Part shown: one piece after another, positions 1-64,000 of the stretch | Position numbering within the stretch: the first letter of the stretch is position 1 | How the letters are laid out: every line of letters starts with the position of its first letter | From: a bacterium | Lineage (GTDB): Bacteria; Electryoneota; Electryoneia; Electryoneales; Electryoneaceae | Length of the DNA stretch: 64,000 bases | Direction: 5' to 3' | NCBI GenBank assembly: GCA_963675295.2 | Contig: CAXXKJ010000002.1 | Location: 3,168,001 to 3,232,000, forward strand | Program-made: the position numbers and the translations under genes | Notes under the pieces: model-generated | Database searches by the model: none | Told to the model about the DNA's origin: nothing | The model's input: only the letters and a program-made list of their open reading frames with translations

Positions 1-2
1 TT

Positions 3-473
3 GTTCTGCTCTCCCTGTCCACGGGTGCCCGAAAGATGGAGATTTGGGGACTTACGTGGGATCAGATCGACTTTGCCCGGGAAGTGATCGTATTGCACGA
101 GACGAAGAACCAGGAACGCCGGGTTCTGCCGTTGAAAGGCAAGGCTCTGGACTTGATCCGTGAACGTTCCATGGTACGCCGGTTGGATACCAGATTGATT
201 TTCCCGAGCACGTCGAACGCAAACAAGCCGATGGATTTTCGCAGTGCATGGGAAACGGCTCTCAAGCACGCGGAGATTGAAGATTTCCGCTGGCACGACC
301 TCCGGCACTCGGCAGCGTCCTATCTTGCAATGTCGGGCGCTACTTCGGCAGAAATTGCAGCTGTGCTGGGGCACAAGACACTGTCCATGGTGAAACGGTA
401 TTCCCATCTCAGCGAGGCTCACACGGCTTTGGTTGTCGAACGGATGAATAAGCTCTTTGTGGAGGGAGCATGA
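3..473 (+). CDS. int: Tyrosine recombinase/integrase, C-terminal part (5' end outside window)
   Basis: The frame is open from position 3 (VLLSLSTGARKMEI). Catalytic motifs are TGAR, HDLRH, LGHK and RYSH. Confidence 0.95.
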   Translation, partial: VLLSLSTGARKMEIWGLTWDQIDFAREVIVLHETKNQERRVLPLKGKALDLIRERSMVRRLDTRLIFPSTSNANKPMDFRSAWETALKHAEIEDFRWHDLRHSAASYLAMSGATSAEIAAVLGHKTLSMVKRYSHLSEAHTALVVERMNKLFVEGA

Positions 474-1297
474 AGAATGCACGCAGTGCATCCGTCATGA
501 TGAAAATGCCGGACGGGCACGTGTCAAAGGGATATAATGGTGGCGAAATATTTGGTACTGTACGTTGGGTTGAGCCCAATGCACACGAAAAAGGGTATGA
601 AGAGGAACGAGGCAAACTTGCCGCAGGGCGAATTTTTGGAACTGTAGGATGGTCACCTGAACAAGAACGTAAATGGATACCTTTAAAACAGCCTGTATCA
701 CTTGCGCATCAAGATCCAAAGGGAATAAATCCAGAGGCTTGGTATACTCACGATGAAAGCATTGTTCCTGATAATTTTAGACCATATGAACAGGGATACG
801 ATAATTCTGATGCATTTACAGAGTTTTTAAATCGTGCTAAATCCAACGACAGCGAATCAGCGGCAAGAATGCTAACAACATTTTTCTTGTATTTGAATGA
901 TCCCCATATAATGCCTCCGATAATGCGTCAATTCCTTAGAGAGCTTCTATTTTTGCTGAGTCAGGGTGTTGATGTGCGCAAATTGATAGGCATTAAAAAA
1001 GGAAGTGGCAGAAAACGGAGAAATACTGACGAAGAAATACAAATTGCTGTTCGAGTAGAGGATTTGATACTTAAAGGTAATTCGCAAATAGGCGCTTGTA
1101 GGAAACTGATAGAGGAAGATCCCAATCTGACGGCTAAATATGAAACACAAAAAGGCCGCAAGGATGAGCCAGCAGCAGGAATTCGTAGGATACACAACCG
1201 CTACAGGAATGAGATTCGTGCCAAACGTGCACTTCCGGTTTCACCCGGTCACGGAATCATGTTGGGCAACATCATGGTGAAGATGGGTCCACCCTAA
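470..1297 (+). CDS. Hypothetical protein (AT-richer; basic C-terminal half may bind DNA)
   Basis: 275-aa ORF with ATGA overlap on the integrase stop and a GGAGG RBS. No family recognised. Confidence 0.65.
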   Translation: MKNARSASVMMKMPDGHVSKGYNGGEIFGTVRWVEPNAHEKGYEEERGKLAAGRIFGTVGWSPEQERKWIPLKQPVSLAHQDPKGINPEAWYTHDESIVPDNFRPYEQGYDNSDAFTEFLNRAKSNDSESAARMLTTFFLYLNDPHIMPPIMRQFLRELLFLLSQGVDVRKLIGIKKGSGRKRRNTDEEIQIAVRVEDLILKGNSQIGACRKLIEEDPNLTAKYETQKGRKDEPAAGIRRIHNRYRNEIRAKRALPVSPGHGIMLGNIMVKMGPP

Positions 1298-1326
1298 GAG
1301 GATTTACTTCAGCTAGCTATCCGATC

Positions 1327-1358
1327 AACGGCCTCGAACTTTTTGAGGCCGTTTTTTT
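1327..1358 (+). terminator. Intrinsic terminator
   Basis: AACGGCCTC-gaacttttt-GAGGCCGTT followed by a T-run. Confidence 0.75.
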
Positions 1359-1437
1359 ATTCACAGAACTCACAGCTACTTCCGGGAAAACACAGGCAAA
1401 AAGCTTGCTGTTCAATCACCTACAACCGGAGGAAGTG

Positions 1438-1650
1438 GTGCATTCCCAAAGCGAAACTCGACGTTTGTACACCATCCGTGAAGCCGTTGAAGCTGGCTGG
1501 TGGCCCTCAGAATCCGGCTTACGCTGGCTCGTTTTCCGCAGTGCCCAAAACGGTCTCGGTCCTGTCATTCGCCGGATCAACGGCAGAGTGCTGTTAGACG
1601 AGAGCGAATGGTGGCGATGGGTGGATCAACACGCCGAAGCACGTTCCTGA
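1438..1650 (+). CDS. Excisionase/AlpA-like small DNA-binding protein
   Basis: GGAGGA RBS then GTG. Sequence LYTIREAV...SESGLRWLVF...IRRINGRVLLDESEWWRWV resembles a MerR-like wHTH Xis. Lies between int and primase. Confidence 0.7.
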   Translation: MHSQSETRRLYTIREAVEAGWWPSESGLRWLVFRSAQNGLGPVIRRINGRVLLDESEWWRWVDQHAEARS

Positions 1651-1784
1651 CTGACTACCTGCCGGAGAATCGCGTTCTACGTAAAAACCATGCCTGTACA
1701 GGCGGGTTTTCCGAACGATCTCCCGGAATTGGCAGGCAGGGACGTTTGTCCCCTTGTGATGAAAAAACGTGCTGAGGAAGCCCG

Positions 1785-2075
1785 ATGAATTCAACGAACA
1801 CAAAACGCCGGTCTGCCCGGTTAAAAGCACAACACGGAATCCTCTCGCCCCTGAAAGCGATCCGGGCGAATTGTCTGGATTGCATGGGCGGGAGTCCAAA
1901 GGCTGTCGCCGAATGCAACATTCCCGGCTGTCACTGTTGGCCCTATCGGTTCGGACGTAACCCGCAAGCGAACGATCTCCGCGCCCCTGTGTTCAACCGT
2001 AAGGGTGAGCTGGTAGGCTGGCAGGAGTGGCAAGGGTACGGTGAGCCCATGCGTTGCGAGCAGACGGAAGACTGA
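1785..2075 (+). CDS. Small Cys-rich hypothetical protein (putative Zn-binding)
   Basis: KAIRANCLDC...EC...GCHCWPYRFG motif with a GAGGA RBS upstream. Confidence 0.65.
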   Translation: MNSTNTKRRSARLKAQHGILSPLKAIRANCLDCMGGSPKAVAECNIPGCHCWPYRFGRNPQANDLRAPVFNRKGELVGWQEWQGYGEPMRCEQTED

Positions 2076-3529
2076 GGCCGGTGCCTGCCGCAACCGACAA
2101 GGTGAGGCTGTCCCCTGTATCCAGCAACGGAACACAGTCAAACCCGAACCAGCCGGGGAAATGGGATCGTGTCCCCTCTCCCCTGCCGGAGTATCGCCAG
2201 TGGGTTGTATGGCAGGCAGAAGCCCGGGGAGACCGTACTGCCAAAGTGCCGATTGATCCGGTGACCGGCAAAAGGCTAGCGGACTGGCAGCACCCGAACC
2301 AGCACCTCAGTTTTTCGGAAGCTGTCCAGTATCACGCCGAGGGAATCGGGGACGGTATCGGATTCGTTTGCACCGGCACCGATGGACTTGTCTGGCTGGA
2401 CATTGACAAAGCCATTAACGAAGATGGGGAGCTTGCTGACGCTGTCTATGCCATGCTCCGGCAATTGGATGCACCCGGTGAACTATCGCTATCAGGTCAA
2501 GGCTATCACGTCCCCGTGTACGCCCCGAACGTTGCGCAAGCGATCCAAGCACAAGGTACAGGGAAACTCTTACTGGACGGCAAGCAACACGGGTTCGGCG
2601 GTCTCGAAGTATTCGTCACCAATTGCTTTATCGCGAATACCGGCGATTTCAGGAACCCGCAGCTCACCAAGGTTCCGAATCGGGATCAGGTATTAGACAG
2701 ACTGTTGCGCGAGATGTGGCCCGATAAGTGGCCTCCAGCGACAAGACAGGAAAGCTCCCCAGCCACATACACAAGCGGGACCGTTACAAAGAGCTCCCGT
2801 CCTGCGGCCCCGCTGTCGGAAGCCGATTCCATCATGCTGCAACGAATGCTATCCCAGAGGGACCGAGGGAAGTTTCGTAAGCTGTTTGGCAAGATAGACG
2901 CCCCTCCGCTCCCTATAAGCAACACACTCGGTTATGATACCCGATCTCACACAGATATGGCGCTGGCTTGCAAGGTTGCGTTTCGCTGTTTCGGCAAGAA
3001 CGGACGTGGGATTGACCAGGCTCGCCGGATCATGTGGGCCTCCCAGCTTAGACGGGACAAATGGAACGAGCGCCGGGGGACCACAACCTATCTTGATCTT
3101 ACGATTGCAGGGGCGCTCGAATTTGTTATGGCAAACGGTGGAGTCTGGAACGGCAACCCGAACAAGCGAGCGTACAAGTACAAACAACCGCCCGCAGCTC
3201 TGGTGCCACCAGTTCCCCGAGATCGGCTCGAAAAGGACACACTTTCTGAATCAAAGCTAATTGATCTCGATTTGAATGCAGCAGAACGTGCCACATACTA
3301 CGCTCTACGAGACCAGAATCGCGGAGATTCGTTTTGCCACCCTTCACAATCGTTCCTTGCCAAGAAACTCGGGATCACCGTCCGATCCGTTCGTAGCCAC
3401 ATCCGCTCGCTCGAAAAGGGGGGGATACTGATTTCCGAGCCGTGGCAGCGCCGCGACGGCAAGCGAAGCAAAGTGAACATGTATTGGTTCCTGAAGATAC
3501 CGGAAAATCTTTCCGGTGAACGCGAGTAA
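2054..3529 (+). CDS. Primase-polymerase (AEP, NrS-1-like N-terminus and helical bundle) fused to a C-terminal winged HTH; no helicase domain
   Basis: QWVVW...KVPIDPVTG, GIGF, WLDID, SLSGQGYH (AEP motifs); SHTDMALA...RRDKW (helical bundle); CHPSQSFLAKKLGITVRSVRSHIRSLEKGG (HTH_36-like). Start uncertain. Confidence 0.8.
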   Translation: MRADGRLRPVPAATDKVRLSPVSSNGTQSNPNQPGKWDRVPSPLPEYRQWVVWQAEARGDRTAKVPIDPVTGKRLADWQHPNQHLSFSEAVQYHAEGIGDGIGFVCTGTDGLVWLDIDKAINEDGELADAVYAMLRQLDAPGELSLSGQGYHVPVYAPNVAQAIQAQGTGKLLLDGKQHGFGGLEVFVTNCFIANTGDFRNPQLTKVPNRDQVLDRLLREMWPDKWPPATRQESSPATYTSGTVTKSSRPAAPLSEADSIMLQRMLSQRDRGKFRKLFGKIDAPPLPISNTLGYDTRSHTDMALACKVAFRCFGKNGRGIDQARRIMWASQLRRDKWNERRGTTTYLDLTIAGALEFVMANGGVWNGNPNKRAYKYKQPPAALVPPVPRDRLEKDTLSESKLIDLDLNAAERATYYALRDQNRGDSFCHPSQSFLAKKLGITVRSVRSHIRSLEKGGILISEPWQRRDGKRSKVNMYWFLKIPENLSGERE

Positions 3530-3775
3530 ACAGAACGCGCTTTTGTTAACAATGGCGCGGGTTTCAGCGTTTGAGGGTAGAATCTGGTAGGGTCACTCTA
3601 CGATACACAGGAAAAGAGGAGAAGGTGTACCCTACCACATTAAACAGCTGTCAGTGTAACACCTGTGATGTCTTCGAGTTAGACGGCGAATTTAGACGGT
3701 TTCACCGGAAAAGTGAGGGACATTATTCCGCTGGTGAAACAGTAGCAAACCGTAACATTCAGGAGGGATAATCGT

Positions 3776-4120
3776 ATGTCGTGGCCAAGACGAAGACGGC
3801 GAAGAAAAATGAGAGCGTTTTCCCTGTGTCGCCGGATGGACTTTCAGACACCGGCAGCGGCCATGCACTCGCCGTTGCTGAGGTGCATGTGGGAGATTCG
3901 ACGTGAACTTGAGGAGAACGGATTGCTCTACCGTGCGGAACTGGTGGCCTACCTGAGCCAGCCGTCCAGAAATGACAGCAGCGACGGCGAAACATACCAC
4001 CCTGCACGGATCTACCAGGCACTAAAAGTGCTGGAAGCTGGTGGCGAGGTAACACTCTGGCGATCATCCGATCCATACCGAACGCTTATCATGCACGTAC
4101 GCCCACCTTGGACCCGCTGA
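3776..4120 (+). CDS. Hypothetical protein, possible wHTH
   Basis: 114-aa ORF with AGGAGG RBS and RIYQALKVLEAGGEV; start uncertain. Confidence 0.5.
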   Translation: MSWPRRRRRRKMRAFSLCRRMDFQTPAAAMHSPLLRCMWEIRRELEENGLLYRAELVAYLSQPSRNDSSDGETYHPARIYQALKVLEAGGEVTLWRSSDPYRTLIMHVRPPWTR

Positions 4121-4355
4121 ATTAGGTCACCTTGTATTTTCGCCATTTTATACCGTAACCTGTTGGTATTCAGAGGGTATCAATTTCCCATATACTGCGC
4201 ATTTGCAGGAAACCGCACGTTGACTACCCACCTCTGAGAGCAAAAGCAAACCCCAGCGATAAACAGCGTTGGGGTTTTCGTGAATCTGCGTACAATAACC
4301 CTTACTTTGTGAACCAACTAGCATTGTTCAGATACCCGATCTGGAGGACGGGACG

Positions 4356-6440
4356 ATGAAGATACAGTTATCAGTGTTAGCCCTAATGTTGCTCCCATTT
4401 GTGACCTTAGGCCAGATAAGCTGGGATATCCACTACATTTCGCCAGATCATGACGGAGCATCATTCGTTTCAGCGACTGATCTGGATCAAGATGGTGATA
4501 TGGATTTATTAGGTACCGCATCAACTGATAATGATCTTATCTGGTGGGAAAATGTATACGGTGATGGTAATACTTGGAATGAACGTACAATAGACTATGA
4601 TATACTATCACCTTTTTGTGCTTTAGCCACTGATCTTGATCTTGATGGTGATTTAGATATTTTAGCGGCCTCAAGTGGTGACAATAGAGTTATATTTTAT
4701 AAAAATCTAACGGGAAACGCTTTAGATTGGGAACTAAACTATATTTCAGATTCTTGGTCAGGCGCTCTCATTATAGACTTTGGAGATTTTGACCAAGATG
4801 GTGACACGGATGTGGTTGCAGCAGCAGAAGTAAATGGTTCCGGAATAAATTGGTGGGAAAACCAGAATCAAGGAACAACTTGGTTAGATAATGACCTTAC
4901 TGATAGTGCTGCAAGATCTGTACACGTTGCCGATGTTTCTGGAGATGGTGTTCCTGATATAATCGGCGGCATTAATGGAGACTTGAAAGTTTTTAAAAAC
5001 CTTAATGGAGGACAAAGTTGGTGGATTGTTGGAATTTCCGACTTTGCTCATCCTATTGACATTACCAGCGGTGACTTTGACAATGATAGTGACTTGGATT
5101 TTTGCGTTGCTGGAGGGGACGAAGTTCTGCTGTATGAAAACAGTGGTGACGGCGTAAGCTGGATAGAACATGCCATTTCCTCGAATTTTTCAGGTGCACA
5201 TAGTGTCTACGCTGTTGATGTTGACTGCGATGGTGATCTCGACTTGGTGGGTGCTGCCTCAACAGCGGGAAAAATCGTCTGGTGGGAAAACACTCAGGGA
5301 TTGAGTCTCTGGCTTGAACATACGATCTCGGATTCATTCCCTGGGGCATACAACGTTTGTGCATCAGACATTAACGGTGACGGGTTGCCCGATGTTTCAT
5401 GTGCCGGGAATGGACAATTTGTCTGGTGGGAGCAGCTTGCGCCACCTTACACAGAACTTCAGCTTGCTTCCCCGAACGGGGGTGAAGCATGGCGTCAGAA
5501 CACCGTACACGACATTCAGTGGGAATCTAGCTCGGACCAAGATGTGGTAATCGAGCTTCTGCTTGGCCCAACAGTCGAACGCGTCATCTCCGGCGGTACG
5601 GACAACGACGGTGTGTTTGAGTGGACGATCCCGGATGACGCGACGCCGGGCGATAACTACCGTATCCGAGTCATCCTGGCAGACGGTTCGGAGCAGGACG
5701 TCAGCGACGCAGCGTTTGCAATTACAGCACTGCCAACCTTGTCTATAGAGCCCATCCTCCCCCCGATCATCATTCCCGCGTCAGGTTACGGCTTCTGGTA
5801 TTGGCTTGAGATCGGCAACCCTTCACCGTTTGAGGGCACCGGTCAGTATTGGTCTGAGGTTGTTCTACCTAGTGGCAACACATTCGGTCCGTTGTCTGTC
5901 AACCTACTCACCATCGAAGCCTTTGGCTCCTACGTCCCCGATGAACCACTAGCGCAATGGATACCGGGATACGCCCCTGCTGGTACGTACCAGTACGTGA
6001 TGCACGTGGGCATTTACCCGAACATGATAGTCGCCACAGACAGCTTCGAGTTCGAAAAGCTCGCCGGTTCGAGTGTGGCCTCCCTGCCGGAGTCTGCATG
6101 GAAGGTTGAAGACTGGCAGAATTCCGCATGGGAACAGGCAAGCGCGGCGGTCACAGGCACGGAGTCCCTCCCAACTGCTTTCAGCGTCTCCCCTGCGTAC
6201 CCGAATCCCTTCAACGCAAGTACCTCGCTCACGGTGTCGCTACCCGAACCGGCAGAACTGACGGTTACCGTCTATGACGTGCTCGGGCGGGAAGTGGCTA
6301 CTCTGGCACATTGTCAACACTCCGCCGGGGAACACCGTCTGACGTTCGGCGCCTCGAATCTTGCCAGCGGTTTATACTTCATCCGTGCTACCGTACCCGG
6401 ACATCTCGACCAGGTGCAGAAGGTGATGCTGGTTAGGTGA
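4356..6440 (+). CDS. Secreted FG-GAP/VCBS repeat protein with Ig-like domains and T9SS-type CTD
   Basis: Signal peptide; repeated DxDxDGDxD...WWEN units; SPNGGE domain; AYPNPFN...QKVMLVR. Confidence 0.9.
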   Translation: MKIQLSVLALMLLPFVTLGQISWDIHYISPDHDGASFVSATDLDQDGDMDLLGTASTDNDLIWWENVYGDGNTWNERTIDYDILSPFCALATDLDLDGDLDILAASSGDNRVIFYKNLTGNALDWELNYISDSWSGALIIDFGDFDQDGDTDVVAAAEVNGSGINWWENQNQGTTWLDNDLTDSAARSVHVADVSGDGVPDIIGGINGDLKVFKNLNGGQSWWIVGISDFAHPIDITSGDFDNDSDLDFCVAGGDEVLLYENSGDGVSWIEHAISSNFSGAHSVYAVDVDCDGDLDLVGAASTAGKIVWWENTQGLSLWLEHTISDSFPGAYNVCASDINGDGLPDVSCAGNGQFVWWEQLAPPYTELQLASPNGGEAWRQNTVHDIQWESSSDQDVVIELLLGPTVERVISGGTDNDGVFEWTIPDDATPGDNYRIRVILADGSEQDVSDAAFAITALPTLSIEPILPPIIIPASGYGFWYWLEIGNPSPFEGTGQYWSEVVLPSGNTFGPLSVNLLTIEAFGSYVPDEPLAQWIPGYAPAGTYQYVMHVGIYPNMIVATDSFEFEKLAGSSVASLPESAWKVEDWQNSAWEQASAAVTGTESLPTAFSVSPAYPNPFNASTSLTVSLPEPAELTVTVYDVLGREVATLAHCQHSAGEHRLTFGASNLASGLYFIRATVPGHLDQVQKVMLVR

Positions 6441-6445
6441 TCTTG

Positions 6446-6581
6446 TGGGGCACTCGTGGGGCAGTGTCCCCAAGAATTCCCCGTAAATCTCAATAACAAC
6501 AGGCAGGAAAGAACCGGCTATCTATCAATTATTCCTACTGTTACCGCTTGTGATTTGTTGTGTATTTTGCACTGGATTGGA
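6446..6581 (+). repeat. Conserved att arm, copy 1
   Basis: TGGGGCAC/TGGGGCAG 11 bp apart, then TGTCCCCAAGAA..CCCCGTAAAT..AATAACAA..GGCAGGA..GGCTATCT..CAATTATTCCTA. Homologous to 27584 and 40851. Confidence 0.9.
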
Positions 6582-6623
6582 CTGGGGGTCAGGGGGTCGC
6601 TGGTTCAAATCCAGTCGCTCCGA
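6580..6623 (+). tRNA. 3' half only of tRNA-Pro(GGG) (attR fragment, not a functional gene)
   Basis: Loop CTGGGGG, TCAGG, GGGTC, T-arm GCTGG-TTCAAAT-CCAGT, acceptor strand CGCTCCG-A. No D-arm or 5' acceptor strand upstream. Confidence 0.9.
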
Positions 6624-6634
6624 CACTGGAACTA

Positions 6635-6665
6635 AAGGGGTTAGGTTCTGCCTGATCCTTTTTTC
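6635..6665 (+). terminator. Terminator after tRNA-Pro fragment
   Basis: AAGGGGTTAGG-ttctg-CCTGATCCTT followed by a T-run. Confidence 0.6.
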
Positions 6666-6774
6666 TATATCCCATCGAACACTTGTGATAAACATCACTG
6701 AGCCCCTTGAGGAGAGTAACCCAACGTGATGTGTTTCCGCCGTACCTTATTTTCGTGCCCGTTCCGGGGGAGGT

Positions 6775-9039
6775 ATGAGCGGTACAACATACCGTGCGCA
6801 GGCCCGTCGTCATACGTGGCGAATTGTCCCCCACCTTGCCTGTGCGCTGATCCTGCCAGCCTGCGTCGTCTTTGCCACGAACGTGAGTACGGCGGACTCT
6901 ATCCGTATCGGCGTGCTCGCGCCATACGGCAAAACGGTTTGCGTCAACCAGTGGCAGGCGACCGCGGAATGTCTGGACGCATCCATCCCTGGTACATCCT
7001 TCGAGATTGTTCCCCTCAACTACGATGAAGCTGTGGATCCGGCAATTTTGCCCGACCTTTCCTTCATGATCGTCAATCCCGCGATGTATGTGCTGCTGGA
7101 AAGGAAACACGGCGCGTCACGTATCGCCACACGCAAGACCAATGTCGCCGGGGCAGCGGTAACCACGTTCGGCGGGGTGCTACTCTGCCGGTCTGGTGAA
7201 CACGCGGTCACACTTCCCCGCGACCTCGCCGGCAAACGCATCGCGGCAGTGCATCAGGACGCCCTCGGTGGTTGGCTTGCGGTTTGGCGCGACCTGCTCG
7301 CGATGGGATTCGACCCGTTGAAGGACGCCCGCGAGGTACAGTGGCTGCAGACCAACGACGCCGTGCTCGCGGCGGTCGCCGATGGATCGGCGGACTTTGG
7401 CATTGTGCGCACCGGTGCGTTGGAACAGATGCAGGCGGCGGGGTCGTTCGATCCGGCGACGGTCACCGTGCTGCTGCTCGATCCGGCGGTCGGGGATCCA
7501 TCCGGCTTCCCGCTGTACCATTCGACGCGGTTGTACCCGGAGTGGCCGATGGTGCGGCTGGCGCACACCGATCTGCGCCTCGCGGAACAGGTCAGCGCGG
7601 CGTTGCTGCAGCTGCGTCCCGGCAGTCCAGCTTCACAGGCGGCTGGAATCGCCGGCTGGACCATCCCGTTAAACTACGAGGACGTGAATCAGGCGCTGCG
7701 TGAAACGCATACCGCACCGTATAACCACGAAAGCCGGATCACCGTCGCGGAGGTCATTCAGGAATACGGAACGATCCTGCTGCTGATTGTTGCGCTCCTG
7801 CTGGGCAGTGTCGTTGCGATCAGCGTGATCGTGGTCCTGAATGGCCGGTTGCAAAAGACCATCCTCCGCCTGAAATCCGAGAAGAAGGTTCGGGAACGTA
7901 CCGAAACTGCCCTCTCGTCCAGCGAAACCCGATTCCAGAGCATTGTCGAAAATGCCCATGAGGGCATCGCGGTGCTTGCCGGCGAACGTATCCTGCTGCA
8001 CAACGATGCGTTCCGTAACCTGTTCGGTGGGGAAGATGGTCCGGCCACTTTCCCCGACAACCTCATCGACCTGATCCATGAAGACGACCGCGAGGCGGTT
8101 CAAGCTGTGTTGGACCGGGCCTTTGATGGCCAGCTTCCCGAAACACCGTTGTATTTCCGCACGGATTCCGGCACTGAGATCGAGATGAGCTTGACCGGGA
8201 TGGAATATGATACCGGCTGGGCAGTACTCGGGATAGCCCGTGACATTACAGAAGCACGCGAGGTGGAACGTCGGCGTCAGGAAGCGATCCAGTTGACGCA
8301 GGACAGCGCCCGGCTGGCGTCAGTGGGAGTACTGTCGGCGGGGATCACGCACGAGATCAACCAGCCGTTGAGCGCGATCCAACTCAGCAGCGACAGCGTC
8401 GCGTTGTGGCGGGATCAGAATCCGGACACGTTGCCACCGTTCGTGTCGGAACTGGTTGACGAAATCTCGCAGGGCGCGGCGCGGATTGGTTCGATCATCG
8501 AACACATGCGCTCGTACTGGGTCCATTCCGCCCCGGCGGTAACGGATATCGTCGACCTAAACGAGGCCGTCAAACGTGCGCTGACCCTGCTCACGATGCA
8601 GATTCGCAATCACGAGATCCAGCTTGAATTGAATCTGTCCGGGACGTCATTGCCAGTTTCAGGCGAACAGGTGCAACTGGAGCAGATCTTCAGCAACCTC
8701 GTCGCCAACGCCATCCACGCACTGGATGAAGCCAACACCGATGACAAACGAATCCGTGTCTTCTCCGGACGTGACAGGGGGCGCTGCTTCGTCGAGATCA
8801 CCGATACCGGTCCCGGCTTGCCGACCACCGATATGGACCAGTTGTTTGATCCGTTCTATTCCACCCGTCAGCCGGGCAAGGGAATGGGATTAGGACTGGC
8901 AATTGTGAAGATGTTCGTTGAGCGTCACCGAGGTACGATTCAGGCGGTGCAGAACAAGGGTGGCGGGTCAACGTTCCGTGTCACCATTCCGCAGGCAACC
9001 GACAGCGAGAAAAGCGATGCGCATACTGTACGTGGATGA
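6775..9039 (+). CDS. Sensor histidine kinase with periplasmic PhnD-like binding domain and PAS (TtrS/ThsS-like)
   Basis: N-terminal substrate-binding domain with STRLYPEWP; TM; PAS; HEINQPL; DTGPG; GMGLGL. Confidence 0.9.
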   Translation: MSGTTYRAQARRHTWRIVPHLACALILPACVVFATNVSTADSIRIGVLAPYGKTVCVNQWQATAECLDASIPGTSFEIVPLNYDEAVDPAILPDLSFMIVNPAMYVLLERKHGASRIATRKTNVAGAAVTTFGGVLLCRSGEHAVTLPRDLAGKRIAAVHQDALGGWLAVWRDLLAMGFDPLKDAREVQWLQTNDAVLAAVADGSADFGIVRTGALEQMQAAGSFDPATVTVLLLDPAVGDPSGFPLYHSTRLYPEWPMVRLAHTDLRLAEQVSAALLQLRPGSPASQAAGIAGWTIPLNYEDVNQALRETHTAPYNHESRITVAEVIQEYGTILLLIVALLLGSVVAISVIVVLNGRLQKTILRLKSEKKVRERTETALSSSETRFQSIVENAHEGIAVLAGERILLHNDAFRNLFGGEDGPATFPDNLIDLIHEDDREAVQAVLDRAFDGQLPETPLYFRTDSGTEIEMSLTGMEYDTGWAVLGIARDITEAREVERRRQEAIQLTQDSARLASVGVLSAGITHEINQPLSAIQLSSDSVALWRDQNPDTLPPFVSELVDEISQGAARIGSIIEHMRSYWVHSAPAVTDIVDLNEAVKRALTLLTMQIRNHEIQLELNLSGTSLPVSGEQVQLEQIFSNLVANAIHALDEANTDDKRIRVFSGRDRGRCFVEITDTGPGLPTTDMDQLFDPFYSTRQPGKGMGLGLAIVKMFVERHRGTIQAVQNKGGGSTFRVTIPQATDSEKSDAHTVRG

Positions 9040-10435
9040 TGACGAACAGGCACGGCGGGTAGTGCGCAAGTCAATCGCCGGATTACTTGGCTATGATGTG
9101 GTCGAATGTGCCACCGTCGACAGGGCGCTCGACTTGCACCGCTCGGATCCATTCAAGCTGATCCTCAGCGACATCCGCATGCCCGGCAAAAGCGGCCTCG
9201 ATCTGCTCGCCGAACTACGCCACAATGCGGACATTCCGCCCGCCGACGTCATCTTCTACACGGGTTTCGCCGACCTCGATACCGCTGTCGCTGCACTGCG
9301 GCTAGGCGCATTCGACCTGATCAGCAAGACCGCCCGCGCACGTGACCTGCTGGACGTGATCCACCGTTGGGAGCAGGAATCCACGACACGCGAGCAGTCA
9401 GCTGACACCTCGCCGTCGTCACAGGTTGAAGAAACTGAGCCTGTCACCTCCGAGGTCTATTTCCCGGACGACACGTGGCTCGGGCACTACTCGGAAGAGA
9501 TGCACGAGATCGTCACCCTCGCGTTACGTCTGCACGAGGACGACCAGGCGCCGGTCCTGATCGAGGGCGAAACCGGCACCGGCAAGGAACAGGTGGCGAA
9601 GCTGGTGCATCATGGCCGCAACGGTAGCGGTAAACCGTTCGTCATTCTTAACTGTTCCGCGTTGACCCCGACGCTCTATGAGAGCGAACTGTTCGGCCAT
9701 GAGGCCGGCGCATTCACCGGCGCACGCAAGCATGGCGCGCCCGGCAAGCTCGCCGCGGCAGACGGTGGCACGTTGTTTCTCGACGAAATCGGCGAGATGC
9801 CGCTGGACTTGCAGCCTAAGCTGCTTCAATTCCTTCAATCACGGCAGTATTACCCCGTCGGCGGAGTGGAACCGAAACAGGTCCGTGTTCGCATCATCGC
9901 GGCAACCAACCGCAGCCTCGCGGAGATGGTCGAAGCAGGCAGTTTCCGTCGTGACCTGTTCTACCGGCTGAACATGATGCGGATGCAACTCCCGCCTTTG
10001 CGTGACATGTCCGAATCGATCGGCCCGTTGGCTCAGCGGATGCTGGTCGAAGCCGCGCGTGAGAAGCACCGCCGATTTAAAAGCATTCACCCGGATGCCA
10101 TCACCCGGCTGCAGACCTACCCCTGGCCCGGGAATATCCGTGAGCTGCGTAACGTAATCGAGCGCGCCATCCTGCTCAATGACGCGCCCGAGTTGCTCCC
10201 GCAACACCTGCCAATCCTGGCGGCGGATCTCGATGAACGACGTGACGTCGTATCCCTCGGCGACTTGTCGTTCACGCTGCCTCTGGATTCCCTGCCGCTT
10301 GAGACGCTCGAACGGGAGGTGATCGTCGCCGCACTCAACCGGTTTGATGGCAACCAGAGCCGCGCGGCGGACTACCTCGGCCTCTCCCGCTACGCATTGA
10401 AACGCCGGTTGGAGAAGTACGGGCTCAACGGCTGA
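9017..10435 (+). CDS. Sigma54-dependent response regulator (REC-AAA+-Fis HTH)
   Basis: [42 protein letters not shown]-terminal HTH. Confidence 0.95.
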
Positions 10436-10463
10436 TCACTCTCACCCCGATGTAGTTCCAGCC

Positions 10464-10612
10464 TGGGCGAAATCACCCATCTCCCTGTTTCGCCCCTCGC
10501 AGATCCGCCCGGCGCGGGCGTTTTCGCGCGCCAACGCCGCCTCAGACGAAGCCTCTAAGCTAATGATTACCAGTATGTTGCCCGTCATCCGCACGACTGG
10601 CATGCGCTTTGA
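10464..10612 (+). promoter_or_regulatory. Putative sigma54 promoter and enhancer upstream of cysC
   Basis: TGGCATG-cgct-TTGA at 10598-10612 (GG-N10-GA variant). Near-palindrome TGGGCGAAATCACCCA at 10464-10479. Adjacent to a bEBP gene. Confidence 0.55.
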
Positions 10613-10677
10613 CTATGTGTGTGGAAACGAACTGTCACACGTACCGCCTCGCCGGTACTCGCAGCAGGGAGAATCAT

Positions 10678-11316
10678 ATGATCGAACGCAAGGCGACCAA
10701 TATCACGCGGCACGAAGGGCATGTCAGCCGCGCCATCCGTGAGACATTGCTCGGCCAGAAGGGCTGCACGATCTGGCTGACCGGGCTACCATCCTCGGGT
10801 AAAAGCACGACAGCCTTCACGCTGGAACATGAGCTGGTGCAGCAGGGGCATCTCGCGTACGTGCTGGACGGCGACAACATCCGCTTCGGCCTCAATCGAA
10901 ACCTAGGTTTTTCGCCCAATGACCGCGCGGAAAACATCAGACGGATCGGTGAGGTCGCGCTGCTGTTTGCGGATACCGGCGTCATCGCAATCACCAGCTT
11001 CATCTCCCCGTACCGTGAAGATCGTGACCTCGTGCGGGAACGCCACAATGATCTCGGCATTCCGTTCATCGAGGTCTTCGTCGACACCCCGCTGCGTGTC
11101 TGCGAGGAACGGGATCCCAAAGGTCTGTTCAAGAAGGCTCGCGAGGGTGTGATCAAGGATTTCACCGGAATCGACGCGCCGTACGAAAAGCCGGTTGTGC
11201 CCGACTTGGTGCTGAAAACCGACCACATGACGCCCGAGGAGACAGCGTTCCAGATCGTCGATTTCCTGCAGTCCCAGGCGCTGCTTCCGGGAGCTGTTGA
11301 TCGGGCGCTGGCCTGA
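10678..11316 (+). CDS. cysC: Adenylyl-sulfate kinase
   Basis: IWLTGLPSSGKST, LDGDNIR, DRAENIRR, ISPY, RDPKGL, FTGIDAPYE. Confidence 0.96.
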   Translation: MIERKATNITRHEGHVSRAIRETLLGQKGCTIWLTGLPSSGKSTTAFTLEHELVQQGHLAYVLDGDNIRFGLNRNLGFSPNDRAENIRRIGEVALLFADTGVIAITSFISPYREDRDLVRERHNDLGIPFIEVFVDTPLRVCEERDPKGLFKKAREGVIKDFTGIDAPYEKPVVPDLVLKTDHMTPEETAFQIVDFLQSQALLPGAVDRALA

Positions 11317-11322
11317 GGCGGA

Positions 11323-13023
11323 TTGAACGTGAACACGCACTCCCAACCCACGGGCCGCATGCTGCGTCGGCGAATTATCGCGGCAATTCTGGCGGTCTCC
11401 CTTCTACCGGTCCTGCTGCTGGGTGTCGGCTCGTGGGTTGTTTTTGGACGATTGCTCGATCAGAAGGCGATGGATCTGCAACGCGCCGTGGTGAGTCATC
11501 ACGCGGAATCCGTTGACTCCTTCATGCAACAACAGGTCGACATGCTGACACTGATACCCGGCCTGAGCAGCATGAGCGAGATTCTCGCGGATGGGTCACC
11601 ACGCGCCGTGTTGCAGCAGCTCAATGAAACCAGTAGCGGCGCGTTCGTCGATCTTGGCGTGATCGATCACCTTGGACGGCATTGTGGTTACACCGGTCCC
11701 TACGAACTGCTCGACAAGAAGTACGCGAATGAAACGTGGTTCCGTGAGGTGATGAAGCAGGGGGTGTATGTAAGCGACGTGTTCCTCGGCTTTCGCGGCG
11801 TGCCACATGTGATCATTGCGGTTCGGGTCAACACGGACAGCGATCCGTGGATTTTGCGTGCGACGATCAGCAGCGACCGGCTGAAAGCGAACCTGCTGGC
11901 GGCGTCGCTGGGGGAACATGGCGATGTCTGGCTGCTGAACCAGGACGGCGAGTTGCAGAGTGATTCGCGAACGCTGGCGATCCTTGAACACGCCCCGTTG
12001 CCGATGATCGAGCCGTTCGCCGGCGTCCGTGAGGACAAACTGGCCATTGACGGGGAAGCGTACCTCGTGGTCAGCCGCTGGATCAACCATGGCCGCTGGC
12101 TGCTGGCGGCGGTGCAGCCTGAAGCGGAAGTGCGCGCGCCGATCCGCCGGGCGATGCTGCTTGGCATAGCGGTGGTCGTCATCGCCATCGTGATCGTCTT
12201 CTTCACCACGCTGTTCGCCACATGGCGCCTGACCCGTCTGATCGACAAAACCACCGATGAGCGGGACCGTCTGCAGCAGGCGTTCAACCGGTCGGCAAAG
12301 CTGTCATCAGTCGGCGAACTGGCGACCGGCCTCGCGCATGAGATCAACAACCCGCTCGCGATTATCGGCGCCGAACAGACCAACCTGCGCGACCTGCTGG
12401 CTGAATCAAACGGCCACGCTTCCCACAAATCCGAGCTGCTGGAATCGGTCGATCGTGTTGACCGGCAGGTCAAGCGCTGTGCGTCGATCACCACACGCAT
12501 GCTGCAGTTTGGCCGCAAGCAGGCGGGCGAATCGCGTCCGCTGGTGCTGCTCGACCGTCTCAGCGAAATCGTGGACGGTCTCGAGCGGCAACTGACGCTG
12601 CACAACATCACCGTTGACCTTAAGGTCCCCGCCGATCTGCCGCAGGTCCTGACCGAACCGATAGAATTCGAACAGGTAATGCACAACCTGTTCGGGAACG
12701 CGATGCACGCGATGCCAGATGGCGGGACGATCACTCTGCGTGCCTACCCGAATCTGACCAGCAACGGCTGGCGTGTGATCCTCGAAGTGAGTGATACCGG
12801 CAGCGGCATGCCCGCGGAAATCGCGGAACGTGCGTTCGAACCGTTTTTCACGACAAAACCGGTCGGCCAGGGCACAGGACTCGGGCTGTCTGTCTGCTAT
12901 GGCATGGTCGCAGGTTGGGGCGGCGAAATCCAGCTGCACAGTCAGCCGGGCAAGGGAACCACTGTCCGGCTGCTGTTACCGGCCGCGGAGATTTCAGCTT
13001 CCATGCAAGAGGGGGTGATTTGA
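11323..13023 (+). CDS. Sensor histidine kinase (Cache-type)
   Basis: Two TMs around SDVFLGFRGVPH; HEINNPL; GTGLGL. Start uncertain. Confidence 0.92.
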   Translation: MNVNTHSQPTGRMLRRRIIAAILAVSLLPVLLLGVGSWVVFGRLLDQKAMDLQRAVVSHHAESVDSFMQQQVDMLTLIPGLSSMSEILADGSPRAVLQQLNETSSGAFVDLGVIDHLGRHCGYTGPYELLDKKYANETWFREVMKQGVYVSDVFLGFRGVPHVIIAVRVNTDSDPWILRATISSDRLKANLLAASLGEHGDVWLLNQDGELQSDSRTLAILEHAPLPMIEPFAGVREDKLAIDGEAYLVVSRWINHGRWLLAAVQPEAEVRAPIRRAMLLGIAVVVIAIVIVFFTTLFATWRLTRLIDKTTDERDRLQQAFNRSAKLSSVGELATGLAHEINNPLAIIGAEQTNLRDLLAESNGHASHKSELLESVDRVDRQVKRCASITTRMLQFGRKQAGESRPLVLLDRLSEIVDGLERQLTLHNITVDLKVPADLPQVLTEPIEFEQVMHNLFGNAMHAMPDGGTITLRAYPNLTSNGWRVILEVSDTGSGMPAEIAERAFEPFFTTKPVGQGTGLGLSVCYGMVAGWGGEIQLHSQPGKGTTVRLLLPAAEISASMQEGVI

Positions 13024-13895
13024 TGGAAACGATCTCGCCCATCCGTCTGCTGATCGTCGATGACGAACAGGAATTCACCGCGTCCCTCGCGAAGGTGCTG
13101 ACACGGCGTGGTATCGCAGTTCATGTCTGCGAAAACGGTTCCGCCGCACTCGACTACCTCGCCCGGCATCATGCCGACGTGGTGCTACTGGACATCAAAA
13201 TGCCCGGCATGGACGGCGAGGAGGTGTTCATCCACCTGCAGCGCCGTTGGCCGGATTTGCCGGTGATCGTGCTGACCGGCCATGGCGACATCCCGCAGGC
13301 GTTTCGCATGTCAAAACACGGCGTCGTCGATTACCTGCCGAAGCCGTGCCACGTGGACGAATTGTACGATCATGTGCAGCAGGCCGCGCGTGAACGAAAA
13401 ACGGCGGCGCGTTCCGTTCTCCAACCGGAACCGCCTGACCCGCCTGCCGCCAACGATGGCGAGGACAAGCCGAATGTGCTGCTCGTCGATGACGAACCCG
13501 AGCTGCTGGCCGGTCTAGTGAATGTTCTGGAACGTCGCGGGCTGGCGGTGCGGACGGCGGTATCGGGCGAGGATGCGTTGGCGGTGCTCGCGGATACGTG
13601 GATCGATGTCGTCGTCATCGACATCAAGATGCCGGGCATGAGCGGACTGGAGTTGCTGAAACGAATCCGTAGCGAACGACCAGATGTCGAGGTCCTGATG
13701 TTGACCGGTCACCCACGTGTGGATGATGCGTCCGAGGCGATAAAGCTCGGTGCGGCGTATTTCCTGACCAAACCGTTCGACACGGCGGAGTTGGTGATGC
13801 GGATCGAAAGCGCGTTTCACCGCCGCCGGCAGACCTTCCGGCGCCGCCAGGAAGAGGCGATCCGCAGCGTATTCGACCGGGGCATGGTCGACTGA
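13023..13895 (+). CDS. Tandem two-receiver-domain response regulator
   Basis: Two LLxVDDE...DIKMPG...KP units. Confidence 0.9.
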   Translation: METISPIRLLIVDDEQEFTASLAKVLTRRGIAVHVCENGSAALDYLARHHADVVLLDIKMPGMDGEEVFIHLQRRWPDLPVIVLTGHGDIPQAFRMSKHGVVDYLPKPCHVDELYDHVQQAARERKTAARSVLQPEPPDPPAANDGEDKPNVLLVDDEPELLAGLVNVLERRGLAVRTAVSGEDALAVLADTWIDVVVIDIKMPGMSGLELLKRIRSERPDVEVLMLTGHPRVDDASEAIKLGAAYFLTKPFDTAELVMRIESAFHRRRQTFRRRQEEAIRSVFDRGMVD

Positions 13896-13947
13896 ACGGC
13901 GGCCGGAAGCTGCCGCAAAACGCATCAACCCACAACATGGGAAGGGG

Positions 13948-14835
13948 GTGAGCATGGAAGCGACTACCGTGAAAGCCGATACCGTCCACGTACTGTTCGT
14001 GGACGATGACACCGATTTCACTCAATCCCTGAGTCCGGTGCTGGAACGACGTGAGTTTACCGTCACCGCGCTGGAAAGTGAGACGCAGGCGCTGGACTAT
14101 CTCGATCATGTTGTCCCGGATGTGATCCTGCTCGACCTCAAGCTGAACGGCGGCAGCGGCACCGATCTGCTGCAAAAGATCCGTGAGAAGGACAATCAGA
14201 CGCCGGTGATCATCCTCACCGGGCACGGGTCGATGGACAGCGTGGTGAGTTCGATCCGGTTCGGCGTATCCGACTACCTGCAGAAGCCGGTGGACATTGA
14301 TCTGCTGGTCGAACACCTGCTCGATTGCACGAGCAATGTCGCCCGGCAACCGATGCGTGAACGGTCGCTGGTCGAGTTGATGCGGCCGGTGTCACTTTAC
14401 CCGAAGCTGCTCTGCAACCAGCCAATTGAGGACGCGCTGTATGTCGTCCGCAAATGGTGTTTCCCTGACGAAAACGATCCGGATCATGTCCGTTCGGCAC
14501 TGGTGTACGAACCCAACGGCGACTTCATCGGGATGCTCCGCTTTCACGATCTGCTGTCACTGGTACTGCCGGAATACTTGCGGGAATCCAGTCATCCGAA
14601 CTTTTTCCCGGGCATGGTCCTCGCCCAGTGCAAGCTGATTGACCACATGCGGGTGCTGGCGTTGATGAGCAAGCAGGTTTACATCCGCCAAAACGCGCCG
14701 CTGATGGAGGCGGTGCAGCTGATGGTCAAGCATCACGTGGTCAACCTGCCGGTGATGGACGGCAAGCGGCTGGCGGGGGTGTTGCGCGAACGGGATGTTG
14801 TCCGGATGCTGCTCGATTGCATGTACACGAAGTAA
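13948..14835 (+). CDS. Response regulator with C-terminal CBS pair
   Basis: REC (VLFVDDD, LLDLK, KP), then CBS (APLMEAVQLM...LPVMDGKRLAGVL). Confidence 0.88.
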   Translation: MSMEATTVKADTVHVLFVDDDTDFTQSLSPVLERREFTVTALESETQALDYLDHVVPDVILLDLKLNGGSGTDLLQKIREKDNQTPVIILTGHGSMDSVVSSIRFGVSDYLQKPVDIDLLVEHLLDCTSNVARQPMRERSLVELMRPVSLYPKLLCNQPIEDALYVVRKWCFPDENDPDHVRSALVYEPNGDFIGMLRFHDLLSLVLPEYLRESSHPNFFPGMVLAQCKLIDHMRVLALMSKQVYIRQNAPLMEAVQLMVKHHVVNLPVMDGKRLAGVLRERDVVRMLLDCMYTK

Positions 14836-14873
14836 CGCTGAAAACGAAATCACGGGAAGAAGGGTTCAGGGAG

Positions 14874-16145
14874 ATGCGGAAACTAGGTACGGTCCTCGCG
14901 CTGCTGTTCTACACACTGGGAGTGGCGCGGGCGGATATTGAGATTGTCACGACGGACGATGGATTCAACCTGTCGCTGGACGCGAATGTCCGTGCGAGAT
15001 ATGAGCTGGACGCCCGCGATTTCAACGCCGACACCGGCATGTCGGACTATGGCAACCTGCGCACGATGATCGGCGTCAAGGTGCAGCCGAATGACCACGT
15101 GCTGTTGCGTGCGAAGTTCAAGGAATCACGCTATCTCGGGACGCAACAGTCGAACAACCTTCCCACCGCGCAGCTGCAGATGCAGGAAGCGTACATGCGC
15201 GTGAATCGCCTCTGGGACAAGGACATCGCACTGCAGGTGGGAAGGTTTGAAATGTCCCATGGGCGTTATCGGATTCTCGGCACCGGAACATGGAACATCA
15301 ACGGCCCTCGTGCTTACGACGGTGTGCTCGTCAACGTCGAAACCGGTTACGGGTCCTGGGATCTTGCCGCGGCGAAGATCATCGACTACGAACAGGCTGG
15401 ATTGTTGAACGCGACGTACGGCACCGCGTATCAGGCGGAGAACGCTGACCGCAACCTGTTCGTTCTCGCCGGTTCGCTGCTGGACGGTTCGATCCAACCC
15501 TTGCTCACCGCCGACCTCGACAACAGCCTGCAGGGAGCGGACGATCCAACGCACATCTACACCGCCGGGGTGTATCTCAACCGCACCATCGGGGCGTTCC
15601 GGCTGGATGCCGACGCCGCAGTCCAAACCGGCACGAAAAACGATCGCGACTTGTCCTCGTGGCTGCTGGCGGTGGATGCACGCTACTCCTTCGACGGCGC
15701 TCGCAAACCCTACCTCGGTGTTGGCGTCGATATCGCTTCCGGCAACAAATACGACGAGGATTCCGCAACCGATAACGACCAGGTGTTCTACACGCCGTTC
15801 ATGTCGCGCCACCGCTTCAAGGGCCTGATGGATTATTTCCGCGATGTCCGGCGAGGACTGGTTGATGGCGTCGTCCACGCGGGCCTGAAGCTGTGGACCG
15901 GGGCCCGGCTTGATCTCGACATCCACAACTTCGCCTGGTTCGCGGAAGACAGGTACCTCGACACGAACGGCAAGCCCGTCACGTTCACCCAACTGGGCCA
16001 AGAAGCCGATCTGCGCCTGCGATTCCCCGTTTACGACGCGGTATCGGTTGATGCGGCCTGGTGCGTATTCCTGCCGAACGATGACTGGAAACCGGACGGC
16101 GACCCGTCCCACTTCGCCTACCTGGCGATCACGACCACGTTCTGA
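14874..16145 (+). CDS. Outer-membrane beta-barrel, alginate export (AlgE)-like porin
   Basis: Signal peptide; VRARYE, QEAY, QVGR, GVDIASG, LGQEADL; C-terminal Phe. Confidence 0.8.
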   Translation: MRKLGTVLALLFYTLGVARADIEIVTTDDGFNLSLDANVRARYELDARDFNADTGMSDYGNLRTMIGVKVQPNDHVLLRAKFKESRYLGTQQSNNLPTAQLQMQEAYMRVNRLWDKDIALQVGRFEMSHGRYRILGTGTWNINGPRAYDGVLVNVETGYGSWDLAAAKIIDYEQAGLLNATYGTAYQAENADRNLFVLAGSLLDGSIQPLLTADLDNSLQGADDPTHIYTAGVYLNRTIGAFRLDADAAVQTGTKNDRDLSSWLLAVDARYSFDGARKPYLGVGVDIASGNKYDEDSATDNDQVFYTPFMSRHRFKGLMDYFRDVRRGLVDGVVHAGLKLWTGARLDLDIHNFAWFAEDRYLDTNGKPVTFTQLGQEADLRLRFPVYDAVSVDAAWCVFLPNDDWKPDGDPSHFAYLAITTTF

Positions 16146-16219
16146 TTCCATCGAATAGGGAAACGACGACCCGCAGACCTGAAGCTTGGGCACAGGCCTG
16201 CGGTTGTGGGAGATAAACG

Positions 16220-17290
16220 ATGAAAACGAAGTGTGCACTAGTAACGATTGTCACAGCGGCTCTATTCCTGTTCACAGCCGGTTGCGGGAAGAAACAACTG
16301 GATACCGGCACGCCGGTTACGCTGCTCAACGTGTCCTACGATCCAACACGCGAGTTGTACCGCGAATACAACGCCCGGTTTTCGCAGAGCTGGCTGGCGC
16401 AGACAGGCCAGACTGTCACCATCGAAATGTCGCACGGCGGGTCAGGCAAACAGGCGCGGTCTGTAATCGACGGGCTGGAGGCGGATGTGGTTACGCTGGC
16501 GACGGCGTCCGACATCAACGCCATCGCCGCGAACTCCGGCCTGTTGCCGGTAACCTGGCAGTCGCAACGTCCGCACAACAGCGCGCCGTATTACTCGACG
16601 ATGGTGTTCATCGTGCGGGAAGGGAATCCGAAGCATATCCGCGACTGGGGTGATCTGGTGCGGGAAGACGTTTCCGTCATCACGCCGAATCCGAAGACTT
16701 CCGGCGCGGCGCGTTGGAGCTACCTCGCAGCGTGGGCATGGGCGATGCACAACACGCCAGATTCTTCGCTTGCCACGGACTTAAGTCCATCGCAATACAG
16801 CCACGTCCGCGCCTGGATGGCTGACCTCTACGCCAATGTCCCGGTGCTCGACAGCGGCGCACGCGGCGCGTCCAACACCTTCACCCAGAACCAGCTCGGG
16901 GACGTGCTGATCAACTGGGAGAACGAAGCGTTCCTGATGAACGAGGAGATGGCGGATCAGGGCTTCGAGATCGTCGTGCCTTCGATCAGCATCCTCGCCG
17001 AACCGCCGGTCGCGCTGCTACCGGTGAACGCGAAGAAACACGGAACGGAAACAGTCGCCAACGCCTACCTCGATTCGCTGTACACCTGGACCACGCAGAA
17101 GATGGTCGGGCAATTCCATTACCGACCACGCAATCAGGAAGCGTTCGCCCTGTACACGGACAAATTCCCCGAGCTGAACCTGGTCACCGTGGATGACTTC
17201 GGCGGCTGGGGCAAGGCGCAGGCCGAGCATTTCAATGACGGCGGCGTGTTTGACGACATCATGCGTACCGTGCGGGAAAGCAGACGATGA
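16220..17290 (+). CDS. sbp: Sulfate ABC transporter substrate-binding lipoprotein
   Basis: LLNVSYDPTRELY, SHGGSGKQAR, TPNPKTSG, GDVLINWENEA; lipobox TAGC. Confidence 0.95.
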   Translation: MKTKCALVTIVTAALFLFTAGCGKKQLDTGTPVTLLNVSYDPTRELYREYNARFSQSWLAQTGQTVTIEMSHGGSGKQARSVIDGLEADVVTLATASDINAIAANSGLLPVTWQSQRPHNSAPYYSTMVFIVREGNPKHIRDWGDLVREDVSVITPNPKTSGAARWSYLAAWAWAMHNTPDSSLATDLSPSQYSHVRAWMADLYANVPVLDSGARGASNTFTQNQLGDVLINWENEAFLMNEEMADQGFEIVVPSISILAEPPVALLPVNAKKHGTETVANAYLDSLYTWTTQKMVGQFHYRPRNQEAFALYTDKFPELNLVTVDDFGGWGKAQAEHFNDGGVFDDIMRTVRESRR

Positions 17291-18117
17291 AGCACTCTTC
17301 CGCACGAGTGCTGCCGGGATTCGGCCTGTCACTGGGCATAACCGTCACCGGACTGTCGCTGTTCGTGCTGATCCCGATCGCGGTGCTGTTCCTGCGTGCG
17401 ATGGGCATCACGGTCGACAAGTTCGTCACCGAGGTGTTCTCCGAGCGTGCGATGGCGACGTACCGCGTCACCATCGGGATGGCATTTCTCGCGGCGGTGG
17501 TCAACGTGATCATCGGAGTGCTGATCGCTTGGACATTGACCCGGTACAGCTTTCCCGGCAAGCGGCTGCTTGACGGGATGGTAGACCTGCCGTTCGCCCT
17601 GCCGACTGCTGTCGCCGGGATCACGCTAGCTGTGTTGTACGGACCCAATGGCTGGATCGGTTCGTTGTTTGGGCACCTCGGGGTACAGATCGCGTTCACA
17701 CCGGTCGGGATTTGGCTCGCGATGATCTTCATCGGGATGCCGTTCGTGATCCGGTCGGTCCAACCGGTGCTGGAAGAATTTGACCCGTCCCACGAAGAGG
17801 CGGCGTCCAGTTTAGGTGCGAAGCCGTCTGCTGTGTTCCGCCGGGTGATCCTGCCGACGCTGCTGCCATCCATCCTGACCGGCTTTTCGCTGGCGCTGGC
17901 GCGCGGTTTGGGTGAATACGGGTCGGTGATCTTCATCGCCGGGAATCTGCCGTACGATACTGAGGTCACCTCGCTGTACATCGTCGCCCAACTCGAGGAA
18001 TACGATTACCAGGGCGCAACCTCCATCGCGGTGATGATGCTCGTCATCTCGTTCCTGATGTTGATGGCGTTGAACCTGATCCACCGTCTGCTCCCCTCGC
18101 AGGAGGGTGACCGGTGA
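17287..18117 (+). CDS. cysT: Sulfate ABC transporter permease
   Basis: VLPGFGLSLG, DLPFALPTAVAG, EEAASSLGA, GEYGSVIFIAGN. Confidence 0.95.
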   Translation: MKHSSARVLPGFGLSLGITVTGLSLFVLIPIAVLFLRAMGITVDKFVTEVFSERAMATYRVTIGMAFLAAVVNVIIGVLIAWTLTRYSFPGKRLLDGMVDLPFALPTAVAGITLAVLYGPNGWIGSLFGHLGVQIAFTPVGIWLAMIFIGMPFVIRSVQPVLEEFDPSHEEAASSLGAKPSAVFRRVILPTLLPSILTGFSLALARGLGEYGSVIFIAGNLPYDTEVTSLYIVAQLEEYDYQGATSIAVMMLVISFLMLMALNLIHRLLPSQEGDR

Positions 18118-19175
18118 ACAACTCACGGTTCCATCCAACCAACGAACGTGGCCGCGTCTGCTTGCGGACGCGGACCGACCGGATCGCGACGACAATCGAA
18201 CGTGACCGTGTCTCCCCAATCCAGCCACGGTCTGCCTCCGGGTTGAGCGACGCTGACGGAGTGGTCAGCACGCAGGCACAGTCTGGCGACGTGACGGCGG
18301 GCGTGTTGCGCCCTCCTCGTCCTCAACCCGTATTCCCGTCCACCCGCACCTTCCTGTCCGCGCGGGTGGTTCTGACCACCTGCACCATCGTGCTGATGAG
18401 TCTGCTGCTGATTCTGCCGCTGGTGCAGGTGTTTCTCGCCGCGTTTCGCAACGGGGCCGGGTTCTGGCTCAGCACGCTGACCGATCCGTTCACCCTGTCA
18501 GCGTTGAAATTAACTGCCATCGCCGTGCTGATCGCGGTGCCGTTGAACACGGTGTTCGGCATCGCGGCGGCGTGGTTGCTGACCCGTCACCGAGTCCCGG
18601 GACGCAGTGCGATCCTGACCCTGATCGATCTACCTTTCAGCGTGTCGCCAGTAGTCTCGGGACTGATGTTCATCCTCATCTTCGGCGCGCATTCGGCGCT
18701 TGGCGTGTGGCTGATCGAGCACGGTGTCCAGGTTGTGTTTGCCGTGCCCGGGATCGTGTTGGCGACGGTGTTTGTCACCTTCCCGTTCGTCGCGCGCGAA
18801 CTGATCCCGGTGATGGAAGCGATCGGGCCTGAAGAGGAGATGGCGGCGGTCAGCCTCGGCGCGCGTGGCTGGCAGATGTTCCGCCGTATCACCCTGCCAA
18901 ACATTCGCTGGGGGTTGCTGTACGGCATCATCCTGTGTACCGCCCGCGCGGTCGGTGAGTTCGGCGCGGTGTCGGTTGTGTCGGGGCATATCCGTGGCCG
19001 GACCAACACCCTGCCGCTGCACATCGAAGTCCTGTTCAACGAATACCAGACCGCCGCGGCGTTCGCCGTCGCCAGTGTGCTCACCCTGTTCGCCGTGTTC
19101 ACGCTGGTCATCAAGGAAGTGGTCTCACGACGGCTGGCGATCACCGAACCCGCAGGTCATGAGGGCAACGCATGA
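18114..19175 (+). CDS. cysW: Sulfate ABC transporter permease (with ~80-aa N-terminal extension)
   Basis: [37 protein letters not shown]. Confidence 0.93.
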
Positions 19176-20242
19176 GCATCCGTGTCGAATCGATCACCAA
19201 ATCCTGGGGCAATTTCACCGCGCTGCGGGACATTTCGCTGGACGTTCACGACCACGAGCTGCTGGCGTTACTCGGGCCGTCCGGATCAGGCAAAACCACT
19301 CTGCTGCGCATCGTCGCCGGCCTCGAAACCGCCGACCATGGCGAAATTTACCTGCACGACGAGAAGGCGACACATCATCACGTGCGCAACCGGCGGATCG
19401 GTTTCGTCTTCCAGCATTACGCCATTTTCCGGCACATGACGGTCTTCGAGAACATCGCGTTCGGACTGCGTGTCCGGCCACGGAAAGAGCGTCCCAGCGA
19501 ATCTGAGATCCACAAGCGAGTACATGAGCTGCTGAATCTCGTCCACATCGAACAGTTCGCATACCGGAAACCGTCGCAGCTGTCCGGCGGGCAACGGCAA
19601 CGTGTCGCGCTCGCCCGTGCGCTGGCGGTGCAGCCGAAAGTGCTGCTGCTCGATGAACCGTTCGGCGCGTTGGACGCCCGCGTGCGTCAGGAACTGCGCG
19701 GCTGGTTGCGCAACCTGCAGAAGGAGCTCGGCATAACCACGGTGATGGTCACGCACGATCAGGAAGAGGCGATGGAAGTCGCCGACCGGATCGTGATCAT
19801 GAACGAGGGCCGGATCGAACAGGCCGGCAGCCCGAACCAGCTGTGGGAACACCCGGCCAACGCCTTCGTCTTCGATTTCCTCGGCAACTCGAACCTCTAC
19901 CACGGCCTGGTGCACTCCGGCTTCATCGAGCTGCCCGGCTGGAAGATGCGGTCCAACGGCTGGCCGGAAGGCGGCGAAGTGGATGTCGGCGTGCGAACTT
20001 TTGATGTGCGTATCGCACCGTCGCGGAATGGCTCCGGTCGAGTGAAGCGGCTGATCTCTTCCGGGGAATTCGTGCGGCTCGAAATTGAATTACCGCAGGA
20101 GAAGCGTCTCAACGCTCAGATTCACAAGTGCGACCCGTCCCTGGTCGGCGTCCAGGAGGGGACTCCGGTCCGTTTTGAACCACTGAAAGCCTTTGTATTC
20201 CACGATCAGGTAACCACGGGGGTGCCTTTGACCGTTCACTGA
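19172..20242 (+). CDS. cysA: Sulfate ABC transporter ATP-binding protein
   Basis: [33 protein letters not shown]. Confidence 0.95.
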
Positions 20243-20325
20243 CCAACATCATTGCAATCTTGCGACGGTGACTTCTCGTGGGTTATCTTGTGCACAGGAT
20301 CACAAGTAACCCACAGGAGTCGTTT

Positions 20326-21723
20326 GTGAAATCCGCCCAGTTCCGCATACCCTCCTCCGATCCCCTCGCCACTATCCTCGAAAGCCTCACAGAGGGGGTG
20401 ATGACGGTCGATCTCGACGATAACATCACCTCCTTCAACCGGGCAGCGGAAAAGATGACTGGCGTACCGCGCCACAACGTGTTCGGCCAACGGTGCAGCG
20501 ATGTGCTGCGCTCCAGCATCTGCGAGGCGAACTGTCCATTACGGGAAACCCTCGAGACCGGCGAACCGGTGATCGCACGCCGGGCGTACATCTTCAACGC
20601 CGCCGGGAAACGCATTCCGGTCAGCATCAGCGCGTCGCCACTGCGTAACCCCGATGGAAAACTGATCGGCGGAGTGGAAACCTTCCGTGACCTGAGCGTC
20701 GTCGAAGAATTGCGCAAGACGATCACCGTCGGCTACAGCTTCGAGGATATCATCAGCAAAAGTCCGTCGATGCGGAAGCTGTTCGACATCCTTCCGGCGA
20801 TCGCACGCAGCAACGCAGTCGTGATGATTGAGGGCGAGAGTGGTGTCGGCAAGGAACTGCTGGCGCGGGCGATCCACAACCTCGGGCCGAACAAGGACAA
20901 GCCGCTGGTCAACGTCAACTGCGGCGCACTGCCGGATTCTCTGCTCGAATCGGAACTGTTCGGCTACAAGGCCGGCGCGTTCACCGACGCCCGTAAGGAC
21001 AAACCGGGGCGTTTCGCCGTCGCGGCGGGCGGCACCATTTTCCTTGACGAAATTGGCGATATTTCGATGGCGATGCAGGTTCGGCTGCTTCGCGTGTTGC
21101 AGGAAAAGGTCTACACCCCACTCGGCGCGGTCCATGAGGAGCCGATGACCGCGCGGGTGATCGTCGCGACGCACCGTGACTTGGAAGCGCTGGTCGAACA
21201 GGAAAAATTCCGTCTCGACCTCTATTTCCGGATCAATGTGATGCGGCTGACCGTGCCACCGCTGCGTGACCGTCGCGAGGACATCCCGCTGCTGCTCGAC
21301 CACCTGATCCAGAAGTACAACCGGTTGTACGGGAAACGCATCGCAACCGTCTCAGCAGATGTCCTCACTCTGCTGATGCACCACGATTTCCCCGGCAATG
21401 TGCGCGAGTTGGAAAACCTGATCGAACACGCGTTCATCCTCTGCACCGGCCTCGTCATCAACACCGAACACCTGCCTTTACGCTTCATCGAACAGGTCGC
21501 GCCTGACCAGGCGGCGATCCCGCAACCGCCGGAATCGTTCGAGGATGTGGAACGGAAGCACCTGATCAGCACGCTTGAGAAGTACAAGTGGCATCGTGAC
21601 CGTACCGCCCGGGCACTGGGGATTCACAAGGCGACGCTATTCCGCAAAATCAAAAAGCTGGAGATCGAACTGCCGGAGCAGGATGGCCGCTCCAACCCTG
21701 CTGCTACCGTCGCAAAACCGTAA
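20326..21723 (+). CDS. PAS-domain sigma54 enhancer-binding protein
   Basis: PAS with C-x8-C-x3-C; GESGVGKE; GAFTDA; FPGNVREL; Fis HTH; AGGAG RBS before GTG. Confidence 0.92.
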   Translation: MKSAQFRIPSSDPLATILESLTEGVMTVDLDDNITSFNRAAEKMTGVPRHNVFGQRCSDVLRSSICEANCPLRETLETGEPVIARRAYIFNAAGKRIPVSISASPLRNPDGKLIGGVETFRDLSVVEELRKTITVGYSFEDIISKSPSMRKLFDILPAIARSNAVVMIEGESGVGKELLARAIHNLGPNKDKPLVNVNCGALPDSLLESELFGYKAGAFTDARKDKPGRFAVAAGGTIFLDEIGDISMAMQVRLLRVLQEKVYTPLGAVHEEPMTARVIVATHRDLEALVEQEKFRLDLYFRINVMRLTVPPLRDRREDIPLLLDHLIQKYNRLYGKRIATVSADVLTLLMHHDFPGNVRELENLIEHAFILCTGLVINTEHLPLRFIEQVAPDQAAIPQPPESFEDVERKHLISTLEKYKWHRDRTARALGIHKATLFRKIKKLEIELPEQDGRSNPAATVAKP

Positions 21724-21738
21724 GCATTACCCGCATCG

Positions 21739-21943
21739 AGCGTCGCGATTCCGCGACGCTAGGCACCGTTTTCTCCCATGACCGAGCCATCATAAGCCCA
21801 CGCGAGAGACCTCCGCCCGGCTCCGGTTCAGTTTACCGGAACTCCTTCCTGCCAGCAAGGATCCCCTTGTCTTCTCCCGACGATGGATCGGCGCTCAACC
21901 CATCTCCTCCCCGTCTCCCGGCTACTTCGGCCTCTGAATTGCC
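21739..21943 (+). promoter_or_regulatory. Putative enhancer palindrome and sigma54 promoter
   Basis: AGCGTCGCG-attc-CGCGACGCT at 21739-21760; cGG-CCTCTGAATT-GC (GG-N10-GC) at 21929-21942. Confidence 0.6.
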
Positions 21944-21971
21944 TGATGCGTGACAGCACGCAGGAGGCACG

Positions 21972-22340
21972 ATGCGGATTGCAATTTCAGAATGGAATGA
22001 GATGATCAGCCCGGTGTTTGACGAGACCGGCACGGTGCGTCTTGTCAACCTCGACACCGGTGAGATCCAGCGGTTGCCGTTGTCCGGCCTGGCCGTCGGT
22101 GCCCGCGCGGAAGTGTTGCGCGATGCTGGAGTCAGCGATCTGCTCTGCGGCGCGATTTCGCCGTTCGCGTTGAAGGTGCTGACGATGAGTGGCGTGCGGG
22201 TTCATGCATGGCTGCATGGTCCGATCGATCGTGCGTTGCAGGCGTTCACGGATGGTGATCTGGACGATCCACGGTTCACGATGCCCGGCTGCCAGGCGTT
22301 ACGCGACAATCCGGACCAGGGTTTGGCGGACGAGACATGA
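21972..22340 (+). CDS. NifB/NifX (dinitrogenase FeMo-cofactor-binding) family protein
   Basis: RIAIS...ISPVFD...LLCGAIS...F.MPGC. Confidence 0.8.
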   Translation: MRIAISEWNEMISPVFDETGTVRLVNLDTGEIQRLPLSGLAVGARAEVLRDAGVSDLLCGAISPFALKVLTMSGVRVHAWLHGPIDRALQAFTDGDLDDPRFTMPGCQALRDNPDQGLADET

Positions 22341-22401
22341 TACCGGGATCGGTATCCCAAGGCCGCGTTCGGGATTGCTTCGGGCGCGACGGAGATCGGC
22401 G

Positions 22402-24219
22402 ATGAGTACGTTTTCTGACCACCGTGAAAAAGTGCAGGGCGGGTCGCGGTCCCGGGCCAATGGCGCGGCAGGAAACGGGCTGCAACGCACTGAGACTTAC
22501 TACCGCCACCTGCTGAAGACGACGTTATTGCGTCTGCTGCTGATGTATTTCGTACCGCTGTTATTGTTGGCGGGCTTCTTTCACCTGCAGCAGTTGAAGC
22601 TGATGCGGGAGTCGCGTCGCGCCCACCTGCAATCCATCGCCGAGCACCAGGCGTACATGCTCGACCTGTTCCTCCGCGAACGGATCGTCAACCTCGAGAA
22701 CGTGATCGACGACCCCCGTCTGCCGGTACCACCCTCGAATGAGGTGATGGAGCGTCGGCTGGCCGAGTTGCGCAAGACCAGCGACACGTTCGTCGACCTC
22801 GGCTGGTTCAGCACCAGCGGCGATCTGCTCGCGTACGCCGGCCCGCACCCGGATCTCGAGTCCCGCAACTACGGTAAGGAAGCGTGGTTTCTCGAGTTAC
22901 GCGGGTCGGCGGAACAGGTTGTGATCACCGATACCTACATGGGGTTCCGCGAACAGCCGCATTTTACCATCGCGGTGAATCGCATCATTGACGGTCGCTA
23001 CGTCGTGCTGCGGGCAGTGCTGTCGCCGGAACGGATGCGTGAATACCTGACCACGTTGCAGCACAACGAACAGATTGTCACCTCGCTATTGAGCAAGGAT
23101 GGTTCGGTGCAGGTCGTCGCCGGACGCGAGGATCCTGGCCCGGCGCATTCGACCATCGTGCCGCCTCGGGATCCGTGGATCGGCACTGGCGAGCTGCGAG
23201 AGAACGGCTCCAGAACCGCGTACGCGTATGCCTGGTTGCGCGCGACGCCGTGGGCGCTGCTGGTCGAGGGTGAGGATGTCGTTGTGCCGACTGCGTTACT
23301 CGGCGGTGCGTACTCGGCGTTGATGGCACTGATTGGCGCGATCCTGGTGATTGAGTTTCTGGTGATTGTCTACCGGGCACGGGTGGTTGTGCGCAAGCAA
23401 CGGCGCACCGACGAACAGTCGGCGGAGCTGTCCGGCCAGCTGGTTCACGCGGCGAAACTGGCGACGGTCGGGGAGCTTGCAGCGGGCATCGCGCACGAGA
23501 TCAACAACCCGTTGGCGATCATCGCTGAGGAAACCGGGCTGGTTCGTGACCTGATGGACCCGCAGTTTGGCCGCAGCCTGAGCCCGGAACAGCTTAACGA
23601 GCACCTCGACATCATCCACCAGGCGACGTTCCGTTGCCGCGACATCACCCGCAAGTTACTCGGATTCGTGCGGCAGGAGAGCGTCAACCTCGGCGACTAT
23701 GACGTCCGGCAGATCCTCGACAACGTGGTAGACGGTTTGCTCGGACGGGAGTTCGAACTGTCCGGAATCCGTGTTGTCAAGGATTACAGCCCCCATGTCC
23801 CGGAGATCACCACCGATCGTCACCTGCTCGAGCAGGTCTTCCTCAACCTCGTGAAGAATGCCCACGACGCGATGGACGGTTCCGGCACGCTGACCCTGCA
23901 TGTAAGCGCAACGCCGGTGTGTTTGTCCATTTCGGTCAGCGACACCGGGTCCGGCATTCCGCCTGAGCTGCTCGAAAAGATCTTCATGCCGTTTTATACG
24001 ACGAAGGAAGTCGGTAAGGGGACAGGACTTGGCCTGTCGGTCAGCTTCGGCATCATCAAGAGTTTGCAGGGAAATATCTACGTCGACAGCAAACCGGGAG
24101 TCGGCAGCATGTTCACCGTCGAACTGCCGGTAGCCTGGAAATCGTCCCCCCGCGCGTCAGATGCGGGAGTGTGGCAGATGCGGGGCAAAGCCGTTGTTAC
24201 CGAAGGAGGGCAGTCGTGA
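22402..24219 (+). CDS. Sensor histidine kinase (Cache-type)
   Basis: TM-Cache-TM; HEINNPL; GTGLGL. Confidence 0.92.
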   Translation: MSTFSDHREKVQGGSRSRANGAAGNGLQRTETYYRHLLKTTLLRLLLMYFVPLLLLAGFFHLQQLKLMRESRRAHLQSIAEHQAYMLDLFLRERIVNLENVIDDPRLPVPPSNEVMERRLAELRKTSDTFVDLGWFSTSGDLLAYAGPHPDLESRNYGKEAWFLELRGSAEQVVITDTYMGFREQPHFTIAVNRIIDGRYVVLRAVLSPERMREYLTTLQHNEQIVTSLLSKDGSVQVVAGREDPGPAHSTIVPPRDPWIGTGELRENGSRTAYAYAWLRATPWALLVEGEDVVVPTALLGGAYSALMALIGAILVIEFLVIVYRARVVVRKQRRTDEQSAELSGQLVHAAKLATVGELAAGIAHEINNPLAIIAEETGLVRDLMDPQFGRSLSPEQLNEHLDIIHQATFRCRDITRKLLGFVRQESVNLGDYDVRQILDNVVDGLLGREFELSGIRVVKDYSPHVPEITTDRHLLEQVFLNLVKNAHDAMDGSGTLTLHVSATPVCLSISVSDTGSGIPPELLEKIFMPFYTTKEVGKGTGLGLSVSFGIIKSLQGNIYVDSKPGVGSMFTVELPVAWKSSPRASDAGVWQMRGKAVVTEGGQS

Positions 24220-24779
24220 CCCAGGCACTGAAGCGGGTACGGGATCTGATGATCTCGTTGGAACAATACGCCATCGTCGAGGAACAGGCGACGCTACTGG
24301 ACGCCCTGTATGCGCTGGACCGGGCGCAGTCCCATGTGCGTAACAACGGCCATCAGCATCGTGCGGTGCTGGTGCGCAGCCATGGTGGACGCATCGTCGG
24401 CAAGATCGGCCACCTCGCGTTCCTGCGGGCGTTGCGGACGGTGCATGACGACCCGCGCGGCGAAGACCGGTTGCGGCGGGCTGGAGTCGATCAGGAGATG
24501 ATCCGCCGCTCGGAAGGGTTCTACCGGCTGCTCAGCGAGGATGTCACCGACCTGTGTGGCAAGGCGCGCACGATCAAGGCGCGTGAGGCGATGCGTCCGG
24601 TCAGCGAGCGGATTGGTGTCGACGAAAGCCTGATGGATGCATTGGACGCCTTCGAGCGTTGGCAGACCCTGTCGCTGCTTGTCACCGACAACGGCAGCGC
24701 GGTTGGAATTTTACGCGCGGTTGACCTGTTTGACGAAATCGCCACGACGATGAAACGCTGTGCTCAGGGGGAGAAGTGA
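24216..24779 (+). CDS. CBS-domain protein
   Basis: VRDLMISLEQYAIV...HRAVLV...VGILRAVDLF; GTGA coupling to the kinase. Confidence 0.8.
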   Translation: MTQALKRVRDLMISLEQYAIVEEQATLLDALYALDRAQSHVRNNGHQHRAVLVRSHGGRIVGKIGHLAFLRALRTVHDDPRGEDRLRRAGVDQEMIRRSEGFYRLLSEDVTDLCGKARTIKAREAMRPVSERIGVDESLMDALDAFERWQTLSLLVTDNGSAVGILRAVDLFDEIATTMKRCAQGEK

Positions 24780-24783
24780 GCTG

Positions 24784-26844
24784 ATGTCGCGAATCCTGCT
24801 GGTAGACGATGAGGAACGGTTCCGGCAATCGCTGTCGGAACGGTTGGAATTGCGCGGGTATGAGACGGTCGGTGCGTCCAACGGCGAGGATGCAATCAAG
24901 CACATCCGCGCCAACCGTGACATCGAAGTGGTCGTGCTCGACAGGAAGATGCCCGGCATGAGCGGCGAACAGACGCTCAAGGAAATGAAGGAATTCCGTC
25001 CGGAGTTGCAGGTCGTCATCCTTACCGGGCATGGCGACCTGGAGTCGGCCAAAGAGGCTGGGAAGCTGGACGCGTTCAACTACCTCAGCAAGCCGGTTGA
25101 TCTGGATCAGCTGATCACGATCATCGAAGCCGCGCGCGAGGAGAAAACATACGCAGCTGCGCGCTATGAGGTCCCCGCCATAGAACGTGGATCGGCGTGG
25201 AAGTGGCTGCTCGGGTCACACAATTCCCGGCCGCTGTTCATCATCGCCGGGCTGCTGATCTTTACCGTGCTGGCAATGATGCCGGTGCCGCAACGATTGG
25301 TCACCTTGGTCAGCACGCCGAAAGCTCCGGCGGGTTCGGACATCACGGTGGACGCCGACATCCAGGGCTACGCCGACTACCGCAAAATGAAACCGGGCGC
25401 GACGGTTGCCGATTTCTACAGCGAAAAAAATGACATGATGCGGGAGGTCGTTGCGGACGACGGGTCGCACGGCAAAGCCCCGATGCTGCCCGAGCAGACC
25501 GCCCGCCGTGCGTTGATCATGCTTGCGCTGATCGTGCTGGCGGCGCTGTTCTGGGCGTCCGGGGCGGCACCGGTGGGTGTGACCGCGTTGCTGGTCGGTG
25601 TGGTGATGTACATCGGCGACATCCTCCCACCTGACCGTATCGCGCAGGCCTTCGCGAAGGACGCCGTCATCTTCATTTTCGGCGTGCTGGCGTTGTCGAA
25701 AGCTATCACCAAGACCGGGCTTGATCGTCGCATCGGTCTGTTCCTGCTCGCCCCTGCCAAAAACCTGACGCTGCTTCTGCTGCTGTTCCTGCCGATGCTG
25801 TCGGTGACCTGCTCGTTCGTCAGCGAACACGCGCTGGTCGCGTTCACGATGCCGTTGTTCGTGATGGTTTACGGCAACACGATGCGTACGCTGAACATCA
25901 AACGCGACCGGTCGTTGATGGTGATGTTCGCGCTCGCCCTCTGTTACGCCGCCAACTCCGGCGGGCCGGGATCTCCGGCGGCGGGCGGACGTAACGCGAT
26001 CATGGTCGGTATCCTCGCCGACTACGGCATCGCACCCAGTTTCAGCGAGTGGGTGACCTACGGCCTGCCGCTGGTGCCGGTGATGTCGTTCTGCGTCGGA
26101 CTGTATTTCTGGCTCACGTTGCGCCGGAAAACGCAGGTGAAAACGTTGAACGTGAACAGCATCGTCCGGCGCGCGTCGGAAAAAATCGGCCCGATGACGC
26201 GCGAGGAATATGTCACCTTGTTCGTGCTGCTCGGCGTGATCGTGTTGTGGGTGACCATGTCCGACAAGCTGGGTATGGGCGGGCCGGTCATCTTCGGATT
26301 GGTCGTGCTCAACCTGTTGCGGGTGCTGAGCTGGCGTGATATCGCGGGGATCCACTGGGAAGTGGTGTTCCTGTACGCATCCGCCAGCGCCATCGGGAAG
26401 GGACTGGCGGTCACCGGTGGTGCGCTGTTCATGGCGGACGGTTTCGTCAGCATCCTGCCGGACATGATGCGTTCCGGGGTCGGGCTGGCGGTCGCGACCA
26501 GCATTTTTACGGGCACGGTCACCAATTTCATGAGTGACGGCGCAACGGTCGCCGCGATCGGGCCGATCACGGTTCCGATGGCGACCATCGCCGGGATCCA
26601 CCCGTGGATGGTCGGTTTTGCGACGGCGTACGCGTCTTCGTTTGCGCACATGCTGATCATCGGGACACCGTCCAACGCGCTGGCGTTCGCGTTGGCGAAA
26701 GACCCGGTCACCGGCGAACAGCTGGTTACGCTCGGCGATTTCCTCAAGCACGGCGCAGCGATCCTTGGCATCTCGTTTGTGGTGCTATGGCTGTGGGCGT
26801 TCTTCGGCTACTGGCAATGGATCGGCTTTCCGGCGGTTGGGTAG
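24784..26844 (+). CDS. Receiver domain fused to SLC13/DASS anion permease
   Basis: REC (ILLVDDE, VLDRKMPG, LSKP) continuous with DASS motifs GGPGSPAAGGRN, TNFMSDGA and IIGTPSNAL. Confidence 0.9.
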   Translation: MSRILLVDDEERFRQSLSERLELRGYETVGASNGEDAIKHIRANRDIEVVVLDRKMPGMSGEQTLKEMKEFRPELQVVILTGHGDLESAKEAGKLDAFNYLSKPVDLDQLITIIEAAREEKTYAAARYEVPAIERGSAWKWLLGSHNSRPLFIIAGLLIFTVLAMMPVPQRLVTLVSTPKAPAGSDITVDADIQGYADYRKMKPGATVADFYSEKNDMMREVVADDGSHGKAPMLPEQTARRALIMLALIVLAALFWASGAAPVGVTALLVGVVMYIGDILPPDRIAQAFAKDAVIFIFGVLALSKAITKTGLDRRIGLFLLAPAKNLTLLLLLFLPMLSVTCSFVSEHALVAFTMPLFVMVYGNTMRTLNIKRDRSLMVMFALALCYAANSGGPGSPAAGGRNAIMVGILADYGIAPSFSEWVTYGLPLVPVMSFCVGLYFWLTLRRKTQVKTLNVNSIVRRASEKIGPMTREEYVTLFVLLGVIVLWVTMSDKLGMGGPVIFGLVVLNLLRVLSWRDIAGIHWEVVFLYASASAIGKGLAVTGGALFMADGFVSILPDMMRSGVGLAVATSIFTGTVTNFMSDGATVAAIGPITVPMATIAGIHPWMVGFATAYASSFAHMLIIGTPSNALAFALAKDPVTGEQLVTLGDFLKHGAAILGISFVVLWLWAFFGYWQWIGFPAVG

Positions 26845-26965
26845 CAGCGGGCAATCCGGGAGGCGGCCCCGGGGAGTCGCGCGCAGGATGGCCCGGGTCG
26901 TCTTGCGACCCGGATATCAAGCAACAAACGGACCTGAGTCTGGACATCAGGAAGGATCATCGATC

Positions 26966-27505
26966 ATGACTACGCAGAACGACACACACAGCGGCGCGGC
27001 GCCGGACGAAACATGGTCGGGCACTCCGATCCGGCTGTTGATCATCGACGACGAGACCAGTTTCCTCAATGCCATCGCCCAGCGGTTGCAGATGCGCGGG
27101 TTTGACGTCACCACCGCCAGCAACGGCACCACCGCCATCGAGATCGCGCGCAAGCACAAGTTCGATCTTGCACTGCTCGATTTGAAGATGCCCGGCATGA
27201 GCGGCAAGCAGGTGCTGGAAGTGCTGAAGCAGGAGCACAAGTTCATTGAAGTGGTGATTCTGACCGGGCATGGCTCGCTGGACAGCGCGGTCGAATGCAC
27301 CAAGCTCGGCGCGTTCGGCTACCTGCCGAAACCGTACGAACTGGACAGTCTGCTCGACACGTTGAAGGATGCGTTCACCGCACGGATGAGGAAGAAATTC
27401 GAATCCGACCAGGATCGCATGGACGAGATCGTAAATCTCGCGACCGGCGAGAGCGCGCTCGGCATCCTACGCCGGCTGAAGGAGATGGACACGACCGAGA
27501 AATGA
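26966..27505 (+). CDS. Single-domain response regulator
   Basis: LLIIDDE, LLDLKMPG, YLPKP. Confidence 0.9.
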   Translation: MTTQNDTHSGAAPDETWSGTPIRLLIIDDETSFLNAIAQRLQMRGFDVTTASNGTTAIEIARKHKFDLALLDLKMPGMSGKQVLEVLKQEHKFIEVVILTGHGSLDSAVECTKLGAFGYLPKPYELDSLLDTLKDAFTARMRKKFESDQDRMDEIVNLATGESALGILRRLKEMDTTEK

Positions 27506-27583
27506 ATCAGGTGATGATGGCATCATTCGTAGTACCTGCCATCAGAAACAAGTACCGGTAGTGTTTTAACTAGTGTTTTTCCA

Positions 27584-27719
27584 TGGGGCACTCATGGGGC
27601 AGCGTCCCCAAGAAATCCCCGTAAATCACAATAACAAGAGGCAGGAGAGAACTGGCTATCTCGCAATTATTCCTATCGTTAGCGATTGTAGTATGTTGTG
27701 ATTATTGCAGTTCACAGAA
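27584..27719 (+). repeat. Conserved att arm, copy 2
   Basis: Colinear with 6446-6581; same 136-nt distance from the first TGGGGCAC to the anticodon loop. Confidence 0.9.
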
Positions 27720-27764
27720 CTACGGATCGGGAGGTTTGGGGTTCGAATCCCTACAGGCGTACCA
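27720..27764 (+). tRNA. 3' half only of tRNA-Arg(ACG) (att fragment)
   Basis: Loop CTACGGA, TCGGG, AGGTT, TGGGG-TTCGAAT-CCCTA, CAGGCGT-A-CCA; 5' half absent. Confidence 0.9.
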
Positions 27765-27771
27765 GAAATAG

Positions 27772-27809
27772 CAAGGGGTTACGGGAAACCGTAGCCCCTT
27801 GTTTTGTTT
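27772..27809 (+). terminator. Terminator after tRNA-Arg fragment
   Basis: CAAGGGGTTACGG-gaaa-CCGTAGCCCCTTG followed by a T-rich tail. Confidence 0.85.
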
Positions 27810-28146
27810 CCATGGGGCACTGAGGGGTCGTGTTCCAAACTACGAACGACAGTGCTGAATTGCCCCCAGGTGAATTCCCCGGTTATCTCGATTATTCCCG
27901 TTGTTATGGCTCATGTCGTACAGAAGGGATTGTGTCAATTTTGATCTCAGATTGAAAGGTTTTGGATTCTAAGTCCTTAGGCCTGCACCTGGTATGCACG
28001 GGATTTTGGGTAGTCATTTCCTCTTGCTTGCACCATCCTGTGAGATGAGTGGCAACAAATCTCTCATTTGCCTTTGACACACCCGTAACAGACAACCCGT
28101 ACTCTTCCCGATCATCATCACATGAACACCGCCCGTGGAGTACATC

Positions 28147-28842
28147 ATGGCTGTATCATCCGTTCGTCCAAGCCTGCTTCTCATTCTCATCATTGCCTTG
28201 AGCGCCTGTAGTTCCAACGCTGATAAAACAACTCAGACATCCAGAAATTCCGCAACCGTCCTTCCGATGATGCATACTTCACCGTACCGGGAGTTCGTGG
28301 ATGCATGGACGGGCTCGTTTGTCAGCGAGGTATCTCAATCGTCGCAACCGGGCCGTTGGTTGGAAACGCGCCGTATCATGGCCGACAGCACCAATGGATA
28401 CTACCTCTATTACGAAGAGGGGATCACCAGAGACGATCGGCAGGGACGGGTCACCACTCGTCAGCGGGTGTACCGTTTTGTTCAGCCAGATGACACTACC
28501 CTGTGGGCAGGAGTATTCGTTTTCCGGCAACCGGAGCGTTTCACGGGATCATGGAACAATCCCGCACGGCTGGCAACGATTGAGCTGGACACGTTGTTCT
28601 ATTTGCGCGGCTGCCATCTCAGCTTCAAGCAGACTGGCACTGACCGTTTTGAAGGCCATTCGATCGGGGATACCTGCCCCTGCGACAGCAACAGCCAGGC
28701 CGATTACCTCTCGAGCCGGTTTGTACTGACGCCGACATCTCTGCTCCGAATGGACAGCGAAAAGATGCGGGTGGGCGGAGCAGCACTGAGCACACAGAGC
28801 TACAACTACGTTCGCAAGGGTACCGATTTCGCGTCTCGCTGA
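28147..28842 (+). CDS. CpcT/CpeT-like (chromophore lyase fold) lipoprotein
   Basis: Lipobox LSAC; WTGSF...YLYYEE...RQRVYRF...LRGC...G..CP pattern. Confidence 0.6.
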   Translation: MAVSSVRPSLLLILIIALSACSSNADKTTQTSRNSATVLPMMHTSPYREFVDAWTGSFVSEVSQSSQPGRWLETRRIMADSTNGYYLYYEEGITRDDRQGRVTTRQRVYRFVQPDDTTLWAGVFVFRQPERFTGSWNNPARLATIELDTLFYLRGCHLSFKQTGTDRFEGHSIGDTCPCDSNSQADYLSSRFVLTPTSLLRMDSEKMRVGGAALSTQSYNYVRKGTDFASR

Positions 28843-29280
28843 GGAAAGCAGGGAGCCCACGCGACGGAGCCCGAAAACTGTTAGTTCTTGATGGTGATAC
28901 GGTTAGCCGTTGAAATCAACGAGGTCGATTGCTTCGAGAACAGTTATCCACACGGCTGCAAAGTCGCGTCACAAGTAACGTTCAGCCTTTCAGGTTAGTT
29001 AGGTTATTCTAACTATTATTGAAAAGTTAAATTCTCCTCAAAGACACAAGTAATGATACGATCATCAGGTTAAACAAAGGCTGAACAGTTTGAGTAAACC
29101 ACACTAACATTCCAAAATTCCGGAGAGCATTCCGGGATTTATGAAACTCTAACAGGATTCATTTCCACAGCTCATACTCGCATGATAACCTCTCCCCGCG
29201 CCTTGAATACACCGTAGTACCGTACAAAACAGTTTTAAAACACTCATCGAGTGCCAACAGGCAACTCTCTGGAGGGAGAT

Positions 29281-31074
29281 ATGCGCAGGATTTCTCTGTT
29301 TATCCTTGCGGTGTTGATTCTGGCGACGGCTGCTTCCGCCCAGATCGTACTGCAGGGAACGATCACGCAGGACATGACCTTGACCAGCAACAACACCTAC
29401 CTGCTTCGCGGTGGTGTGTTCGTGGGCGATGATGTTAACGAAACCATCCTTGAGATTGAACCGGGTACCGTGATATACGGCGAAGCTGCCACCTATGGTA
29501 TGCTTGTCATTCGTCGTGGTTCGAAGATCATCGCGGACGGTACCGCGAATGCTCCGATCGTCTTCACATCTGACCAGGTGAACCCGAGCCGCAGCGACTG
29601 GGGCGGTCTCATCATCAATGGACGCGCTCACCTTAACGTGCCAGGCGGCGAAGCGTTCGGTGAAGGCTCCACCGGTCTCTACGGTGGTGGTGCGAACCCG
29701 GACGACAGCGACGACAGCGGTATCCTCCGTTACGTGCGCGTGGAATACGCCGGCCGTGAAATCAGCCCGGACAACGAGCTGAACGGTATCGCGTTCCAGG
29801 GCGTCGGTAACGGCACTGTCGTTGAATACTGCCAGGTCCACATGAACAAGGACGACGCGTTCGAGTGGTTCGGCGGTTCGGTCAACGCGAAGTATCTCTA
29901 TGCTACGGGTAACGCGGACGACACGTTTGACTGGACGGAAGGCTGGAACGGTAAGGGCCAGTTCTTCATCTGCCAGCAGTACGAAGACGACTGCGACCAG
30001 GGCATTGAAGCGGACAACAACGCGGAAAACAACGATGCGACCCCGCGTGCGCATCCGACCCTTTACAACCTGACCCTGATCGGTGCGTGGAACCAGGACA
30101 ATGGCGAATCCGACATCGGCATGCTGCTGCGTGAAGGTACTGCCGGCAATATCTACAACGCCATCGTTTACAACTTCGGCGAAGCGGCCCTCGATATCGA
30201 CCACCTCGCGACGTTCGAAAACGCCTGGGACTTCGGCAACAGCGAGCTCAATGGTGAGCTGACCGTTGACTACAGTCTCTTCTACGGCAACCATGCTGAA
30301 ACCACCTTGGACAGTGATGGTGGTCCGTTCAACGAAGAAGATTTCATGCACACGTTGAACGCGAACAACCTGTTCGTCGATCCGCTGCTTGGCAACCCGA
30401 CCACACAGCTGAATCCGAACTACACGCCGCAGGCTGGTTCCCCGGTCATCGGCGCTGGTGTCGCGGCCCCGAACGACGGGTTCTTCAGCCAGGTTGACTA
30501 CATCGGCGCGATGGGTCCGGATGAAAACTGGCTGTTCGGCTGGACCACCCCGGGTACCGGTGGCTTCCCGCCGGATGCGATCACCCAGACGACCGCGCTC
30601 GTCGGCAACCGCTTCGAGCTGGTTTCGTTGTACGTCAGCCCGCTGGATCTCGCCGCGACGTCGATCTTCGACATCGACGGTCTGCAGATCGTGCTCGCCG
30701 ACGACGGCGGCATCTTCTGGCCGGCTTTCAACATCAACACCATCGGTGATGTCAACCCGACCGAAGGTTACAAGGTCTTTGTTGACGCCGACATCGATTG
30801 GGAAAACACCGGCGCGCTGCTGGGCGAAGATGCGACCTACGACCTCGTCGCCGGTCCGTGGAACTTCGTCGGCTTCCCGTTCGCGGGTCCGGTGGATCTC
30901 GAAACCGCGCTTGCTGACATCCTGTCGCACGTGGTCGCGGTCCAGGATGATGATGGTAACCTTTACTGGCCGGGCGTCGGTATCTACGACCTGACCACGC
31001 TGCAGCCGGGCGCTGGCTACCAGATCATCGTTGACCAGAACGTTTCGTTCAACTTCAACGACGGCGTCCAGTGA
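29281..31074 (+). CDS. Secreted beta-helix-like protein with duplicated C-terminal 'xWNxVx/GY' module
   Basis: Signal peptide; IEPGT, GTANAPIVFTS, DWGGL, YVRVEYAG, DDAFEWFGG; two C-terminal repeats DDG..(F/Y)WP...GY; no CTD. Confidence 0.8.
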   Translation: MRRISLFILAVLILATAASAQIVLQGTITQDMTLTSNNTYLLRGGVFVGDDVNETILEIEPGTVIYGEAATYGMLVIRRGSKIIADGTANAPIVFTSDQVNPSRSDWGGLIINGRAHLNVPGGEAFGEGSTGLYGGGANPDDSDDSGILRYVRVEYAGREISPDNELNGIAFQGVGNGTVVEYCQVHMNKDDAFEWFGGSVNAKYLYATGNADDTFDWTEGWNGKGQFFICQQYEDDCDQGIEADNNAENNDATPRAHPTLYNLTLIGAWNQDNGESDIGMLLREGTAGNIYNAIVYNFGEAALDIDHLATFENAWDFGNSELNGELTVDYSLFYGNHAETTLDSDGGPFNEEDFMHTLNANNLFVDPLLGNPTTQLNPNYTPQAGSPVIGAGVAAPNDGFFSQVDYIGAMGPDENWLFGWTTPGTGGFPPDAITQTTALVGNRFELVSLYVSPLDLAATSIFDIDGLQIVLADDGGIFWPAFNINTIGDVNPTEGYKVFVDADIDWENTGALLGEDATYDLVAGPWNFVGFPFAGPVDLETALADILSHVVAVQDDDGNLYWPGVGIYDLTTLQPGAGYQIIVDQNVSFNFNDGVQ

Positions 31075-31242
31075 TTTACGTACGGACGTTGACGTGACGT
31101 GTTATCCGTTCGGCCATGTCCGGTACTCGAAGCAGGAGACCGGGCATGTGCCGGACGTTTTTCCGTTCAACAAGCAGGATTGTGGCGACATCCCAGGGCG
31201 AGGGACGGTTGCCGCGAAGACTTTGAGGGAGAGGAGCCGGGC

Positions 31243-32415
31243 ATGACGTTGCGGGGTTGGTATGGCCTGTTGGTCCTTGGGCTGTTGCTGGCGGTGTTTG
31301 CCGGCTGTGAGGAAGCGACGGATTTGACCACACCGTGGTCGGACGAAGACATCAACGGTGGCGGTGATTCGGAGGTCATTGACGGTTGGCGAATGATCGC
31401 GATATCCGTGGATGGGGTTGCTGAAACCGCCAGCTCGGTGGGCAGCCGCACGATGGTGCTCGACCCCGGCGGCAGCGGCACCTTTTCCGCACACGCGACC
31501 ACCCGCGATCTGACGTGGTCAACCACGAATGGCTACCTCACCCTCGCCGTGCGCGACACCCTGATCGACATCTACGGCGACCTCAAGCCCAGCGGCGTCT
31601 TTTCCTACGGCACCTATCTCATCCGCAATGACTTGCTCACCTATGTCTATTCGTATGGCGGCAAGACGGTCACCGAAACCTGGACCCGTGGCATTGAATA
31701 CGGTCAGGCCAGCCTGCCGGAAACCAGCCACGATTTCGGCCTCGTCCCGATCAACGTGGATTCCACCTGGATGCTGCCGGTCGAGAACATTGGCAGCGGC
31801 CCGTTGACCGTCTTCAGCCTCACCTCGACGGATGACGGCATTTTCCAGGTCCCGGGCAACGTGGATGAGGTGATCGAACCCGGTCAGACCGGCTACTTCC
31901 CGATCACGTTCGCCCCGGAAAATACGACGTTCGAATACGGTCCGGACACGGTCTACGTCAACACCGACGACACCGAGAATCCGGAATTCATGGTGATCGT
32001 GAACGGCATCGGCGATCTGCCAGCGGTCGCGATTCATTTTAATCCGGTCGATCCTACCGGCGATCCATACACGGTCAATGTTGTCAGCGTCACGATTGAT
32101 GGCGACGACCTTCCGCTGAATGGCGAAGTCGGGCTGTTTGACGGGGAGCTGTGTGTTGGCGCCGCAACAGTCAGCGAGGACCAGTGGGACAATTCGCTGG
32201 CGATTACCGCATGGCGTGAAAACCAGGCGTCTGAACAACCCGGTTTTGTCACCGGTCACCAGATTGCCTTCAAGGTCTGGGACGCAAACTCGGACACCGA
32301 ATACACAAGCGATACCGCCACAATCGATGCCGCATTCATCGCCGGTAACGGCACTTTCGGCAGCGGTTTCGCTTCTGTTGTTACGTTGACCCTCACCACC
32401 GCAACCCAGGACTGA
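31243..32415 (+). CDS. Lipoprotein: lipocalin-like + Ig-like (choice-of-anchor D/ASH) + HFxPVxPTG domain
   Basis: Lipobox FAGC; IDGWRM; DFGLVP...ENIGSGPL...ITFAP; C-terminal HFNPVDPTG...FDGELCVG. Confidence 0.75.
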   Translation: MTLRGWYGLLVLGLLLAVFAGCEEATDLTTPWSDEDINGGGDSEVIDGWRMIAISVDGVAETASSVGSRTMVLDPGGSGTFSAHATTRDLTWSTTNGYLTLAVRDTLIDIYGDLKPSGVFSYGTYLIRNDLLTYVYSYGGKTVTETWTRGIEYGQASLPETSHDFGLVPINVDSTWMLPVENIGSGPLTVFSLTSTDDGIFQVPGNVDEVIEPGQTGYFPITFAPENTTFEYGPDTVYVNTDDTENPEFMVIVNGIGDLPAVAIHFNPVDPTGDPYTVNVVSVTIDGDDLPLNGEVGLFDGELCVGAATVSEDQWDNSLAITAWRENQASEQPGFVTGHQIAFKVWDANSDTEYTSDTATIDAAFIAGNGTFGSGFASVVTLTLTTATQD

Positions 32416-32467
32416 GTGGAACCCATCGGCAGCATTTCGCCGGTGGATTTCATTCGTGGAGGACTCC

Positions 32468-35257
32468 ATGAAACGGCTTTTCATTTCCATGATCCTCGTC
32501 CTGGTCGCCGGGCTGGCATTCGGGGCTCCCACCGCGCGGATCATGGGCACGGTTACCGACGCTGAAACGGACGAAACGATCATCGGCGCAAACGTGGTGC
32601 TGGTCGGGATGTCACGCGGTTCCGCAACCGACCTTGATGGCCACTTCCTCATCCTCGCCCTGGAAAAAGGGCTGTACACCGTCCAGGTTTCCGCGATCGG
32701 ATATGAGACATACACCCTCGAAGGCGTGCAGCTGGACGCCGGCCAGCGCCTCACGCTGGACATCGAGCTGACCGGATCCGCGGTCAAGCTGGAAACGGTG
32801 ACTGTCACCGGCCAGTCGGAAACCGGGTCGGAAGAACGTGAACTGGAAGAGCGGCTCGAAGACGTCACCATCACCGACGCCATTTCGGCTGAAACAATCA
32901 GCCGCCTGCCGGACCCGGACGTGGCGAATGTCGTCCGGCGCGCCACGGGAGTCTCAACGTTGGGCGGTGACCCGGTCATTCGCGGATTGGGCGCGCGCTA
33001 TTCCAAGGTCACGCTGAACTCAGCGCAGGTCTCCGGCACCGAACCGAACCGCAGCGCGGTATCGTTGAACCTCTTCCCCGCCAGCGTGATGAGCCAGGTG
33101 AACGTCAGCAAGTCCTACACCCCGGACCAGTGGGGCGAATTTGGCGGCGGTGCGGTCAACATGAATACGTGGGATATACCAGCAGGAAACCTCAGTATCA
33201 GTGCATCCACGTCGACCAGTTATCGTGTTGGAACAACTGGGAAGAAGTTTTACAGCTACGCCGGCGGTGCCTGGGACTGGCTGGCGTGGGATGACGGCGC
33301 GCGCGAGATGCCGTCGGATGTTGCCAGCGGCGGCCAGCTGGCCCTTGGTGGACAATTCAGCGAGCGCGGCTACAGCGAAGACGACATGATCCGTCTCGGC
33401 CGTCTCTTCCCCAACAATTGGGGCACCTATTCCTACAATGCACCGGTAAACCAGGGCTACAACCTTTCGATTTCTGACCGCTTGGAGTTGGCTGGACGTG
33501 ACCTCGACCTGCTCGCCAGTCTGCTGTACGACCGTTCCAGTACCGCGATTGAAAAAGACTTGATCGTACTCAAGGGCGGTGTCGGTGAAGCAGCCGATAC
33601 GATGCACAACTACACGTTCAACGAGTACATGCAGAATGTATCCGCAGGCGGATTGATCAACCTGCGGTACCAGTTCAGCCCACTGCACCGGTTTGCGATC
33701 AACACACTGTACAACCGCGACATGGAAGATGAGACGCGTTTCTATGAAGGCGTCAACCGTGACCGTGGCGCGGATATCCGTGACATCCGCCTCCGCTATG
33801 TTCAGCAGGTGACCTGGACCAGCCAGTTCTCCGGGTCGCACGCCATCCCAAATCTGCTGAGCAGTGTATTGGACTGGCACATGACCTATTCCCGTGGTGA
33901 ACGCTACGAACCCGACACCCGTGAAGTGCAGTTTGAATCCGAACCACTTGGTCTGGAAGATCCGGTTTTCATCTGGGCGGACGAGGAGCAGAGCGGCTCG
34001 CGTTTCTACAACGACCTTTATGACGACACGTACTCCGGCGGCGTGGACTGGGAACTGCATCCCATTGTGGGTGTGACGCGGAATGAAGTCGATCTTCAGA
34101 TCAAGAGCGGAGTTGCGTTTGTCGAACGTAAACGGGAAAGCGATACCCGCTTCTTCGAATACAAGCGTGACGCCGGGTTCAATACGTTGTTCATGCAGCA
34201 GGATCCGATGCTGCTGTTCGCTCCGAATAACGTCAGCCCGGACATCTTCCTGGTCGAAGAAACCACGCGTCCTACCGACAATTACAAAGCCGACATGAGC
34301 ATTCAGGCGGCCTACGTGTTGTTCAAGGGCCGTGTATTGCCGAAGTTGCGCGGCAGTTTCGGTGCCCGTGTCGAACATGCGAAGCAGAACGTCAACACCT
34401 TCGCCCTGTTCAATCCAGACGAAGAACCGGCGGTCGCCGACCTCGAGAACACCGACGTGATGCCGGCGTTGACACTGATCTACGAACCGATGGACCGCAC
34501 GAATTTCCGTCTCGCTGCCAGCCGTACCGTGTCACGCCCGGACTTCCGTGAATTGAGCCCCTTCGAGTTCACTGATATTCTCGGCGGACGCGCGGTGCAG
34601 GGCAATCCCGACCTTCAACGCGCCCTGATCGACAACTATGACCTGCGTTTCGAAAAGGTCTACGGTGTCTCAAACCTGTTCGCCGTCAGCGCCTTCTACA
34701 AGCGGTTCCATCAGCCGATTGAAACGGTCATCCGCATTACCGCACAGATCAGCGAATCCTTTGAGAATGCGGATGGCGCAACCAGTTACGGCCTCGAGAT
34801 GGAGTGGCGGCAGAACCTGGGCATGTTGACGGATCTGCTCGAGCCGTTTTCATTGTCGACCAACCTCTCCCTGCTTCATTCGGAGATAGAGCTGTCCGAC
34901 GAAGCCAAACTGGCGACAACCTCGGATTCCCGTCCACTGGAAGGCCAGTCGCCGTTCCTCTTTAACGTCAACCTGAGCTACATGCACCCGAGCTGGGGCA
35001 CCAATGCTGACCTGTTCCTCAACGGCTTCGGCAAACGCATTGTCGCGGTGGGGTACGAACCGATGGCGGACGAATACGAACTGCCGCACTGGGAGCTGGA
35101 CTTCACCATGCGGCAACCGTTGACCCGTCACCTGTCACTCAAGTTCGCGGCGAAGAACCTGCTCGACCCGGACTATCAGCGTGAACAGGGCGACATCATC
35201 GTCGAACGCTATTCGATGGGCCGCAGCTTCTCAATCGGCGCCAGCTGGATGCAATAA
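32468..35257 (+). CDS. TonB-dependent receptor
   Basis: CarboxypepD_reg-like N-terminus (GTVTDAETDETIIGANV); plug IRGLGARY; SRTVSRPDFRELSPF; GNPDL; C-terminal beta-strand. Confidence 0.93.
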   Translation: MKRLFISMILVLVAGLAFGAPTARIMGTVTDAETDETIIGANVVLVGMSRGSATDLDGHFLILALEKGLYTVQVSAIGYETYTLEGVQLDAGQRLTLDIELTGSAVKLETVTVTGQSETGSEERELEERLEDVTITDAISAETISRLPDPDVANVVRRATGVSTLGGDPVIRGLGARYSKVTLNSAQVSGTEPNRSAVSLNLFPASVMSQVNVSKSYTPDQWGEFGGGAVNMNTWDIPAGNLSISASTSTSYRVGTTGKKFYSYAGGAWDWLAWDDGAREMPSDVASGGQLALGGQFSERGYSEDDMIRLGRLFPNNWGTYSYNAPVNQGYNLSISDRLELAGRDLDLLASLLYDRSSTAIEKDLIVLKGGVGEAADTMHNYTFNEYMQNVSAGGLINLRYQFSPLHRFAINTLYNRDMEDETRFYEGVNRDRGADIRDIRLRYVQQVTWTSQFSGSHAIPNLLSSVLDWHMTYSRGERYEPDTREVQFESEPLGLEDPVFIWADEEQSGSRFYNDLYDDTYSGGVDWELHPIVGVTRNEVDLQIKSGVAFVERKRESDTRFFEYKRDAGFNTLFMQQDPMLLFAPNNVSPDIFLVEETTRPTDNYKADMSIQAAYVLFKGRVLPKLRGSFGARVEHAKQNVNTFALFNPDEEPAVADLENTDVMPALTLIYEPMDRTNFRLAASRTVSRPDFRELSPFEFTDILGGRAVQGNPDLQRALIDNYDLRFEKVYGVSNLFAVSAFYKRFHQPIETVIRITAQISESFENADGATSYGLEMEWRQNLGMLTDLLEPFSLSTNLSLLHSEIELSDEAKLATTSDSRPLEGQSPFLFNVNLSYMHPSWGTNADLFLNGFGKRIVAVGYEPMADEYELPHWELDFTMRQPLTRHLSLKFAAKNLLDPDYQREQGDIIVERYSMGRSFSIGASWMQ

Positions 35258-35358
35258 TCCAGAGCTATATGCCCGTGTCAGAAAACTCGCGGACGCGGAC
35301 CCGAAAACCAAGGATAGAAGAAACTTCAGATACAACGCGGTACGGAGGAGGGAGTACG

Positions 35359-36471
35359 ATGAAGCACAGTATGATTGCTGTTTGCATGCTGCTGATCTCA
35401 GGCGCGGGATTCGCCCAGATGCAGCATTTTAATCCGGTTGACCCGACCGGCCAGGTGTACAACGTGTCGGCGCGCGGCATCTACATCGAAGGTCTCGCGC
35501 TGCAGCTCGGGGACGAGGTCGGCATCTTTGACGGCGACTTGTGTGTTGGCGCAAAAGTGGTCGAAAAGCCGGTCAATGTCAGCGCCGGTCAGTTCCTCAC
35601 CATCCCGGCTCAGGAAGGTGATGAGAACCTGCAGCTTCCGGGGTTCACGCCGGGCCACGATATCAACGTGATTGTGTGGCAGATGCACAGCGACACCGAG
35701 ATTAACATCACCGAAGAGTGGGCGCTGGGCGATGGCACGTTCGGCGCAGGCGTCGCCGCGATCATGCACCCGATCTTTCACGGTGACCAGTCGATCCAGG
35801 GCCCGGAACACTTTGTCCCGGTTGAACCGGCGGACCCGCAGGACATTCAAACTCCGGCGTATGGTGTGGTCGTAGACGCTGCCACGGTTGACAGTGAACC
35901 GCTGGAACCGGGCGACGAAATCGCAATCTATGACGGTGATTTGTGCGTTGGCGCGGCAAAGCTGCCTTATGAGCTGGGCGGCGATTTGTCGCTGATGTTC
36001 ATGACCTGGGGTGAATACAACAGCGCGGACGGGTACACGGTCGGTAACGACTTGCTGGTGCGAGTCTGGGATGCGTCTGCGTCACTGGAGATTGAGGGGA
36101 CACCAGATTTCTACCAGGGATCGACTTTTGAATCCGACCCTTTTGCGATCATCTCGTCGTTGATGTCCTCGGATGTCGATGACAGCCCTGCTGCCATCCT
36201 GCCGGGCAAATACGAGATCGTGAACGCCTACCCGAACCCGTTCAACGCCGCACTGACGATTCAGGTCGCGTTGCCCGCGCCGGGCGAGGTGTCGCTGGCG
36301 GTGTGGGATGTGCTCGGCCGTCAGGTTGCGACTGTTACAGCGGGATCGTTGTCCGCCGGTGAACACGGCATCACGTGGAACGCGACCGGGACACCCTCCG
36401 GCGTCTATTTCGTGCGCGCGTACTTCGGTGGCGAGGTGATGGGCATGCGCAAGGTCACGCTCTTGAAGTAA
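35359..36471 (+). CDS. Secreted protein with two HFxPV domains and T9SS-type CTD
   Basis: Signal peptide; two GDE(V/I)xx(F/Y)DGDLCVG units; AYPNPFN...RKVTLLK. Confidence 0.85.
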   Translation: MKHSMIAVCMLLISGAGFAQMQHFNPVDPTGQVYNVSARGIYIEGLALQLGDEVGIFDGDLCVGAKVVEKPVNVSAGQFLTIPAQEGDENLQLPGFTPGHDINVIVWQMHSDTEINITEEWALGDGTFGAGVAAIMHPIFHGDQSIQGPEHFVPVEPADPQDIQTPAYGVVVDAATVDSEPLEPGDEIAIYDGDLCVGAAKLPYELGGDLSLMFMTWGEYNSADGYTVGNDLLVRVWDASASLEIEGTPDFYQGSTFESDPFAIISSLMSSDVDDSPAAILPGKYEIVNAYPNPFNAALTIQVALPAPGEVSLAVWDVLGRQVATVTAGSLSAGEHGITWNATGTPSGVYFVRAYFGGEVMGMRKVTLLK

Positions 36472-36583
36472 CGGATAGTAAAAGACAGGAACAGATAGGA
36501 ACAGATTGCAAAAGACGTAGAAGATGCGTCTGCCCGGACCGTAAAGAGCTGGTCGGGTCCGAGTATCCAGACAGTATGCAGCG

Positions 36584-36618
36584 GGGACACTTTGGGGACA
36601 AAGTGTCCCAGGTTTTTC
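36584..36618 (+). terminator. Hairpin/terminator resembling the att-arm motif
   Basis: GGGACACTTTG-GGGA-CAAAGTGTCCC followed by aggttttt. Confidence 0.55.
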
Positions 36619-36862
36619 TCCCGCAGCCTGGTATCGTATCTGCGTTCGGATCGGGCACCTGTATTGTCTTCGTACCAGATCGCACTCCTCCCTGAGAGCC
36701 TCTCCAATTCCGGCAAATAAGAAACTCCCGAAAAACCAATACGCGCCAAACACTACGATGCGATCCTCTCGCCGTATTCATGGCGCTGCAGTACACGACA
36801 CGTTCTCCGGGAGGCCGGAAAACGTAACTACAGAGTTTACCTGACTTTCAGGAGGATTTTCC

Positions 36863-37963
36863 ATGTTCCGTAGGACCACTCTGTCCGTTCTGCTGCTCGC
36901 GCTTTTCGCCATCGTTCCGCTGGCGAACGCTCAGCACTTTACCCCTGTCGATCCGACGGGTCTTCCGTACGCGATCGCGATTGAGTACGGCAAGATTGGC
37001 AACACCGCATTGAAGACGGGTGACGAAGTCGCCGCGTTTGATGGTGACCTGTGTGTCGGTTCCGCGATCATTGATGGTCGTGTGACCCCGGAAACCGCTC
37101 TTGGCTTCACCGCTTGGGAAGAAGACACGAATCAGGGCCTGATCGGCTTCACCGATGGCAACTCGATTGAAATCCGCGTCTGGCGTCAGGGTCAGGGCGA
37201 GTTCGTTGCGACCTCGAACTGGGCGACCGGCGGCAATTTCGGCGACGGTTTCGGCTCGGTGGCGTCCAGCGTCGCCGGTGGCACTCCGCGTCCGGTCGTT
37301 GTTGACATTTATCCGAACGGCACCCCGGTGATCCCGTTCGGTGGTGGCTACTTCTACTATCACGTGATGATGCACAACCAGTCGCAGCTCAGCGGCCAGG
37401 TAAATGTCACGATTCAGTATGAACTCCCGACCGGCCAGGCGTTCACCGCGGCGGCGGCGAACATCAACCTCAACGGCGGCCAGACGATCAATGTCGACCG
37501 TGAGCAGTATGTCTCTCAAAACTTCCCGACCGGATACTTCTGGTACGTGATCACTGTGCGCTACGGTCAGCTGACCCTGTGCTCGGATGTCATCGCCGTC
37601 GAGAAGCTCGGTAGTGTCGTGGATGGCGCGATGCCGGAATTCGTCTATGACGAAGCCGTCTCTGAGATCGCTGACATGGGCGCGACCGTGAACCTGCCGG
37701 ATGAGTTCGGCCTTGGCAATGCCTACCCGAACCCGTTCAACCCGACCACCACGCTGAACCTCGCCCTGCCGATGGCTGGCCAGGTCAAAGTGGCTGTGTT
37801 CAACACGCTCGGCCGCCAGGTTGCCATCCTGAATAACGGCGTCCTCGACGCCGGCAACCACACCCTGAGCTTTGATGGGTCCCATCTGGCCAGTGGCGTG
37901 TACTTCATCCAGGCGACCGCCGGTGCGGAAACCGCGATCCAGAAGGTCACCCTGATGAAGTAA
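36863..37963 (+). CDS. Secreted protein with HFxPV domain, pre-CTD Ig-like domain and CTD
   Basis: QHFTPVDPTG...FDGDLCVG; IPFGGGYFYY; AYPNPFN...QKVTLMK. Confidence 0.85.
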   Translation: MFRRTTLSVLLLALFAIVPLANAQHFTPVDPTGLPYAIAIEYGKIGNTALKTGDEVAAFDGDLCVGSAIIDGRVTPETALGFTAWEEDTNQGLIGFTDGNSIEIRVWRQGQGEFVATSNWATGGNFGDGFGSVASSVAGGTPRPVVVDIYPNGTPVIPFGGGYFYYHVMMHNQSQLSGQVNVTIQYELPTGQAFTAAAANINLNGGQTINVDREQYVSQNFPTGYFWYVITVRYGQLTLCSDVIAVEKLGSVVDGAMPEFVYDEAVSEIADMGATVNLPDEFGLGNAYPNPFNPTTTLNLALPMAGQVKVAVFNTLGRQVAILNNGVLDAGNHTLSFDGSHLASGVYFIQATAGAETAIQKVTLMK

Positions 37964-38008
37964 GCGGTACCCGACATTCAGCCTGATTTGTACAGGCTAT
38001 GACGTACC

Positions 38009-38041
38009 GGAAAGGCCCCAGTTCTCCCTGGGGTTTTTCCT
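38009..38041 (+). terminator. Probable terminator
   Basis: GGAAAGGCCCCAG-ttctcc-CTGGGGTTTTTCC. Confidence 0.55.
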
Positions 38042-38394
38042 CTCTCAGGCAGTGGGCTATAGGCTGAGGGCGATGGGCTGTGGGCCAGGAGCGGCTGGTA
38101 TTCGTGGCCCGGCTTGGTGTTGGTTTTTCAAGTCGCATGTCAAGGCGTGGTATCGAACCAGCAACCAGTTCCATGTTACACAAATGCGTGGGTACCATTC
38201 AGATTTGATGTGCCTGTTAACTCCATTATAAACAGTGTTATAGATTATGAATTTGCGCCTCTTGCGGGTGATGTTCAGCTCCCCAAACACTGCCTGAACC
38301 ATCCCCCGACACCTCCCTCATACGGCAGGTCAACTTTCCCGCACACGTCCAATTGACGATTTCCCGAAACACCTTGACTTCATGGAGGAGTACA

Positions 38395-40845
38395 ATGCGT
38401 ACCCTGATGTCCGTGCTTTTTACCGTGCTGATGCTCGCCGGTGCGGCGAATGCTCAGTTTACCCTGACTCTGCTGCACAACAATGACGGCGAGTCCCAGT
38501 TGATCAATCTCGGTGGCGACCAGGAAGACTTCGGTGGCGTCGCTCACTTCGCCAGCCTCGCGGATTCCTGCAAGGCCTGGGCGGATGCGAACACCGATGG
38601 TTACCTGATGGTCACCTCCGGCGACAACTTCCTCCCCGGCCCGGAGTGGAACGCCAGCCTGAACGATGGCATCTACTATGACGCCGTCGCGATCGACCTG
38701 CTCGGCTACAACACCCTCTGCCTCGGCAACCATGATTTCGACGCCGGCCCGGATGTGTTGGCCGAGTTCATCAGTGAAGCCAATGTCTACACCTCGCCGA
38801 CCTGGCTGAGCTGCAACCTCGACTTCAGCAATGAGCCGAACCTGCAGGCGCACGTAGACAACGGCCGCATCGCCAGCAGCAAGATGGCTGATGTGAACGG
38901 CACGATGGTTGGTATCGTTGGCGCGACCACCCCGAACCTCGACTTCATCTCCAGCCCTGGCGATGTCATCATCAACGATGACGTGGTCGCCGCGGTGCAG
39001 GCCGAAATCGACGACCTCAGCAACAACGGCGCGGACATCATCATCCTGATCTCCCACCTGCAGGGCATCGTCGAAGACCTCGCGATCATTCCGGAACTCA
39101 GCGGCCTCGACGTCGCTGTGGCCGGCGGTGGTGACGAGCTGCTCGCCAACGATGGCGACCTGCTGGTCCCGGGCGACGAAGATGAAGTGTATGGTGCATA
39201 CCCGTTGACCGCGACGAACCTCGATGGCGACACTGTTCCGGTGGTCACCACCAGCGGCAACTACGCCTACCTCGGCCAGATCGTGCTCAACTTCGACATC
39301 AACGGCGACCTCATTGACTGGGATACGGACCACAGCGGCCCGAAGCGCGTTGCGAACGAAAACTACCCGGACGGTGTCCCGGCGAACACGACGATGCAGA
39401 CGATGGTCGTTGACCCGGTCGCGGCCTACGTTGCGAACCTCGGCGCGAACATCATCGCCAGCTCGGATGTCGATCTTGACGGTATCCGCAACCACGTGCG
39501 CGGATTTGAGACCAACCAGGGCAATTTGATCGCAGACGCGATGCTCGCAATCGCGATGGATCGTTACGCTGATTTCGGTGCCCCGATGCCGACGGTCGCG
39601 TTCCAGAACGGTGGCGGTATCCGTAACGACGCCATCATTTCCGCTGGCGACATTTCCGAGCTGACCACATTTGACGTGCTGCCGTTCGGCAACATCCTTT
39701 CGATCGTGGAAGATGTCGATCCGATGCAGTTCAAGGCCGTGATGGAAAATCACGTCGCCGCGATCGGCAACGGCGCGGGCACCGGCCGTTTCGGCCAGGT
39801 TTCCGGCTATCGTTTCGAATATGATGCGACCTTCCAGGCGCAGGAATACGACACCGACGGCAACATCACCATCCCGGGCGAACGCATCCGCAAAGCGTGG
39901 CTGGCTGACGGTACCGTGTTGGTCGAAGACGGCGTGGTCAACCTGGACGCCCCGCACCAGAACATCGTCGTTGGTGACTTCATCGCCGGCGGTGGGGACG
40001 AGTACCCGTTCCAGGGCTTGAACTTCACCCGCCTCGGTATTTCCGACCAGCAGACGCTGGCGACCTACCTGTCCGACATGGGTACGGTTGAAGCACGCGA
40101 CTACCCGCGTGGTGGCGAGATGCGCGTCGTCCGTCTCGACCAGCCGCTGGGTCTCGAAGCCAGCCCGATGTTCGGCGTCTTCCCATCCGTCCCGGCGGAA
40201 GGGGGTTACTTCCCGTTGACCGCGACGATCAGTAACCTGACCATGGATGAGATGATGTACGACGCGTGGGTCGATGTCTGGGGTCCGAACGGCCTGCAGG
40301 GCAACATCTACAGTGGCGTCAAAATGTACATGGACGTGGCCATTTTCGGCAACGCCATGGACACATATAACGCTTTGCAGTTTGTCCCGGGCTACGCTCC
40401 GGAAGGCACCTACCTTTACATCGTCAACATCGGTCACTACCCGAATGAAGTGATCGCGCGCGACTGGTTCGGCTTCGAGAAGGAAGGCGTTGATCCGTCC
40501 GCGATCGGTGACTGGATGATCAAGCTGAACAACGGTGAGGTCGAAGCTGCGGATGCCGCGGCTGCGACTGAGCTGCCGACCGAGTTCGCCGTTGGCCAGG
40601 CCTACCCGAATCCGTTCAACCCGACCACGACGTTGAGTGTCAGCCTGCCGTCAGCAGCGAAGCTGAATGTCACCGTGTTCAACGTGATGGGCCAGCAGGT
40701 TGCGGAAATCGCCAACGGTTCGTACAACGCCGGCATGCACAACCTCGTGTTCGACGCGAACGGCATGGCCAGCGGCGTCTATTTCGTTCGCACCCGGGTT
40801 CCGGGTCATCTGAACCAGCTGCAGAAGGTGATGTTGGTGAGGTAA
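38395..40845 (+). CDS. Secreted 5'-nucleotidase/UshA-family metallophosphoesterase with CTD
   Basis: LHNNDGES, GDNF, GNHDFD, ISHL, ETNQGNLIAD, NGGGIR, LPFGN; AYPNPFN...QKVMLVR. Confidence 0.92.
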   Translation: MRTLMSVLFTVLMLAGAANAQFTLTLLHNNDGESQLINLGGDQEDFGGVAHFASLADSCKAWADANTDGYLMVTSGDNFLPGPEWNASLNDGIYYDAVAIDLLGYNTLCLGNHDFDAGPDVLAEFISEANVYTSPTWLSCNLDFSNEPNLQAHVDNGRIASSKMADVNGTMVGIVGATTPNLDFISSPGDVIINDDVVAAVQAEIDDLSNNGADIIILISHLQGIVEDLAIIPELSGLDVAVAGGGDELLANDGDLLVPGDEDEVYGAYPLTATNLDGDTVPVVTTSGNYAYLGQIVLNFDINGDLIDWDTDHSGPKRVANENYPDGVPANTTMQTMVVDPVAAYVANLGANIIASSDVDLDGIRNHVRGFETNQGNLIADAMLAIAMDRYADFGAPMPTVAFQNGGGIRNDAIISAGDISELTTFDVLPFGNILSIVEDVDPMQFKAVMENHVAAIGNGAGTGRFGQVSGYRFEYDATFQAQEYDTDGNITIPGERIRKAWLADGTVLVEDGVVNLDAPHQNIVVGDFIAGGGDEYPFQGLNFTRLGISDQQTLATYLSDMGTVEARDYPRGGEMRVVRLDQPLGLEASPMFGVFPSVPAEGGYFPLTATISNLTMDEMMYDAWVDVWGPNGLQGNIYSGVKMYMDVAIFGNAMDTYNALQFVPGYAPEGTYLYIVNIGHYPNEVIARDWFGFEKEGVDPSAIGDWMIKLNNGEVEAADAAAATELPTEFAVGQAYPNPFNPTTTLSVSLPSAAKLNVTVFNVMGQQVAEIANGSYNAGMHNLVFDANGMASGVYFVRTRVPGHLNQLQKVMLVR

Positions 40846-40850
40846 TTCCA

Positions 40851-40987
40851 CGGGACACTCATTGAGGCAGTGTCCCCAAGAATTGCTCGTACCATAAAAC
40901 AACACAGAGCAGGAGAGAGTCGCCTATCTCATGAAAATACCTGCTGAAACAGTCTGCGGGCTGCTGTGATTGTTGGACTTAACAGAA
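40851..40987 (+). repeat. Conserved att arm, copy 3 (more diverged)
   Basis: GGGACACTC..GAGGCAGTGTCCCCAAGAA..GCAGGAGAG..CTATCTC..TGTGATT..ACAGAA; 137 nt to the anticodon loop. Confidence 0.8.
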
Positions 40988-41032
40988 CTTCGAACCGCGA
41001 AGTCTTGGGTTCGAATCCCTACAGGCGTACCA
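40988..41032 (+). tRNA. 3' half of a tRNA-Arg-like sequence with TCG anticodon loop (att fragment, chimeric or decayed)
   Basis: Loop CTTCGAA, then CCGCGAAGTC; T-loop and acceptor identical to the 27.7-kb fragment. Confidence 0.8.
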
Positions 41033-41039
41033 TACCGAT

Positions 41040-41077
41040 CAAGGGGTTACGGGAAACCGTGGCCCCTTGTTCTTTTC
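41040..41077 (+). terminator. Terminator after tRNA fragment (near-identical to 27772)
   Basis: CAAGGGGTTACGG-gaaa-CCGTGGCCCCTTG followed by a T-rich tail. Confidence 0.85.
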
Positions 41078-41375
41078 TACGATGTACACGATCCTTTTCT
41101 ACGATCCGACTCGAGTGGATCACACACTTTTTTGTCAAACCCTGATCATTTGCTTGTTCCCCATCGCTCTCGCCGCTACTTTGGGATGTGTGGATCTGCG
41201 CGGCTAGCTGAGTTTCCCACCATTCGATCCGCAAACGACAATGACCATCGAGCGTATTGCCACACACAATCTTATCTGGCAACATCCCCCGATAGATCAG
41301 AAATACACGATACGATCCACGCGGATCTATTCATATCAACCAGTCACGCATGCATACAAGGGGAGGGACGTGTCG

Positions 41376-43040
41376 ATGAACAGATTGAAACAATTTGTGC
41401 TGGTTCTCAGCCTGGTGATGGTCGCGGTCAGCTGCGGACTCGCCTCTGAGTTGATTAACCCAGTCACCGATCATGGTGTTTATGGCCGCTATGATTCGGA
41501 CCTGGTCAGCGGTGAATATCCTGCCAACAGTGGCAAGTATTACCTCTGGGAAGGGCGGCTCTGGGTTGGTGCGGTTACGAACAACACGCGGTATGTGACA
41601 GCGGCCGGTCCGGACACATACGAGTGGACTCCGGACGGTGGCGGCACGCCCGAAGTCATGGCGATCGGCGGCGATCTGCTCGAGTGGACGGCACAATTCA
41701 ACGACAACGGTGCCGTTGGCGGCCACACGCCACTCGGATTGGAAATCACCCAGACCGTTGAGGCGTGGTCGTCAATGGACCGTCCGCAGAACGCCCACCA
41801 GATCGCATTGACTGTCACCAACAGTTCCGGCGCGGCGCTGGACAGTGTGTACGTCGGCTGGGTGTTCGATTTCGATGTCTGCTTTGGTCCGAACGGCGAC
41901 GATAGCGAAGCCAGCCAGGACGATCTCGCCGGTTGGGACGCTGATCGCTGGCTTGGCTACATGTGGGATGGCGACAATCCGGACGAACCGGGCGATGACA
42001 CGGGCGACAACGGCATCTCCCCCGGTTACATCGGGGTGAGCTGGCTGGATGGCAACATGCCGCCGGCCTCGTTCCAGGCCTGGACCAGTGGCAATGATCC
42101 AGCCACCGATTCCGACAAGTTCGGCTATCTCGCTGGTATCCCCAACGATGGCGGCGGTGCCTTCGATGATCCTCCGGCTGTTGTCGGTGACTACCGTGTG
42201 ATGCTCTCCATGGGTCCATACAGCCTGGCTGATGGTGCCAGCGAAGACCTCGTTGTCGCGCTTTGCGTTGGCGATGGCCTCGATGGATTGGAAACCGCAA
42301 CCGACGAGATGAACGACTGGTACAACCGGCCGGTGCAGTTCGAGATGACCCCGGAGCAGACAACCATCCCGCCGGAAGGTGGTGATCTGGTCTATGGCGC
42401 GTCGCTGCTCAGCACGCTGCCGAACACGGTGCCCGGCCTTTCCTTCTGGACGGAGATCGAGTTCCCGAACGGCCAGATGTTCTCACCGGTGCAACGGATT
42501 CCATTCACACACACGCCCTTCATGCAGGTCAACATGACTGGAATCACGCAGTCGATTCCGGAACTGGCTCCGGAAGGCGACTACGTGTACTACGGCTATG
42601 TCGGGTTCTACCCCAACCCTCAGCTCAGCGATTTCATCACGTTTGTCAAAACCGGCGGCCCACTGAGCCACGCGGATCTTACTCCAGCCGACTGGCCGTC
42701 CAACCTGACCCGGACGTTTGGCGAGGCAATGATCTCCGGTGAGGATGCGGACGGCCCGGTAGCCGCTCAACCCGGTCAATTCCAACTTTCGGCTGCTCAT
42801 CCAAACCCGTTCAACGCGTCCACCAGCCTGTCGGTGACCTTGCCAGAAAGCGGCCACTTGAAGGTGGAGGTTGTTAACCTGACCGGCCAACGGGTGATGG
42901 TTCTCAGTGATGGCATGCGCACGGCGGGCACGCACCAGTTCAGCCTTCAGGCCGAAACTCTTGCCAGCGGGCTGTACTTCATTCGCGCCAGTGTGCCGGG
43001 ACACATGGACCAGGTGCGAAAGGTGATGTTGCTGAGGTAA
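41376..43040 (+). CDS. Secreted protein of unknown function with pre-CTD Ig-like domain and CTD
   Basis: Signal peptide; GEYPANSG..YLWEGRLWVGA; PLGLEITQ; AHPNPFN...RKVMLLR. Confidence 0.85.
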   Translation: MNRLKQFVLVLSLVMVAVSCGLASELINPVTDHGVYGRYDSDLVSGEYPANSGKYYLWEGRLWVGAVTNNTRYVTAAGPDTYEWTPDGGGTPEVMAIGGDLLEWTAQFNDNGAVGGHTPLGLEITQTVEAWSSMDRPQNAHQIALTVTNSSGAALDSVYVGWVFDFDVCFGPNGDDSEASQDDLAGWDADRWLGYMWDGDNPDEPGDDTGDNGISPGYIGVSWLDGNMPPASFQAWTSGNDPATDSDKFGYLAGIPNDGGGAFDDPPAVVGDYRVMLSMGPYSLADGASEDLVVALCVGDGLDGLETATDEMNDWYNRPVQFEMTPEQTTIPPEGGDLVYGASLLSTLPNTVPGLSFWTEIEFPNGQMFSPVQRIPFTHTPFMQVNMTGITQSIPELAPEGDYVYYGYVGFYPNPQLSDFITFVKTGGPLSHADLTPADWPSNLTRTFGEAMISGEDADGPVAAQPGQFQLSAAHPNPFNASTSLSVTLPESGHLKVEVVNLTGQRVMVLSDGMRTAGTHQFSLQAETLASGLYFIRASVPGHMDQVRKVMLLR

Positions 43041-43206
43041 TCCCGGCGAATTTCGCTTCAGGTTTATATTTCAGAATCTCGTAAGCATACCTTGTCAACG
43101 GGTCCGGCTCAGCTGGGCCCGTTGCTCTTTCCTGATCCTGCCTTCCGCGCGTACTTTTGGCTGCTGATGGTCAACTCCTCCCATGCTGATCGGGTATCGT
43201 TCAACC

Positions 43207-43926
43207 GTGAAAACGAACACGAAAACACTGGAAATCGACGGGATATCCATCTCCGTGACCCGCAAGGACATCAAGACGATGCGGCTGGCGGTTTACCCAC
43301 CGGACGGTGAGGTGCGAATGTCCGTGCCACGTCGGGTGTCCGAACGGCGGGTGCAGCAGGTCATTGTTTCACGTCTGGCCTGGATCCGCAAGCAGCAGGA
43401 GAAGATCGCCGAACGTCCGGTCGTTCCGGAACCGCAATTCGTGAGCGGCGATACGATGACCATCTGGGGACGGCGGGTCACCCTGGAAGTGATCGAACGA
43501 AACGCCGCGCCATCAGTGGAAGACATTGGAGACGGTGAGCTGCGGCTGTATGTTCGCCCCGGCTCAACGGTTGACAAACGTGCTGCGGTGATCCGGCAGT
43601 GGTATCGGGATGAGATTGAGCTGCGTTTGCCAGATTTGCTGGCGAAATGGCAGCCGGTGGTCGGGAAACGGGTCGCGGAAGTGAAAACCCGATGGATGAA
43701 GAGCCGTTGGGGGTCGTGTATTATCCGTGACCGGCGCATCTGGCTCAACGCTGAGCTGGCTCGTTATCCGGTGGTGTATCTGGAGTATGTCCTGGTTCAT
43801 GAGATGGTTCACCTGTACGAGCGTAAACACAACCACCGTTTCTACGGTTACATGGACCGGTTCTTTCCCGATTGGCGTGAATACCGGGCTCAACTTCGGC
43901 AGATGTCACGGAATGGATCGTATTAA
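43207..43926 (+). CDS. YgjP/DUF45 (M48/SprT-like) metal-dependent hydrolase
   Basis: MKSRWGSC, EYVLVHEMVH, HNHRFY. Confidence 0.9.
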   Translation: MKTNTKTLEIDGISISVTRKDIKTMRLAVYPPDGEVRMSVPRRVSERRVQQVIVSRLAWIRKQQEKIAERPVVPEPQFVSGDTMTIWGRRVTLEVIERNAAPSVEDIGDGELRLYVRPGSTVDKRAAVIRQWYRDEIELRLPDLLAKWQPVVGKRVAEVKTRWMKSRWGSCIIRDRRIWLNAELARYPVVYLEYVLVHEMVHLYERKHNHRFYGYMDRFFPDWREYRAQLRQMSRNGSY

Positions 43927-43928
43927 TC

Positions 43929-45449
43929 TCACGCCGGGGTCTCGGCAAGGGGCAGCACGACGGTGAACACGGTGCCGGACCCGGGGGCACTCTCGACCTC
44001 GATGTCGCCGCCATGTTGCTTGACAATTCCCAGCGACACCGACAACCCGAGTCCGGTTCCCTTCCCCGTCGGCTTGGTGGTGAAGAACGGATCAAACACG
44101 CGCGGCAGAATGTGCGGCGGGATTCCACCTCCACTATCTCGCACAATGACCGCGTAGTATCCGTTTTCCTTCCCCCGTTCCACCCGCAGCTCCAGAGTTC
44201 CTCCAGCCTTGGATGCGTCCAGCGCGTTCAGAATCAGGTTCAGGAACACCTGCTGCAACTGGCGCTTGTCACCGTGGATCAACGGTTGGTCGATCACGCT
44301 GCTGACAGTCGCCTTGACCCTGGCAATTTTCACCTGATTGGATGCTAGACGCAGGGTATCCTCGAGCAGTTGGAACAGGTTCAACTGCTCAGTCGTCATC
44401 TCGCTTTCACGGGCGAAATCGAGCAGGTTGCGCACAATGCGGCTCGACCGTTCCGCCTCATGCACGAGATCCTGCACCATCTCCAGCCGGTCGCTGTCGG
44501 ACAGTTTCTGGTAATCTTCCTCCAGCACGGCGGCGGTCAGCGTGATGTTGTTGATCGGGTTGTTCAACTCATGCGCGACGCCGGCGGTAAGGTTGCCGAC
44601 AGCCAGCATTTTGTGGGACTGGATCATTCGTGTCTGGTGACGGTCCAGCTCGCCCATCATGTGATTCAGCGCGAGGTTGAGGTTGGTGAATTCATCCCGG
44701 TATCGCCGTTCCGGCATGATCGGTGTGAAATCGCCGTCCGCAATGCGTTCAGTCACGCCCATCAACCGGCTGAGGCGGCCGATAATCTGCCGGGCGAGCA
44801 GATTCGCGAAGTAGATCATCCACAGTAGCAGCAACACGAGGAAGATCAGCGGGATATGTTCCGCCCACGTGAACATCTGCCTCATGTTCTTTCGTTCCTT
44901 GGCGGACAGATCGAAGGCGTAGTCCACCATCTGCGAGCCGTGCATCCGCAATTGCGATTCAATGTCCGCCAGCGAAGCCGAATCTGCCGCCGTGCCTGTA
45001 ACCGGTGCCTCAAGTTGCCCGAGCAGGTTGCGATACGTGTCCAGGTGCATCGTCATCGTGTGCAGTTCATGACTACCGAGCACTGATTCGAGCTCAGCGG
45101 TCGAGGAGTGCAATAAGTCCTGCGCGGCGGTAACGTGGTCGTAGATATCCGGCAGGTTGGTGCCGTAGAGGAAGTAATTCTTCTCAAATCGGCGGGCCTG
45201 CTGGATTTCGTTGGTATACTTGTCGGCGACAACGAGGAACTGCATCCGTTTGTCGAGTTGCTGCAGGATGATGATCGTGGTAGTGATCATCGCTCCGGCG
45301 AGGACAAAGAAGGTCAGAAAGCCGACCCAGAGCCGGAACCGGATGCTGATCAGCGGCCGTTGTTCGAGCGCCTTACGGGCGAGCTGTTCATATTGTTCAG
45401 CCCTGTCAGCTTCGTGTGCGGTGGACGCCGCTGTCACCGGATCAGGCAT
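43929..45449 (-). CDS. HAMP sensor histidine kinase
   Basis: RRFEKNYFLY, HAMP, HELNNP, GTGLGL. Confidence 0.92.
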   Translation of the reverse strand: MPDPVTAASTAHEADRAEQYEQLARKALEQRPLISIRFRLWVGFLTFFVLAGAMITTTIIILQQLDKRMQFLVVADKYTNEIQQARRFEKNYFLYGTNLPDIYDHVTAAQDLLHSSTAELESVLGSHELHTMTMHLDTYRNLLGQLEAPVTGTAADSASLADIESQLRMHGSQMVDYAFDLSAKERKNMRQMFTWAEHIPLIFLVLLLLWMIYFANLLARQIIGRLSRLMGVTERIADGDFTPIMPERRYRDEFTNLNLALNHMMGELDRHQTRMIQSHKMLAVGNLTAGVAHELNNPINNITLTAAVLEEDYQKLSDSDRLEMVQDLVHEAERSSRIVRNLLDFARESEMTTEQLNLFQLLEDTLRLASNQVKIARVKATVSSVIDQPLIHGDKRQLQQVFLNLILNALDASKAGGTLELRVERGKENGYYAVIVRDSGGGIPPHILPRVFDPFFTTKPTGKGTGLGLSVSLGIVKQHGGDIEVESAPGSGTVFTVVLPLAETPA

Positions 45450-45450
45450 G

Positions 45451-45825
45451 TCAGGGCGTGGCCTGAATCGCCTTGTCGATCACCTCGCGCAGGTCGTCCG
45501 GGCGAAATGGCTTGGCAATGAAGTCGAACGCCCCTTTCGCCAACGCTTCACGAGCAGTCTCGATCGTCGCATAGCCGGTGATGATGATGATCTTGGTGTC
45601 CGGGTGCATCTGCTTCACCCGTGTCATCACTTCGATGCCATCGATTTCATCCATCCGGATATCGGTTACGACGATATCGAACGCCTTCTCTTCCAATCGT
45701 TTCAGCGCCTCCAGCCCGGAGGTGAAGATCTCGACATGATGACCGTTGTTCTGCAGGGCCTGAAGCAACCGTTTGCCGACGATTGGCTCATCGTCGAGGA
45801 TGAGAATCTCAAGCTGCCGCTGCAT
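45451..45825 (-). CDS. Single-domain response regulator
   Basis: ILILDDE, VTDIRM, FIAKPF. Confidence 0.9.
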   Translation of the reverse strand: MQRQLEILILDDEPIVGKRLLQALQNNGHHVEIFTSGLEALKRLEEKAFDIVVTDIRMDEIDGIEVMTRVKQMHPDTKIIIITGYATIETAREALAKGAFDFIAKPFRPDDLREVIDKAIQATP

Positions 45826-45832
45826 GGTTACC

Positions 45833-46912
45833 TCATGATTGGTTTTGCGCAAGCAACGCTCGCACCTTCCGCCGTTTGTTATGTGCTTTGATCACCTGCA
45901 CCAGGATCACCAGCACACCGCTGAGTCCGCTGGCATAGAGCAGGATGGTACTACCAAGGTTCCACCACACATCCCAGTCGGGATTGAGATCGAGCACCCC
46001 GAGTTGGCGCAGGTACACCGGCATCGCGATGCCCCTGCTGATCACGCACAGCAGAATGATGACACCGGTAACCAGCCGGATCACCTTCTCACGGATGACC
46101 TTGGTGCCATATACCCCGACGTGAATCCCGATCAATGATCCGATATACAGCAACAACACCAGCCGCAGATCGACAAATCCGCTCCACGCGTAGTTGATCG
46201 CTCCCCACGCGCCCATGTAAATCGCGAGGTACAGTTCGGTTCCCGCTGCAACCGCCGTGGGAATTCCGAAAATGTAGATCATCGCCGGTACACCGATGAA
46301 ACCGCCAACGCCGATTGTGCCGGCGAGATAGCCGGTAGCCAATCCGACAACACTCACGATCCACAACGAGATGGTGACATCCGCCACCGGGAAGTAGATC
46401 ATCGGCGGCAGGTTCAACCTGCCGAAGTATTCCGCGAGCTTGGAGGATGGTCCTTCCCCCGTTTCGCTTTTGCGCAAAGCATCCCGGAGAATGGAGACCG
46501 AGATGAACGCGAGCACCACGACGAACAGAGTACTGATGTACAAATCGCCGGCCGCGCTGCCACCGCCTTCGCCATGTCCGCCGCCCTCCATGTGGAACAT
46601 CATCTCATTGACCCACACCGCGAGCCGGATGCCGATGAACGCACTCACCAGCATGTAGGAACCCAGCTTCCGGTCCACGTGTCCGAGTTCGTGGTGGCTC
46701 ATCGACCCGACCAGCGCCTTGCCGAATTTGTGGGTGATGTTCGATCCGACCGCGACCACACCGGGAATCCCAAGGTTCATCATGCCCGGCGTCATGAAAA
46801 AAGCGCCGCCGCTGCCGATGAATCCGCTCAGCACGCCGCCGATAAACCCGAGGATTGCCACCTTGATGACCGTGCCGCCGGTGACCAGGATAAAGTCGAC
46901 TTCAGGTGTCAT
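45833..46912 (-). CDS. TauE/SafE (TSUP) family membrane transporter
   Basis: GVLSGFIGSGGAFFMTP and GYLAGTIGVGGFIGVPAM repeats. Confidence 0.88.
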   Translation of the reverse strand: MTPEVDFILVTGGTVIKVAILGFIGGVLSGFIGSGGAFFMTPGMMNLGIPGVVAVGSNITHKFGKALVGSMSHHELGHVDRKLGSYMLVSAFIGIRLAVWVNEMMFHMEGGGHGEGGGSAAGDLYISTLFVVVLAFISVSILRDALRKSETGEGPSSKLAEYFGRLNLPPMIYFPVADVTISLWIVSVVGLATGYLAGTIGVGGFIGVPAMIYIFGIPTAVAAGTELYLAIYMGAWGAINYAWSGFVDLRLVLLLYIGSLIGIHVGVYGTKVIREKVIRLVTGVIILLCVISRGIAMPVYLRQLGVLDLNPDWDVWWNLGSTILLYASGLSGVLVILVQVIKAHNKRRKVRALLAQNQS

Positions 46913-48438
46913 CAGTGCACCCCCAGCATGCGAAGGATGGTTTTCGTTCCGGAACCCCAGCTGAACGCAAACAACGGTGTGAACACACACAATCCGATGA
47001 TGACGAAGACCCGTGTTCCCTTGCTGGTTTCGCTCAGCAGATGCAACACGGTATCCTGGTTCAGGAACACGAGGGTAAACAGGATGGCTGCCACGGCCAG
47101 GTAGACAGCCAGCTTGATATAGTCCAGCTTCTTGTAGCCGGCTTTGTGTTTCAGTTCATCCGCGTCAACGACAGGCGCCTTGATACTCTCCGATAGCAGG
47201 CTTCTCAGATCCGCCTTCAGCCGTGCCTGCACGGTATCCGGCTTGTCGAGGTACAGGTCGCCCAGCACCACCAGGCTGTAATTTGTACGATGGCCAAGGG
47301 TGCGAATCAGGGTCTCTTTGTCGCCGTAGACCTTGGACTGCCCGCCGGCACAGCCCTCCCGCAGCAATGTGTCGAGCACGGGATGCAGTCCCCGGCAATC
47401 CTCTTCCGCCTCGACCGGAACATCGTCCTGAATCCCGCCGGTCGTTTCCCGCTCAAACGTTTGGCGGTGTGACTGCCCGTTGCCATTTCCGTCGCCATTG
47501 CCGTTCTTCTGCTCCCGCTCCATTTCCTCCATCGAGCAGCAGCTCATCACTTCGACTGCGGCGTCCCAGTTGTGCGCGACGCGCAGCACACTGGGCAACA
47601 AGTCGGGATCAACGTCAAACCGTTCACCCAGCCACAGGATGTTGCTGCCTGCAATGGTGCGGTTGATCTTGCTGTAGCCTTCGAGCTTTTCGAGGACGCT
47701 GTGCACGAAACGTGCGGCTTCGGCATGTTGTGGATTGCAGGTGACCTGGATCTCGCCGTTGTGCGCGGTCACCTTGAAATCGGCATAGTCGGTGCGTTCA
47801 TCACCGGCAAGCAGGAATTTTGCACGCGACGCGAGGTACAGATCCTGCAGTGCACGGACCGAACCGGGAGTCAGCTTGAATTCCGGCAGCTCCGCCATCG
47901 AACACAGCGCCGTTGTCGAATTTGCCGCGCTGACATGGTCTAGATTTACCACGAGGTCATAGTGGGATGGATCGTGCCAGTCGATCCCGTACAGGTAGCG
48001 CACCCATTTGTCACGGTCGGCGTCCACATCCTGCACGTACTGAATCGCCTTTTCCTGGCTCAGGTTGAGCCGTTCCATCACTTTCTGGACACGGTGGTCC
48101 ATTTCGGCCAGCACTCGGACCCGAAAAATGTTAGGAATTCCCGGGAACAGCATGTGTCCAGTGTGCCCGTGGTAGACGATGTCTTCCTCGAGCGCGTATT
48201 TGCAGAGGATCGACGTGATGCAGGCGAGATAGTAATCACGCGTTGGACCCAGCCGTTGCTGGATTCTCGGCGGCCGAACCATGGCCGTTTGCAGCTTTCC
48301 AACAGGGATTCCCTGGCGGATCGCTTCTTCGGACAGTTCTTCCCGGCTGATGCAACGCCAGCCTAGCTTCCTGGAAATACGTTCGGCGAAATCAACTCCG
48401 CCGCTGAAGCTGCCCCGTGAAATCGTCAGAATCGACAT
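46912..48438 (-). CDS. Cytidylate-kinase-like (Cytidylate_kin2) protein with extra domains and two C-terminal TMs
   Basis: ILTISRGSFSGG, DRDKWVRYLYGIDW.DPSHYDLVVN; hydrophobic C-terminus. Confidence 0.8.
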   Translation of the reverse strand: MSILTISRGSFSGGVDFAERISRKLGWRCISREELSEEAIRQGIPVGKLQTAMVRPPRIQQRLGPTRDYYLACITSILCKYALEEDIVYHGHTGHMLFPGIPNIFRVRVLAEMDHRVQKVMERLNLSQEKAIQYVQDVDADRDKWVRYLYGIDWHDPSHYDLVVNLDHVSAANSTTALCSMAELPEFKLTPGSVRALQDLYLASRAKFLLAGDERTDYADFKVTAHNGEIQVTCNPQHAEAARFVHSVLEKLEGYSKINRTIAGSNILWLGERFDVDPDLLPSVLRVAHNWDAAVEVMSCCSMEEMEREQKNGNGDGNGNGQSHRQTFERETTGGIQDDVPVEAEEDCRGLHPVLDTLLREGCAGGQSKVYGDKETLIRTLGHRTNYSLVVLGDLYLDKPDTVQARLKADLRSLLSESIKAPVVDADELKHKAGYKKLDYIKLAVYLAVAAILFTLVFLNQDTVLHLLSETSKGTRVFVIIGLCVFTPLFAFSWGSGTKTILRMLGVH

Positions 48439-48574
48439 CGTACCCCCGCAGATTCGTCGATTTGAAGAATGGGCACGCGATGAGGGTGTCCAACCGGTGG
48501 TCAGTTTGAGGTATGCTGTACAAGCTGATCATCGAATTCGCAAAGATAGTCACAAGTAGAATTGCAGTCAAGAT

Positions 48575-48596
48575 AGATTAGTAAATTTATCAATCT
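48575..48596. promoter_or_regulatory. Imperfect palindrome, candidate operator in divergent intergenic region
   Basis: AGATTAGTAAATTTATCAATCT, 18/22 self-complementary. Confidence 0.4.
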
Positions 48597-48850
48597 CACT
48601 AACATCGAGAGCGTTTTTCAACTGTTCAATCCGACGAAAAGCTGACATATCGGGATCTTCCCTCCATGCCAGTTCGTTCGGATTGACGCAAAGTCACCCA
48701 GGATTCACCGGAAGCGGGGGTTGTGCTCCGCAAAGGGCGAAACGGGTTGGATTATTTTTCTCATTCGCGCGGTTTGAGTGGTCCGGGACGGGGAGTTCGT
48801 TTACCTTCCTTGAATTCGTCTTCTGACCTGTCCCAGCAAGGATTCCTGTC

Positions 48851-51511
48851 ATGAAAAATGCTCCCGCTGTGTCGCTGATCGTACTCGGGTTGGTGTTGAT
48901 GTTGTCTGCTGCAGCTTTCGCCACACCCTACTACACACCCGCTGAGATCGAACAGTTGTGGCCGCAGGATTCGCAGTCGCATGTACGGCTCTACCCTGGA
49001 CAGGGCGCGCCGCCGATGATCGATGACCTGGACGATTACATTCTGCCGGTGGAATACGTTTCGGTGCTGGACTGGTTGACGACGATGCAGGAGCTGAACC
49101 CGGGTCAGAATTACGGTGGCCAGCATGAGGGTGAGACCTCGACGTGGAACATCATCCAGACCGACAACACCGCCGAAGCGATCCGTGACTGGGCGCATTA
49201 TGCCCGCATCACCGGCGATACAACACGCTACCGCAGCAGCATCGACGCGGCGTTCACGTACTGCTTCAACTTCCCCGCTTACAGCGAAGGTTCGACCTAT
49301 TCGTACTACACCGCGCACAACAACGGCTGGGCGCTGGTTTCGGTGATGGAGTATATCGAGGCGTACGGACACGACGACGCCATCCTCGCGTACGGCGATT
49401 CCTGCGCGGCTCATATCAACCTTTACCGCCTCACGCCGAGCAACCTGCTGAATTCGTTCGCCGGCAGTTTCGCCGCCGGTTCGCTGTTCATCTACGGCCA
49501 GTGGCGTGGCAATCAGGATTGGATGGATGGGGCTCAGGATTACGCCGAAACCTTCAAGACCTACATCGAGGATCATCCGACCTATCTCGGGTCGGCGACC
49601 TGGGCGATGAGCGGCGGAACGTTGCTCTGGGGCGTCACCACCGCGCTGTTCCTCGACGACCCGGCCGCCGGGCAGGCGTGGCTGCCCGATTACATCCAGC
49701 ACCTGCCGACATATTCCGGCGGCGCCAGCTGGAACAATTCGCACACGGTCTGGAATGGGTTCGCGTGGCACCGGGTACACCAGATCATGGGTGACCAGGC
49801 CAGTCTCGACAACGCGTTGTTCGTGATGGACTATCTCTTCGACCAGATGTACCTCGACGACGATTCAGGTATCCCCGGCACGGAGGGCACCTACACCGAC
49901 GACCAGTCGTGGACCACGGCCTACTTCATCTGGTACGAGCTGGATCAGTACTTCGCCACCTACGACAACCCGTACGATGCTGCTGCTGTTGCGTTCGCCT
50001 CCCCCACTCCCAGCGACATCATTCAGATCAACTCGGATGTGCCGGTCAGTGTCACGGTTGCCAACGCCGGCCTGCGAGCGCTCGACCCGACGACGCAAGA
50101 GGCGTTCCTCACGGTGACCACGCCGGAAGGCGACCTCGGTCCGTACGCGATCGACCTCGCGTTCGGCGAACAGGTGGAGTTTGACCTGCCGGACGTGTGG
50201 ACGCCGGCCACGCCGGGCATTGTGACTTTGTCCGCCGTATTCACCACGGCGGGCGACAACGACACGGGGAACGACACGTGCACCGTCGACATCGAAGTCC
50301 GCAGCGACCTGACGATTACCGGCCGTGTGTTTGACGCCAACGATCAAAGCGGAGTCGGCGCGCGGGTGAAGGCGGTGCCGCTGGCAGGTCCGCAGGCGCA
50401 AGAGGCGATTACGTACAGCGATCCGGACACCGGGTATTACACGTTGTACATGACCCCGGGCCAGTACCGGCTCGAGGTGCTGCCGCAGCATGCGCCGTAC
50501 GTCTCGCGGATGGAAACGGTGATCATCAACGAAGATCCGCTGACGGATATTGACTTCAGCCTGCCGTACAGCAACACGTTGTATGTCTTCAATGGTCCGG
50601 AGGAAAACCTCGCGGACGGATACAGCCGGATGGCAGAACTGTTTGGCGCGGCGTTTGATCCCTGCGTATGGCCGGTGCAACTGTTCGGTCCGCCGGAGGA
50701 CGAGATCCTCACCGCGCCGATCAACCGGATCTTCTGGTCGCACCTGATGGACACCGGCCCGGTGTTCTCGGTCAATCAGTACACCTCGCTGAACACGTTC
50801 CTCGACAACGAGTCGGGCAACCTGTTGGTGGTCAGCGGGCACACGTTGATGAACGTGCTGGACGGCGACGCGTCCTTCCGCCTTGGTGTCGTCCAGAGCC
50901 AGCTCGACATGAACAAGCGGCTGGTGGTCAGCAACCAGACGCACTTCCTGCAGGGCGACTCGCTGTTCCTCGCCGTGCGTCCCCAGTTCAGCCAGGTGGA
51001 CGCTGTCGGCGCGTTGCTGCCGAGCGCGACCCGTGTTGGCAACTGGGCCGGGACCAACCTTCCGGCCGGACAGGTGATGAGCTGGAACAACGGGTCGCGC
51101 AGCATCGTGCTCGGCTTCCCGCTGGAGGTGGTGCATCCGGATCGCGGCTGGTTCGCGGGTGACGTGCTGGCGAGCCTGATGGACAGCGACTGGACGTCCA
51201 ACGCGACCGAACTGGCAGGCGATGATGTTGAAATCACGGCGGAAGCTCTGGAAACGTCCATGTCCGTCTGGCCGAACCCATTCAACGCGAGCACGGCGGT
51301 GACGGTGCAGCTCGGAGACGCGGCGGTGGTCAACGTGACCGTGTACGATCTGCTCGGGCGCGAGGTGGCGGTGCTGGCACGGGGTGAACATCCGGCGGGT
51401 GCACATCGGTTCGTGTTCGATTCGTCGCAGCTGACAAGTGGGCTGTATTTCGTGCGGGCAAGTGTGCCGGGCGAATTTGATCAAACACGGAAGGTGATGC
51501 TGGTCAGGTAA
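48851..51511 (+). CDS. Large secreted protein: alpha/alpha-barrel (GH76-like?) N-terminus, CARDB/Ig-like and carboxypeptidase-regulatory-like domains, CTD
   Basis: Signal peptide; TDNTAEAI, HNNGWAL, DDQSW; GDNDTGND; ITGRVFD; WPNPFN...RKVMLVR. Confidence 0.8.
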   Translation: MKNAPAVSLIVLGLVLMLSAAAFATPYYTPAEIEQLWPQDSQSHVRLYPGQGAPPMIDDLDDYILPVEYVSVLDWLTTMQELNPGQNYGGQHEGETSTWNIIQTDNTAEAIRDWAHYARITGDTTRYRSSIDAAFTYCFNFPAYSEGSTYSYYTAHNNGWALVSVMEYIEAYGHDDAILAYGDSCAAHINLYRLTPSNLLNSFAGSFAAGSLFIYGQWRGNQDWMDGAQDYAETFKTYIEDHPTYLGSATWAMSGGTLLWGVTTALFLDDPAAGQAWLPDYIQHLPTYSGGASWNNSHTVWNGFAWHRVHQIMGDQASLDNALFVMDYLFDQMYLDDDSGIPGTEGTYTDDQSWTTAYFIWYELDQYFATYDNPYDAAAVAFASPTPSDIIQINSDVPVSVTVANAGLRALDPTTQEAFLTVTTPEGDLGPYAIDLAFGEQVEFDLPDVWTPATPGIVTLSAVFTTAGDNDTGNDTCTVDIEVRSDLTITGRVFDANDQSGVGARVKAVPLAGPQAQEAITYSDPDTGYYTLYMTPGQYRLEVLPQHAPYVSRMETVIINEDPLTDIDFSLPYSNTLYVFNGPEENLADGYSRMAELFGAAFDPCVWPVQLFGPPEDEILTAPINRIFWSHLMDTGPVFSVNQYTSLNTFLDNESGNLLVVSGHTLMNVLDGDASFRLGVVQSQLDMNKRLVVSNQTHFLQGDSLFLAVRPQFSQVDAVGALLPSATRVGNWAGTNLPAGQVMSWNNGSRSIVLGFPLEVVHPDRGWFAGDVLASLMDSDWTSNATELAGDDVEITAEALETSMSVWPNPFNASTAVTVQLGDAAVVNVTVYDLLGREVAVLARGEHPAGAHRFVFDSSQLTSGLYFVRASVPGEFDQTRKVMLVR
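51272..51505 (+). repeat. 234-bp CTD-coding direct repeat, copy 1
   Basis: Matches 53345-53578 with 7 mismatches counted by eye. Confidence 0.95.
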
Positions 51512-51571
51512 AGTGTTGCAGGTAGTAAGTCTCTCCTAATTCACATTACTGCTACATTTATGTAGATTTAC

Positions 51572-51608
51572 ATGGGTGGTCGCTGTCTCTTGCGACCACT
51601 CATTTTTT
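51572..51608 (+). terminator. Intrinsic terminator
   Basis: ATGGGTGGTCGC-tgtctctt-GCGACCACTCAT followed by a T-run. Confidence 0.75.
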
Positions 51609-51763
51609 CTCGTCCACAGCAACGCCATCTCGTATCCTCCTATCTTGTACTAATCACCTGACATCGTCACTTCTGTCGATACCTCAAAATCGATCAACAT
51701 TGCTAGTTTCAGCGTTGTTGAAATCCATACTACTTTCGAAGCAGATCATGGGGGGATCAAACT

Positions 51764-53584
51764 ATGCGTATTGTGATTCTTTTGACTCTGTTTATGCTTC
51801 TACCTGGTGTAGGGGCTGGACAGAATTGGATCGAACATGCTGTGGACGAGAATTTCGATCGGGCAAGCTATGTACACGCATCGGATATGGACGGTGATGG
51901 TGACACCGATGTGCTCGGAGTGGGCGACTACACTAATACCATTTCGTGGTGGGAAAATGTTAACGGAACAGGTACGGACTGGACAGAGCATCTCGTAAGT
52001 GGATCCTTTACTGTTGCGAGATCAGCACACGCTGCAGACCTCGACAATGATGGCGATATGGATGTGATTGGAGCAGCTGAAAATGATGGAGTTGTCTGGT
52101 GGGAAAACATCGATGGAACGGGCACAAACTGGACAGAACACATCGTTGACAGCAATCTGGATAGAGCAATTTCAGCGATTGTAGCCGATATCGATGGGGA
52201 TGGGGATGCCGATGTGCTTGCTGCGGTGTCGGACGATAACATGATTGCCTGGTGGGAAAACACGGATGGATCAGGCACAAACTGGATTGAAAATGAGATT
52301 GACAATACCTTTACGGGAGCGCATTCCGTATTTACGGCAGACGTTGACGGCGATGGAGACTGTGATGTTATAGGTGCGGCCTGGTCCGATGGGGAGATCA
52401 CCTGGTGGGAGAATGCGAATGGCTTGGGTACAGTCTGGAATGAGCAAGTCATAGATGGTGAACTAAGTCTTGCACGAACTGTATACGCCTCAGATATGGA
52501 TGGTGACAACGACATCGATGTGCTCGGAGCCATACGCGGTGACGACGTCATTGTGTGGTGGGAAAATGCCGATGGCGCAGGGACACTTTGGAGCGAGCAT
52601 ACGATTGCGGGTGATTTTGATGGTGCAAACTCAGTGTTCGCGGCAGATGTTGATGGCGACGGTGACAACGATGTTCTGGGGACCGCAGTTTATGCTGACG
52701 ACATCACATGGTGGGAAAACATTGACGGAAGTGGTACGATCTGGAATACAAACTGTTTGGATAGTGAATTCGATTACGCAAGGTCTGCGTATGCATCAGA
52801 TGTAGACAATGATGGAGATATTGACATCATCGGCGCGGCTCTTGATGCAAATGAAATATCCTGGTGGGAGAATCAATCCTACCTGACCATTGAACTTGAA
52901 CCGTACGGTACACCCATAGTCATTCCAAGTCAGGGTGGAAGCTTCGATTTCCTTGTTCGGATCGTGAACACATCGAGCCAGGTCCGGTGGTTCTCGGCCT
53001 GGACCGAAGCAGTCCTTCCGAATGGGAATCTCGTAAGTCCAGTTCAGCTCAATAGCTATGTTGGGATCGGTCCCAACAGCGGATTTGCAGCGTTGGTATC
53101 GCAAGCTGTGCCAAGCTTCGCTCCAGCTGGAGAGTACGAGTTCATTGCCCGTCTTGGGACCTTTCCGAATCTTGCTGTGTCGGCGGATTCGTTCGGCTTC
53201 ACGAAATCCGCGGTTGATATCGTTCATTCAGCCGGTTCATCGAACTGGTCCGCAATTGGCTGGGATGAACTTGGTTGTGCCTGGGATATATCTCCACATG
53301 CAACGAATACTCCGTCGTGCGATTTTACTTCCGTATCAGTGTATCCGAACCCATTCAACGCGAGCACGGCGGTGACGGTGCAGCTCGGAGACGCGGCGGT
53401 GGTCAACGTGACCGTGTACGATCTGCTCGGGCGCGAGGTGGCGGTGCTGGCACGGGGTGAACATCCGGCGGGCGCACATCGGTTCGTGTTTGATTCGTCG
53501 CACCTGGCAAGTGGGCTGTATTTCGTGCGGGCGAGTGTGCCGGGCGAATTCGATCAGACACGGAAGGTGATGCTGGTCCGTTGA
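51764..53584 (+). CDS. Secreted FG-GAP/VCBS repeat protein with pre-CTD Ig-like domain and CTD
   Basis: Seven DxDGDGDxDV...WWEN repeats; IPSQGGSF domain; YPNPFN...RKVMLVR. Confidence 0.92.
   Translation: MRIVILLTLFMLLPGVGAGQNWIEHAVDENFDRASYVHASDMDGDGDTDVLGVGDYTNTISWWENVNGTGTDWTEHLVSGSFTVARSAHAADLDNDGDMDVIGAAENDGVVWWENIDGTGTNWTEHIVDSNLDRAISAIVADIDGDGDADVLAAVSDDNMIAWWENTDGSGTNWIENEIDNTFTGAHSVFTADVDGDGDCDVIGAAWSDGEITWWENANGLGTVWNEQVIDGELSLARTVYASDMDGDNDIDVLGAIRGDDVIVWWENADGAGTLWSEHTIAGDFDGANSVFAADVDGDGDNDVLGTAVYADDITWWENIDGSGTIWNTNCLDSEFDYARSAYASDVDNDGDIDIIGAALDANEISWWENQSYLTIELEPYGTPIVIPSQGGSFDFLVRIVNTSSQVRWFSAWTEAVLPNGNLVSPVQLNSYVGIGPNSGFAALVSQAVPSFAPAGEYEFIARLGTFPNLAVSADSFGFTKSAVDIVHSAGSSNWSAIGWDELGCAWDISPHATNTPSCDFTSVSVYPNPFNASTAVTVQLGDAAVVNVTVYDLLGREVAVLARGEHPAGAHRFVFDSSHLASGLYFVRASVPGEFDQTRKVMLVR
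53345..53578 (+). repeat. 234-bp CTD-coding direct repeat, copy 2
   Basis: Matches 51272-51505. Confidence 0.95.
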
Positions 53585-53880
53585 TTTGATCGGTTGGGCC
53601 TGTGAACTGGTTAGTACAATCCCCAGTTCTGATCAACGAAAACAAGAAGACTTATTCGAGTTCCGGGTTTTTACAAAGGCCCGGAACTCCTTCTCTCTAC
53701 ACGGTTATGCACGGTGCAGTCCTGTTTCGTACTTTCAATTAACTGCCTGCTTGATGTTTGCTCGCACGAACATTCCAACTCACGGTTCAGGTACCCCTCC
53801 CCCCAGCCTGAATCTCTGAGCCGGCATGTTGCTTGTCTGTGTTTGCATGTTCCACGGACCCAGCACCACCAGGGAGGGTT

Positions 53881-54402
53881 ATGGACAGCACGCCATCCAG
53901 GACCGGAATGCTGATCGACCGATATTTCCAGTCCTTCGACACGCTGATTTACATCCTCGTCGCGATCTGCCTCATCATCACGGCCCTGTTCACGCTGTAC
54001 TCCGTTGGATTATCGATCATTCACTTTTTTGAAGACGCGGACATCCGTCATGCGATTGTGAACGTGATCGACAAGATCATGCTTGCGTTGATGATCATCG
54101 AGATCATGTACACCGTGCGGATCAGTCTGCAGTCGCACCAGCTTCAGCCGGAACCGTTCATCCTCGTCGGGATGATCGCCGCGATCCGGCGAATCCTGGT
54201 GATCAGCGTGGAATCGGGCTATCTCGTGCTGGCGGACCAGGAGGGGTTCCTCAACCTGCTGCTGGAGATCGCCGTGCTCGGTGTGCTGGTGATCCTGTTC
54301 GTTGTGGCCATTGTGCTGCTGCGGCGGGAGAAGATCCGTTCGTCTGGTGATGTTGTTGCGCAACATCATGGGGAAACAGCGGGCGAAGCTGCGACCAGTT
54401 GA
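53881..54402 (+). CDS. Phosphate-starvation-inducible PsiE family membrane protein
   Basis: LMIIEIMYTVRISL, EPFILVGMIAAIRRILV. Confidence 0.85.
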   Translation: MDSTPSRTGMLIDRYFQSFDTLIYILVAICLIITALFTLYSVGLSIIHFFEDADIRHAIVNVIDKIMLALMIIEIMYTVRISLQSHQLQPEPFILVGMIAAIRRILVISVESGYLVLADQEGFLNLLLEIAVLGVLVILFVVAIVLLRREKIRSSGDVVAQHHGETAGEAATS

Positions 54403-54454
54403 CAGTTCGAACTCAACAAGATTAACGATAAACAACCTGAAGGGGGATCAGGCC

Positions 54455-55528
54455 ATGCCGACAACATCGTTGATACCCACCCCGGACTCGATTCCGATGC
54501 CGTGGTGGGTGTTTGAGGTGCTGGGCGACCTCACCTTTCTGATTCACATTGTGTTCATGAACGTCGTGCTCGGCGGAACACTGATCCTGCTGGCGGGCGG
54601 ATTCGGGCCGGTCAGGGAACAGCGGCTCGGGCACGCGTTGGTGGCGAAGACGCCGACGATGCTGGCGTTGACGATCACCTTCGGCGTCGCGCCGCTGCTG
54701 TTCGTGCAGGTGATCCTCGGGCACATGTTCTACACCAGCTCGATCCTGATGGCGACAGCGTGGATTCTGATCATCCCGATCCTGATCCTCGCGTACTACG
54801 GCAGCTACCTGTTCAAGCTGAATCATGACCAGAACAGTGGCCTTGCGGCGTTGGGGATGCTGCTTATGGTGGCCGGGCTGCTGTACATCTCCTTCATGTT
54901 CACCAACAACCTGTCGCTGGCGCAGCGTCCGGAAGTCTGGGGCGAGTATTTCAACAACCGCACCGGCTGGTTGCTGAACCTCAGCGACCCGACCCTGATC
55001 CCACGGTACCTGCACTTCCTCGTCGCGTCGGTGGCGATAGCCGGGCTGTTCTCCGCGATTGTGTGGCATGTACGTGGCAAACGCGGGCACCGGAACGTGA
55101 ACGACAAGGTCCAGCGTGGCCTCAAGCTGTTCGGGTTCGCGACGATCCTCGAGATCGCGATCGGGCTGTGGTGGATCATCGCCTTGCCGAAGGAGGTGAT
55201 GCTCGAGTTCATGGGTGGTGACATGCTGCGGACAATCGTCTTCGGGCTGGGATTCCTCCTGGCGATCGGGGCGCTGGTGGTCGCACTGCTGAACAAGCTG
55301 TGGCTGACCATCGGGCACGTCGCCGGGCTGCTGGTGCTGATGGTGATCCAGCGGTCGCTGCTGCGCTGGTCGTACCTCCGGGATGACACCTCGATGGCGG
55401 ACATCACCGTCACCCCGCAGTGGAGCGTATTCATCCTGTTCCTCGTTGTCTTTGTCATCGGTCTCGGGACGGTCTGGTACATGATCAAACAGGTTCAGGC
55501 GGTTGAAGCGAAAGGAGGTCAGTCATGA
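54455..55528 (+). CDS. Polytopic membrane protein, cytochrome bd subunit I-like partner
   Basis: TFLIHIVFMN, ITFGVAPLLFVQV, PRYLHFL; ATGA-coupled to the next gene. Confidence 0.7.
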   Translation: MPTTSLIPTPDSIPMPWWVFEVLGDLTFLIHIVFMNVVLGGTLILLAGGFGPVREQRLGHALVAKTPTMLALTITFGVAPLLFVQVILGHMFYTSSILMATAWILIIPILILAYYGSYLFKLNHDQNSGLAALGMLLMVAGLLYISFMFTNNLSLAQRPEVWGEYFNNRTGWLLNLSDPTLIPRYLHFLVASVAIAGLFSAIVWHVRGKRGHRNVNDKVQRGLKLFGFATILEIAIGLWWIIALPKEVMLEFMGGDMLRTIVFGLGFLLAIGALVVALLNKLWLTIGHVAGLLVLMVIQRSLLRWSYLRDDTSMADITVTPQWSVFILFLVVFVIGLGTVWYMIKQVQAVEAKGGQS

Positions 55529-58161
55529 ACTTCCCAAGCTGGCTTCTGGAAGCGACGGGCGGCGGTGTGTTGATTGCGTTAATCGCGGTGCCGCATGTGT
55601 TCATCTCCCATCTCGCGGTGGGTGGCGGGATCTTCATCTGGCTGCTCGACCGGAAAGCGTTTAAGACCGGCGACACGCTGATCAACGACTTCCTGCGAAA
55701 GCACAACTGGGTCTTCCTGCTGACGACGATGATCTTCGGAGGGGTGTCCGGTGTCGGTATCTGGTTCATCATCGCGCTGGTACAACCGGCAGCGACATCC
55801 TCGCTGATTCACAACTTCGTCTTCGGTTGGGCGATCGAATGGGTGTTCTTCCTCGGTGAAGTTGTCGCATTGATCGTCTACCACTACTACTTCGACCGGC
55901 TGGAACGGAAGGCCCGGCTGAACGTGGCGTTCCTCTATGCCCTGTTCGCTTGGCTCAGCCTGTTCATCATCAATGGCATCCTGACGTTCATGCTGACGCC
56001 GGGCAAGTGGATCGAGACGCACAACTTCTGGCACGGGTTCCTCAACCCGGGCTACTTCGCGGCGTTGTTCTTCCGCACGTTTGCCGCGATCCTGATGGCC
56101 GGTGCGTTCGCGTACATCGTCGGGGCGTTCAACAAGGATGATGCGATCCACGACCGGTTCACCCGGATCGGGGCGCGCTGGTCGCTGGTTGGTCTGGTTG
56201 GCATGGTCCCGACCGGGTTCTGGTACTATTACACCACCCCGGCGGCGACACGGGCGATCTCGTTCGGGATGAACCCACAGCTGGGACCGTGGGTGACGAC
56301 AATGCTGGTGGCGACGGCGATCCTGGTCGTCTTTTCCCTGATCGGCGTGATGAAGCTCCCGCGTGGGATGCGGATGGGCCTGGCGGTGCTGACGGCACTG
56401 GCGGCGTTCGCGTGGATCGGCGGGTTCGAATACACCCGTGAATACGCCCGGAAGCCGTGGGTGATCTATGATACGATGTATTCCAACAGCTTCCTCGCCG
56501 GGGACGACGAGGTGTACGCCCAGTCCGGCGTATTATCGTCCGCGAAGTGGGTGCAGAACCACGCGGTGACGAAGGAGAACGAGCTCGCGGCAGGCCGGGA
56601 GCTGTTCGAGCTGGAATGCCTGGCATGCCACACCGTCGGTGGCCGAAGTGATGTTGCTGACCTGACCGCGGCCTACCCGTGGATGGGTGTCAAGTCGTTG
56701 CTGACCGGTCAGGGCAAGGCGCGTGGCTACATGCCGCCGTTCATCGGGAACGAGGTCGAGATGGACGCGTTGGCCAGCTACATCACCGCCGGCCTGCACA
56801 AGAAACCGATTGTGCGTGAGGTGGAACCGTCCGGCAGGGCCGGGGAGATCTACGACGAGCCGTTACCGCCGAAGCCGGACGACTATGTGCTGTTGTCGTG
56901 GATGCAGGTAGGCGGGATGCGTTGCGTGTCGGACGCGGACGCGTACTTCACGATCATGCCGCCGACGACGATCTTCGACGCGCAGCTGATCAAGCGTGGC
57001 GACCCGCCAGAGGTGATTACCGAGGGTGTCACGGTTACCTACGAAGCGCCAGAGCAGCACAAGCACCCGTCCCGGCACAGCAAGTTCTGGGACCACATCA
57101 CGTCACTGATGGGCACTGACACCTACAAGGACATGAACCCGAAGTCCGACGAGGCAATGTCCGGCGAGCTGAAGCTGGTGGAAGGGACGACGTGGTTCCG
57201 TGCCGGGAAGATCCCGACGGTTCCGTACCGGGATGACGGCGGCTATGATCCGTATCCGGTGTTCACCATCCGTGCGTTGGACGCCGACGGCAACCTGCTG
57301 GCGGAAACGCAGGCGGTGGGGTCGACGACGACGGAGATGGCGTGCAAGAACTGTCACGGCGGCGACTGGCGCGATCCGAATCTTGCGGGCATGAGTGACC
57401 AGACGGCGCGGAACATCCTCGCGGCGCACGACCGGCTGAGCGGCACGAACCTGCTGGCCGAGGCGGAGGCAGGCAACCCGCGCCGCTGCCAGAACTCGGC
57501 GTGTCACGGCGATCCGGCCCCGGGCATCCCGGACAACCCGGAGGTGTTGAGCATGTCGGCGGCGATGCACGGCTGGCACGCCAACTACATGTTCGCCGAA
57601 GGCATGGACGCCTGCACGATGTGCCACCCGAACGATTCGCGCGGGTTCACCCGTTGCTTCCGTGGGCTGCACGCGGATGTCGGGTTCGGTTGCGCCGACT
57701 GCCACGGGGAGATTCAGGACCACGCGATCGCGTTGCTGAAGGCTGAGGCGGACAAACCGGCAGCGGGTGTGTTGCTGGCGAACCTTGAGCCGGTGACGGC
57801 GGCGTCTGTGGACGAGATCAACCCGCGCAAGCCCTGGGGGCAGGAACCGGATTGCATGGGCTGTCACGCCGATTACCAGCCACCAGACGACTTCGCGTCA
57901 TTCAATAACTGGACCGAACCGGGGCAGGTGTACAAGAACCGGACGGACGATTCGGGGTCGTTGCGTTGCGTCGCCTGCCATGGCACGCCGCACGTGGTAT
58001 ACCCCGCGGTGAACGCGTTCGCCGGTGAGGTGATCGACAACATCCAGCCGTTGCAGTACCAGGACGAGCCACGCGTGATCGCGACCGGCGGACGCTGCAC
58101 CGTCTGCCACACGGTGATGCCCGAGTTCGAGCTGCATCACGATAATTCGTTGCGGCGGTAG
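55525..58161 (+). CDS. Cytochrome bd subunit I-like membrane domain fused to multiheme cytochrome c
   Basis: HVFISHLAVGGG, GVGIWF, WAIEWVFF, REYARKPWVI; CLACH, CKNCH, CTMCH, CADCH, CMGCH, CVACH, CTVCH plus CQNSACH. Confidence 0.85.
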   Translation: MNFPSWLLEATGGGVLIALIAVPHVFISHLAVGGGIFIWLLDRKAFKTGDTLINDFLRKHNWVFLLTTMIFGGVSGVGIWFIIALVQPAATSSLIHNFVFGWAIEWVFFLGEVVALIVYHYYFDRLERKARLNVAFLYALFAWLSLFIINGILTFMLTPGKWIETHNFWHGFLNPGYFAALFFRTFAAILMAGAFAYIVGAFNKDDAIHDRFTRIGARWSLVGLVGMVPTGFWYYYTTPAATRAISFGMNPQLGPWVTTMLVATAILVVFSLIGVMKLPRGMRMGLAVLTALAAFAWIGGFEYTREYARKPWVIYDTMYSNSFLAGDDEVYAQSGVLSSAKWVQNHAVTKENELAAGRELFELECLACHTVGGRSDVADLTAAYPWMGVKSLLTGQGKARGYMPPFIGNEVEMDALASYITAGLHKKPIVREVEPSGRAGEIYDEPLPPKPDDYVLLSWMQVGGMRCVSDADAYFTIMPPTTIFDAQLIKRGDPPEVITEGVTVTYEAPEQHKHPSRHSKFWDHITSLMGTDTYKDMNPKSDEAMSGELKLVEGTTWFRAGKIPTVPYRDDGGYDPYPVFTIRALDADGNLLAETQAVGSTTTEMACKNCHGGDWRDPNLAGMSDQTARNILAAHDRLSGTNLLAEAEAGNPRRCQNSACHGDPAPGIPDNPEVLSMSAAMHGWHANYMFAEGMDACTMCHPNDSRGFTRCFRGLHADVGFGCADCHGEIQDHAIALLKAEADKPAAGVLLANLEPVTAASVDEINPRKPWGQEPDCMGCHADYQPPDDFASFNNWTEPGQVYKNRTDDSGSLRCVACHGTPHVVYPAVNAFAGEVIDNIQPLQYQDEPRVIATGGRCTVCHTVMPEFELHHDNSLRR

Positions 58162-58195
58162 CACCGTATCTTAGTGTATACCGAGATAGTATCCG

Positions 58196-58228
58196 ACGAG
58201 GATGGCTCTTTTAGCCATCCTCGTTTTC
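58196..58228 (+). terminator. Intrinsic terminator
   Basis: ACGAGGATGGCT-cttt-t-AGCCATCCTCGT followed by T-run. Confidence 0.75.
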
Positions 58229-58351
58229 GTGAGTAAGAAGTTGACGGTCTCTTTTTGTCTCGTCATCCTTGTCTGGGTTCATTTTGATGTTCACATTAAT
58301 AGTATCGGAACGCTAGATCAGTACCAGGTCATGATTTGAAACGGGGGAACA

Positions 58352-60496
58352 ATGAAACTGATCATCACCTTACTCCTGCTACTTTGCTGCGTGGTAGCAT
58401 CCTCGGCTCAAGACAGCCTGAGCATTGATATCGTCGGGTATGTGCCGAGTTGGGATGCGGGACACAGCATCGCAACGTCCGGATCCCTTGCCTACATATC
58501 GACCGATCTCACCGGCATCCGCATCCTGGACATTTCGGACAAAACAAACCCGCATGAAATTGGATTTTATAATATAGGCGGATCTTATGAAAAGATGAAA
58601 ATCTATAATGATGTTATGTATTGTGATAGAATGGGCGGGCTAGCTATTATAGATATAAGCGATCCTATGCACCCTTATGAATTAAATCATACATCATTAG
58701 GAGTTGTTAATGACTTTGTTTTTCATGATAATTATATCTATACAGCTCAAGGAAGCGCTGGATGGAGTATTATTGACATCAGTGACCCTTACAATCCTGA
58801 AACGATATATTATTTGAATACAGATTTTTCAGTATATTCAGTAAGATATTCCAGTGATTTTTTATATATATCTACAGAAGATGGATTAATGATTTATGAT
58901 ATTTCGACTCCGTCGTATCCAAACTACATCAGCACGATAGTTTTTCGTGATACATTCAGCTGTTTTGAGATAAGAGATGAAGTAATTTATTTTGTATCTG
59001 GTGCAGGTCTGACAGCGTATGATATCAGTGTTATTATCAATCCTATACTAATCGGTTCAACTGACGTCAGGTTGAGCACGAAATATTTTGAATTAATTGG
59101 TAACAAGATTTTTGGTGTAGGTACCAACAACTTATCAATATATTTAATAGATGATTATGGCAAACCACGGCTATTAAACTCGTACGACGGGATTTCTAAT
59201 GGTATTCACATGGAACTAGAATTTGATATTTCCACGTCTGAAATTTGCGCCTATGTTTTGACAGGAAGACCAGATGTTCACATCTTCCAGATATATCCAA
59301 ACAATGAGATTACTGAATTAGGATACGTGTCAGAGAAATGCAGTCCCAGAAATGTTGTCGTACGTGATAATCTCGCTTATCTCGCAAGCGCTGATTATGG
59401 TCTCAGGATCTACGACGTAAGTACACCCAGTATTCCAACGTTGGTTTCTAGTTACACGGATGTTGATGCTGTTCGGAATATTTATCTGGTTGACAACTAC
59501 GCATATCTATCAGCCTTTGGGGATGGGTTGGTTATCCTGGACATTTCTGATCCACTGAATCCTAGTTTCGTGGGAAGTATTGACCCTGGATGGTACTTGT
59601 CACAGTCGGCTTACGATGTTGTGGTTGTGGGCAACACAGCGTACATGGCGGACGCTGAGGGACTATTCATCATCGATGTAAGTGATCCTACAAATCCCTT
59701 AGAAATTGGATCACTTGAGACAGATTGGAGCTGCATGGCAGTTGATGTTGTTCAGTCTTATGCGTATCTCGCCAACGATCACGATGGGATGCTGGTTGTT
59801 GATATCAGCACAGATCCTGCAAATCCTGAGTTGGTTGCAGACATTGGAACTATTGGGTACGCAAAGGACCTCGATGTCGAGGGCAACTATGCATACGTTG
59901 CTGCCTACGTCGAAGGATTAACGGTAGTCGATATTACCAACCCCTATGATCCTCATCGAGTGGGTTGGTTTAACAATCCAGCCTCGGAATGGGCTCTTGG
60001 CGTGACCGTAGTTGATAATATTGCGTATATGGTCAGTTGCGGTGTTTACGCTCTGGATGTAAGTAATCCATCACAGCCTACGCAGGTTGGTCACATTGAA
60101 ACGACCTGGGCTGCAGATGATGTCTGTGTCGCAGGGAACTATGCTTATACTGCTGAACCCTTCTACATGAACATCATGGAGATTTCACCATTTGCTTCTG
60201 TCAGTCAGCATACAGACGGCAGAGTATCGCAGTCGTACACACTGCGTTCCGCCTATCCGAATCCGTTCAATGCTTCAACAACACTGAGATTCAGCTTGCG
60301 TCAAGAATCAACTGTCAATGTCCTGGTGTACAATACCACCGGAGCGACTATCCGAACACTGGCTTCAGGCTGGTATACTGCGGGTGATCACCATCTGTAT
60401 TTTGACGCGAGCAATCTGACGAGCGGGATGTATTTCGTTGAACTCACAATTCCCGGATACACTCGTGAGGTGCAGCGGATCACACTGGTAAAGTAA
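58352..60496 (+). CDS. Secreted LVIVD-repeat protein with CTD (AT-rich)
   Basis: Repeated YAY....GL.I.DISDP..P units; AYPNPFN...RITLVK. Confidence 0.9.
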   Translation: MKLIITLLLLLCCVVASSAQDSLSIDIVGYVPSWDAGHSIATSGSLAYISTDLTGIRILDISDKTNPHEIGFYNIGGSYEKMKIYNDVMYCDRMGGLAIIDISDPMHPYELNHTSLGVVNDFVFHDNYIYTAQGSAGWSIIDISDPYNPETIYYLNTDFSVYSVRYSSDFLYISTEDGLMIYDISTPSYPNYISTIVFRDTFSCFEIRDEVIYFVSGAGLTAYDISVIINPILIGSTDVRLSTKYFELIGNKIFGVGTNNLSIYLIDDYGKPRLLNSYDGISNGIHMELEFDISTSEICAYVLTGRPDVHIFQIYPNNEITELGYVSEKCSPRNVVVRDNLAYLASADYGLRIYDVSTPSIPTLVSSYTDVDAVRNIYLVDNYAYLSAFGDGLVILDISDPLNPSFVGSIDPGWYLSQSAYDVVVVGNTAYMADAEGLFIIDVSDPTNPLEIGSLETDWSCMAVDVVQSYAYLANDHDGMLVVDISTDPANPELVADIGTIGYAKDLDVEGNYAYVAAYVEGLTVVDITNPYDPHRVGWFNNPASEWALGVTVVDNIAYMVSCGVYALDVSNPSQPTQVGHIETTWAADDVCVAGNYAYTAEPFYMNIMEISPFASVSQHTDGRVSQSYTLRSAYPNPFNASTTLRFSLRQESTVNVLVYNTTGATIRTLASGWYTAGDHHLYFDASNLTSGMYFVELTIPGYTREVQRITLVK

Positions 60497-60556
60497 AGCC
60501 TGGTTTGACTTTGGCGCATCTTAAGTTGAGCAGATAGCAGGGCACATTCGGCCGGT

Positions 60557-60738
60557 GTAGCCCGGGTTTGAAAACCCGGGTTTCATTTCTCCGTGATCAG
60601 AGACTCGAGGCTAAAGCCCCGGGCCACCCACCGCGTTATCGGAGCCAACACTGGCAAGCTGGACGACACCGCAGCCCGCCGTCCGCCGTCCGCAGCCTTT
60701 CCACCACCCGTATTACCACGGACTTAAGTCCGTGGTAA
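60557..60738. repeat. REP-like inverted pair, heptamer tandem and 26-bp palindrome between convergent genes
   Basis: GTAGCCCGGGTTTGAAAACCCGGG (60557-80); inverted GTGGCCCGGGGCTTTAGCCTCGAG (60604-27); TTACCACGGACTTAAGTCCGTGGTAA (60713-38). Confidence 0.6.
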
Positions 60739-60754
60739 GGTAGTAGCGTCACCC

Positions 60755-62482
60755 TCAGAATCGGACCTCCAGCTCCTTGTCCATTGCCTTGACGGCGTGG
60801 TAGCTCACCGTCGCCTTGCCGTTGCCCTGGACGATCCACTGCACGTCCACGTGCCCGAAGGACGGCAGGCGGGTGTAGATCGTACCGGGCTGGTGTTCGA
60901 CAGGCTGAACAATGTCGAGGAATTGGTCCTGCAGGATGCCGCCGCTGACGACCTCGAGGCCGCGTCCCGTGAGGGTCAGCAGGTCCTTCGGCGCGAGCTT
61001 GTGTTGCCACGCCTTGGCGCTCAGGGTCGGGATGGCGTGCAGGTTGGACGCCCGTACCCGCAGGCGTGTCAGCCCGTTGCCGAGGTCGGTCCGTTCCAGC
61101 ACCTCAAGGGCGATCTCCGGGGTGTGCTTAGCGGTGAACAGCACATGGGCAGCGTTCCGGTGGACCAGCTCCTGCAGCTGGAACGGTTGTTCTATACGTG
61201 TGGTGAAGGTCCGCCAACCGCCAACCTGGACCTCGCCCAGCTGCGGGTGCTGGATGGTGGTCCAGTCCTTGAACATGGTGCCCTGGGCGACGTTATCATT
61301 GAAACGCATCCGTTCCAGTTCCCATGGGACGTCATCGTCCGCGACCCACTCGTCGTCCGTCATCTTTCGGTAGCGGTCGTCGATCGGGGAGTGCAGTTCC
61401 TGGACGAAGCCGAGTACGCCGAATGTCTGGTACATGAAGCCATCGAAGTCACCGTAGGTGGAGTAGAGATCGTCCTTACTGACGATGTATTCGTAGCCCG
61501 GCAGGATCTTCTCCCCTTCTTCGCCGAGGAAGTCGAAGACCTTGATGTCGGACGGCGGATACGGCCCGTCGAGCTCCGATCCGGGGCCGCGCACGATCAT
61601 GCCACCGTAGTTGTGGAACGCCCAGTTGAAGGCGAGATTCGGCTTGCTGAGCACGAACTGCCCGACAGCGTACGTTGGCTTTGCGGACATCGGGAAGTCG
61701 CCCGCGCCGTACTGGACGTAGGGCGGTTGCCACGTGCCACCATAGTTACGGTTCATGTCCAGCTGGCCGGGCAGGTCTTCGTTGATCTGGCCGTCGCCGT
61801 CGTTGTCGATGCCCTCACGTTCGATGATCCGCCATTCACCCTGTTCCCACGGCTTGCGGCGAACCATCAGCCGGGGATCGTCCGGGGAGGTGCGGTACGG
61901 CCCGGTCGGGTCGGCAACCCTCATCCGCAGGATCTCGCCGTCGCCGTCGAGGTCGTCGTAGCCGTCCTCGTCCAGCAGGCCGTCACGGTCGTCGTCGTAC
62001 GGGACACGGGCGGTGCGTCCGATGCTGTAGTTGGACGCGTCCTCGAAGAAGCGGGCACGGCTGTCAACGTTGACCGTCGGTACGATGTAGAATGCGTTCC
62101 GGTCGACCGCCTCGGTGACCGTCGGGATGTCGCCGTAGTTCTCCAGTAGATACCACGCAACATACAGGCAGACCTCCGTCGCCTGGATTTCGTTGCCGTG
62201 GATGGTCCCGTCAACGTAAATCCCGGGCTTGTCGAGGTCGTCACCGGTGTCCGGGTTGTTGATCGTCAACTGCCACAGGTCCCGGCCTTCTTCACTCTGG
62301 CCGATGGACTGCAGGGATGCCAGTCCACTGTACGCTTTGGACAACTGCCGCAGCGCATCCTCGGTCTGTTGGTAGTCGTAGAAGTGATCCCAGCGCAGGT
62401 TGACCTTGTAATCGTCCGCCACGGAAGTGGTCACAAAGGACAACAGCAGCATCATGGTGACAATCAGGCTCAGGTGTTTCAT
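60755..62482 (-). CDS. M14 zinc carboxypeptidase family protein
   Basis: SIGQSEEGR, IHGNE, NVDSR, DMNRNY, FHNYGG; acidic DxDxDG insert. Confidence 0.9.
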   Translation of the reverse strand: MKHLSLIVTMMLLLSFVTTSVADDYKVNLRWDHFYDYQQTEDALRQLSKAYSGLASLQSIGQSEEGRDLWQLTINNPDTGDDLDKPGIYVDGTIHGNEIQATEVCLYVAWYLLENYGDIPTVTEAVDRNAFYIVPTVNVDSRARFFEDASNYSIGRTARVPYDDDRDGLLDEDGYDDLDGDGEILRMRVADPTGPYRTSPDDPRLMVRRKPWEQGEWRIIEREGIDNDGDGQINEDLPGQLDMNRNYGGTWQPPYVQYGAGDFPMSAKPTYAVGQFVLSKPNLAFNWAFHNYGGMIVRGPGSELDGPYPPSDIKVFDFLGEEGEKILPGYEYIVSKDDLYSTYGDFDGFMYQTFGVLGFVQELHSPIDDRYRKMTDDEWVADDDVPWELERMRFNDNVAQGTMFKDWTTIQHPQLGEVQVGGWRTFTTRIEQPFQLQELVHRNAAHVLFTAKHTPEIALEVLERTDLGNGLTRLRVRASNLHAIPTLSAKAWQHKLAPKDLLTLTGRGLEVVSGGILQDQFLDIVQPVEHQPGTIYTRLPSFGHVDVQWIVQGNGKATVSYHAVKAMDKELEVRF

Positions 62483-63999
62483 CGCCGGCCTCCTTTCAAC
62501 GTGACCCGTCGTTGTTCACCCCCGGCGCTGCTGCTCCACAGGGTGAGGGTGACCTCGCTGCCGGGCCGTGCGGTTACCACCCAGCGTGCCCGTTCGCTGC
62601 CGCCGTTACCCTCGAGTAGGTCGCAGACATGACGCGGGCGTCCCTCGAGGAAAGCATCTGCCTCGACCCCCTCGAGCGTCAGGGTTACGGGTGACGGCCG
62701 CTGGGTGCGTTGTCCGTGCCACGTCGGATACGGCAGGAAGCCGGTATTCGTGATCCAGGCATCCAGTTCGTAGACACCGGCTGCACGTTCGGTCACCGCG
62801 ACGCTGTCGATCACCACGCGGGGCAGCAGATCAGACAGCTCCAGCACGAACGGCAGCTGCGTATCGATCAGCCCCTCGACTTCGTCCGGCTTCGGCGCGA
62901 GGGTCGCGTAGGGTCGCACACCACCGATCTCGACGCGTCCGAGGGTCGCATGGTCGAACGGCTTCCACGCGATCCACGCCGATGGATCATAGGCCAGCAA
63001 CGCGTCCAGCTCCGGGTCGGCATAGCCGGGATCGGTGTCCGTATCCGCGACCACGCTGTCTTCATCTGCTGGGGCGGGCGTCGGCAATGTCCAGAAGTCC
63101 AGCGCGAAGGTTGGCGTGCCGTACTGGTAGTAGGCCCACTGTTCCACCGATCCGTCCTCCGGCGGCGGGGAATCGAGACGGTCACCGTTCGCCCCGCTGG
63201 AGTCGAGGAAGGCGGTATAGCGGTCGGCGATCACGTTCCAGTAGGCCAGATCTTTCGGGTGTGGGTCGGTTTCGGCGCCGGTGCTGATCCAGCCCAGCAG
63301 TTGGTCAACTGTCACCCCGGGACGGCTGAGCGCATCCCGCGTGATGGTCAGCATCTCCCCCAGCTTCATCGACGATCCGCGCTTCAACCCGGCACGGCGC
63401 GCCAGCCAACCGGGCACGGCGAAGGATTCGTTCAGCAGGTCGGCCTTGCGGTCGCTTTCGGGGACCTGACGCAGAGTGTTGCTGCGTCCGAACACCAGCA
63501 CCATCGCGATGTTGGTGTGGTCGTAGGCAAAGCGCAGCAGTTCGCGTGTTTCGGTCTCGCTGGCTGCCCACAGACCGGCGTCGTCGGTGTGCATCGGCCA
63601 ATTGTGCGGGAAGTTGTGGTTGGGATTGACACCGCCGACGAGATCTTCGTTGATGCTGCCGTCGAGGTCGTTGTCGATTCCTTCCGGGAACAGCCGGTAG
63701 CGGCCTCCCTGCCCTTCGGTCGGATCGGCGGGTTTCAGGTACGGCTTGTCCGCGACAGCAGCAAAGGTCCCTTCCGGGTGCGGTTGACGGATCATCGTGA
63801 TCACGCCGTCCCCGTTAATGTCGTCCGCGATGTCTTCGTCCACCAGCCGGTCGGCGTCGTTGTTGACCGGTTTCGCGTTGGTGAAGCGTTCCATCCTGAC
63901 CGGCGCGAAGAAGGATGCGTAACCGTCCGGGTTGCCGCAGGCGTAGATGTACCACGTGACGTCCTCGGTGTACCCAGCCCACTCCCCGGCCAGTCGTTG
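62479..63999 (-). CDS. M14 peptidase-like protein, 5' end outside window
   Basis: The frame is open to the window edge (TWYIYACGNPDG); NPNHNFP, SETETR; paralogous to the downstream gene. Confidence 0.85.
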   Translation of the reverse strand, partial: QRLAGEWAGYTEDVTWYIYACGNPDGYASFFAPVRMERFTNAKPVNNDADRLVDEDIADDINGDGVITMIRQPHPEGTFAAVADKPYLKPADPTEGQGGRYRLFPEGIDNDLDGSINEDLVGGVNPNHNFPHNWPMHTDDAGLWAASETETRELLRFAYDHTNIAMVLVFGRSNTLRQVPESDRKADLLNESFAVPGWLARRAGLKRGSSMKLGEMLTITRDALSRPGVTVDQLLGWISTGAETDPHPKDLAYWNVIADRYTAFLDSSGANGDRLDSPPPEDGSVEQWAYYQYGTPTFALDFWTLPTPAPADEDSVVADTDTDPGYADPELDALLAYDPSAWIAWKPFDHATLGRVEIGGVRPYATLAPKPDEVEGLIDTQLPFVLELSDLLPRVVIDSVAVTERAAGVYELDAWITNTGFLPYPTWHGQRTQRPSPVTLTLEGVEADAFLEGRPRHVCDLLEGNGGSERARWVVTARPGSEVTLTLWSSSAGGEQRRVTLKGGRR

Positions 64000-64000
64000 C

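Follow-up and report, generated by a model that had tools for sequence, protein, structure and literature searches.

The DNA analysed here (the window) is a 64,000-nt stretch of contig C2 from an uncultured, predicted type IX-secreting bacterium. ARAGORN placed a tRNA-Arg(ACG) gene at C2:3167004-3167080, 920 nt upstream of the window. An intact tyrosine integrase gene, which runs into the window, starts ~240 nt past this tRNA and matched PF00589 (5.2e-31), Int_N (PF24624; 1.1e-9) and phrog_1 integrase (3e-73). It opens a segment of ~7.6 kb, termed E2a, that continues with a hypothetical gene, a gene for a primase or replication initiator (phrog_1829 DNA primase, 7.3e-38; Pfam NrS-1 polymerase HBD, 8.2e-11, and HTH_36), and a gene encoding an FG-GAP protein with a type IX secretion system (T9SS) C-terminal domain (CTD). 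E2a ends at c1, a copy of a conserved arm, X, of ~140 nt, of which an nhmmer search of the whole genome recovered five full copies (c1-c5). Two larger cassettes lie downstream: E2b, and S, which holds a CpeT-like gene, unknown genes, a gene for a TonB-dependent-receptor-like barrel, two CTD genes and a 5′-nucleotidase-CTD gene (Table 1). No integrase was found in E2b or S (no PF00589 match in 3168473-3209007), and the scanned ORFs showed no conjugation genes. Across the genome, nine of 11 PF00589 matches adjoin a tRNA, a tmRNA or a displaced fragment.

Table 1. Features of the locus, in window positions
Feature	Position	Strand	Evidence and remarks
Tyrosine integrase gene, 3′ part	3..473	+	whole gene C2:3167322-3168473, 383 aa
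Primase / replication-initiator gene of E2a	2054..3529	+	
FG-GAP protein, Kre9-like Ig domain and T9SS CTD	4356..6440	+	Pfam; 694 aa; last gene of E2a
c1 (X = P arm)	6441..6579	+	nhmmer E 6.6e-43, alignments; opens with two-word repeat, ~11-nt period
c1 tail: displaced tRNA-Pro(GGG) 3′ part, anticodon loop onward, and terminator hairpin	6580..6665	+	
Cassette E2b	6699..27505	+	sensor kinase, sigma-54 activator, response regulators, transporter (Pfam, 4 ORFs)
c2 (X)	27579..27718	+	nhmmer E 7.5e-43; without upstream CTD gene
c2 tail: displaced tRNA-Arg(ACG) 3′ part and its terminator	27719..27807	+	
c2b, degenerate arm copy	27808..27990	+	nhmmer E 0.41, X positions 1-108; alignment
Cassette S	28060..40845	+	Pfam; 12.8 kb; ends at c3
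5′-nucleotidase protein, RbmA-like stalk and T9SS CTD	38353..40845	+	Pfam; 830 aa; last gene of S
c3 (X)	40846..40990	+	nhmmer E 1.4e-36; most diverged of the copies
c3 tail: displaced tRNA-Arg(ACG) 3′ part and ancestral host terminator	40991..41075	+	
Host (core) CTD gene	41241..43040	+	first gene behind tRNA-Arg(ACG) in sister genome

CTD genes next to the arms

An earlier, sequence-only reading of this DNA had proposed that the 3′ end of a CTD gene and the arm behind it form a fixed terminal unit of an element family. Its underlying observations were borne out. The FG-GAP gene stops at 6440 and the arm was placed at 6446, and the 5′-nucleotidase gene stops at 40845 with the arm at 40851, leaving a 5-nt gap in both cases. 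Reading of the tails confirmed that both proteins end in PGHL(D/N)Q(V/L)QKVMLVR. Their passengers are indeed unrelated: in Pfam the former has FG-GAP repeats and the latter 5_nucleotid_C, each with Por_Secre_tail (PF18962 scores of 34.4 and 35.2 bits, respectively; Pfam cut-off 27), and the two proteins align only over the C-terminal 250 aa, at 40% identity. A common pre-CTD domain had also been noted, but neither it nor this match is specific to arm-linked proteins; other CTD proteins match similarly. The FG-GAP protein is 41% identical over 204 aa to the product of the host gene at 41241..43040, and 45% identical over 202 aa to the non-arm CTD protein at C2:2781633-2783495. The stalk-plus-CTD module is common to arm-linked and non-arm genes.

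The genome encodes ~417 CTD-bearing ORFs, about one gene in ten. The KVMLVR ending occurs in 44 of the 417, a loose version of the 14-aa tail in 30 and the strict form in six, and the PGHL...KVMLVR tail is a trait of a CTD subfamily and not specific to the arm. Islands showed no enrichment, with 18 CTD ORFs observed against 19.3 expected. Nor do the arm-linked CTDs form the single clade that the fixed-unit proposal called for: the CTD at c5, a third CTD-linked copy of X, located on contig C1 with the CTD stop likewise 5 nt upstream, clusters with that at c1 and with two island CTDs that do not adjoin arms, and the c3 CTD stays outside. The remaining copies follow other genes. As had been pointed out for the copy at 27584 (c2), no CTD gene precedes it; the upstream gene encodes a response regulator and stops at 27505. 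Copy c4 comes after a secretin gene. A putative CTD-tail relic upstream of c4, seen by eye as a stop codon plus TTCCA with a 7-nt match to c3, was rejected as too short.

Arm anatomy and the array behind tRNA-Arg(ACG)

Each arm consists of the P arm, which opens with two repeat words, followed by a displaced tRNA 3′ part and the terminator of that tRNA. The tRNA parts behind the five full copies of X start at tRNA position 31-52 and are 89-98% identical to their sources, which are tRNA-Pro(GGG) for c1 and c4, tRNA-Arg(ACG) for c2 and c3, and tRNA-Arg(CCT) for c5. Within the array, the c1 tail matches positions 31-81 of tRNA-Pro(GGG) (98% over 51 nt), a tRNA that is non-cognate for this locus, and the tails of c2 and c3 match tRNA-Arg(ACG) (95% over 104 nt from tRNA position 32, and 89% over 65 nt). 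Immediately behind c2, the degenerate copy c2b combines a weak X match with what by eye looks like a degraded tRNA-like T-arm.

The host flank resumes at the c3 tail: the sequence 3′ of it aligns with that behind tRNA-Arg in G002, a sister genome of the same genus. In G002 the tRNA-Arg(ACG) site is empty: the orthologue of 41241..43040 (ORF L016:2349-4124; 83% identical, 485/582) lies directly behind the tRNA, and the genes on either side (67% and 85% identical) are separated by 3.5 kb, compared with 44.5 kb here. Therefore, the ~42 kb from the tRNA to copy 3 constitute a tandem island array, and the description of the conserved stretch as an att arm holds. The two-word design, with different words, is present in every island, and in all eight islands (8/8) a word of 10-21 nt, specific to the element, occurs both in the P arm and right behind the tRNA. 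Between non-cognate arms 5-9 nt are common, with the exception of the related Arg/Pro pair (13 nt). We had considered by eye that the 5′ repeat words might be a sigma-54 promoter; this was dropped when the two-word design, with its changing words, proved common to all islands.

Both integrase-less cassettes occupy other loci in G002. S matches a stretch that lies 450 nt behind tRNA-Pro(GGG), at 84.7% identity over 12.6 kb. The 5′-nucleotidase gene has a 91%-identical orthologue there with the same tail; the cassette ends at the identical stop codon, without an arm behind it, and the 162 nt that follow in G002 had no match in genome G000. E2b is represented by a shorter version, in four aligned pieces, between two tRNA-Arg(CCT) fragments. 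Its homology ends exactly at the stop codon of the response-regulator gene, after which comes a different arm, so that a gene-exact cassette border occurs without a CTD.

BLAST searches with X gave no matches in 15 genomes of the same family, and a two-block IUPAC pattern of X matched neither metagenome contigs nor genome contigs. A 20-nt pattern of X had one match among metagenome contigs, which lies inside an unrelated high-GC gene and was ruled to be due to chance. No excision joint or circular form was seen in the contigs of the four sequencing runs (one study) that contain the stretch, three of them placed along it; these contigs bridge c3 and the c2b-S joint, and the joints listed have sides of ≤36 nt and connect CTD paralogues. 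Neither an excised form nor relatives of the arm outside this genome were seen, so that the mobility of the islands and the binding of integrase to the repeat words are inferences. The same holds for the order of integration and the place of recombination.

Possible origins of the CTD-arm junction

In our judgement, the arms are probably the attR junctions of genomic islands that integrate at tRNA genes and are arrayed in tandem, and we see no evidence of a dedicated device for CTD capture. The two direct repeat words, with their ~11-nt period, would then be putative arm-type sites for the N-terminal domain of the integrase, and integration would have displaced the 3′ part of the tRNA from the anticodon loop onward. 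In the array, E2a closes at c1, E2b, with its regulators, at c2, and S, with its outer-membrane and secreted proteins, at c3, and host DNA follows. A CTD gene would touch the arm because the last cargo gene in the ArgACG/Asn-integrase island lineage is a T9SS-CTD gene, and X-family elements may have reduced the spacer that separates this gene from the first arm site to 0-5 nt. The equal spacing would mostly reflect common descent of one junction, and the different passengers ordinary modular recombination of CTD/stalk modules among the ~417 paralogues.

The distribution of CTD genes over junctions bears on this explanation. A CTD gene stands last before three of the five X arms and both arms (2/2) of the sister integrase family, but before none of seven other junctions. 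Among the 12 junctions examined, five were CTD-terminal (c1, c3, c5 and two Asn-type arms), which exceeds the ~10% base rate if the junctions are taken as independent, and none of the five lies outside the ArgACG/Asn integrase pair, whose members are 61% identical. In the Asn-type family, CTD, terminator and arm make up a duplicated 637-nt block whose copies have different tRNA parts. On the unrooted tree of X, (c1,(c3,c5),(c2,c4)), the CTD-linked state is explained by one gain or loss, so that few independent events are needed. Thus, the proposal of a fixed unit of CTD end plus arm is partly supported: it describes the c1, c3, c5 and Asn-type junctions, and fails at c2, c4 and the other junctions.

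Two arms do not follow from simple serial integration, namely c1 with its tRNA-Pro part and the inner arm of the Asn island, which carries a tRNA-Arg part. Among the scenarios for the history of the array that we considered, none fits without a hybrid-tRNA intermediate.

We considered two further readings of the contact between gene and arm. It is scarcely credible that the arm represents a small structured RNA, or else a 3′-UTR element, that ends like a tRNA and is transcribed either together with the CTD gene or following it. The arm does start right past the stop codon and has a 5′ hairpin, a T-arm and a terminator at its end, but the tRNA-like end copies whichever tRNA sits at the locus, and compensatory pairs are confined to the terminators, which derive from different tRNAs. 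An RNA gene was rejected on the RNAalifold result for the five copies (covariation term +2.25, unfavourable, with no compensatory pairs in X), and on the absence from the window of any Rfam family and of any ARAGORN call of a tRNA or tmRNA. It is also quite improbable that CTD genes met the arm independently at least twice by deletion of spacer, the equal 5-nt gap being a coincidence. In this genome roughly every tenth gene has a CTD, and in the Asn-type arms the stop is still ~210 nt, terminator included, away from the repeat words. Moreover, the five nucleotides themselves differ, being TCTTG and TCCTG in c1 and c5, and TTCCA in c3; the latter belongs to the arm consensus (c2, c4 and the copies behind tRNAs), so that in c3 the stop directly touches the arm, and the c3 CTD lies outside the c1/c5 clade. 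Against repeated juxtaposition, c3 groups with c5 as its sister on the X tree (support 0.81), the pair being nested among CTD-linked copies, the BLAST alignments of c3 with c5 and c1 are gapless across the junction, and the five CTD-terminal junctions all fall in one integrase clade. Copies c1 and c5 share 601 nt spanning the junction, at 76% identity.

The sequence-only reading had suggested a homology hook, taken here to mean that the last CTD codons, fused to the P arm, recombine with any of the hundreds of chromosomal CTD genes and thereby join that gene and its upstream DNA to the arm. Such a hook is possible but rather unlikely, and it is equally doubtful that secreted-protein cassettes were turned into island cargo by this route. 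One observation runs against common descent of the junction: the CTD genes at c3 and at c1/c5 are non-orthologous, with identity at background level upstream of the last 45 nt (82/150 and 26/48), yet they have the same 5-nt spacing, and a single origin of the junction would therefore require an exchange of genes that broke within the CTD tail, as the hook predicts. The hook also accommodates the stop of S at exactly the same codon in G002, where it is armless. In the last 18 coding nt the 5′-nucleotidase ORF matches c5 at 17 positions and its G002 orthologue at 13, and further upstream the orthologue is ahead (130/150, compared with 82/150 for c5). The C-terminal 328 aa are the only part common to the c1 and c5 proteins, identity between the FG-GAP protein and its tRNA-Asn-island homologue rises from ~35% to ~75% at residue ~439, the tRNA-Pro island has a CTD 3′ fragment joined to a truncated integrase gene, and two adjacent CTD genes (51254-51505 and 53327-53578) are 94% identical over 252 nt. 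However, segment ranking against the 416 other CTDs, together with a site-by-site comparison with G002, gave only a weak signal of a breakpoint in the tail: the GTGAGG ending occurs in six of the 44 KVMLVR tails, and GTG stands at the other informative valine in 40 of the 44. The common patch would measure at most 45 nt, and the tail motif, present in the armless orthologue, is ancestral to the 5′-nucleotidase gene. The gene-exact border of E2b, the lack of CTDs at c2 and c4 and the absence of CTD enrichment in islands also speak against it. There is one candidate capture event, and the arm occurred in no second genome searched. The idea of a mobile secretome-shuffling system therefore goes beyond the evidence, and tandem island integration is the reading we retain.

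Comparison with known systems

Small integrative elements that combine an integrase with a primase are of the P4-satellite type. E2a is a candidate for likeness to these, being ~7.6 kb long with a tRNA-adjoining integrase, a primase or replication initiator and a single cargo gene, but it has no recognised capsid-redirecting or helper-related genes. Tandem accretion with integrase-less, cis-mobilizable islands has reportedly been described in work on ICESt1/ICESt3 attributed to Pavlovic in 2004 and Bellanger in 2011. The array resembles accretion of this kind in that the integrase-less E2b and S sit between att-type junctions, beside an integrase-bearing relative, and, as in accretion systems, both cassettes also occur at other att loci in the sister genome. 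According to the available portions of the source, tandem arrays of SXT/R391 yield hybrids via homologous recombination (PMC5812530). In contrast to ICESt1/ICESt3 and SXT/R391, the present elements have tRNA targets, lack conjugation genes among the scanned ORFs and are known from sequence alone.

The closest parallel lies with the islands mapped by Islander, whose end-points are displaced tRNA fragments, which include 2083 of 3919 islands with anticodon-centred attP, and which form tandem arrays, as set out in the accessible parts of PMC4383910. As in the islands described in those parts, we found an intact tRNA at one end and a same-orientation displaced 3′ fragment at the other, a tRNA-adjoining tyrosine integrase, an identity block from the anticodon loop and a tandem array (PMC4383910). 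Displaced fragments of the same tRNA follow c2 and c3 (the fragment at c1 being Pro), the empty site is present in G002, and an integrase accompanies E2a, but not E2b or S. Relative to what the accessible parts describe, the present array differs in that the integrase is kept in only one of three segments, one internal arm bears the 3′ part of another tRNA, and elements in three different tRNAs have a conserved P arm in common (PMC4383910).

T9SS cargo of Porphyromonas gingivalis is described, in the accessible parts of PMC5266723, as passenger plus Ig-like stalk plus CTD, with domain rearrangements. The same pattern of unrelated passengers on a common stalk and CTD, and mosaic identity among paralogues, is seen here; unlike the cargo described in those parts, the 3′ end of the module here abuts an island attachment junction (PMC5266723). 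In our literature search, no paper connected T9SS CTDs to att sites. Overall, the locus represents a mobile element of a well-known type, if with one habit of mild interest, and not a new system.

What had appeared to be a welded unit can now be read as a map of tandem islands that span 42 kb behind tRNA-Arg(ACG) and have exact ends. The locus provides a concrete case, in an uncultured and predicted type IX-secreting bacterium, of cargo cassettes that switch tRNA locus and arm between sister species, and that keep gene-exact borders as they relocate. It may be, though we think it unlikely, that the last CTD codons in the conserved right end of these islands act as a portable patch of homology which hitches a CTD gene and its upstream operon to the island, and that integrase-less cassettes such as S then move among tRNA-Pro, tRNA-Arg(ACG) and tRNA-Arg(CCT) with the help of a related integrase. 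The present evidence makes such a hook testable without establishing it. If true, the CTD tail would offer islands a simple route to the uptake of operons for secreted proteins in genomes with the tag on a tenth of their genes.

Arms as attR junctions in a tandem array of tRNA islands

The ~140-nt P arm, X, occurs in five full copies in the genome (c1 to c5; nhmmer profile, E values 1e-36 to 2e-44), each followed by a tRNA 3′ part that begins in or just past the anticodon loop and by the terminator of the same tRNA. Shorter nhmmer matches, covering the first 40 nt of X, lie directly behind tRNA-Arg(ACG) and tRNA-Pro(GGG). The sequence-only reading had named this unit an att arm, and rightly so: the arms are the attR junctions of tRNA islands arrayed in tandem, a known kind of element. 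The Islander paper (PMC4383910) gives displaced tRNA fragments as island end-points, an anticodon-centred attP and tandem arrays as the standard picture, and the present arms resemble those islands in their displaced tRNA fragments, anticodon-region start and tandem arrangement. An RNA gene reading of the arm was rejected, with no Rfam family and no covariation support.

In G002, a sister genome of the same genus, the gene upstream of tRNA-Arg(ACG) (67% identical) and the YgjP-like gene (window 43183..43926; 85%) are separated by 3.5 kb, compared with 44.5 kb here. There, tRNA-Arg(ACG) and its terminator are followed directly by an ORF 83% identical to window 41241..43040, and the DNA past the tRNA aligns with that past c3. 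Because the G002 site is empty and these downstream sequences align, the ~42 kb from the tRNA to c3 is island DNA, made up of segments E2a, E2b and S. No excision was seen in public-run contigs, which span the c3 and c2b-S junctions (contigs only). One 694-aa ORF (window 24760-26844) joins a response-regulator receiver domain to a Na/sulfate-symporter/citrate-transporter membrane domain.

Features of the array and the arm copies (window positions unless a contig, C1 or C2, is named)
Feature	Position	Description
Tyrosine integrase	3′ end = ORF 3..473, behind tRNA-Arg(ACG)	383 aa; PF00589 5.2e-31, Int_N 1.1e-9, phrog_1 3e-73
Primase/replication-initiator gene	2054..3529	Next after integrase
FG-GAP-CTD ORF	4356..6440	694 aa; FG-GAP repeats, Kre9-like Ig domain, Por_Secre_tail
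5′-nucleotidase-CTD ORF	38353..40845	830 aa; 5_nucleotid_C, Por_Secre_tail, sub-threshold RbmA-like FnIII match
Segment E2a	tRNA side to c1	Integrase, hypothetical gene, primase, FG-GAP-CTD gene
Segment E2b	6699-27505, closed by c2, c2b right behind	Sensor kinase, sigma-54 activator, response regulators, transporter; no integrase
Segment S	~28060-40845, closed by c3	CpeT-like gene, TonB-dependent-receptor-like barrel, three CTD genes; no integrase
c1	X at 6441	Then tRNA-Pro(GGG) 3′ part, 98% over 51 nt
c2	X at 27579	Then tRNA-Arg(ACG) 3′ part, 95% over 104 nt
c2b	27808-27990	Degenerate sixth arm copy directly 3′ of c2, no island body in between
c3	X at 40846	Then tRNA-Arg(ACG) 3′ part, 89% over 65 nt
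c4	X at C2:3709807	Then tRNA-Pro(GGG) 3′ part, 97.6% over 85 nt
c5	X at C1:154385, minus strand	Then tRNA-Arg(CCT) 3′ part, 96% over 75 nt

The window begins 920 nt past the intact tRNA-Arg(ACG). Nine of the 11 PF00589 matches in the genome adjoin a tRNA, the tmRNA or a displaced tRNA fragment, and BLAST of tRNA 3′ parts found displaced copies for Gln, Asn, Lys(TTT), Leu(TAG) and Lys(CTT, twice). The ArgACG and Asn integrases are 61% identical; the next closest is LysTTT (50%). The integrase of the tRNA-Pro(GGG) island (L013:940-1650, C2:3700439-3701149) is cut at about codon 216, retains its N-terminal ~200 codons with an Int_N match only, and runs in a different frame into the terminal 120 nt of a CTD ORF, with no X past that stop. 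ARAGORN called a second tRNA-Met (C2:2568044-2568119), the 3′ half of which copies the tRNA-Met at 2550561 while the 5′ half is unrelated; it represents a displaced attR fragment, at the end of a 17-kb island that also holds the integrase. A tRNA of unknown type with the four-base anticodon tttc (C2:4439111-4439194) and a tRNA-Ile(aat) (C2:720395-720476), also called by ARAGORN, may be artefacts or unusual tRNAs.

Every island carries, on the outermost part of its P arm, two direct repeat words with a period of ~11 nt, which recur just behind the tRNA and terminator and are island-specific in sequence. Cognate arms have 10-21 nt in common in 8/8 islands, compared with 5-9 nt for non-cognate pairs, the related Arg/Pro pair excepted. 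We read these words as putative arm-type sites that the integrase would bind. In the tRNA-Arg and tRNA-Pro islands, the first pair is followed, ahead of the integrase start codon, by a second pair in inverted orientation; in L003, as in L013, this second pair is ~100 nt upstream of the start.

Two arms carry a non-cognate tRNA 3′ part, namely c1, with tRNA-Pro(GGG) in the tRNA-Arg(ACG) array (window 6580-6630), and the inner arm of the tRNA-Asn island, with tRNA-Arg(ACG) (C2:2783849-2783895), and both close the integrase-proximal segment of their island. tRNA-Arg(ACG) and tRNA-Pro(GGG) have a common anticodon stem, which may allow one integrase to use both sites. We constructed no history of these two tRNA parts that was free of a hybrid-tRNA intermediate.

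CTD genes at the arm

The contact between the arm and genes ending in a type IX secretion (T9SS) sorting domain (CTD; PF18962) holds as originally described. The FG-GAP and 5′-nucleotidase ORFs both end in PGHL(D/N)Q(V/L)QKVMLVR and a stop, and the arm begins 5 nt further on; the copy at 27584 (c2) instead follows a response-regulator gene with its stop at 27505. The pre-CTD domain said to be shared by the two genes is indeed common to both, but it is a genome-wide stalk module, and the FG-GAP-CTD protein (W6440) is equally similar to several CTD proteins away from arms. Using our own HMM, we counted 417 CTD ORFs, in accord with 421 first-look PF18962 candidates (150 scored, all above cut-off). 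The strict 14-aa tail occurs in six of the 417, every one inside or next to islands, a loose form in 30 and a KVMLVR ending in 44.

The CTD base rate is about 1 gene in 10, taking a rough ~4,000 genes rather than a gene-caller count. The islands are not CTD-enriched, since nine mapped islands (222.8 kb) hold 18 CTD ORFs against 19.3 expected. A co-oriented CTD gene is last at 5/12 junctions (c1, c3, c5 and both tRNA-Asn-island arms), with none within 4 kb at the other seven; nor is one last at two further junctions, tRNA-Met here and tRNA-Arg(CCT) in G002. The stop-to-X distance is 5 nt at c1, c3 and c5; in the tRNA-Asn island, 354 nt that include a terminator separate the CTD stop from the tRNA part. 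CTD, terminator and arm there form a 637-nt block that occurs twice (70% identical), once closing with a part of tRNA-Arg(ACG) and once with a part of tRNA-Asn, and the two proteins are alike only over their last 239 aa.

All five CTD-positive junctions fall within one integrase pair, ArgACG/Asn. The ratio of 5/12 would look significant if the junctions were independent, but not if they represent two or three lineages. The unrooted X tree, (c1,(c3,c5)0.81,(c2,c4)0.94), groups c3 with c5 and c2 with c4, so that one gain or one loss suffices to explain the CTD state. The contact is thus a trait of the lineage, and very few independent events lie behind it. The "fixed terminal unit" proposed earlier is supported in part: CTD end and arm form a right end that is conserved in a single integrase lineage.

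The CTD is part of a unit with the arm for c1 and c5, and not for c3. The c1 and c5 copies align over 601 nt across the junction (76%; ~470 nt of ORF plus X), their CTDs are mutual close neighbours (85% aa), and the protein match is confined to the last 328 aa; two island CTDs that are not arm-adjacent group with them (88% and 83%). For the c3 CTD, the best matches are at 67-70%, c1 and c5 are absent among the 13 other matches listed, and c3-c5 identity upstream of the last 45 nt is at background (ranks 160-233 of 416).

Cassette relocation and the homology hook

It had been proposed that the CTD 3′ end acts as a homology hook by which the arm captures or swaps secreted-protein genes. We consider a dedicated hook an unlikely, minority reading. 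The single candidate event, the joining of S to X, is compatible with it. The whole of S is present in G002 (84.7% identical over 12.6 kb; 5′-nucleotidase-CTD orthologue full-length, 91%), where it begins 450 nt past tRNA-Pro(GGG) and runs to the same stop codon (L031, C74:14000-33900). Behind that stop come an ordinary terminator and then the following gene; X and a tRNA part are both absent. VPGHLNQLQKVMLVR is already the ending of the G002 gene, and therefore the tail was not supplied by the arm. Over the last 18 coding nt, the gene here agrees with c5 in 17/18 positions and with its orthologue in 13/18, and upstream of these the orthologue is closer (130/150 vs 82/150). This is the pattern expected from a crossover in the tail, but the signal is weak: among the KVMLVR tails, 6/44 have the GTGAGG ending and 40/44 have GTG at the other informative valine codon.

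Other signs of recombination do not single out the arm. W6440 steps from ~35% to ~75% identity with its full-length tRNA-Asn-island homologue at residue ~439, and two adjacent genes, 48851..51511 and 51764..53584, have CTDs with 94% identity over 252 nt (51254-51505, 53327-53578), far above the usual 60-70%, which suggests recent gene conversion. Together with the integrase/CTD fusion, both fit the combinatorial way in which T9SS cargo modules are known to be assembled (PMC5266723) and the hybrids that form in tandem arrays (PMC5812530). We found no paper tying T9SS CTDs to att sites, and no relatives of X in 15 family genomes or by pattern scans of two public collections.

Also against a dedicated hook, E2b, a non-CTD cassette, behaves alike. 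In G002, two tRNA-Arg(CCT) fragments flank it (L032, C72:30000-49900), with 88% identity over 7.9 kb plus three shorter pieces. The G002 version is shorter, and the aligned pieces suggest that ~12 kb is absent from it. The homology stops exactly at the response-regulator gene stop, behind which G002 has a different arm. E2b, with its non-CTD last gene, gene-exact border and changed arm, speaks against a CTD being required. Comparison of the two genomes thus indicates that cargo cassettes keep gene-exact borders while their tRNA locus and arm differ between sister species, irrespective of a terminal CTD.

Follow-up and report, generated by a model that had tools for sequence, protein, structure and literature searches.

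A probable accretion array at a tRNA-Arg(ACG) gene with a tRNA-Pro(GGG) junction inside it

How can one repeated sequence, at one chromosomal locus, run into the 3' halves of different tRNA genes? This question is raised by the stretch of 64,000 nt analysed here (the window, to which positions refer unless a contig is named), which lies on contig C2 of a genome of 4.81 Mb (G000), a metagenome-type assembly in two contigs (C1 and C2) with a completeness of 92.8%. The common view of a tRNA-linked island is of one integrase, one tRNA gene and one stack of cognate fragments. The reading that we regard as probable is that of a 42-kb accretion array at a tRNA-Arg(ACG) gene, where the first element (E1) carries an integrase, two further blocks (E2 and E3) are integrase-less and the junction with a tRNA-Pro half is a relic of target switching. 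Comparisons were made with the sister species (G001), with two other genomes (G002 and G003) and with public-run data, that is, contigs assembled from four runs, which are broken at the arm repeats.

The initial annotation described a repeat of ~135 bp at positions 6446, 27584 and 40851, and three copies were found exactly there (Table 1). A significant alignment between the copies had been set beforehand as a test, and BLASTN gave one for every pair: copies 1 and 2 are 79% identical over 167 nt (E 5e-35), copies 2 and 3 are 75% identical over 227 nt (E 2e-34) and copies 1 and 3 are 76% identical over 79 nt (E 1e-5). The arm opens with TGGGGCAC / TGGGGCAG, with a spacing of 11 bp, plus an inverted TGTCCCC, and the 40851 copy is degenerate in this part. 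A 19-nt pattern of the arm start, with up to 3 mismatches, occurs twice in the window where 0.22 occurrences were expected, a count reached by 1 of 100 shuffles. The reported distance of 136, 136 and 137 nt from the arm start to the anticodon loop was confirmed as well, with the loops CTGGGGG, CTACGGA and CTTCGAA starting at 6582, 27720 and 40988; behind each come a tRNA 3' half and a hairpin/T-run. Moreover, a fourth and degenerate copy lies at 27808, and when the arm was searched across the genome and the adjoining tRNA tabulated, two further copies appeared outside the window, which makes six arms at three tRNA loci. These two close ordinary islands, one at tRNA-Pro(GGG) (C2:3700103 to 3710010) and one at tRNA-Arg(CCT) (C1:159003 to 154196).

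Table 1. Features of the array inside the window; arm-type sites and the replication protein are predictions.
Positions	Strand	Feature	Evidence
1..473	+	E1 tyrosine integrase, 3' part	Pfam Phage_integrase + Int_N; AlphaFold model
470..1297	+	E1 gene, function unassigned, 275 aa	no Pfam or NCBIfam match
2054..3529	+	E1 putative replication protein, NrS-1 polymerase helix-bundle domain + C-terminal HTH	PF22763 8e-11, PF13730 6e-9
4356..6440	+	E1 cargo, FG-GAP repeat protein with T9SS C-terminal sorting domain	profile match
6446..6581	+	P arm copy 1	113 bits; arm-type site cluster 6446-6476
6582..6666	+	tRNA-Pro(GGG) 3' half (to ~6625) + element-type terminator	98%/51 nt to tRNA-Pro(GGG); aligns with both Pro att sites
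6667..27583	+	E2, integrase-less cargo block	G001 homologue 82-88% between Arg(CCT) halves
27584..27719	+	P arm copy 2	112 bits
27720..27809	+	tRNA-Arg(ACG) 3' half (to 27765) + terminator	95%/104 nt to C2:3167035-3167138; 96%/51 nt
27808..27990	+	P arm copy 4 (degenerate) + tRNA-like pseudo-half	R1 model 76 bits; alignment
28135..40845	+	E3, integrase-less cargo block	84.7%/12.6 kb to DNA 3' of tRNA-Pro(GGG) in G001
40851..40987	+	P arm copy 3, most diverged of the three	95 bits
40988..41077	+	distal tRNA half + terminator, right end of 42-kb insertion	26/26 nt; loop CTTCGAA

That this repeat is an att arm, as had been proposed, is supported by the placing of its motif. Exact GGGGCA-N5-GGGGCA pairs occur seven times in the whole genome, and 7/7 are in att arms and nowhere else: three in P arms and two pairs in each of two P' arms, the latter lying 3' of the intact tRNA-Arg(ACG) and tRNA-Pro(GGG) genes. 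In the other integrase families of the genome, both of these positions are likewise occupied by repeat pairs, particular to each family. Judged by sequence, this repeat of ~135 bp represents the P arm in att sites of the lambda/HP1 type; it is found at the right end of mobile elements, and predicted element-specific repeated arm-type sites are present in both P and P' arms. The cluster would consist of two direct GGGGCA sites one helical turn apart and one inverted copy, which a lambda/HP1-like tyrosine integrase probably binds through its N-terminal domain; the arm would terminate in the anticodon loop, where crossover is predicted.

The observation that no intact tRNA lies between the sites is correct for the window, where ARAGORN finds none, but it is an effect of the window edge: an intact tRNA-Arg(ACG) gene is located only 920 bp to the left (G000:C2:3167004-3167080). 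The attL that had been predicted left of the window was found at this gene, whose 3' side presents a terminator and a GGGGCA pair, then, 100 bp on, an inverted pair, and after these the integrase gene. A direct repeat of 104 nt (95% identity) connects C2:3167035-3167138 with window positions 27720-27822, the intact gene being placed 28.7 kb upstream of its 27720 half. An intact tRNA-Arg(ACG) with a cognate 3' half in the same orientation (27720-27765) is thus a property of E1 and E2 jointly and of neither alone. With these matching Arg(ACG) cores and a P' arm on the integrase side, E1+E2 may be a unit that is still mobile today. No excision product, circle or empty-site joint was seen in the assembled contigs of the four runs, which end at the repeats.

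The tRNA-Arg(ACG) site of the sister species (G001:C71) is empty: the homologue of window position 41346 onward begins ~300 bp past this gene, and all 42 kb are therefore an insertion. It would occupy the part of tRNA-Arg(ACG) from the anticodon loop to the 3' end, with most of the array contained in the window. Both cargo blocks are found in the sister species at other tRNA loci, E3 directly downstream of tRNA-Pro(GGG) and E2 between Arg(CCT) halves (Table 1), while G002 and G003 gave no match to either at E<=1e-30 beyond short matches of 71-75%. This agrees with the earlier view that the two blocks (its segments B and C) are integrase-less and are not syntenic core genome. In G001 the cargo of E2 and E3 is conserved but the arms are not, and other arm types flank it; the att scaffolds around both blocks have been replaced between the two sister species. 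The suggestion that one element family keeps its arm is therefore valid within this genome but not in the sister species.

The third tRNA half needed to be reinterpreted. It had been taken as Arg-TCG, but a tRNA-Arg(TCG) gene is absent from the whole genome, and the last 26 nt of the 40988 half and its terminator are those of tRNA-Arg(ACG), from which it derives, its first ~19 nt (the anticodon arm) being divergent. The arm does run into different kinds of tRNA half, of which the window has Pro-GGG and Arg-ACG and contig C1 has Arg-CCT, but Arg-TCG is not one of them. No origin could be assigned to the pseudo-half after the 27808 arm, whose best tRNA score was 10 against a shuffle maximum of 11. 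E2 is then bounded by a Pro half on the left and an Arg half on the right, and E3 by the pseudo-half and the Arg-derived half.

HP1 and many island integrases cross over within the anticodon loop, and a crossover there is likely in the present elements. At the Pro and Arg(ACG) sites, the edge of identity between tRNA and half falls within 1-2 nt upstream of the 5' edge of the loop; the Asn and Lys(TTT) sites have it at the corresponding position. In the halves at 40988 and on C1 tRNA identity begins only past the anticodon stem, and these edges are left unexplained by an anticodon-loop crossover unless decay or conversion took place later.

The complete E1 integrase gene (G000:C2:3167322/3167427-3168473) starts 574-679 bp left of the window, which holds one integrase fragment (36-473). 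As noted from the start, it is the single integrase of the array: an integrase beside an intact tRNA is found in E1 only, E2 and E3 having none. It matches Phage_integrase and Int_N (PF00589, PF24624), and its best PDB sequence match is the HP1 integrase. The AlphaFold model (pLDDT 84) has three domains, with an N-terminus folded as a three-strand sheet (2-8, 14-20, 28-32) and a helix (35-50), and aligns with full-length lambda Int (1z1b_A) over 345 columns (E 2e-8). On this model the protein is a lambda-Int-like integrase with catalytic, core-binding and predicted arm-binding domains, the last of them indicated by the fold and by an Arm-DNA-bind_3 match in Pfam that is below threshold (E 0.03). 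Relatives with 41-60% identity have a tRNA directly upstream in 9 of 12 cases, with 8 different anticodons. E1, the tRNA-proximal element, alone has retained its integrase, together with a replication-type gene. The 3' end of its cargo gene at 4356..6440 and the adjoining arm match the end of the tRNA-Arg(CCT) island on C1, with 76% identity over 601 nt.

Regulators are frequent in E2 (histidine kinases, response regulators and two sigma-54 activators), which also encodes an APS kinase, a porin, a sulfate-type ABC transporter and a Na/sulfate symporter fusion. E3 encodes a CpeT-like protein, a TonB-dependent-receptor-like OMP, three T9SS-tailed proteins and a 5'-nucleotidase. E2 and E3 have no P' arm, and neither is therefore a complete att-flanked element when taken alone.

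One of the unusual features of the array is the unit at 6446-6666, composed of arm, Pro half and terminator but placed inside an Arg array. The argument that a Pro half here misfits simple tandem integration is upheld, since at least one non-canonical event is required. The P' arm of E1 and the 5' part of its integrase gene are 87.7% identical over 915 nt to those of the decayed tRNA-Pro island, and E1's P arm together with the Pro half matches the right end of that island, with 86% identity over 221 nt. In addition, the anticodon stem CCTGA/TCAGG is common to 5 of the 50 tRNAs, Pro(GGG) and Arg(ACG) included, so these two genes probably offer the same core-binding sites. We are inclined to suggest that the lineage switched between tRNA-Pro(GGG) and tRNA-Arg(ACG), and that 6446-6666 is probably a fossil junction from the time when the integrase and its arm occupied tRNA-Pro(GGG). 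A second foreign half exists in the same genome, in the tRNA-Asn array, where an arm of the Asn family is followed by an Arg(ACG) half.

The relic could also have arisen by recombination from arm to arm, a possibility to which we give a minor but real weight and which differs from target switching at this locus in the relic's origin only. E1 would always have been at Arg(ACG), and an excised, integrase-less Pro-type circle (arm-Pro half-terminator-E2) would have joined its P arm, either by homologous recombination or in a synapse held by the integrase, leaving arm and Pro half to the left of E2 and arm and Arg half to its right. The order predicted in this way is exactly the order observed, with no additional deletion. 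There is also a precedent: for archaeal integrases, homologous recombination of related elements at different tRNAs has been proposed to give heterologous attL and attR (in the part of PMC7253208 available). Moreover, the arm of the tRNA-Pro island resembles the 27584 arm distally (12/16 informative sites) and the 6446 arm in the last ~12 nt (5/6), as expected from a reciprocal exchange, but the signal in this mosaic-arm test for a core swap is weak, the Fisher p of 0.02 becoming a non-significant 0.10 once the choice of breakpoint is allowed for. The arms are only 79-88% identical, and the exact runs read from their alignment go up to about a dozen bases, which is a poor substrate for homologous recombination. 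Because near-identical P' arms lie 3' of both tRNAs, a switch of the integrase lineage from Pro to Arg is still required in any case.

It is conceivable, although we consider it unlikely, that one integrase and its arm code act as a multi-locus exchanger for integrase-less blocks at Arg(ACG), Pro(GGG) and Arg(CCT). Blocks would pass from one tRNA locus to another because conserved arms could exchange a short core, made up of the tRNA half and the ~12 nt of arm in front of it; an anticodon stem common to different tRNAs would help this exchange. If so, the foreign Pro half and the foreign Arg(ACG) half would be footprints of a regular process and not accidents.

The initial annotation compared the array with an integron or a tycheposon containing stacked integrase-less modules. 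Accretion as in tycheposons or CIMEs is retained here, but the integron analogy is not. Cassettes in the integron sense, where each arm and half is an independent site and the integrase moves modules singly, also between tRNA loci, would account for six arms at three tRNA loci with one intact integrase, for the same cargo blocks at other tRNA loci in the sister species, for the second foreign half in the tRNA-Asn array and for the co-orientation of the array genes up to 41 kb; and like an integron, the array has one integrase at the head of co-oriented integrase-less modules, each ending in a related site with a variable centre. We nevertheless find this improbable. Unlike cores flank E2 (Pro/Arg) and also E3, so that a tyrosine recombinase would have no matching overlap, and the modules are without P' arms. 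There are no folded, attC-like hairpins, only a small GGGG-N6-CCCC stem at the arm start (fold z-scores of the three arms on both strands, -0.96 to -2.48). The integrase models like lambda Int and is not an IntI, scoring far below the integron-integrase cut-offs (38.5 bits against 265 for TIGR02249 and 20.7 bits against 435 for NF011946). Also unlike integrons, the blocks are multi-gene, 13-21 kb long and located at a tRNA gene. Finally, the sister species conserves the cargo but not the arms, and the public-run contigs, which break at the repeats, contain no joints at the arms.

A wrong assembly of a Pro half into the Arg array is a very remote explanation, suggested by the nature of the assembly and by the breaking of short-read contigs at the arm repeats, but the 6446 arm is distinct (85% identical to the tRNA-Pro arm, and no copy of it), the tRNA-Pro locus lacks nothing, having an arm and a half of its own, and the public contigs match the window without differences over 27607-27759 and 27736-36608. 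Equally hard to credit is the view that T9SS cargo genes carry the arm as a 3'-UTR or RNA element, tRNA-like at its end, and that it is no recombination site: the arm does begin within 10 nt of the stop of a gene with a T9SS sorting domain in 3 of the 6 copies here and in G002, and the T arm and acceptor are better preserved than the anticodon arm in two halves, but the 27584 and tRNA-Pro-island arms come after other genes, the only other places of the motif are beside the integrase, behind two intact tRNAs, over 100 further T9SS-tail paralogues are without the arm, and there is no Rfam match.

Returning to the accretion array, the features of a lambda/HP1-type element are present: the integrase domains, arm sites in P and P', a tRNA with a cognate fragment and an empty site in a relative. 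As in the heterobivalent integrases of this type, the integrase model has three domains, arm repeats flank a core formed by the anticodon stem-loop, and the 3' part of the tRNA is duplicated; accessory-factor sites or an excisionase were not identified in the array. Accretion arrays with integrase-less CIMEs are described for ICESt1/3-type elements in the accessible portion of PMC5704250. According to that portion, a newer integrase-bearing element stands there, as here, in tandem with older blocks that keep att-type ends and have lost their recombination genes (so have E2 and E3), and matched outer sites would let the older block move in cis. A CIME, however, keeps cognate attL and attR, which E2 and E3 do not; E2 is of Pro type on the left and Arg type on the right, with no P' arm. 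Unlike the ICESt1/3-type arrays, the present one has no conjugation genes.

The tycheposons of Prochlorococcus, so far as the accessible text of their description goes (bioRxiv 10.1101/2020.12.28.424599), begin with a full tRNA and an inward-facing tyrosine recombinase, carry a small replication module next to the latter and then cargo, and finish in a partial tRNA; their islands grow through material left beside the tRNA. E1 has this gene order. In that description each tRNA has its own integrase clade, whereas here one arm type is found at Pro(GGG), Arg(ACG) and Arg(CCT). The section of the Islander paper at hand (PMC4383910) distinguishes site classes 'A' and 'J' and counts 125 tandems of 2 or more; such tandems need cognate fragments and an integrase for each member, and the array departs from this on both counts. 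Target switching of the archaeal SSV type resembles our case in that close integrases use different tRNA genes and recombination between related integrated elements is proposed to unite unlike attL and attR, but in the available part of PMC7253208 those integrases have attP within their own gene and no arm sites, and the route is a chromosomal inversion, which misfits the direct orientation here.

The array departs from the usual reading of tRNA-linked islands in several ways. One arm type serves three tRNA loci, near-identical P' arms follow Pro(GGG) and Arg(ACG), and a non-cognate tRNA half within an array occurs twice in one genome. The sulfate-uptake/regulatory block and the surface-protein/receptor block each occupy one tRNA locus in this genome and another in its sister species, with the att scaffolds around them replaced. 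It may thus offer a concrete system for how tRNA-targeting integrases change their target and how cargo passes from island to island, and island finders that demand cognate fragments and one integrase per member would miss or mis-delimit such arrays.

As a minor observation, the open reading frames of the array taken as genes, up to 41 kb, are all on one strand, as read from the ORF list.

The 42 kb that follow tRNA-Arg(ACG) in the source genome form an array of three successive segments, E1, E2 and E3 (Table). Judged from the sequence, this array is real and of a known kind of accretion, in a lineage without an earlier description of it, and any activity of it is putative. The three copies of a ~135-bp repeat (the arm) that the initial annotation had placed in the window are all confirmed. 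They open with TGGGGCAC and, at a distance of 11 bp, TGGGGCAG; an inverted TGTCCCC comes next. The 7-nt anticodon loop of a tRNA is reached 136, 136 and 137 nt from the arm start, and beyond each loop are the 3' part of the tRNA (the half) and a hairpin with a T run. The annotation had made significant alignment between the copies one test of its proposal, and by BLASTN their similarity is far above chance (79% over 167 nt, E 5e-35, for copies 1 and 2; 75% over 227 nt, E 2e-34, for copies 2 and 3; 76% over 79 nt, E 1e-5, for copies 1 and 3). Alignment and a sequence model revealed a fourth, degenerate arm directly behind the second terminator, followed by a tRNA-like pseudo-half. When the pseudo-half was scored as a possible decayed Pro half, its best scores were a tie between Arg(ACG) and Lys(CTT), within the shuffle range.

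Table. Features of the array and of related loci (bare numbers are window positions; C1 and C2 are contigs of the source genome)
Feature	Position	Content or setting
tRNA-Arg(ACG), intact	C2:3167004-3167080	
E1	tRNA to 6666	integrase; 275-aa unknown protein; 491-aa protein (NrS-1 polymerase helix-bundle domain and HTH); FG-GAP/T9SS-tail protein; right end: arm, Pro half, terminator
Arm copy 1	6446	loop begins 6582
E2	6667-27809	21 kb; two-component and sigma-54 regulators, APS kinase, porin, sulfate-type ABC transporter, symporter fusion; right end: arm, Arg(ACG) half, terminator
Arm copy 2	27584	loop begins 27720
Arm copy 4, degenerate	27808-27943	between E2 and E3
Pseudo-half	27946-27990	between E2 and E3
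E3	ends 41077	CpeT-like protein, receptor-like outer-membrane protein, T9SS-tailed proteins, 5'-nucleotidase; right end: arm, Arg-derived half
Arm copy 3	40851	loop begins 40988
Arm and Pro(GGG) half	C2:3709806-3710010	9.6 kb downstream of intact tRNA-Pro(GGG)
Arm and Arg(CCT) half	C1:154386-154257, minus strand	4.5 kb downstream of tRNA-Arg(CCT)
Asn-family arm (repeat word GGTGCA), Arg(ACG) half, Asn-type terminator	C2:2783661-2784025	
Arg(ACG) half in tRNA-Asn(GTT) array	C2:2783851-2783895	outside window; 13 kb from tRNA-Asn, 12 kb before cognate Asn half

The window spans C2:3168001-3232000. The view that no intact tRNA lies between the sites holds inside it, where ARAGORN found no tRNA gene and no Rfam match reached the gathering thresholds, but an intact tRNA-Arg(ACG) lies 920 bp to the left. 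It is followed by a terminator, TGGGGCAC-TGG-TGGGGCAG, an inverted pair 100 bp on and a tyrosine integrase gene. The stretch from its anticodon loop through the terminator into the first repeat recurs at window 27719-27822 as a 104-nt direct repeat with 95% identity. The third half, which had been assigned to tRNA-Arg(TCG), has to be renamed: it carries the T arm, acceptor (26/26 nt) and terminator of tRNA-Arg(ACG), from which it departs in the first ~19 nt only, and tRNA-Arg(TCG) is absent from the genome. This half (40988-41010) and that at C1:154232-154250 are strongly diverged in the loop (CTTCGAA and TTTCTGA) and the 3' stem strand, while in T arm, acceptor and terminator they hardly differ from the intact tRNA; possible causes are gene conversion, decay that was uneven, or a crossover placed more to the 3' side. 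ARAGORN also called two unusual tRNAs, one with a 4-base anticodon (tttc; C2:4439111-4439194) and a tRNA-Ile(AAT) (C2:720395-720476).

When the arm was compared with the whole genome by BLASTN, as the annotation had proposed, two further copies were found, beside Pro(GGG) and Arg(CCT) halves, and the arm is thus the terminus of ordinary tRNA islands at two other loci. The tRNA-Pro island has the same P' arm (the repeats on the integrase side, after the intact tRNA) and an integrase shortened to a 202-aa N-terminal ORF, and the tRNA-Arg(CCT) island consists of two FG-GAP/T9SS cargo genes without an integrase. Exact GGGGCA-N5-GGGGCA occurs seven times in 4.81 Mb, counting both strands, and all seven are in att arms: three in arms of the ~135-bp type, two in the P' arm behind tRNA-Arg(ACG) and two in that behind tRNA-Pro(GGG). 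The same design recurs, with a repeat word of its own in each case, for no fewer than six further integrases of this genome that are linked to a tRNA or tmRNA; such junctions were seen at tRNA-Gln, Asn, Lys(TTT), Leu(TAG), Lys(CTT), Ser(TGA) and tmRNA. At the distal junction the repeat pair stands ~136 nt ahead of the anticodon loop, and another pair comes just past the terminator of the intact tRNA; the spacing within a pair is ~11 bp, about one helical turn. Several P arms that are otherwise unlike have in common a CTTGTTGTG-like word ~25 nt ahead of the loop.

Crossover takes place within the anticodon loop with HP1 integrase and with many integrases of islands; earlier work also includes that of Williams (2002). 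Identity between tRNA and half starts at most 1-2 nt upstream of the 5' edge of the loop for Pro(GGG) and Arg(ACG), and at the equivalent position for the Asn and Lys(TTT) halves. The E1 tyrosine integrase (348-383 aa), whose gene enters the window from the left and ends at 473, has the Pfam domains Phage_integrase and Int_N, and its closest solved structure by sequence is HP1 integrase. A structural model (29 homologues, mean pLDDT 84) places a three-stranded sheet and a helix before the core-binding and catalytic domains and aligns with full-length lambda integrase over 345 columns; the Pfam arm-domain match is below threshold (E 0.03). From the placing of the repeats, the edges of identity and this architecture, the 135-bp repeat is therefore taken for the P arm of an attachment site of lambda/HP1 type, for which we infer that the integrase binds there and where exactly it cuts. 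The GGGG-N6-CCCC palindrome of the arm start was rejected as a crossover point, since insertion boundaries relative to the sister species fall in the tRNA 3' half. The small ORFs of E1 included no identifiable excisionase. The likeness to an integron had to be abandoned, the integrase being far under integron-integrase cut-offs and attC-like folding not being found in the arms. As the annotation had it, the window has a single integrase, with no integrase domain in E2 or E3.

At tRNA-Pro and tRNA-Arg genes with an island behind them, a single type of hairpin stands after the half, starting AAGGGGTTA (window 6635-6666 and 27772-27809, and L002, L004, L005 and L006, extracted tRNA-Pro loci of relatives). 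At unoccupied tRNA-Pro sites of relatives the terminators are unrelated to this type, so the terminator seems to travel with the element.

The Pro half at the right of E1, with the intact Arg tRNA at its left, does not fit simple tandem integration, as had been noticed from the start. Both ends of E1 resemble the decayed tRNA-Pro island, the left one (P' arm and 5' part of the integrase) with 87.7% identity over 915 nt and the right one (P arm and Pro half) with 86% over 221 nt. Since the left end adjoins intact tRNA-Arg(ACG) with the Arg terminator, and both tRNA parts are unbroken, the crossover that joined them lies outside the tRNA halves. The terminator type of the Pro half accompanies elements of the same integrase family in several relatives, so the Pro junction is derived from a Pro site that was element-borne or already occupied, rather than from a naive flank. 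The anticodon stem CCTGA/TCAGG and the two bases that open the loop are common to Pro(GGG) and Arg(ACG), and 5 of 50 tRNAs have them; the core-binding sites are therefore probably the same, with only three loop positions different. The simplest statement that the data allow is that E1 plus E2 form a composite whose two ends match, both being of Arg(ACG) type, with a fossil Pro junction in its interior, and that one integrase/arm lineage has occupied both tRNA-Pro(GGG) and tRNA-Arg(ACG).

Two routes to such a composite can be proposed. A tandem at the Pro site could have had its outer attP core later swapped for an Arg core, or a Pro-type E2 circle could have entered the arm of E1 through arm-to-arm recombination. 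Either would predict the mosaic seen in the arm at tRNA-Pro, which at distal positions matches the 27584 arm (12/16 sites) and over its final 12 nt the 6446 arm (5/6), a weak signal with a permutation p of 0.10 after correction. The ~27 nt behind the Pro terminator are possibly what decay has left of a P' repeat cluster, with 13/27 positions matching in a manual count. A single inversion between islands at two tRNAs was dismissed, all halves being in direct orientation.

In the sister species, the sequence homologous to the window from 41346 on begins no more than ~300 bp behind tRNA-Arg(ACG). By this comparison the site is empty there, an allele of the kind whose absence would have told against the initial annotation, and so the whole 42 kb is an insertion in the source genome. 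E2 and E3 are not stable syntenic core, which would have told against their mobility, since their homologues lie at other tRNA loci of the sister species. E3 is found there (84.7% over 12.6 kb) directly downstream of tRNA-Pro(GGG), with flanks syntenic with the tRNA-Pro locus of the source genome. The locus in the sister species is without the GGGGCA arm and has a different repeat trio behind the tRNA terminator, and this native-looking E3 may itself be an old integrated block; by eye, the E3 left end has no similarity to the trailer of the sister tRNA-Pro. The trio consists of GCTGGCA-like repeats at about one-turn spacing, without an integrase (contig C74 of the sister species, extracted locus L030, 10168-10400). 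E2, at 82-88% identity and with deletions in its interior, is flanked there by two Arg(CCT) halves; its contig runs on into synteny of the tRNA-Arg(CCT) locus of the source genome, and ahead of E2 is a weakly related arm with other repeat words. The cargo identity of the two species (82-88%) is similar to that of conserved flanks (82-88%) but the att scaffolds differ, so that cargo and scaffold have separate histories.

In the two further relatives, G002 and G003, E2 had no match and E3 only short matches of 71-75%, and E1 had no match better than 65-72% in these or the sister species. BLASTN of arm plus half against 40 relatives found the tRNA part in 40/40 and the arm part in 0/40. A sequence-only model of the arm (R1), built from six arms and run on 16 genomes of the family, had strong matches in the source genome only (6) and weak ones in the sister species (24 bits) and G002 (28 bits). 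A metagenome scan with the 19-nt arm start returned at least 119 stretches; among the 80 loci listed R1 had three weak matches (17-19 bits), none accepted as a real arm. No further arms beyond the genus were thus found in the 40 relatives, the 16 family genomes and the metagenome loci listed.

The tRNA-Asn(GTT) array of the source genome holds a second non-cognate half, of Arg(ACG) type (95.6% over 45 nt). The second module of this array had no match in the sister species, G002 or G003, except for a 550-nt stretch (L106:870-1420, C2:2784470-2785020) that is 96% identical to two places in the sister species (C49, C18). As this is far above the 82-88% of syntenic DNA, the stretch may be a small mobile repeat.

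The integrase family is large, with 7069 proteins at E<=1e-20 among 8000 candidates scored. In 9 of 12 genomic loci of relatives at 41-60% identity a tRNA is directly upstream, and these nine have eight anticodons (Met twice, Ser-TGA, Asn, Lys-CTT, Arg-GCG, Thr-TGT, Lys-TTT and Arg-CCT); over long times, members of the family have thus often changed target.

Tandem islands, sites centred on the anticodon and displaced tRNA fragments are all standard (Islander, PMC4383910), and ICE/IME systems decay to integrase-less att-flanked blocks and accrete in tandem with cis-mobilisation (PMC5704250). The suggested likeness to tycheposons is borne out by their layout, shared with E1; these islands also grow beside the tRNA and have a separate integrase clade per tRNA (bioRxiv 10.1101/2020.12.28.424599). 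For archaeal integrases a switching model has recombination between related elements unite unlike attL and attR (PMC7253208), and in phage Ms6 an altered attP core redirected integration to other tRNA-Ala genes (PMC1762012). The less usual features are one arm type at three tRNAs, non-cognate halves within arrays, and cargo that sister species share but have at different tRNA loci. In our literature search no tRNA island array was found described as having a non-cognate tRNA half in its interior, which does not prove absence.

Contigs of four public runs from one study, available as contigs only, break at the arms and have no bearing on excision; the part-cover in run X4 consists of low-depth fragments, and the joints listed for these contigs fall in T9SS-tail paralogues, with none at the att sites. 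For 3/6 arms of the source genome and one arm of G002 (window 6393-6445 and 40798-40850; C1:154387-154853; G002:C21, locus L035), a cargo gene whose product has a C-terminal T9SS sorting domain has its stop codon at most 10 nt ahead of the arm start. Homology is continuous from the T9SS sorting domain into the arm, and the genome has well over 100 paralogous T9SS-tail segments.
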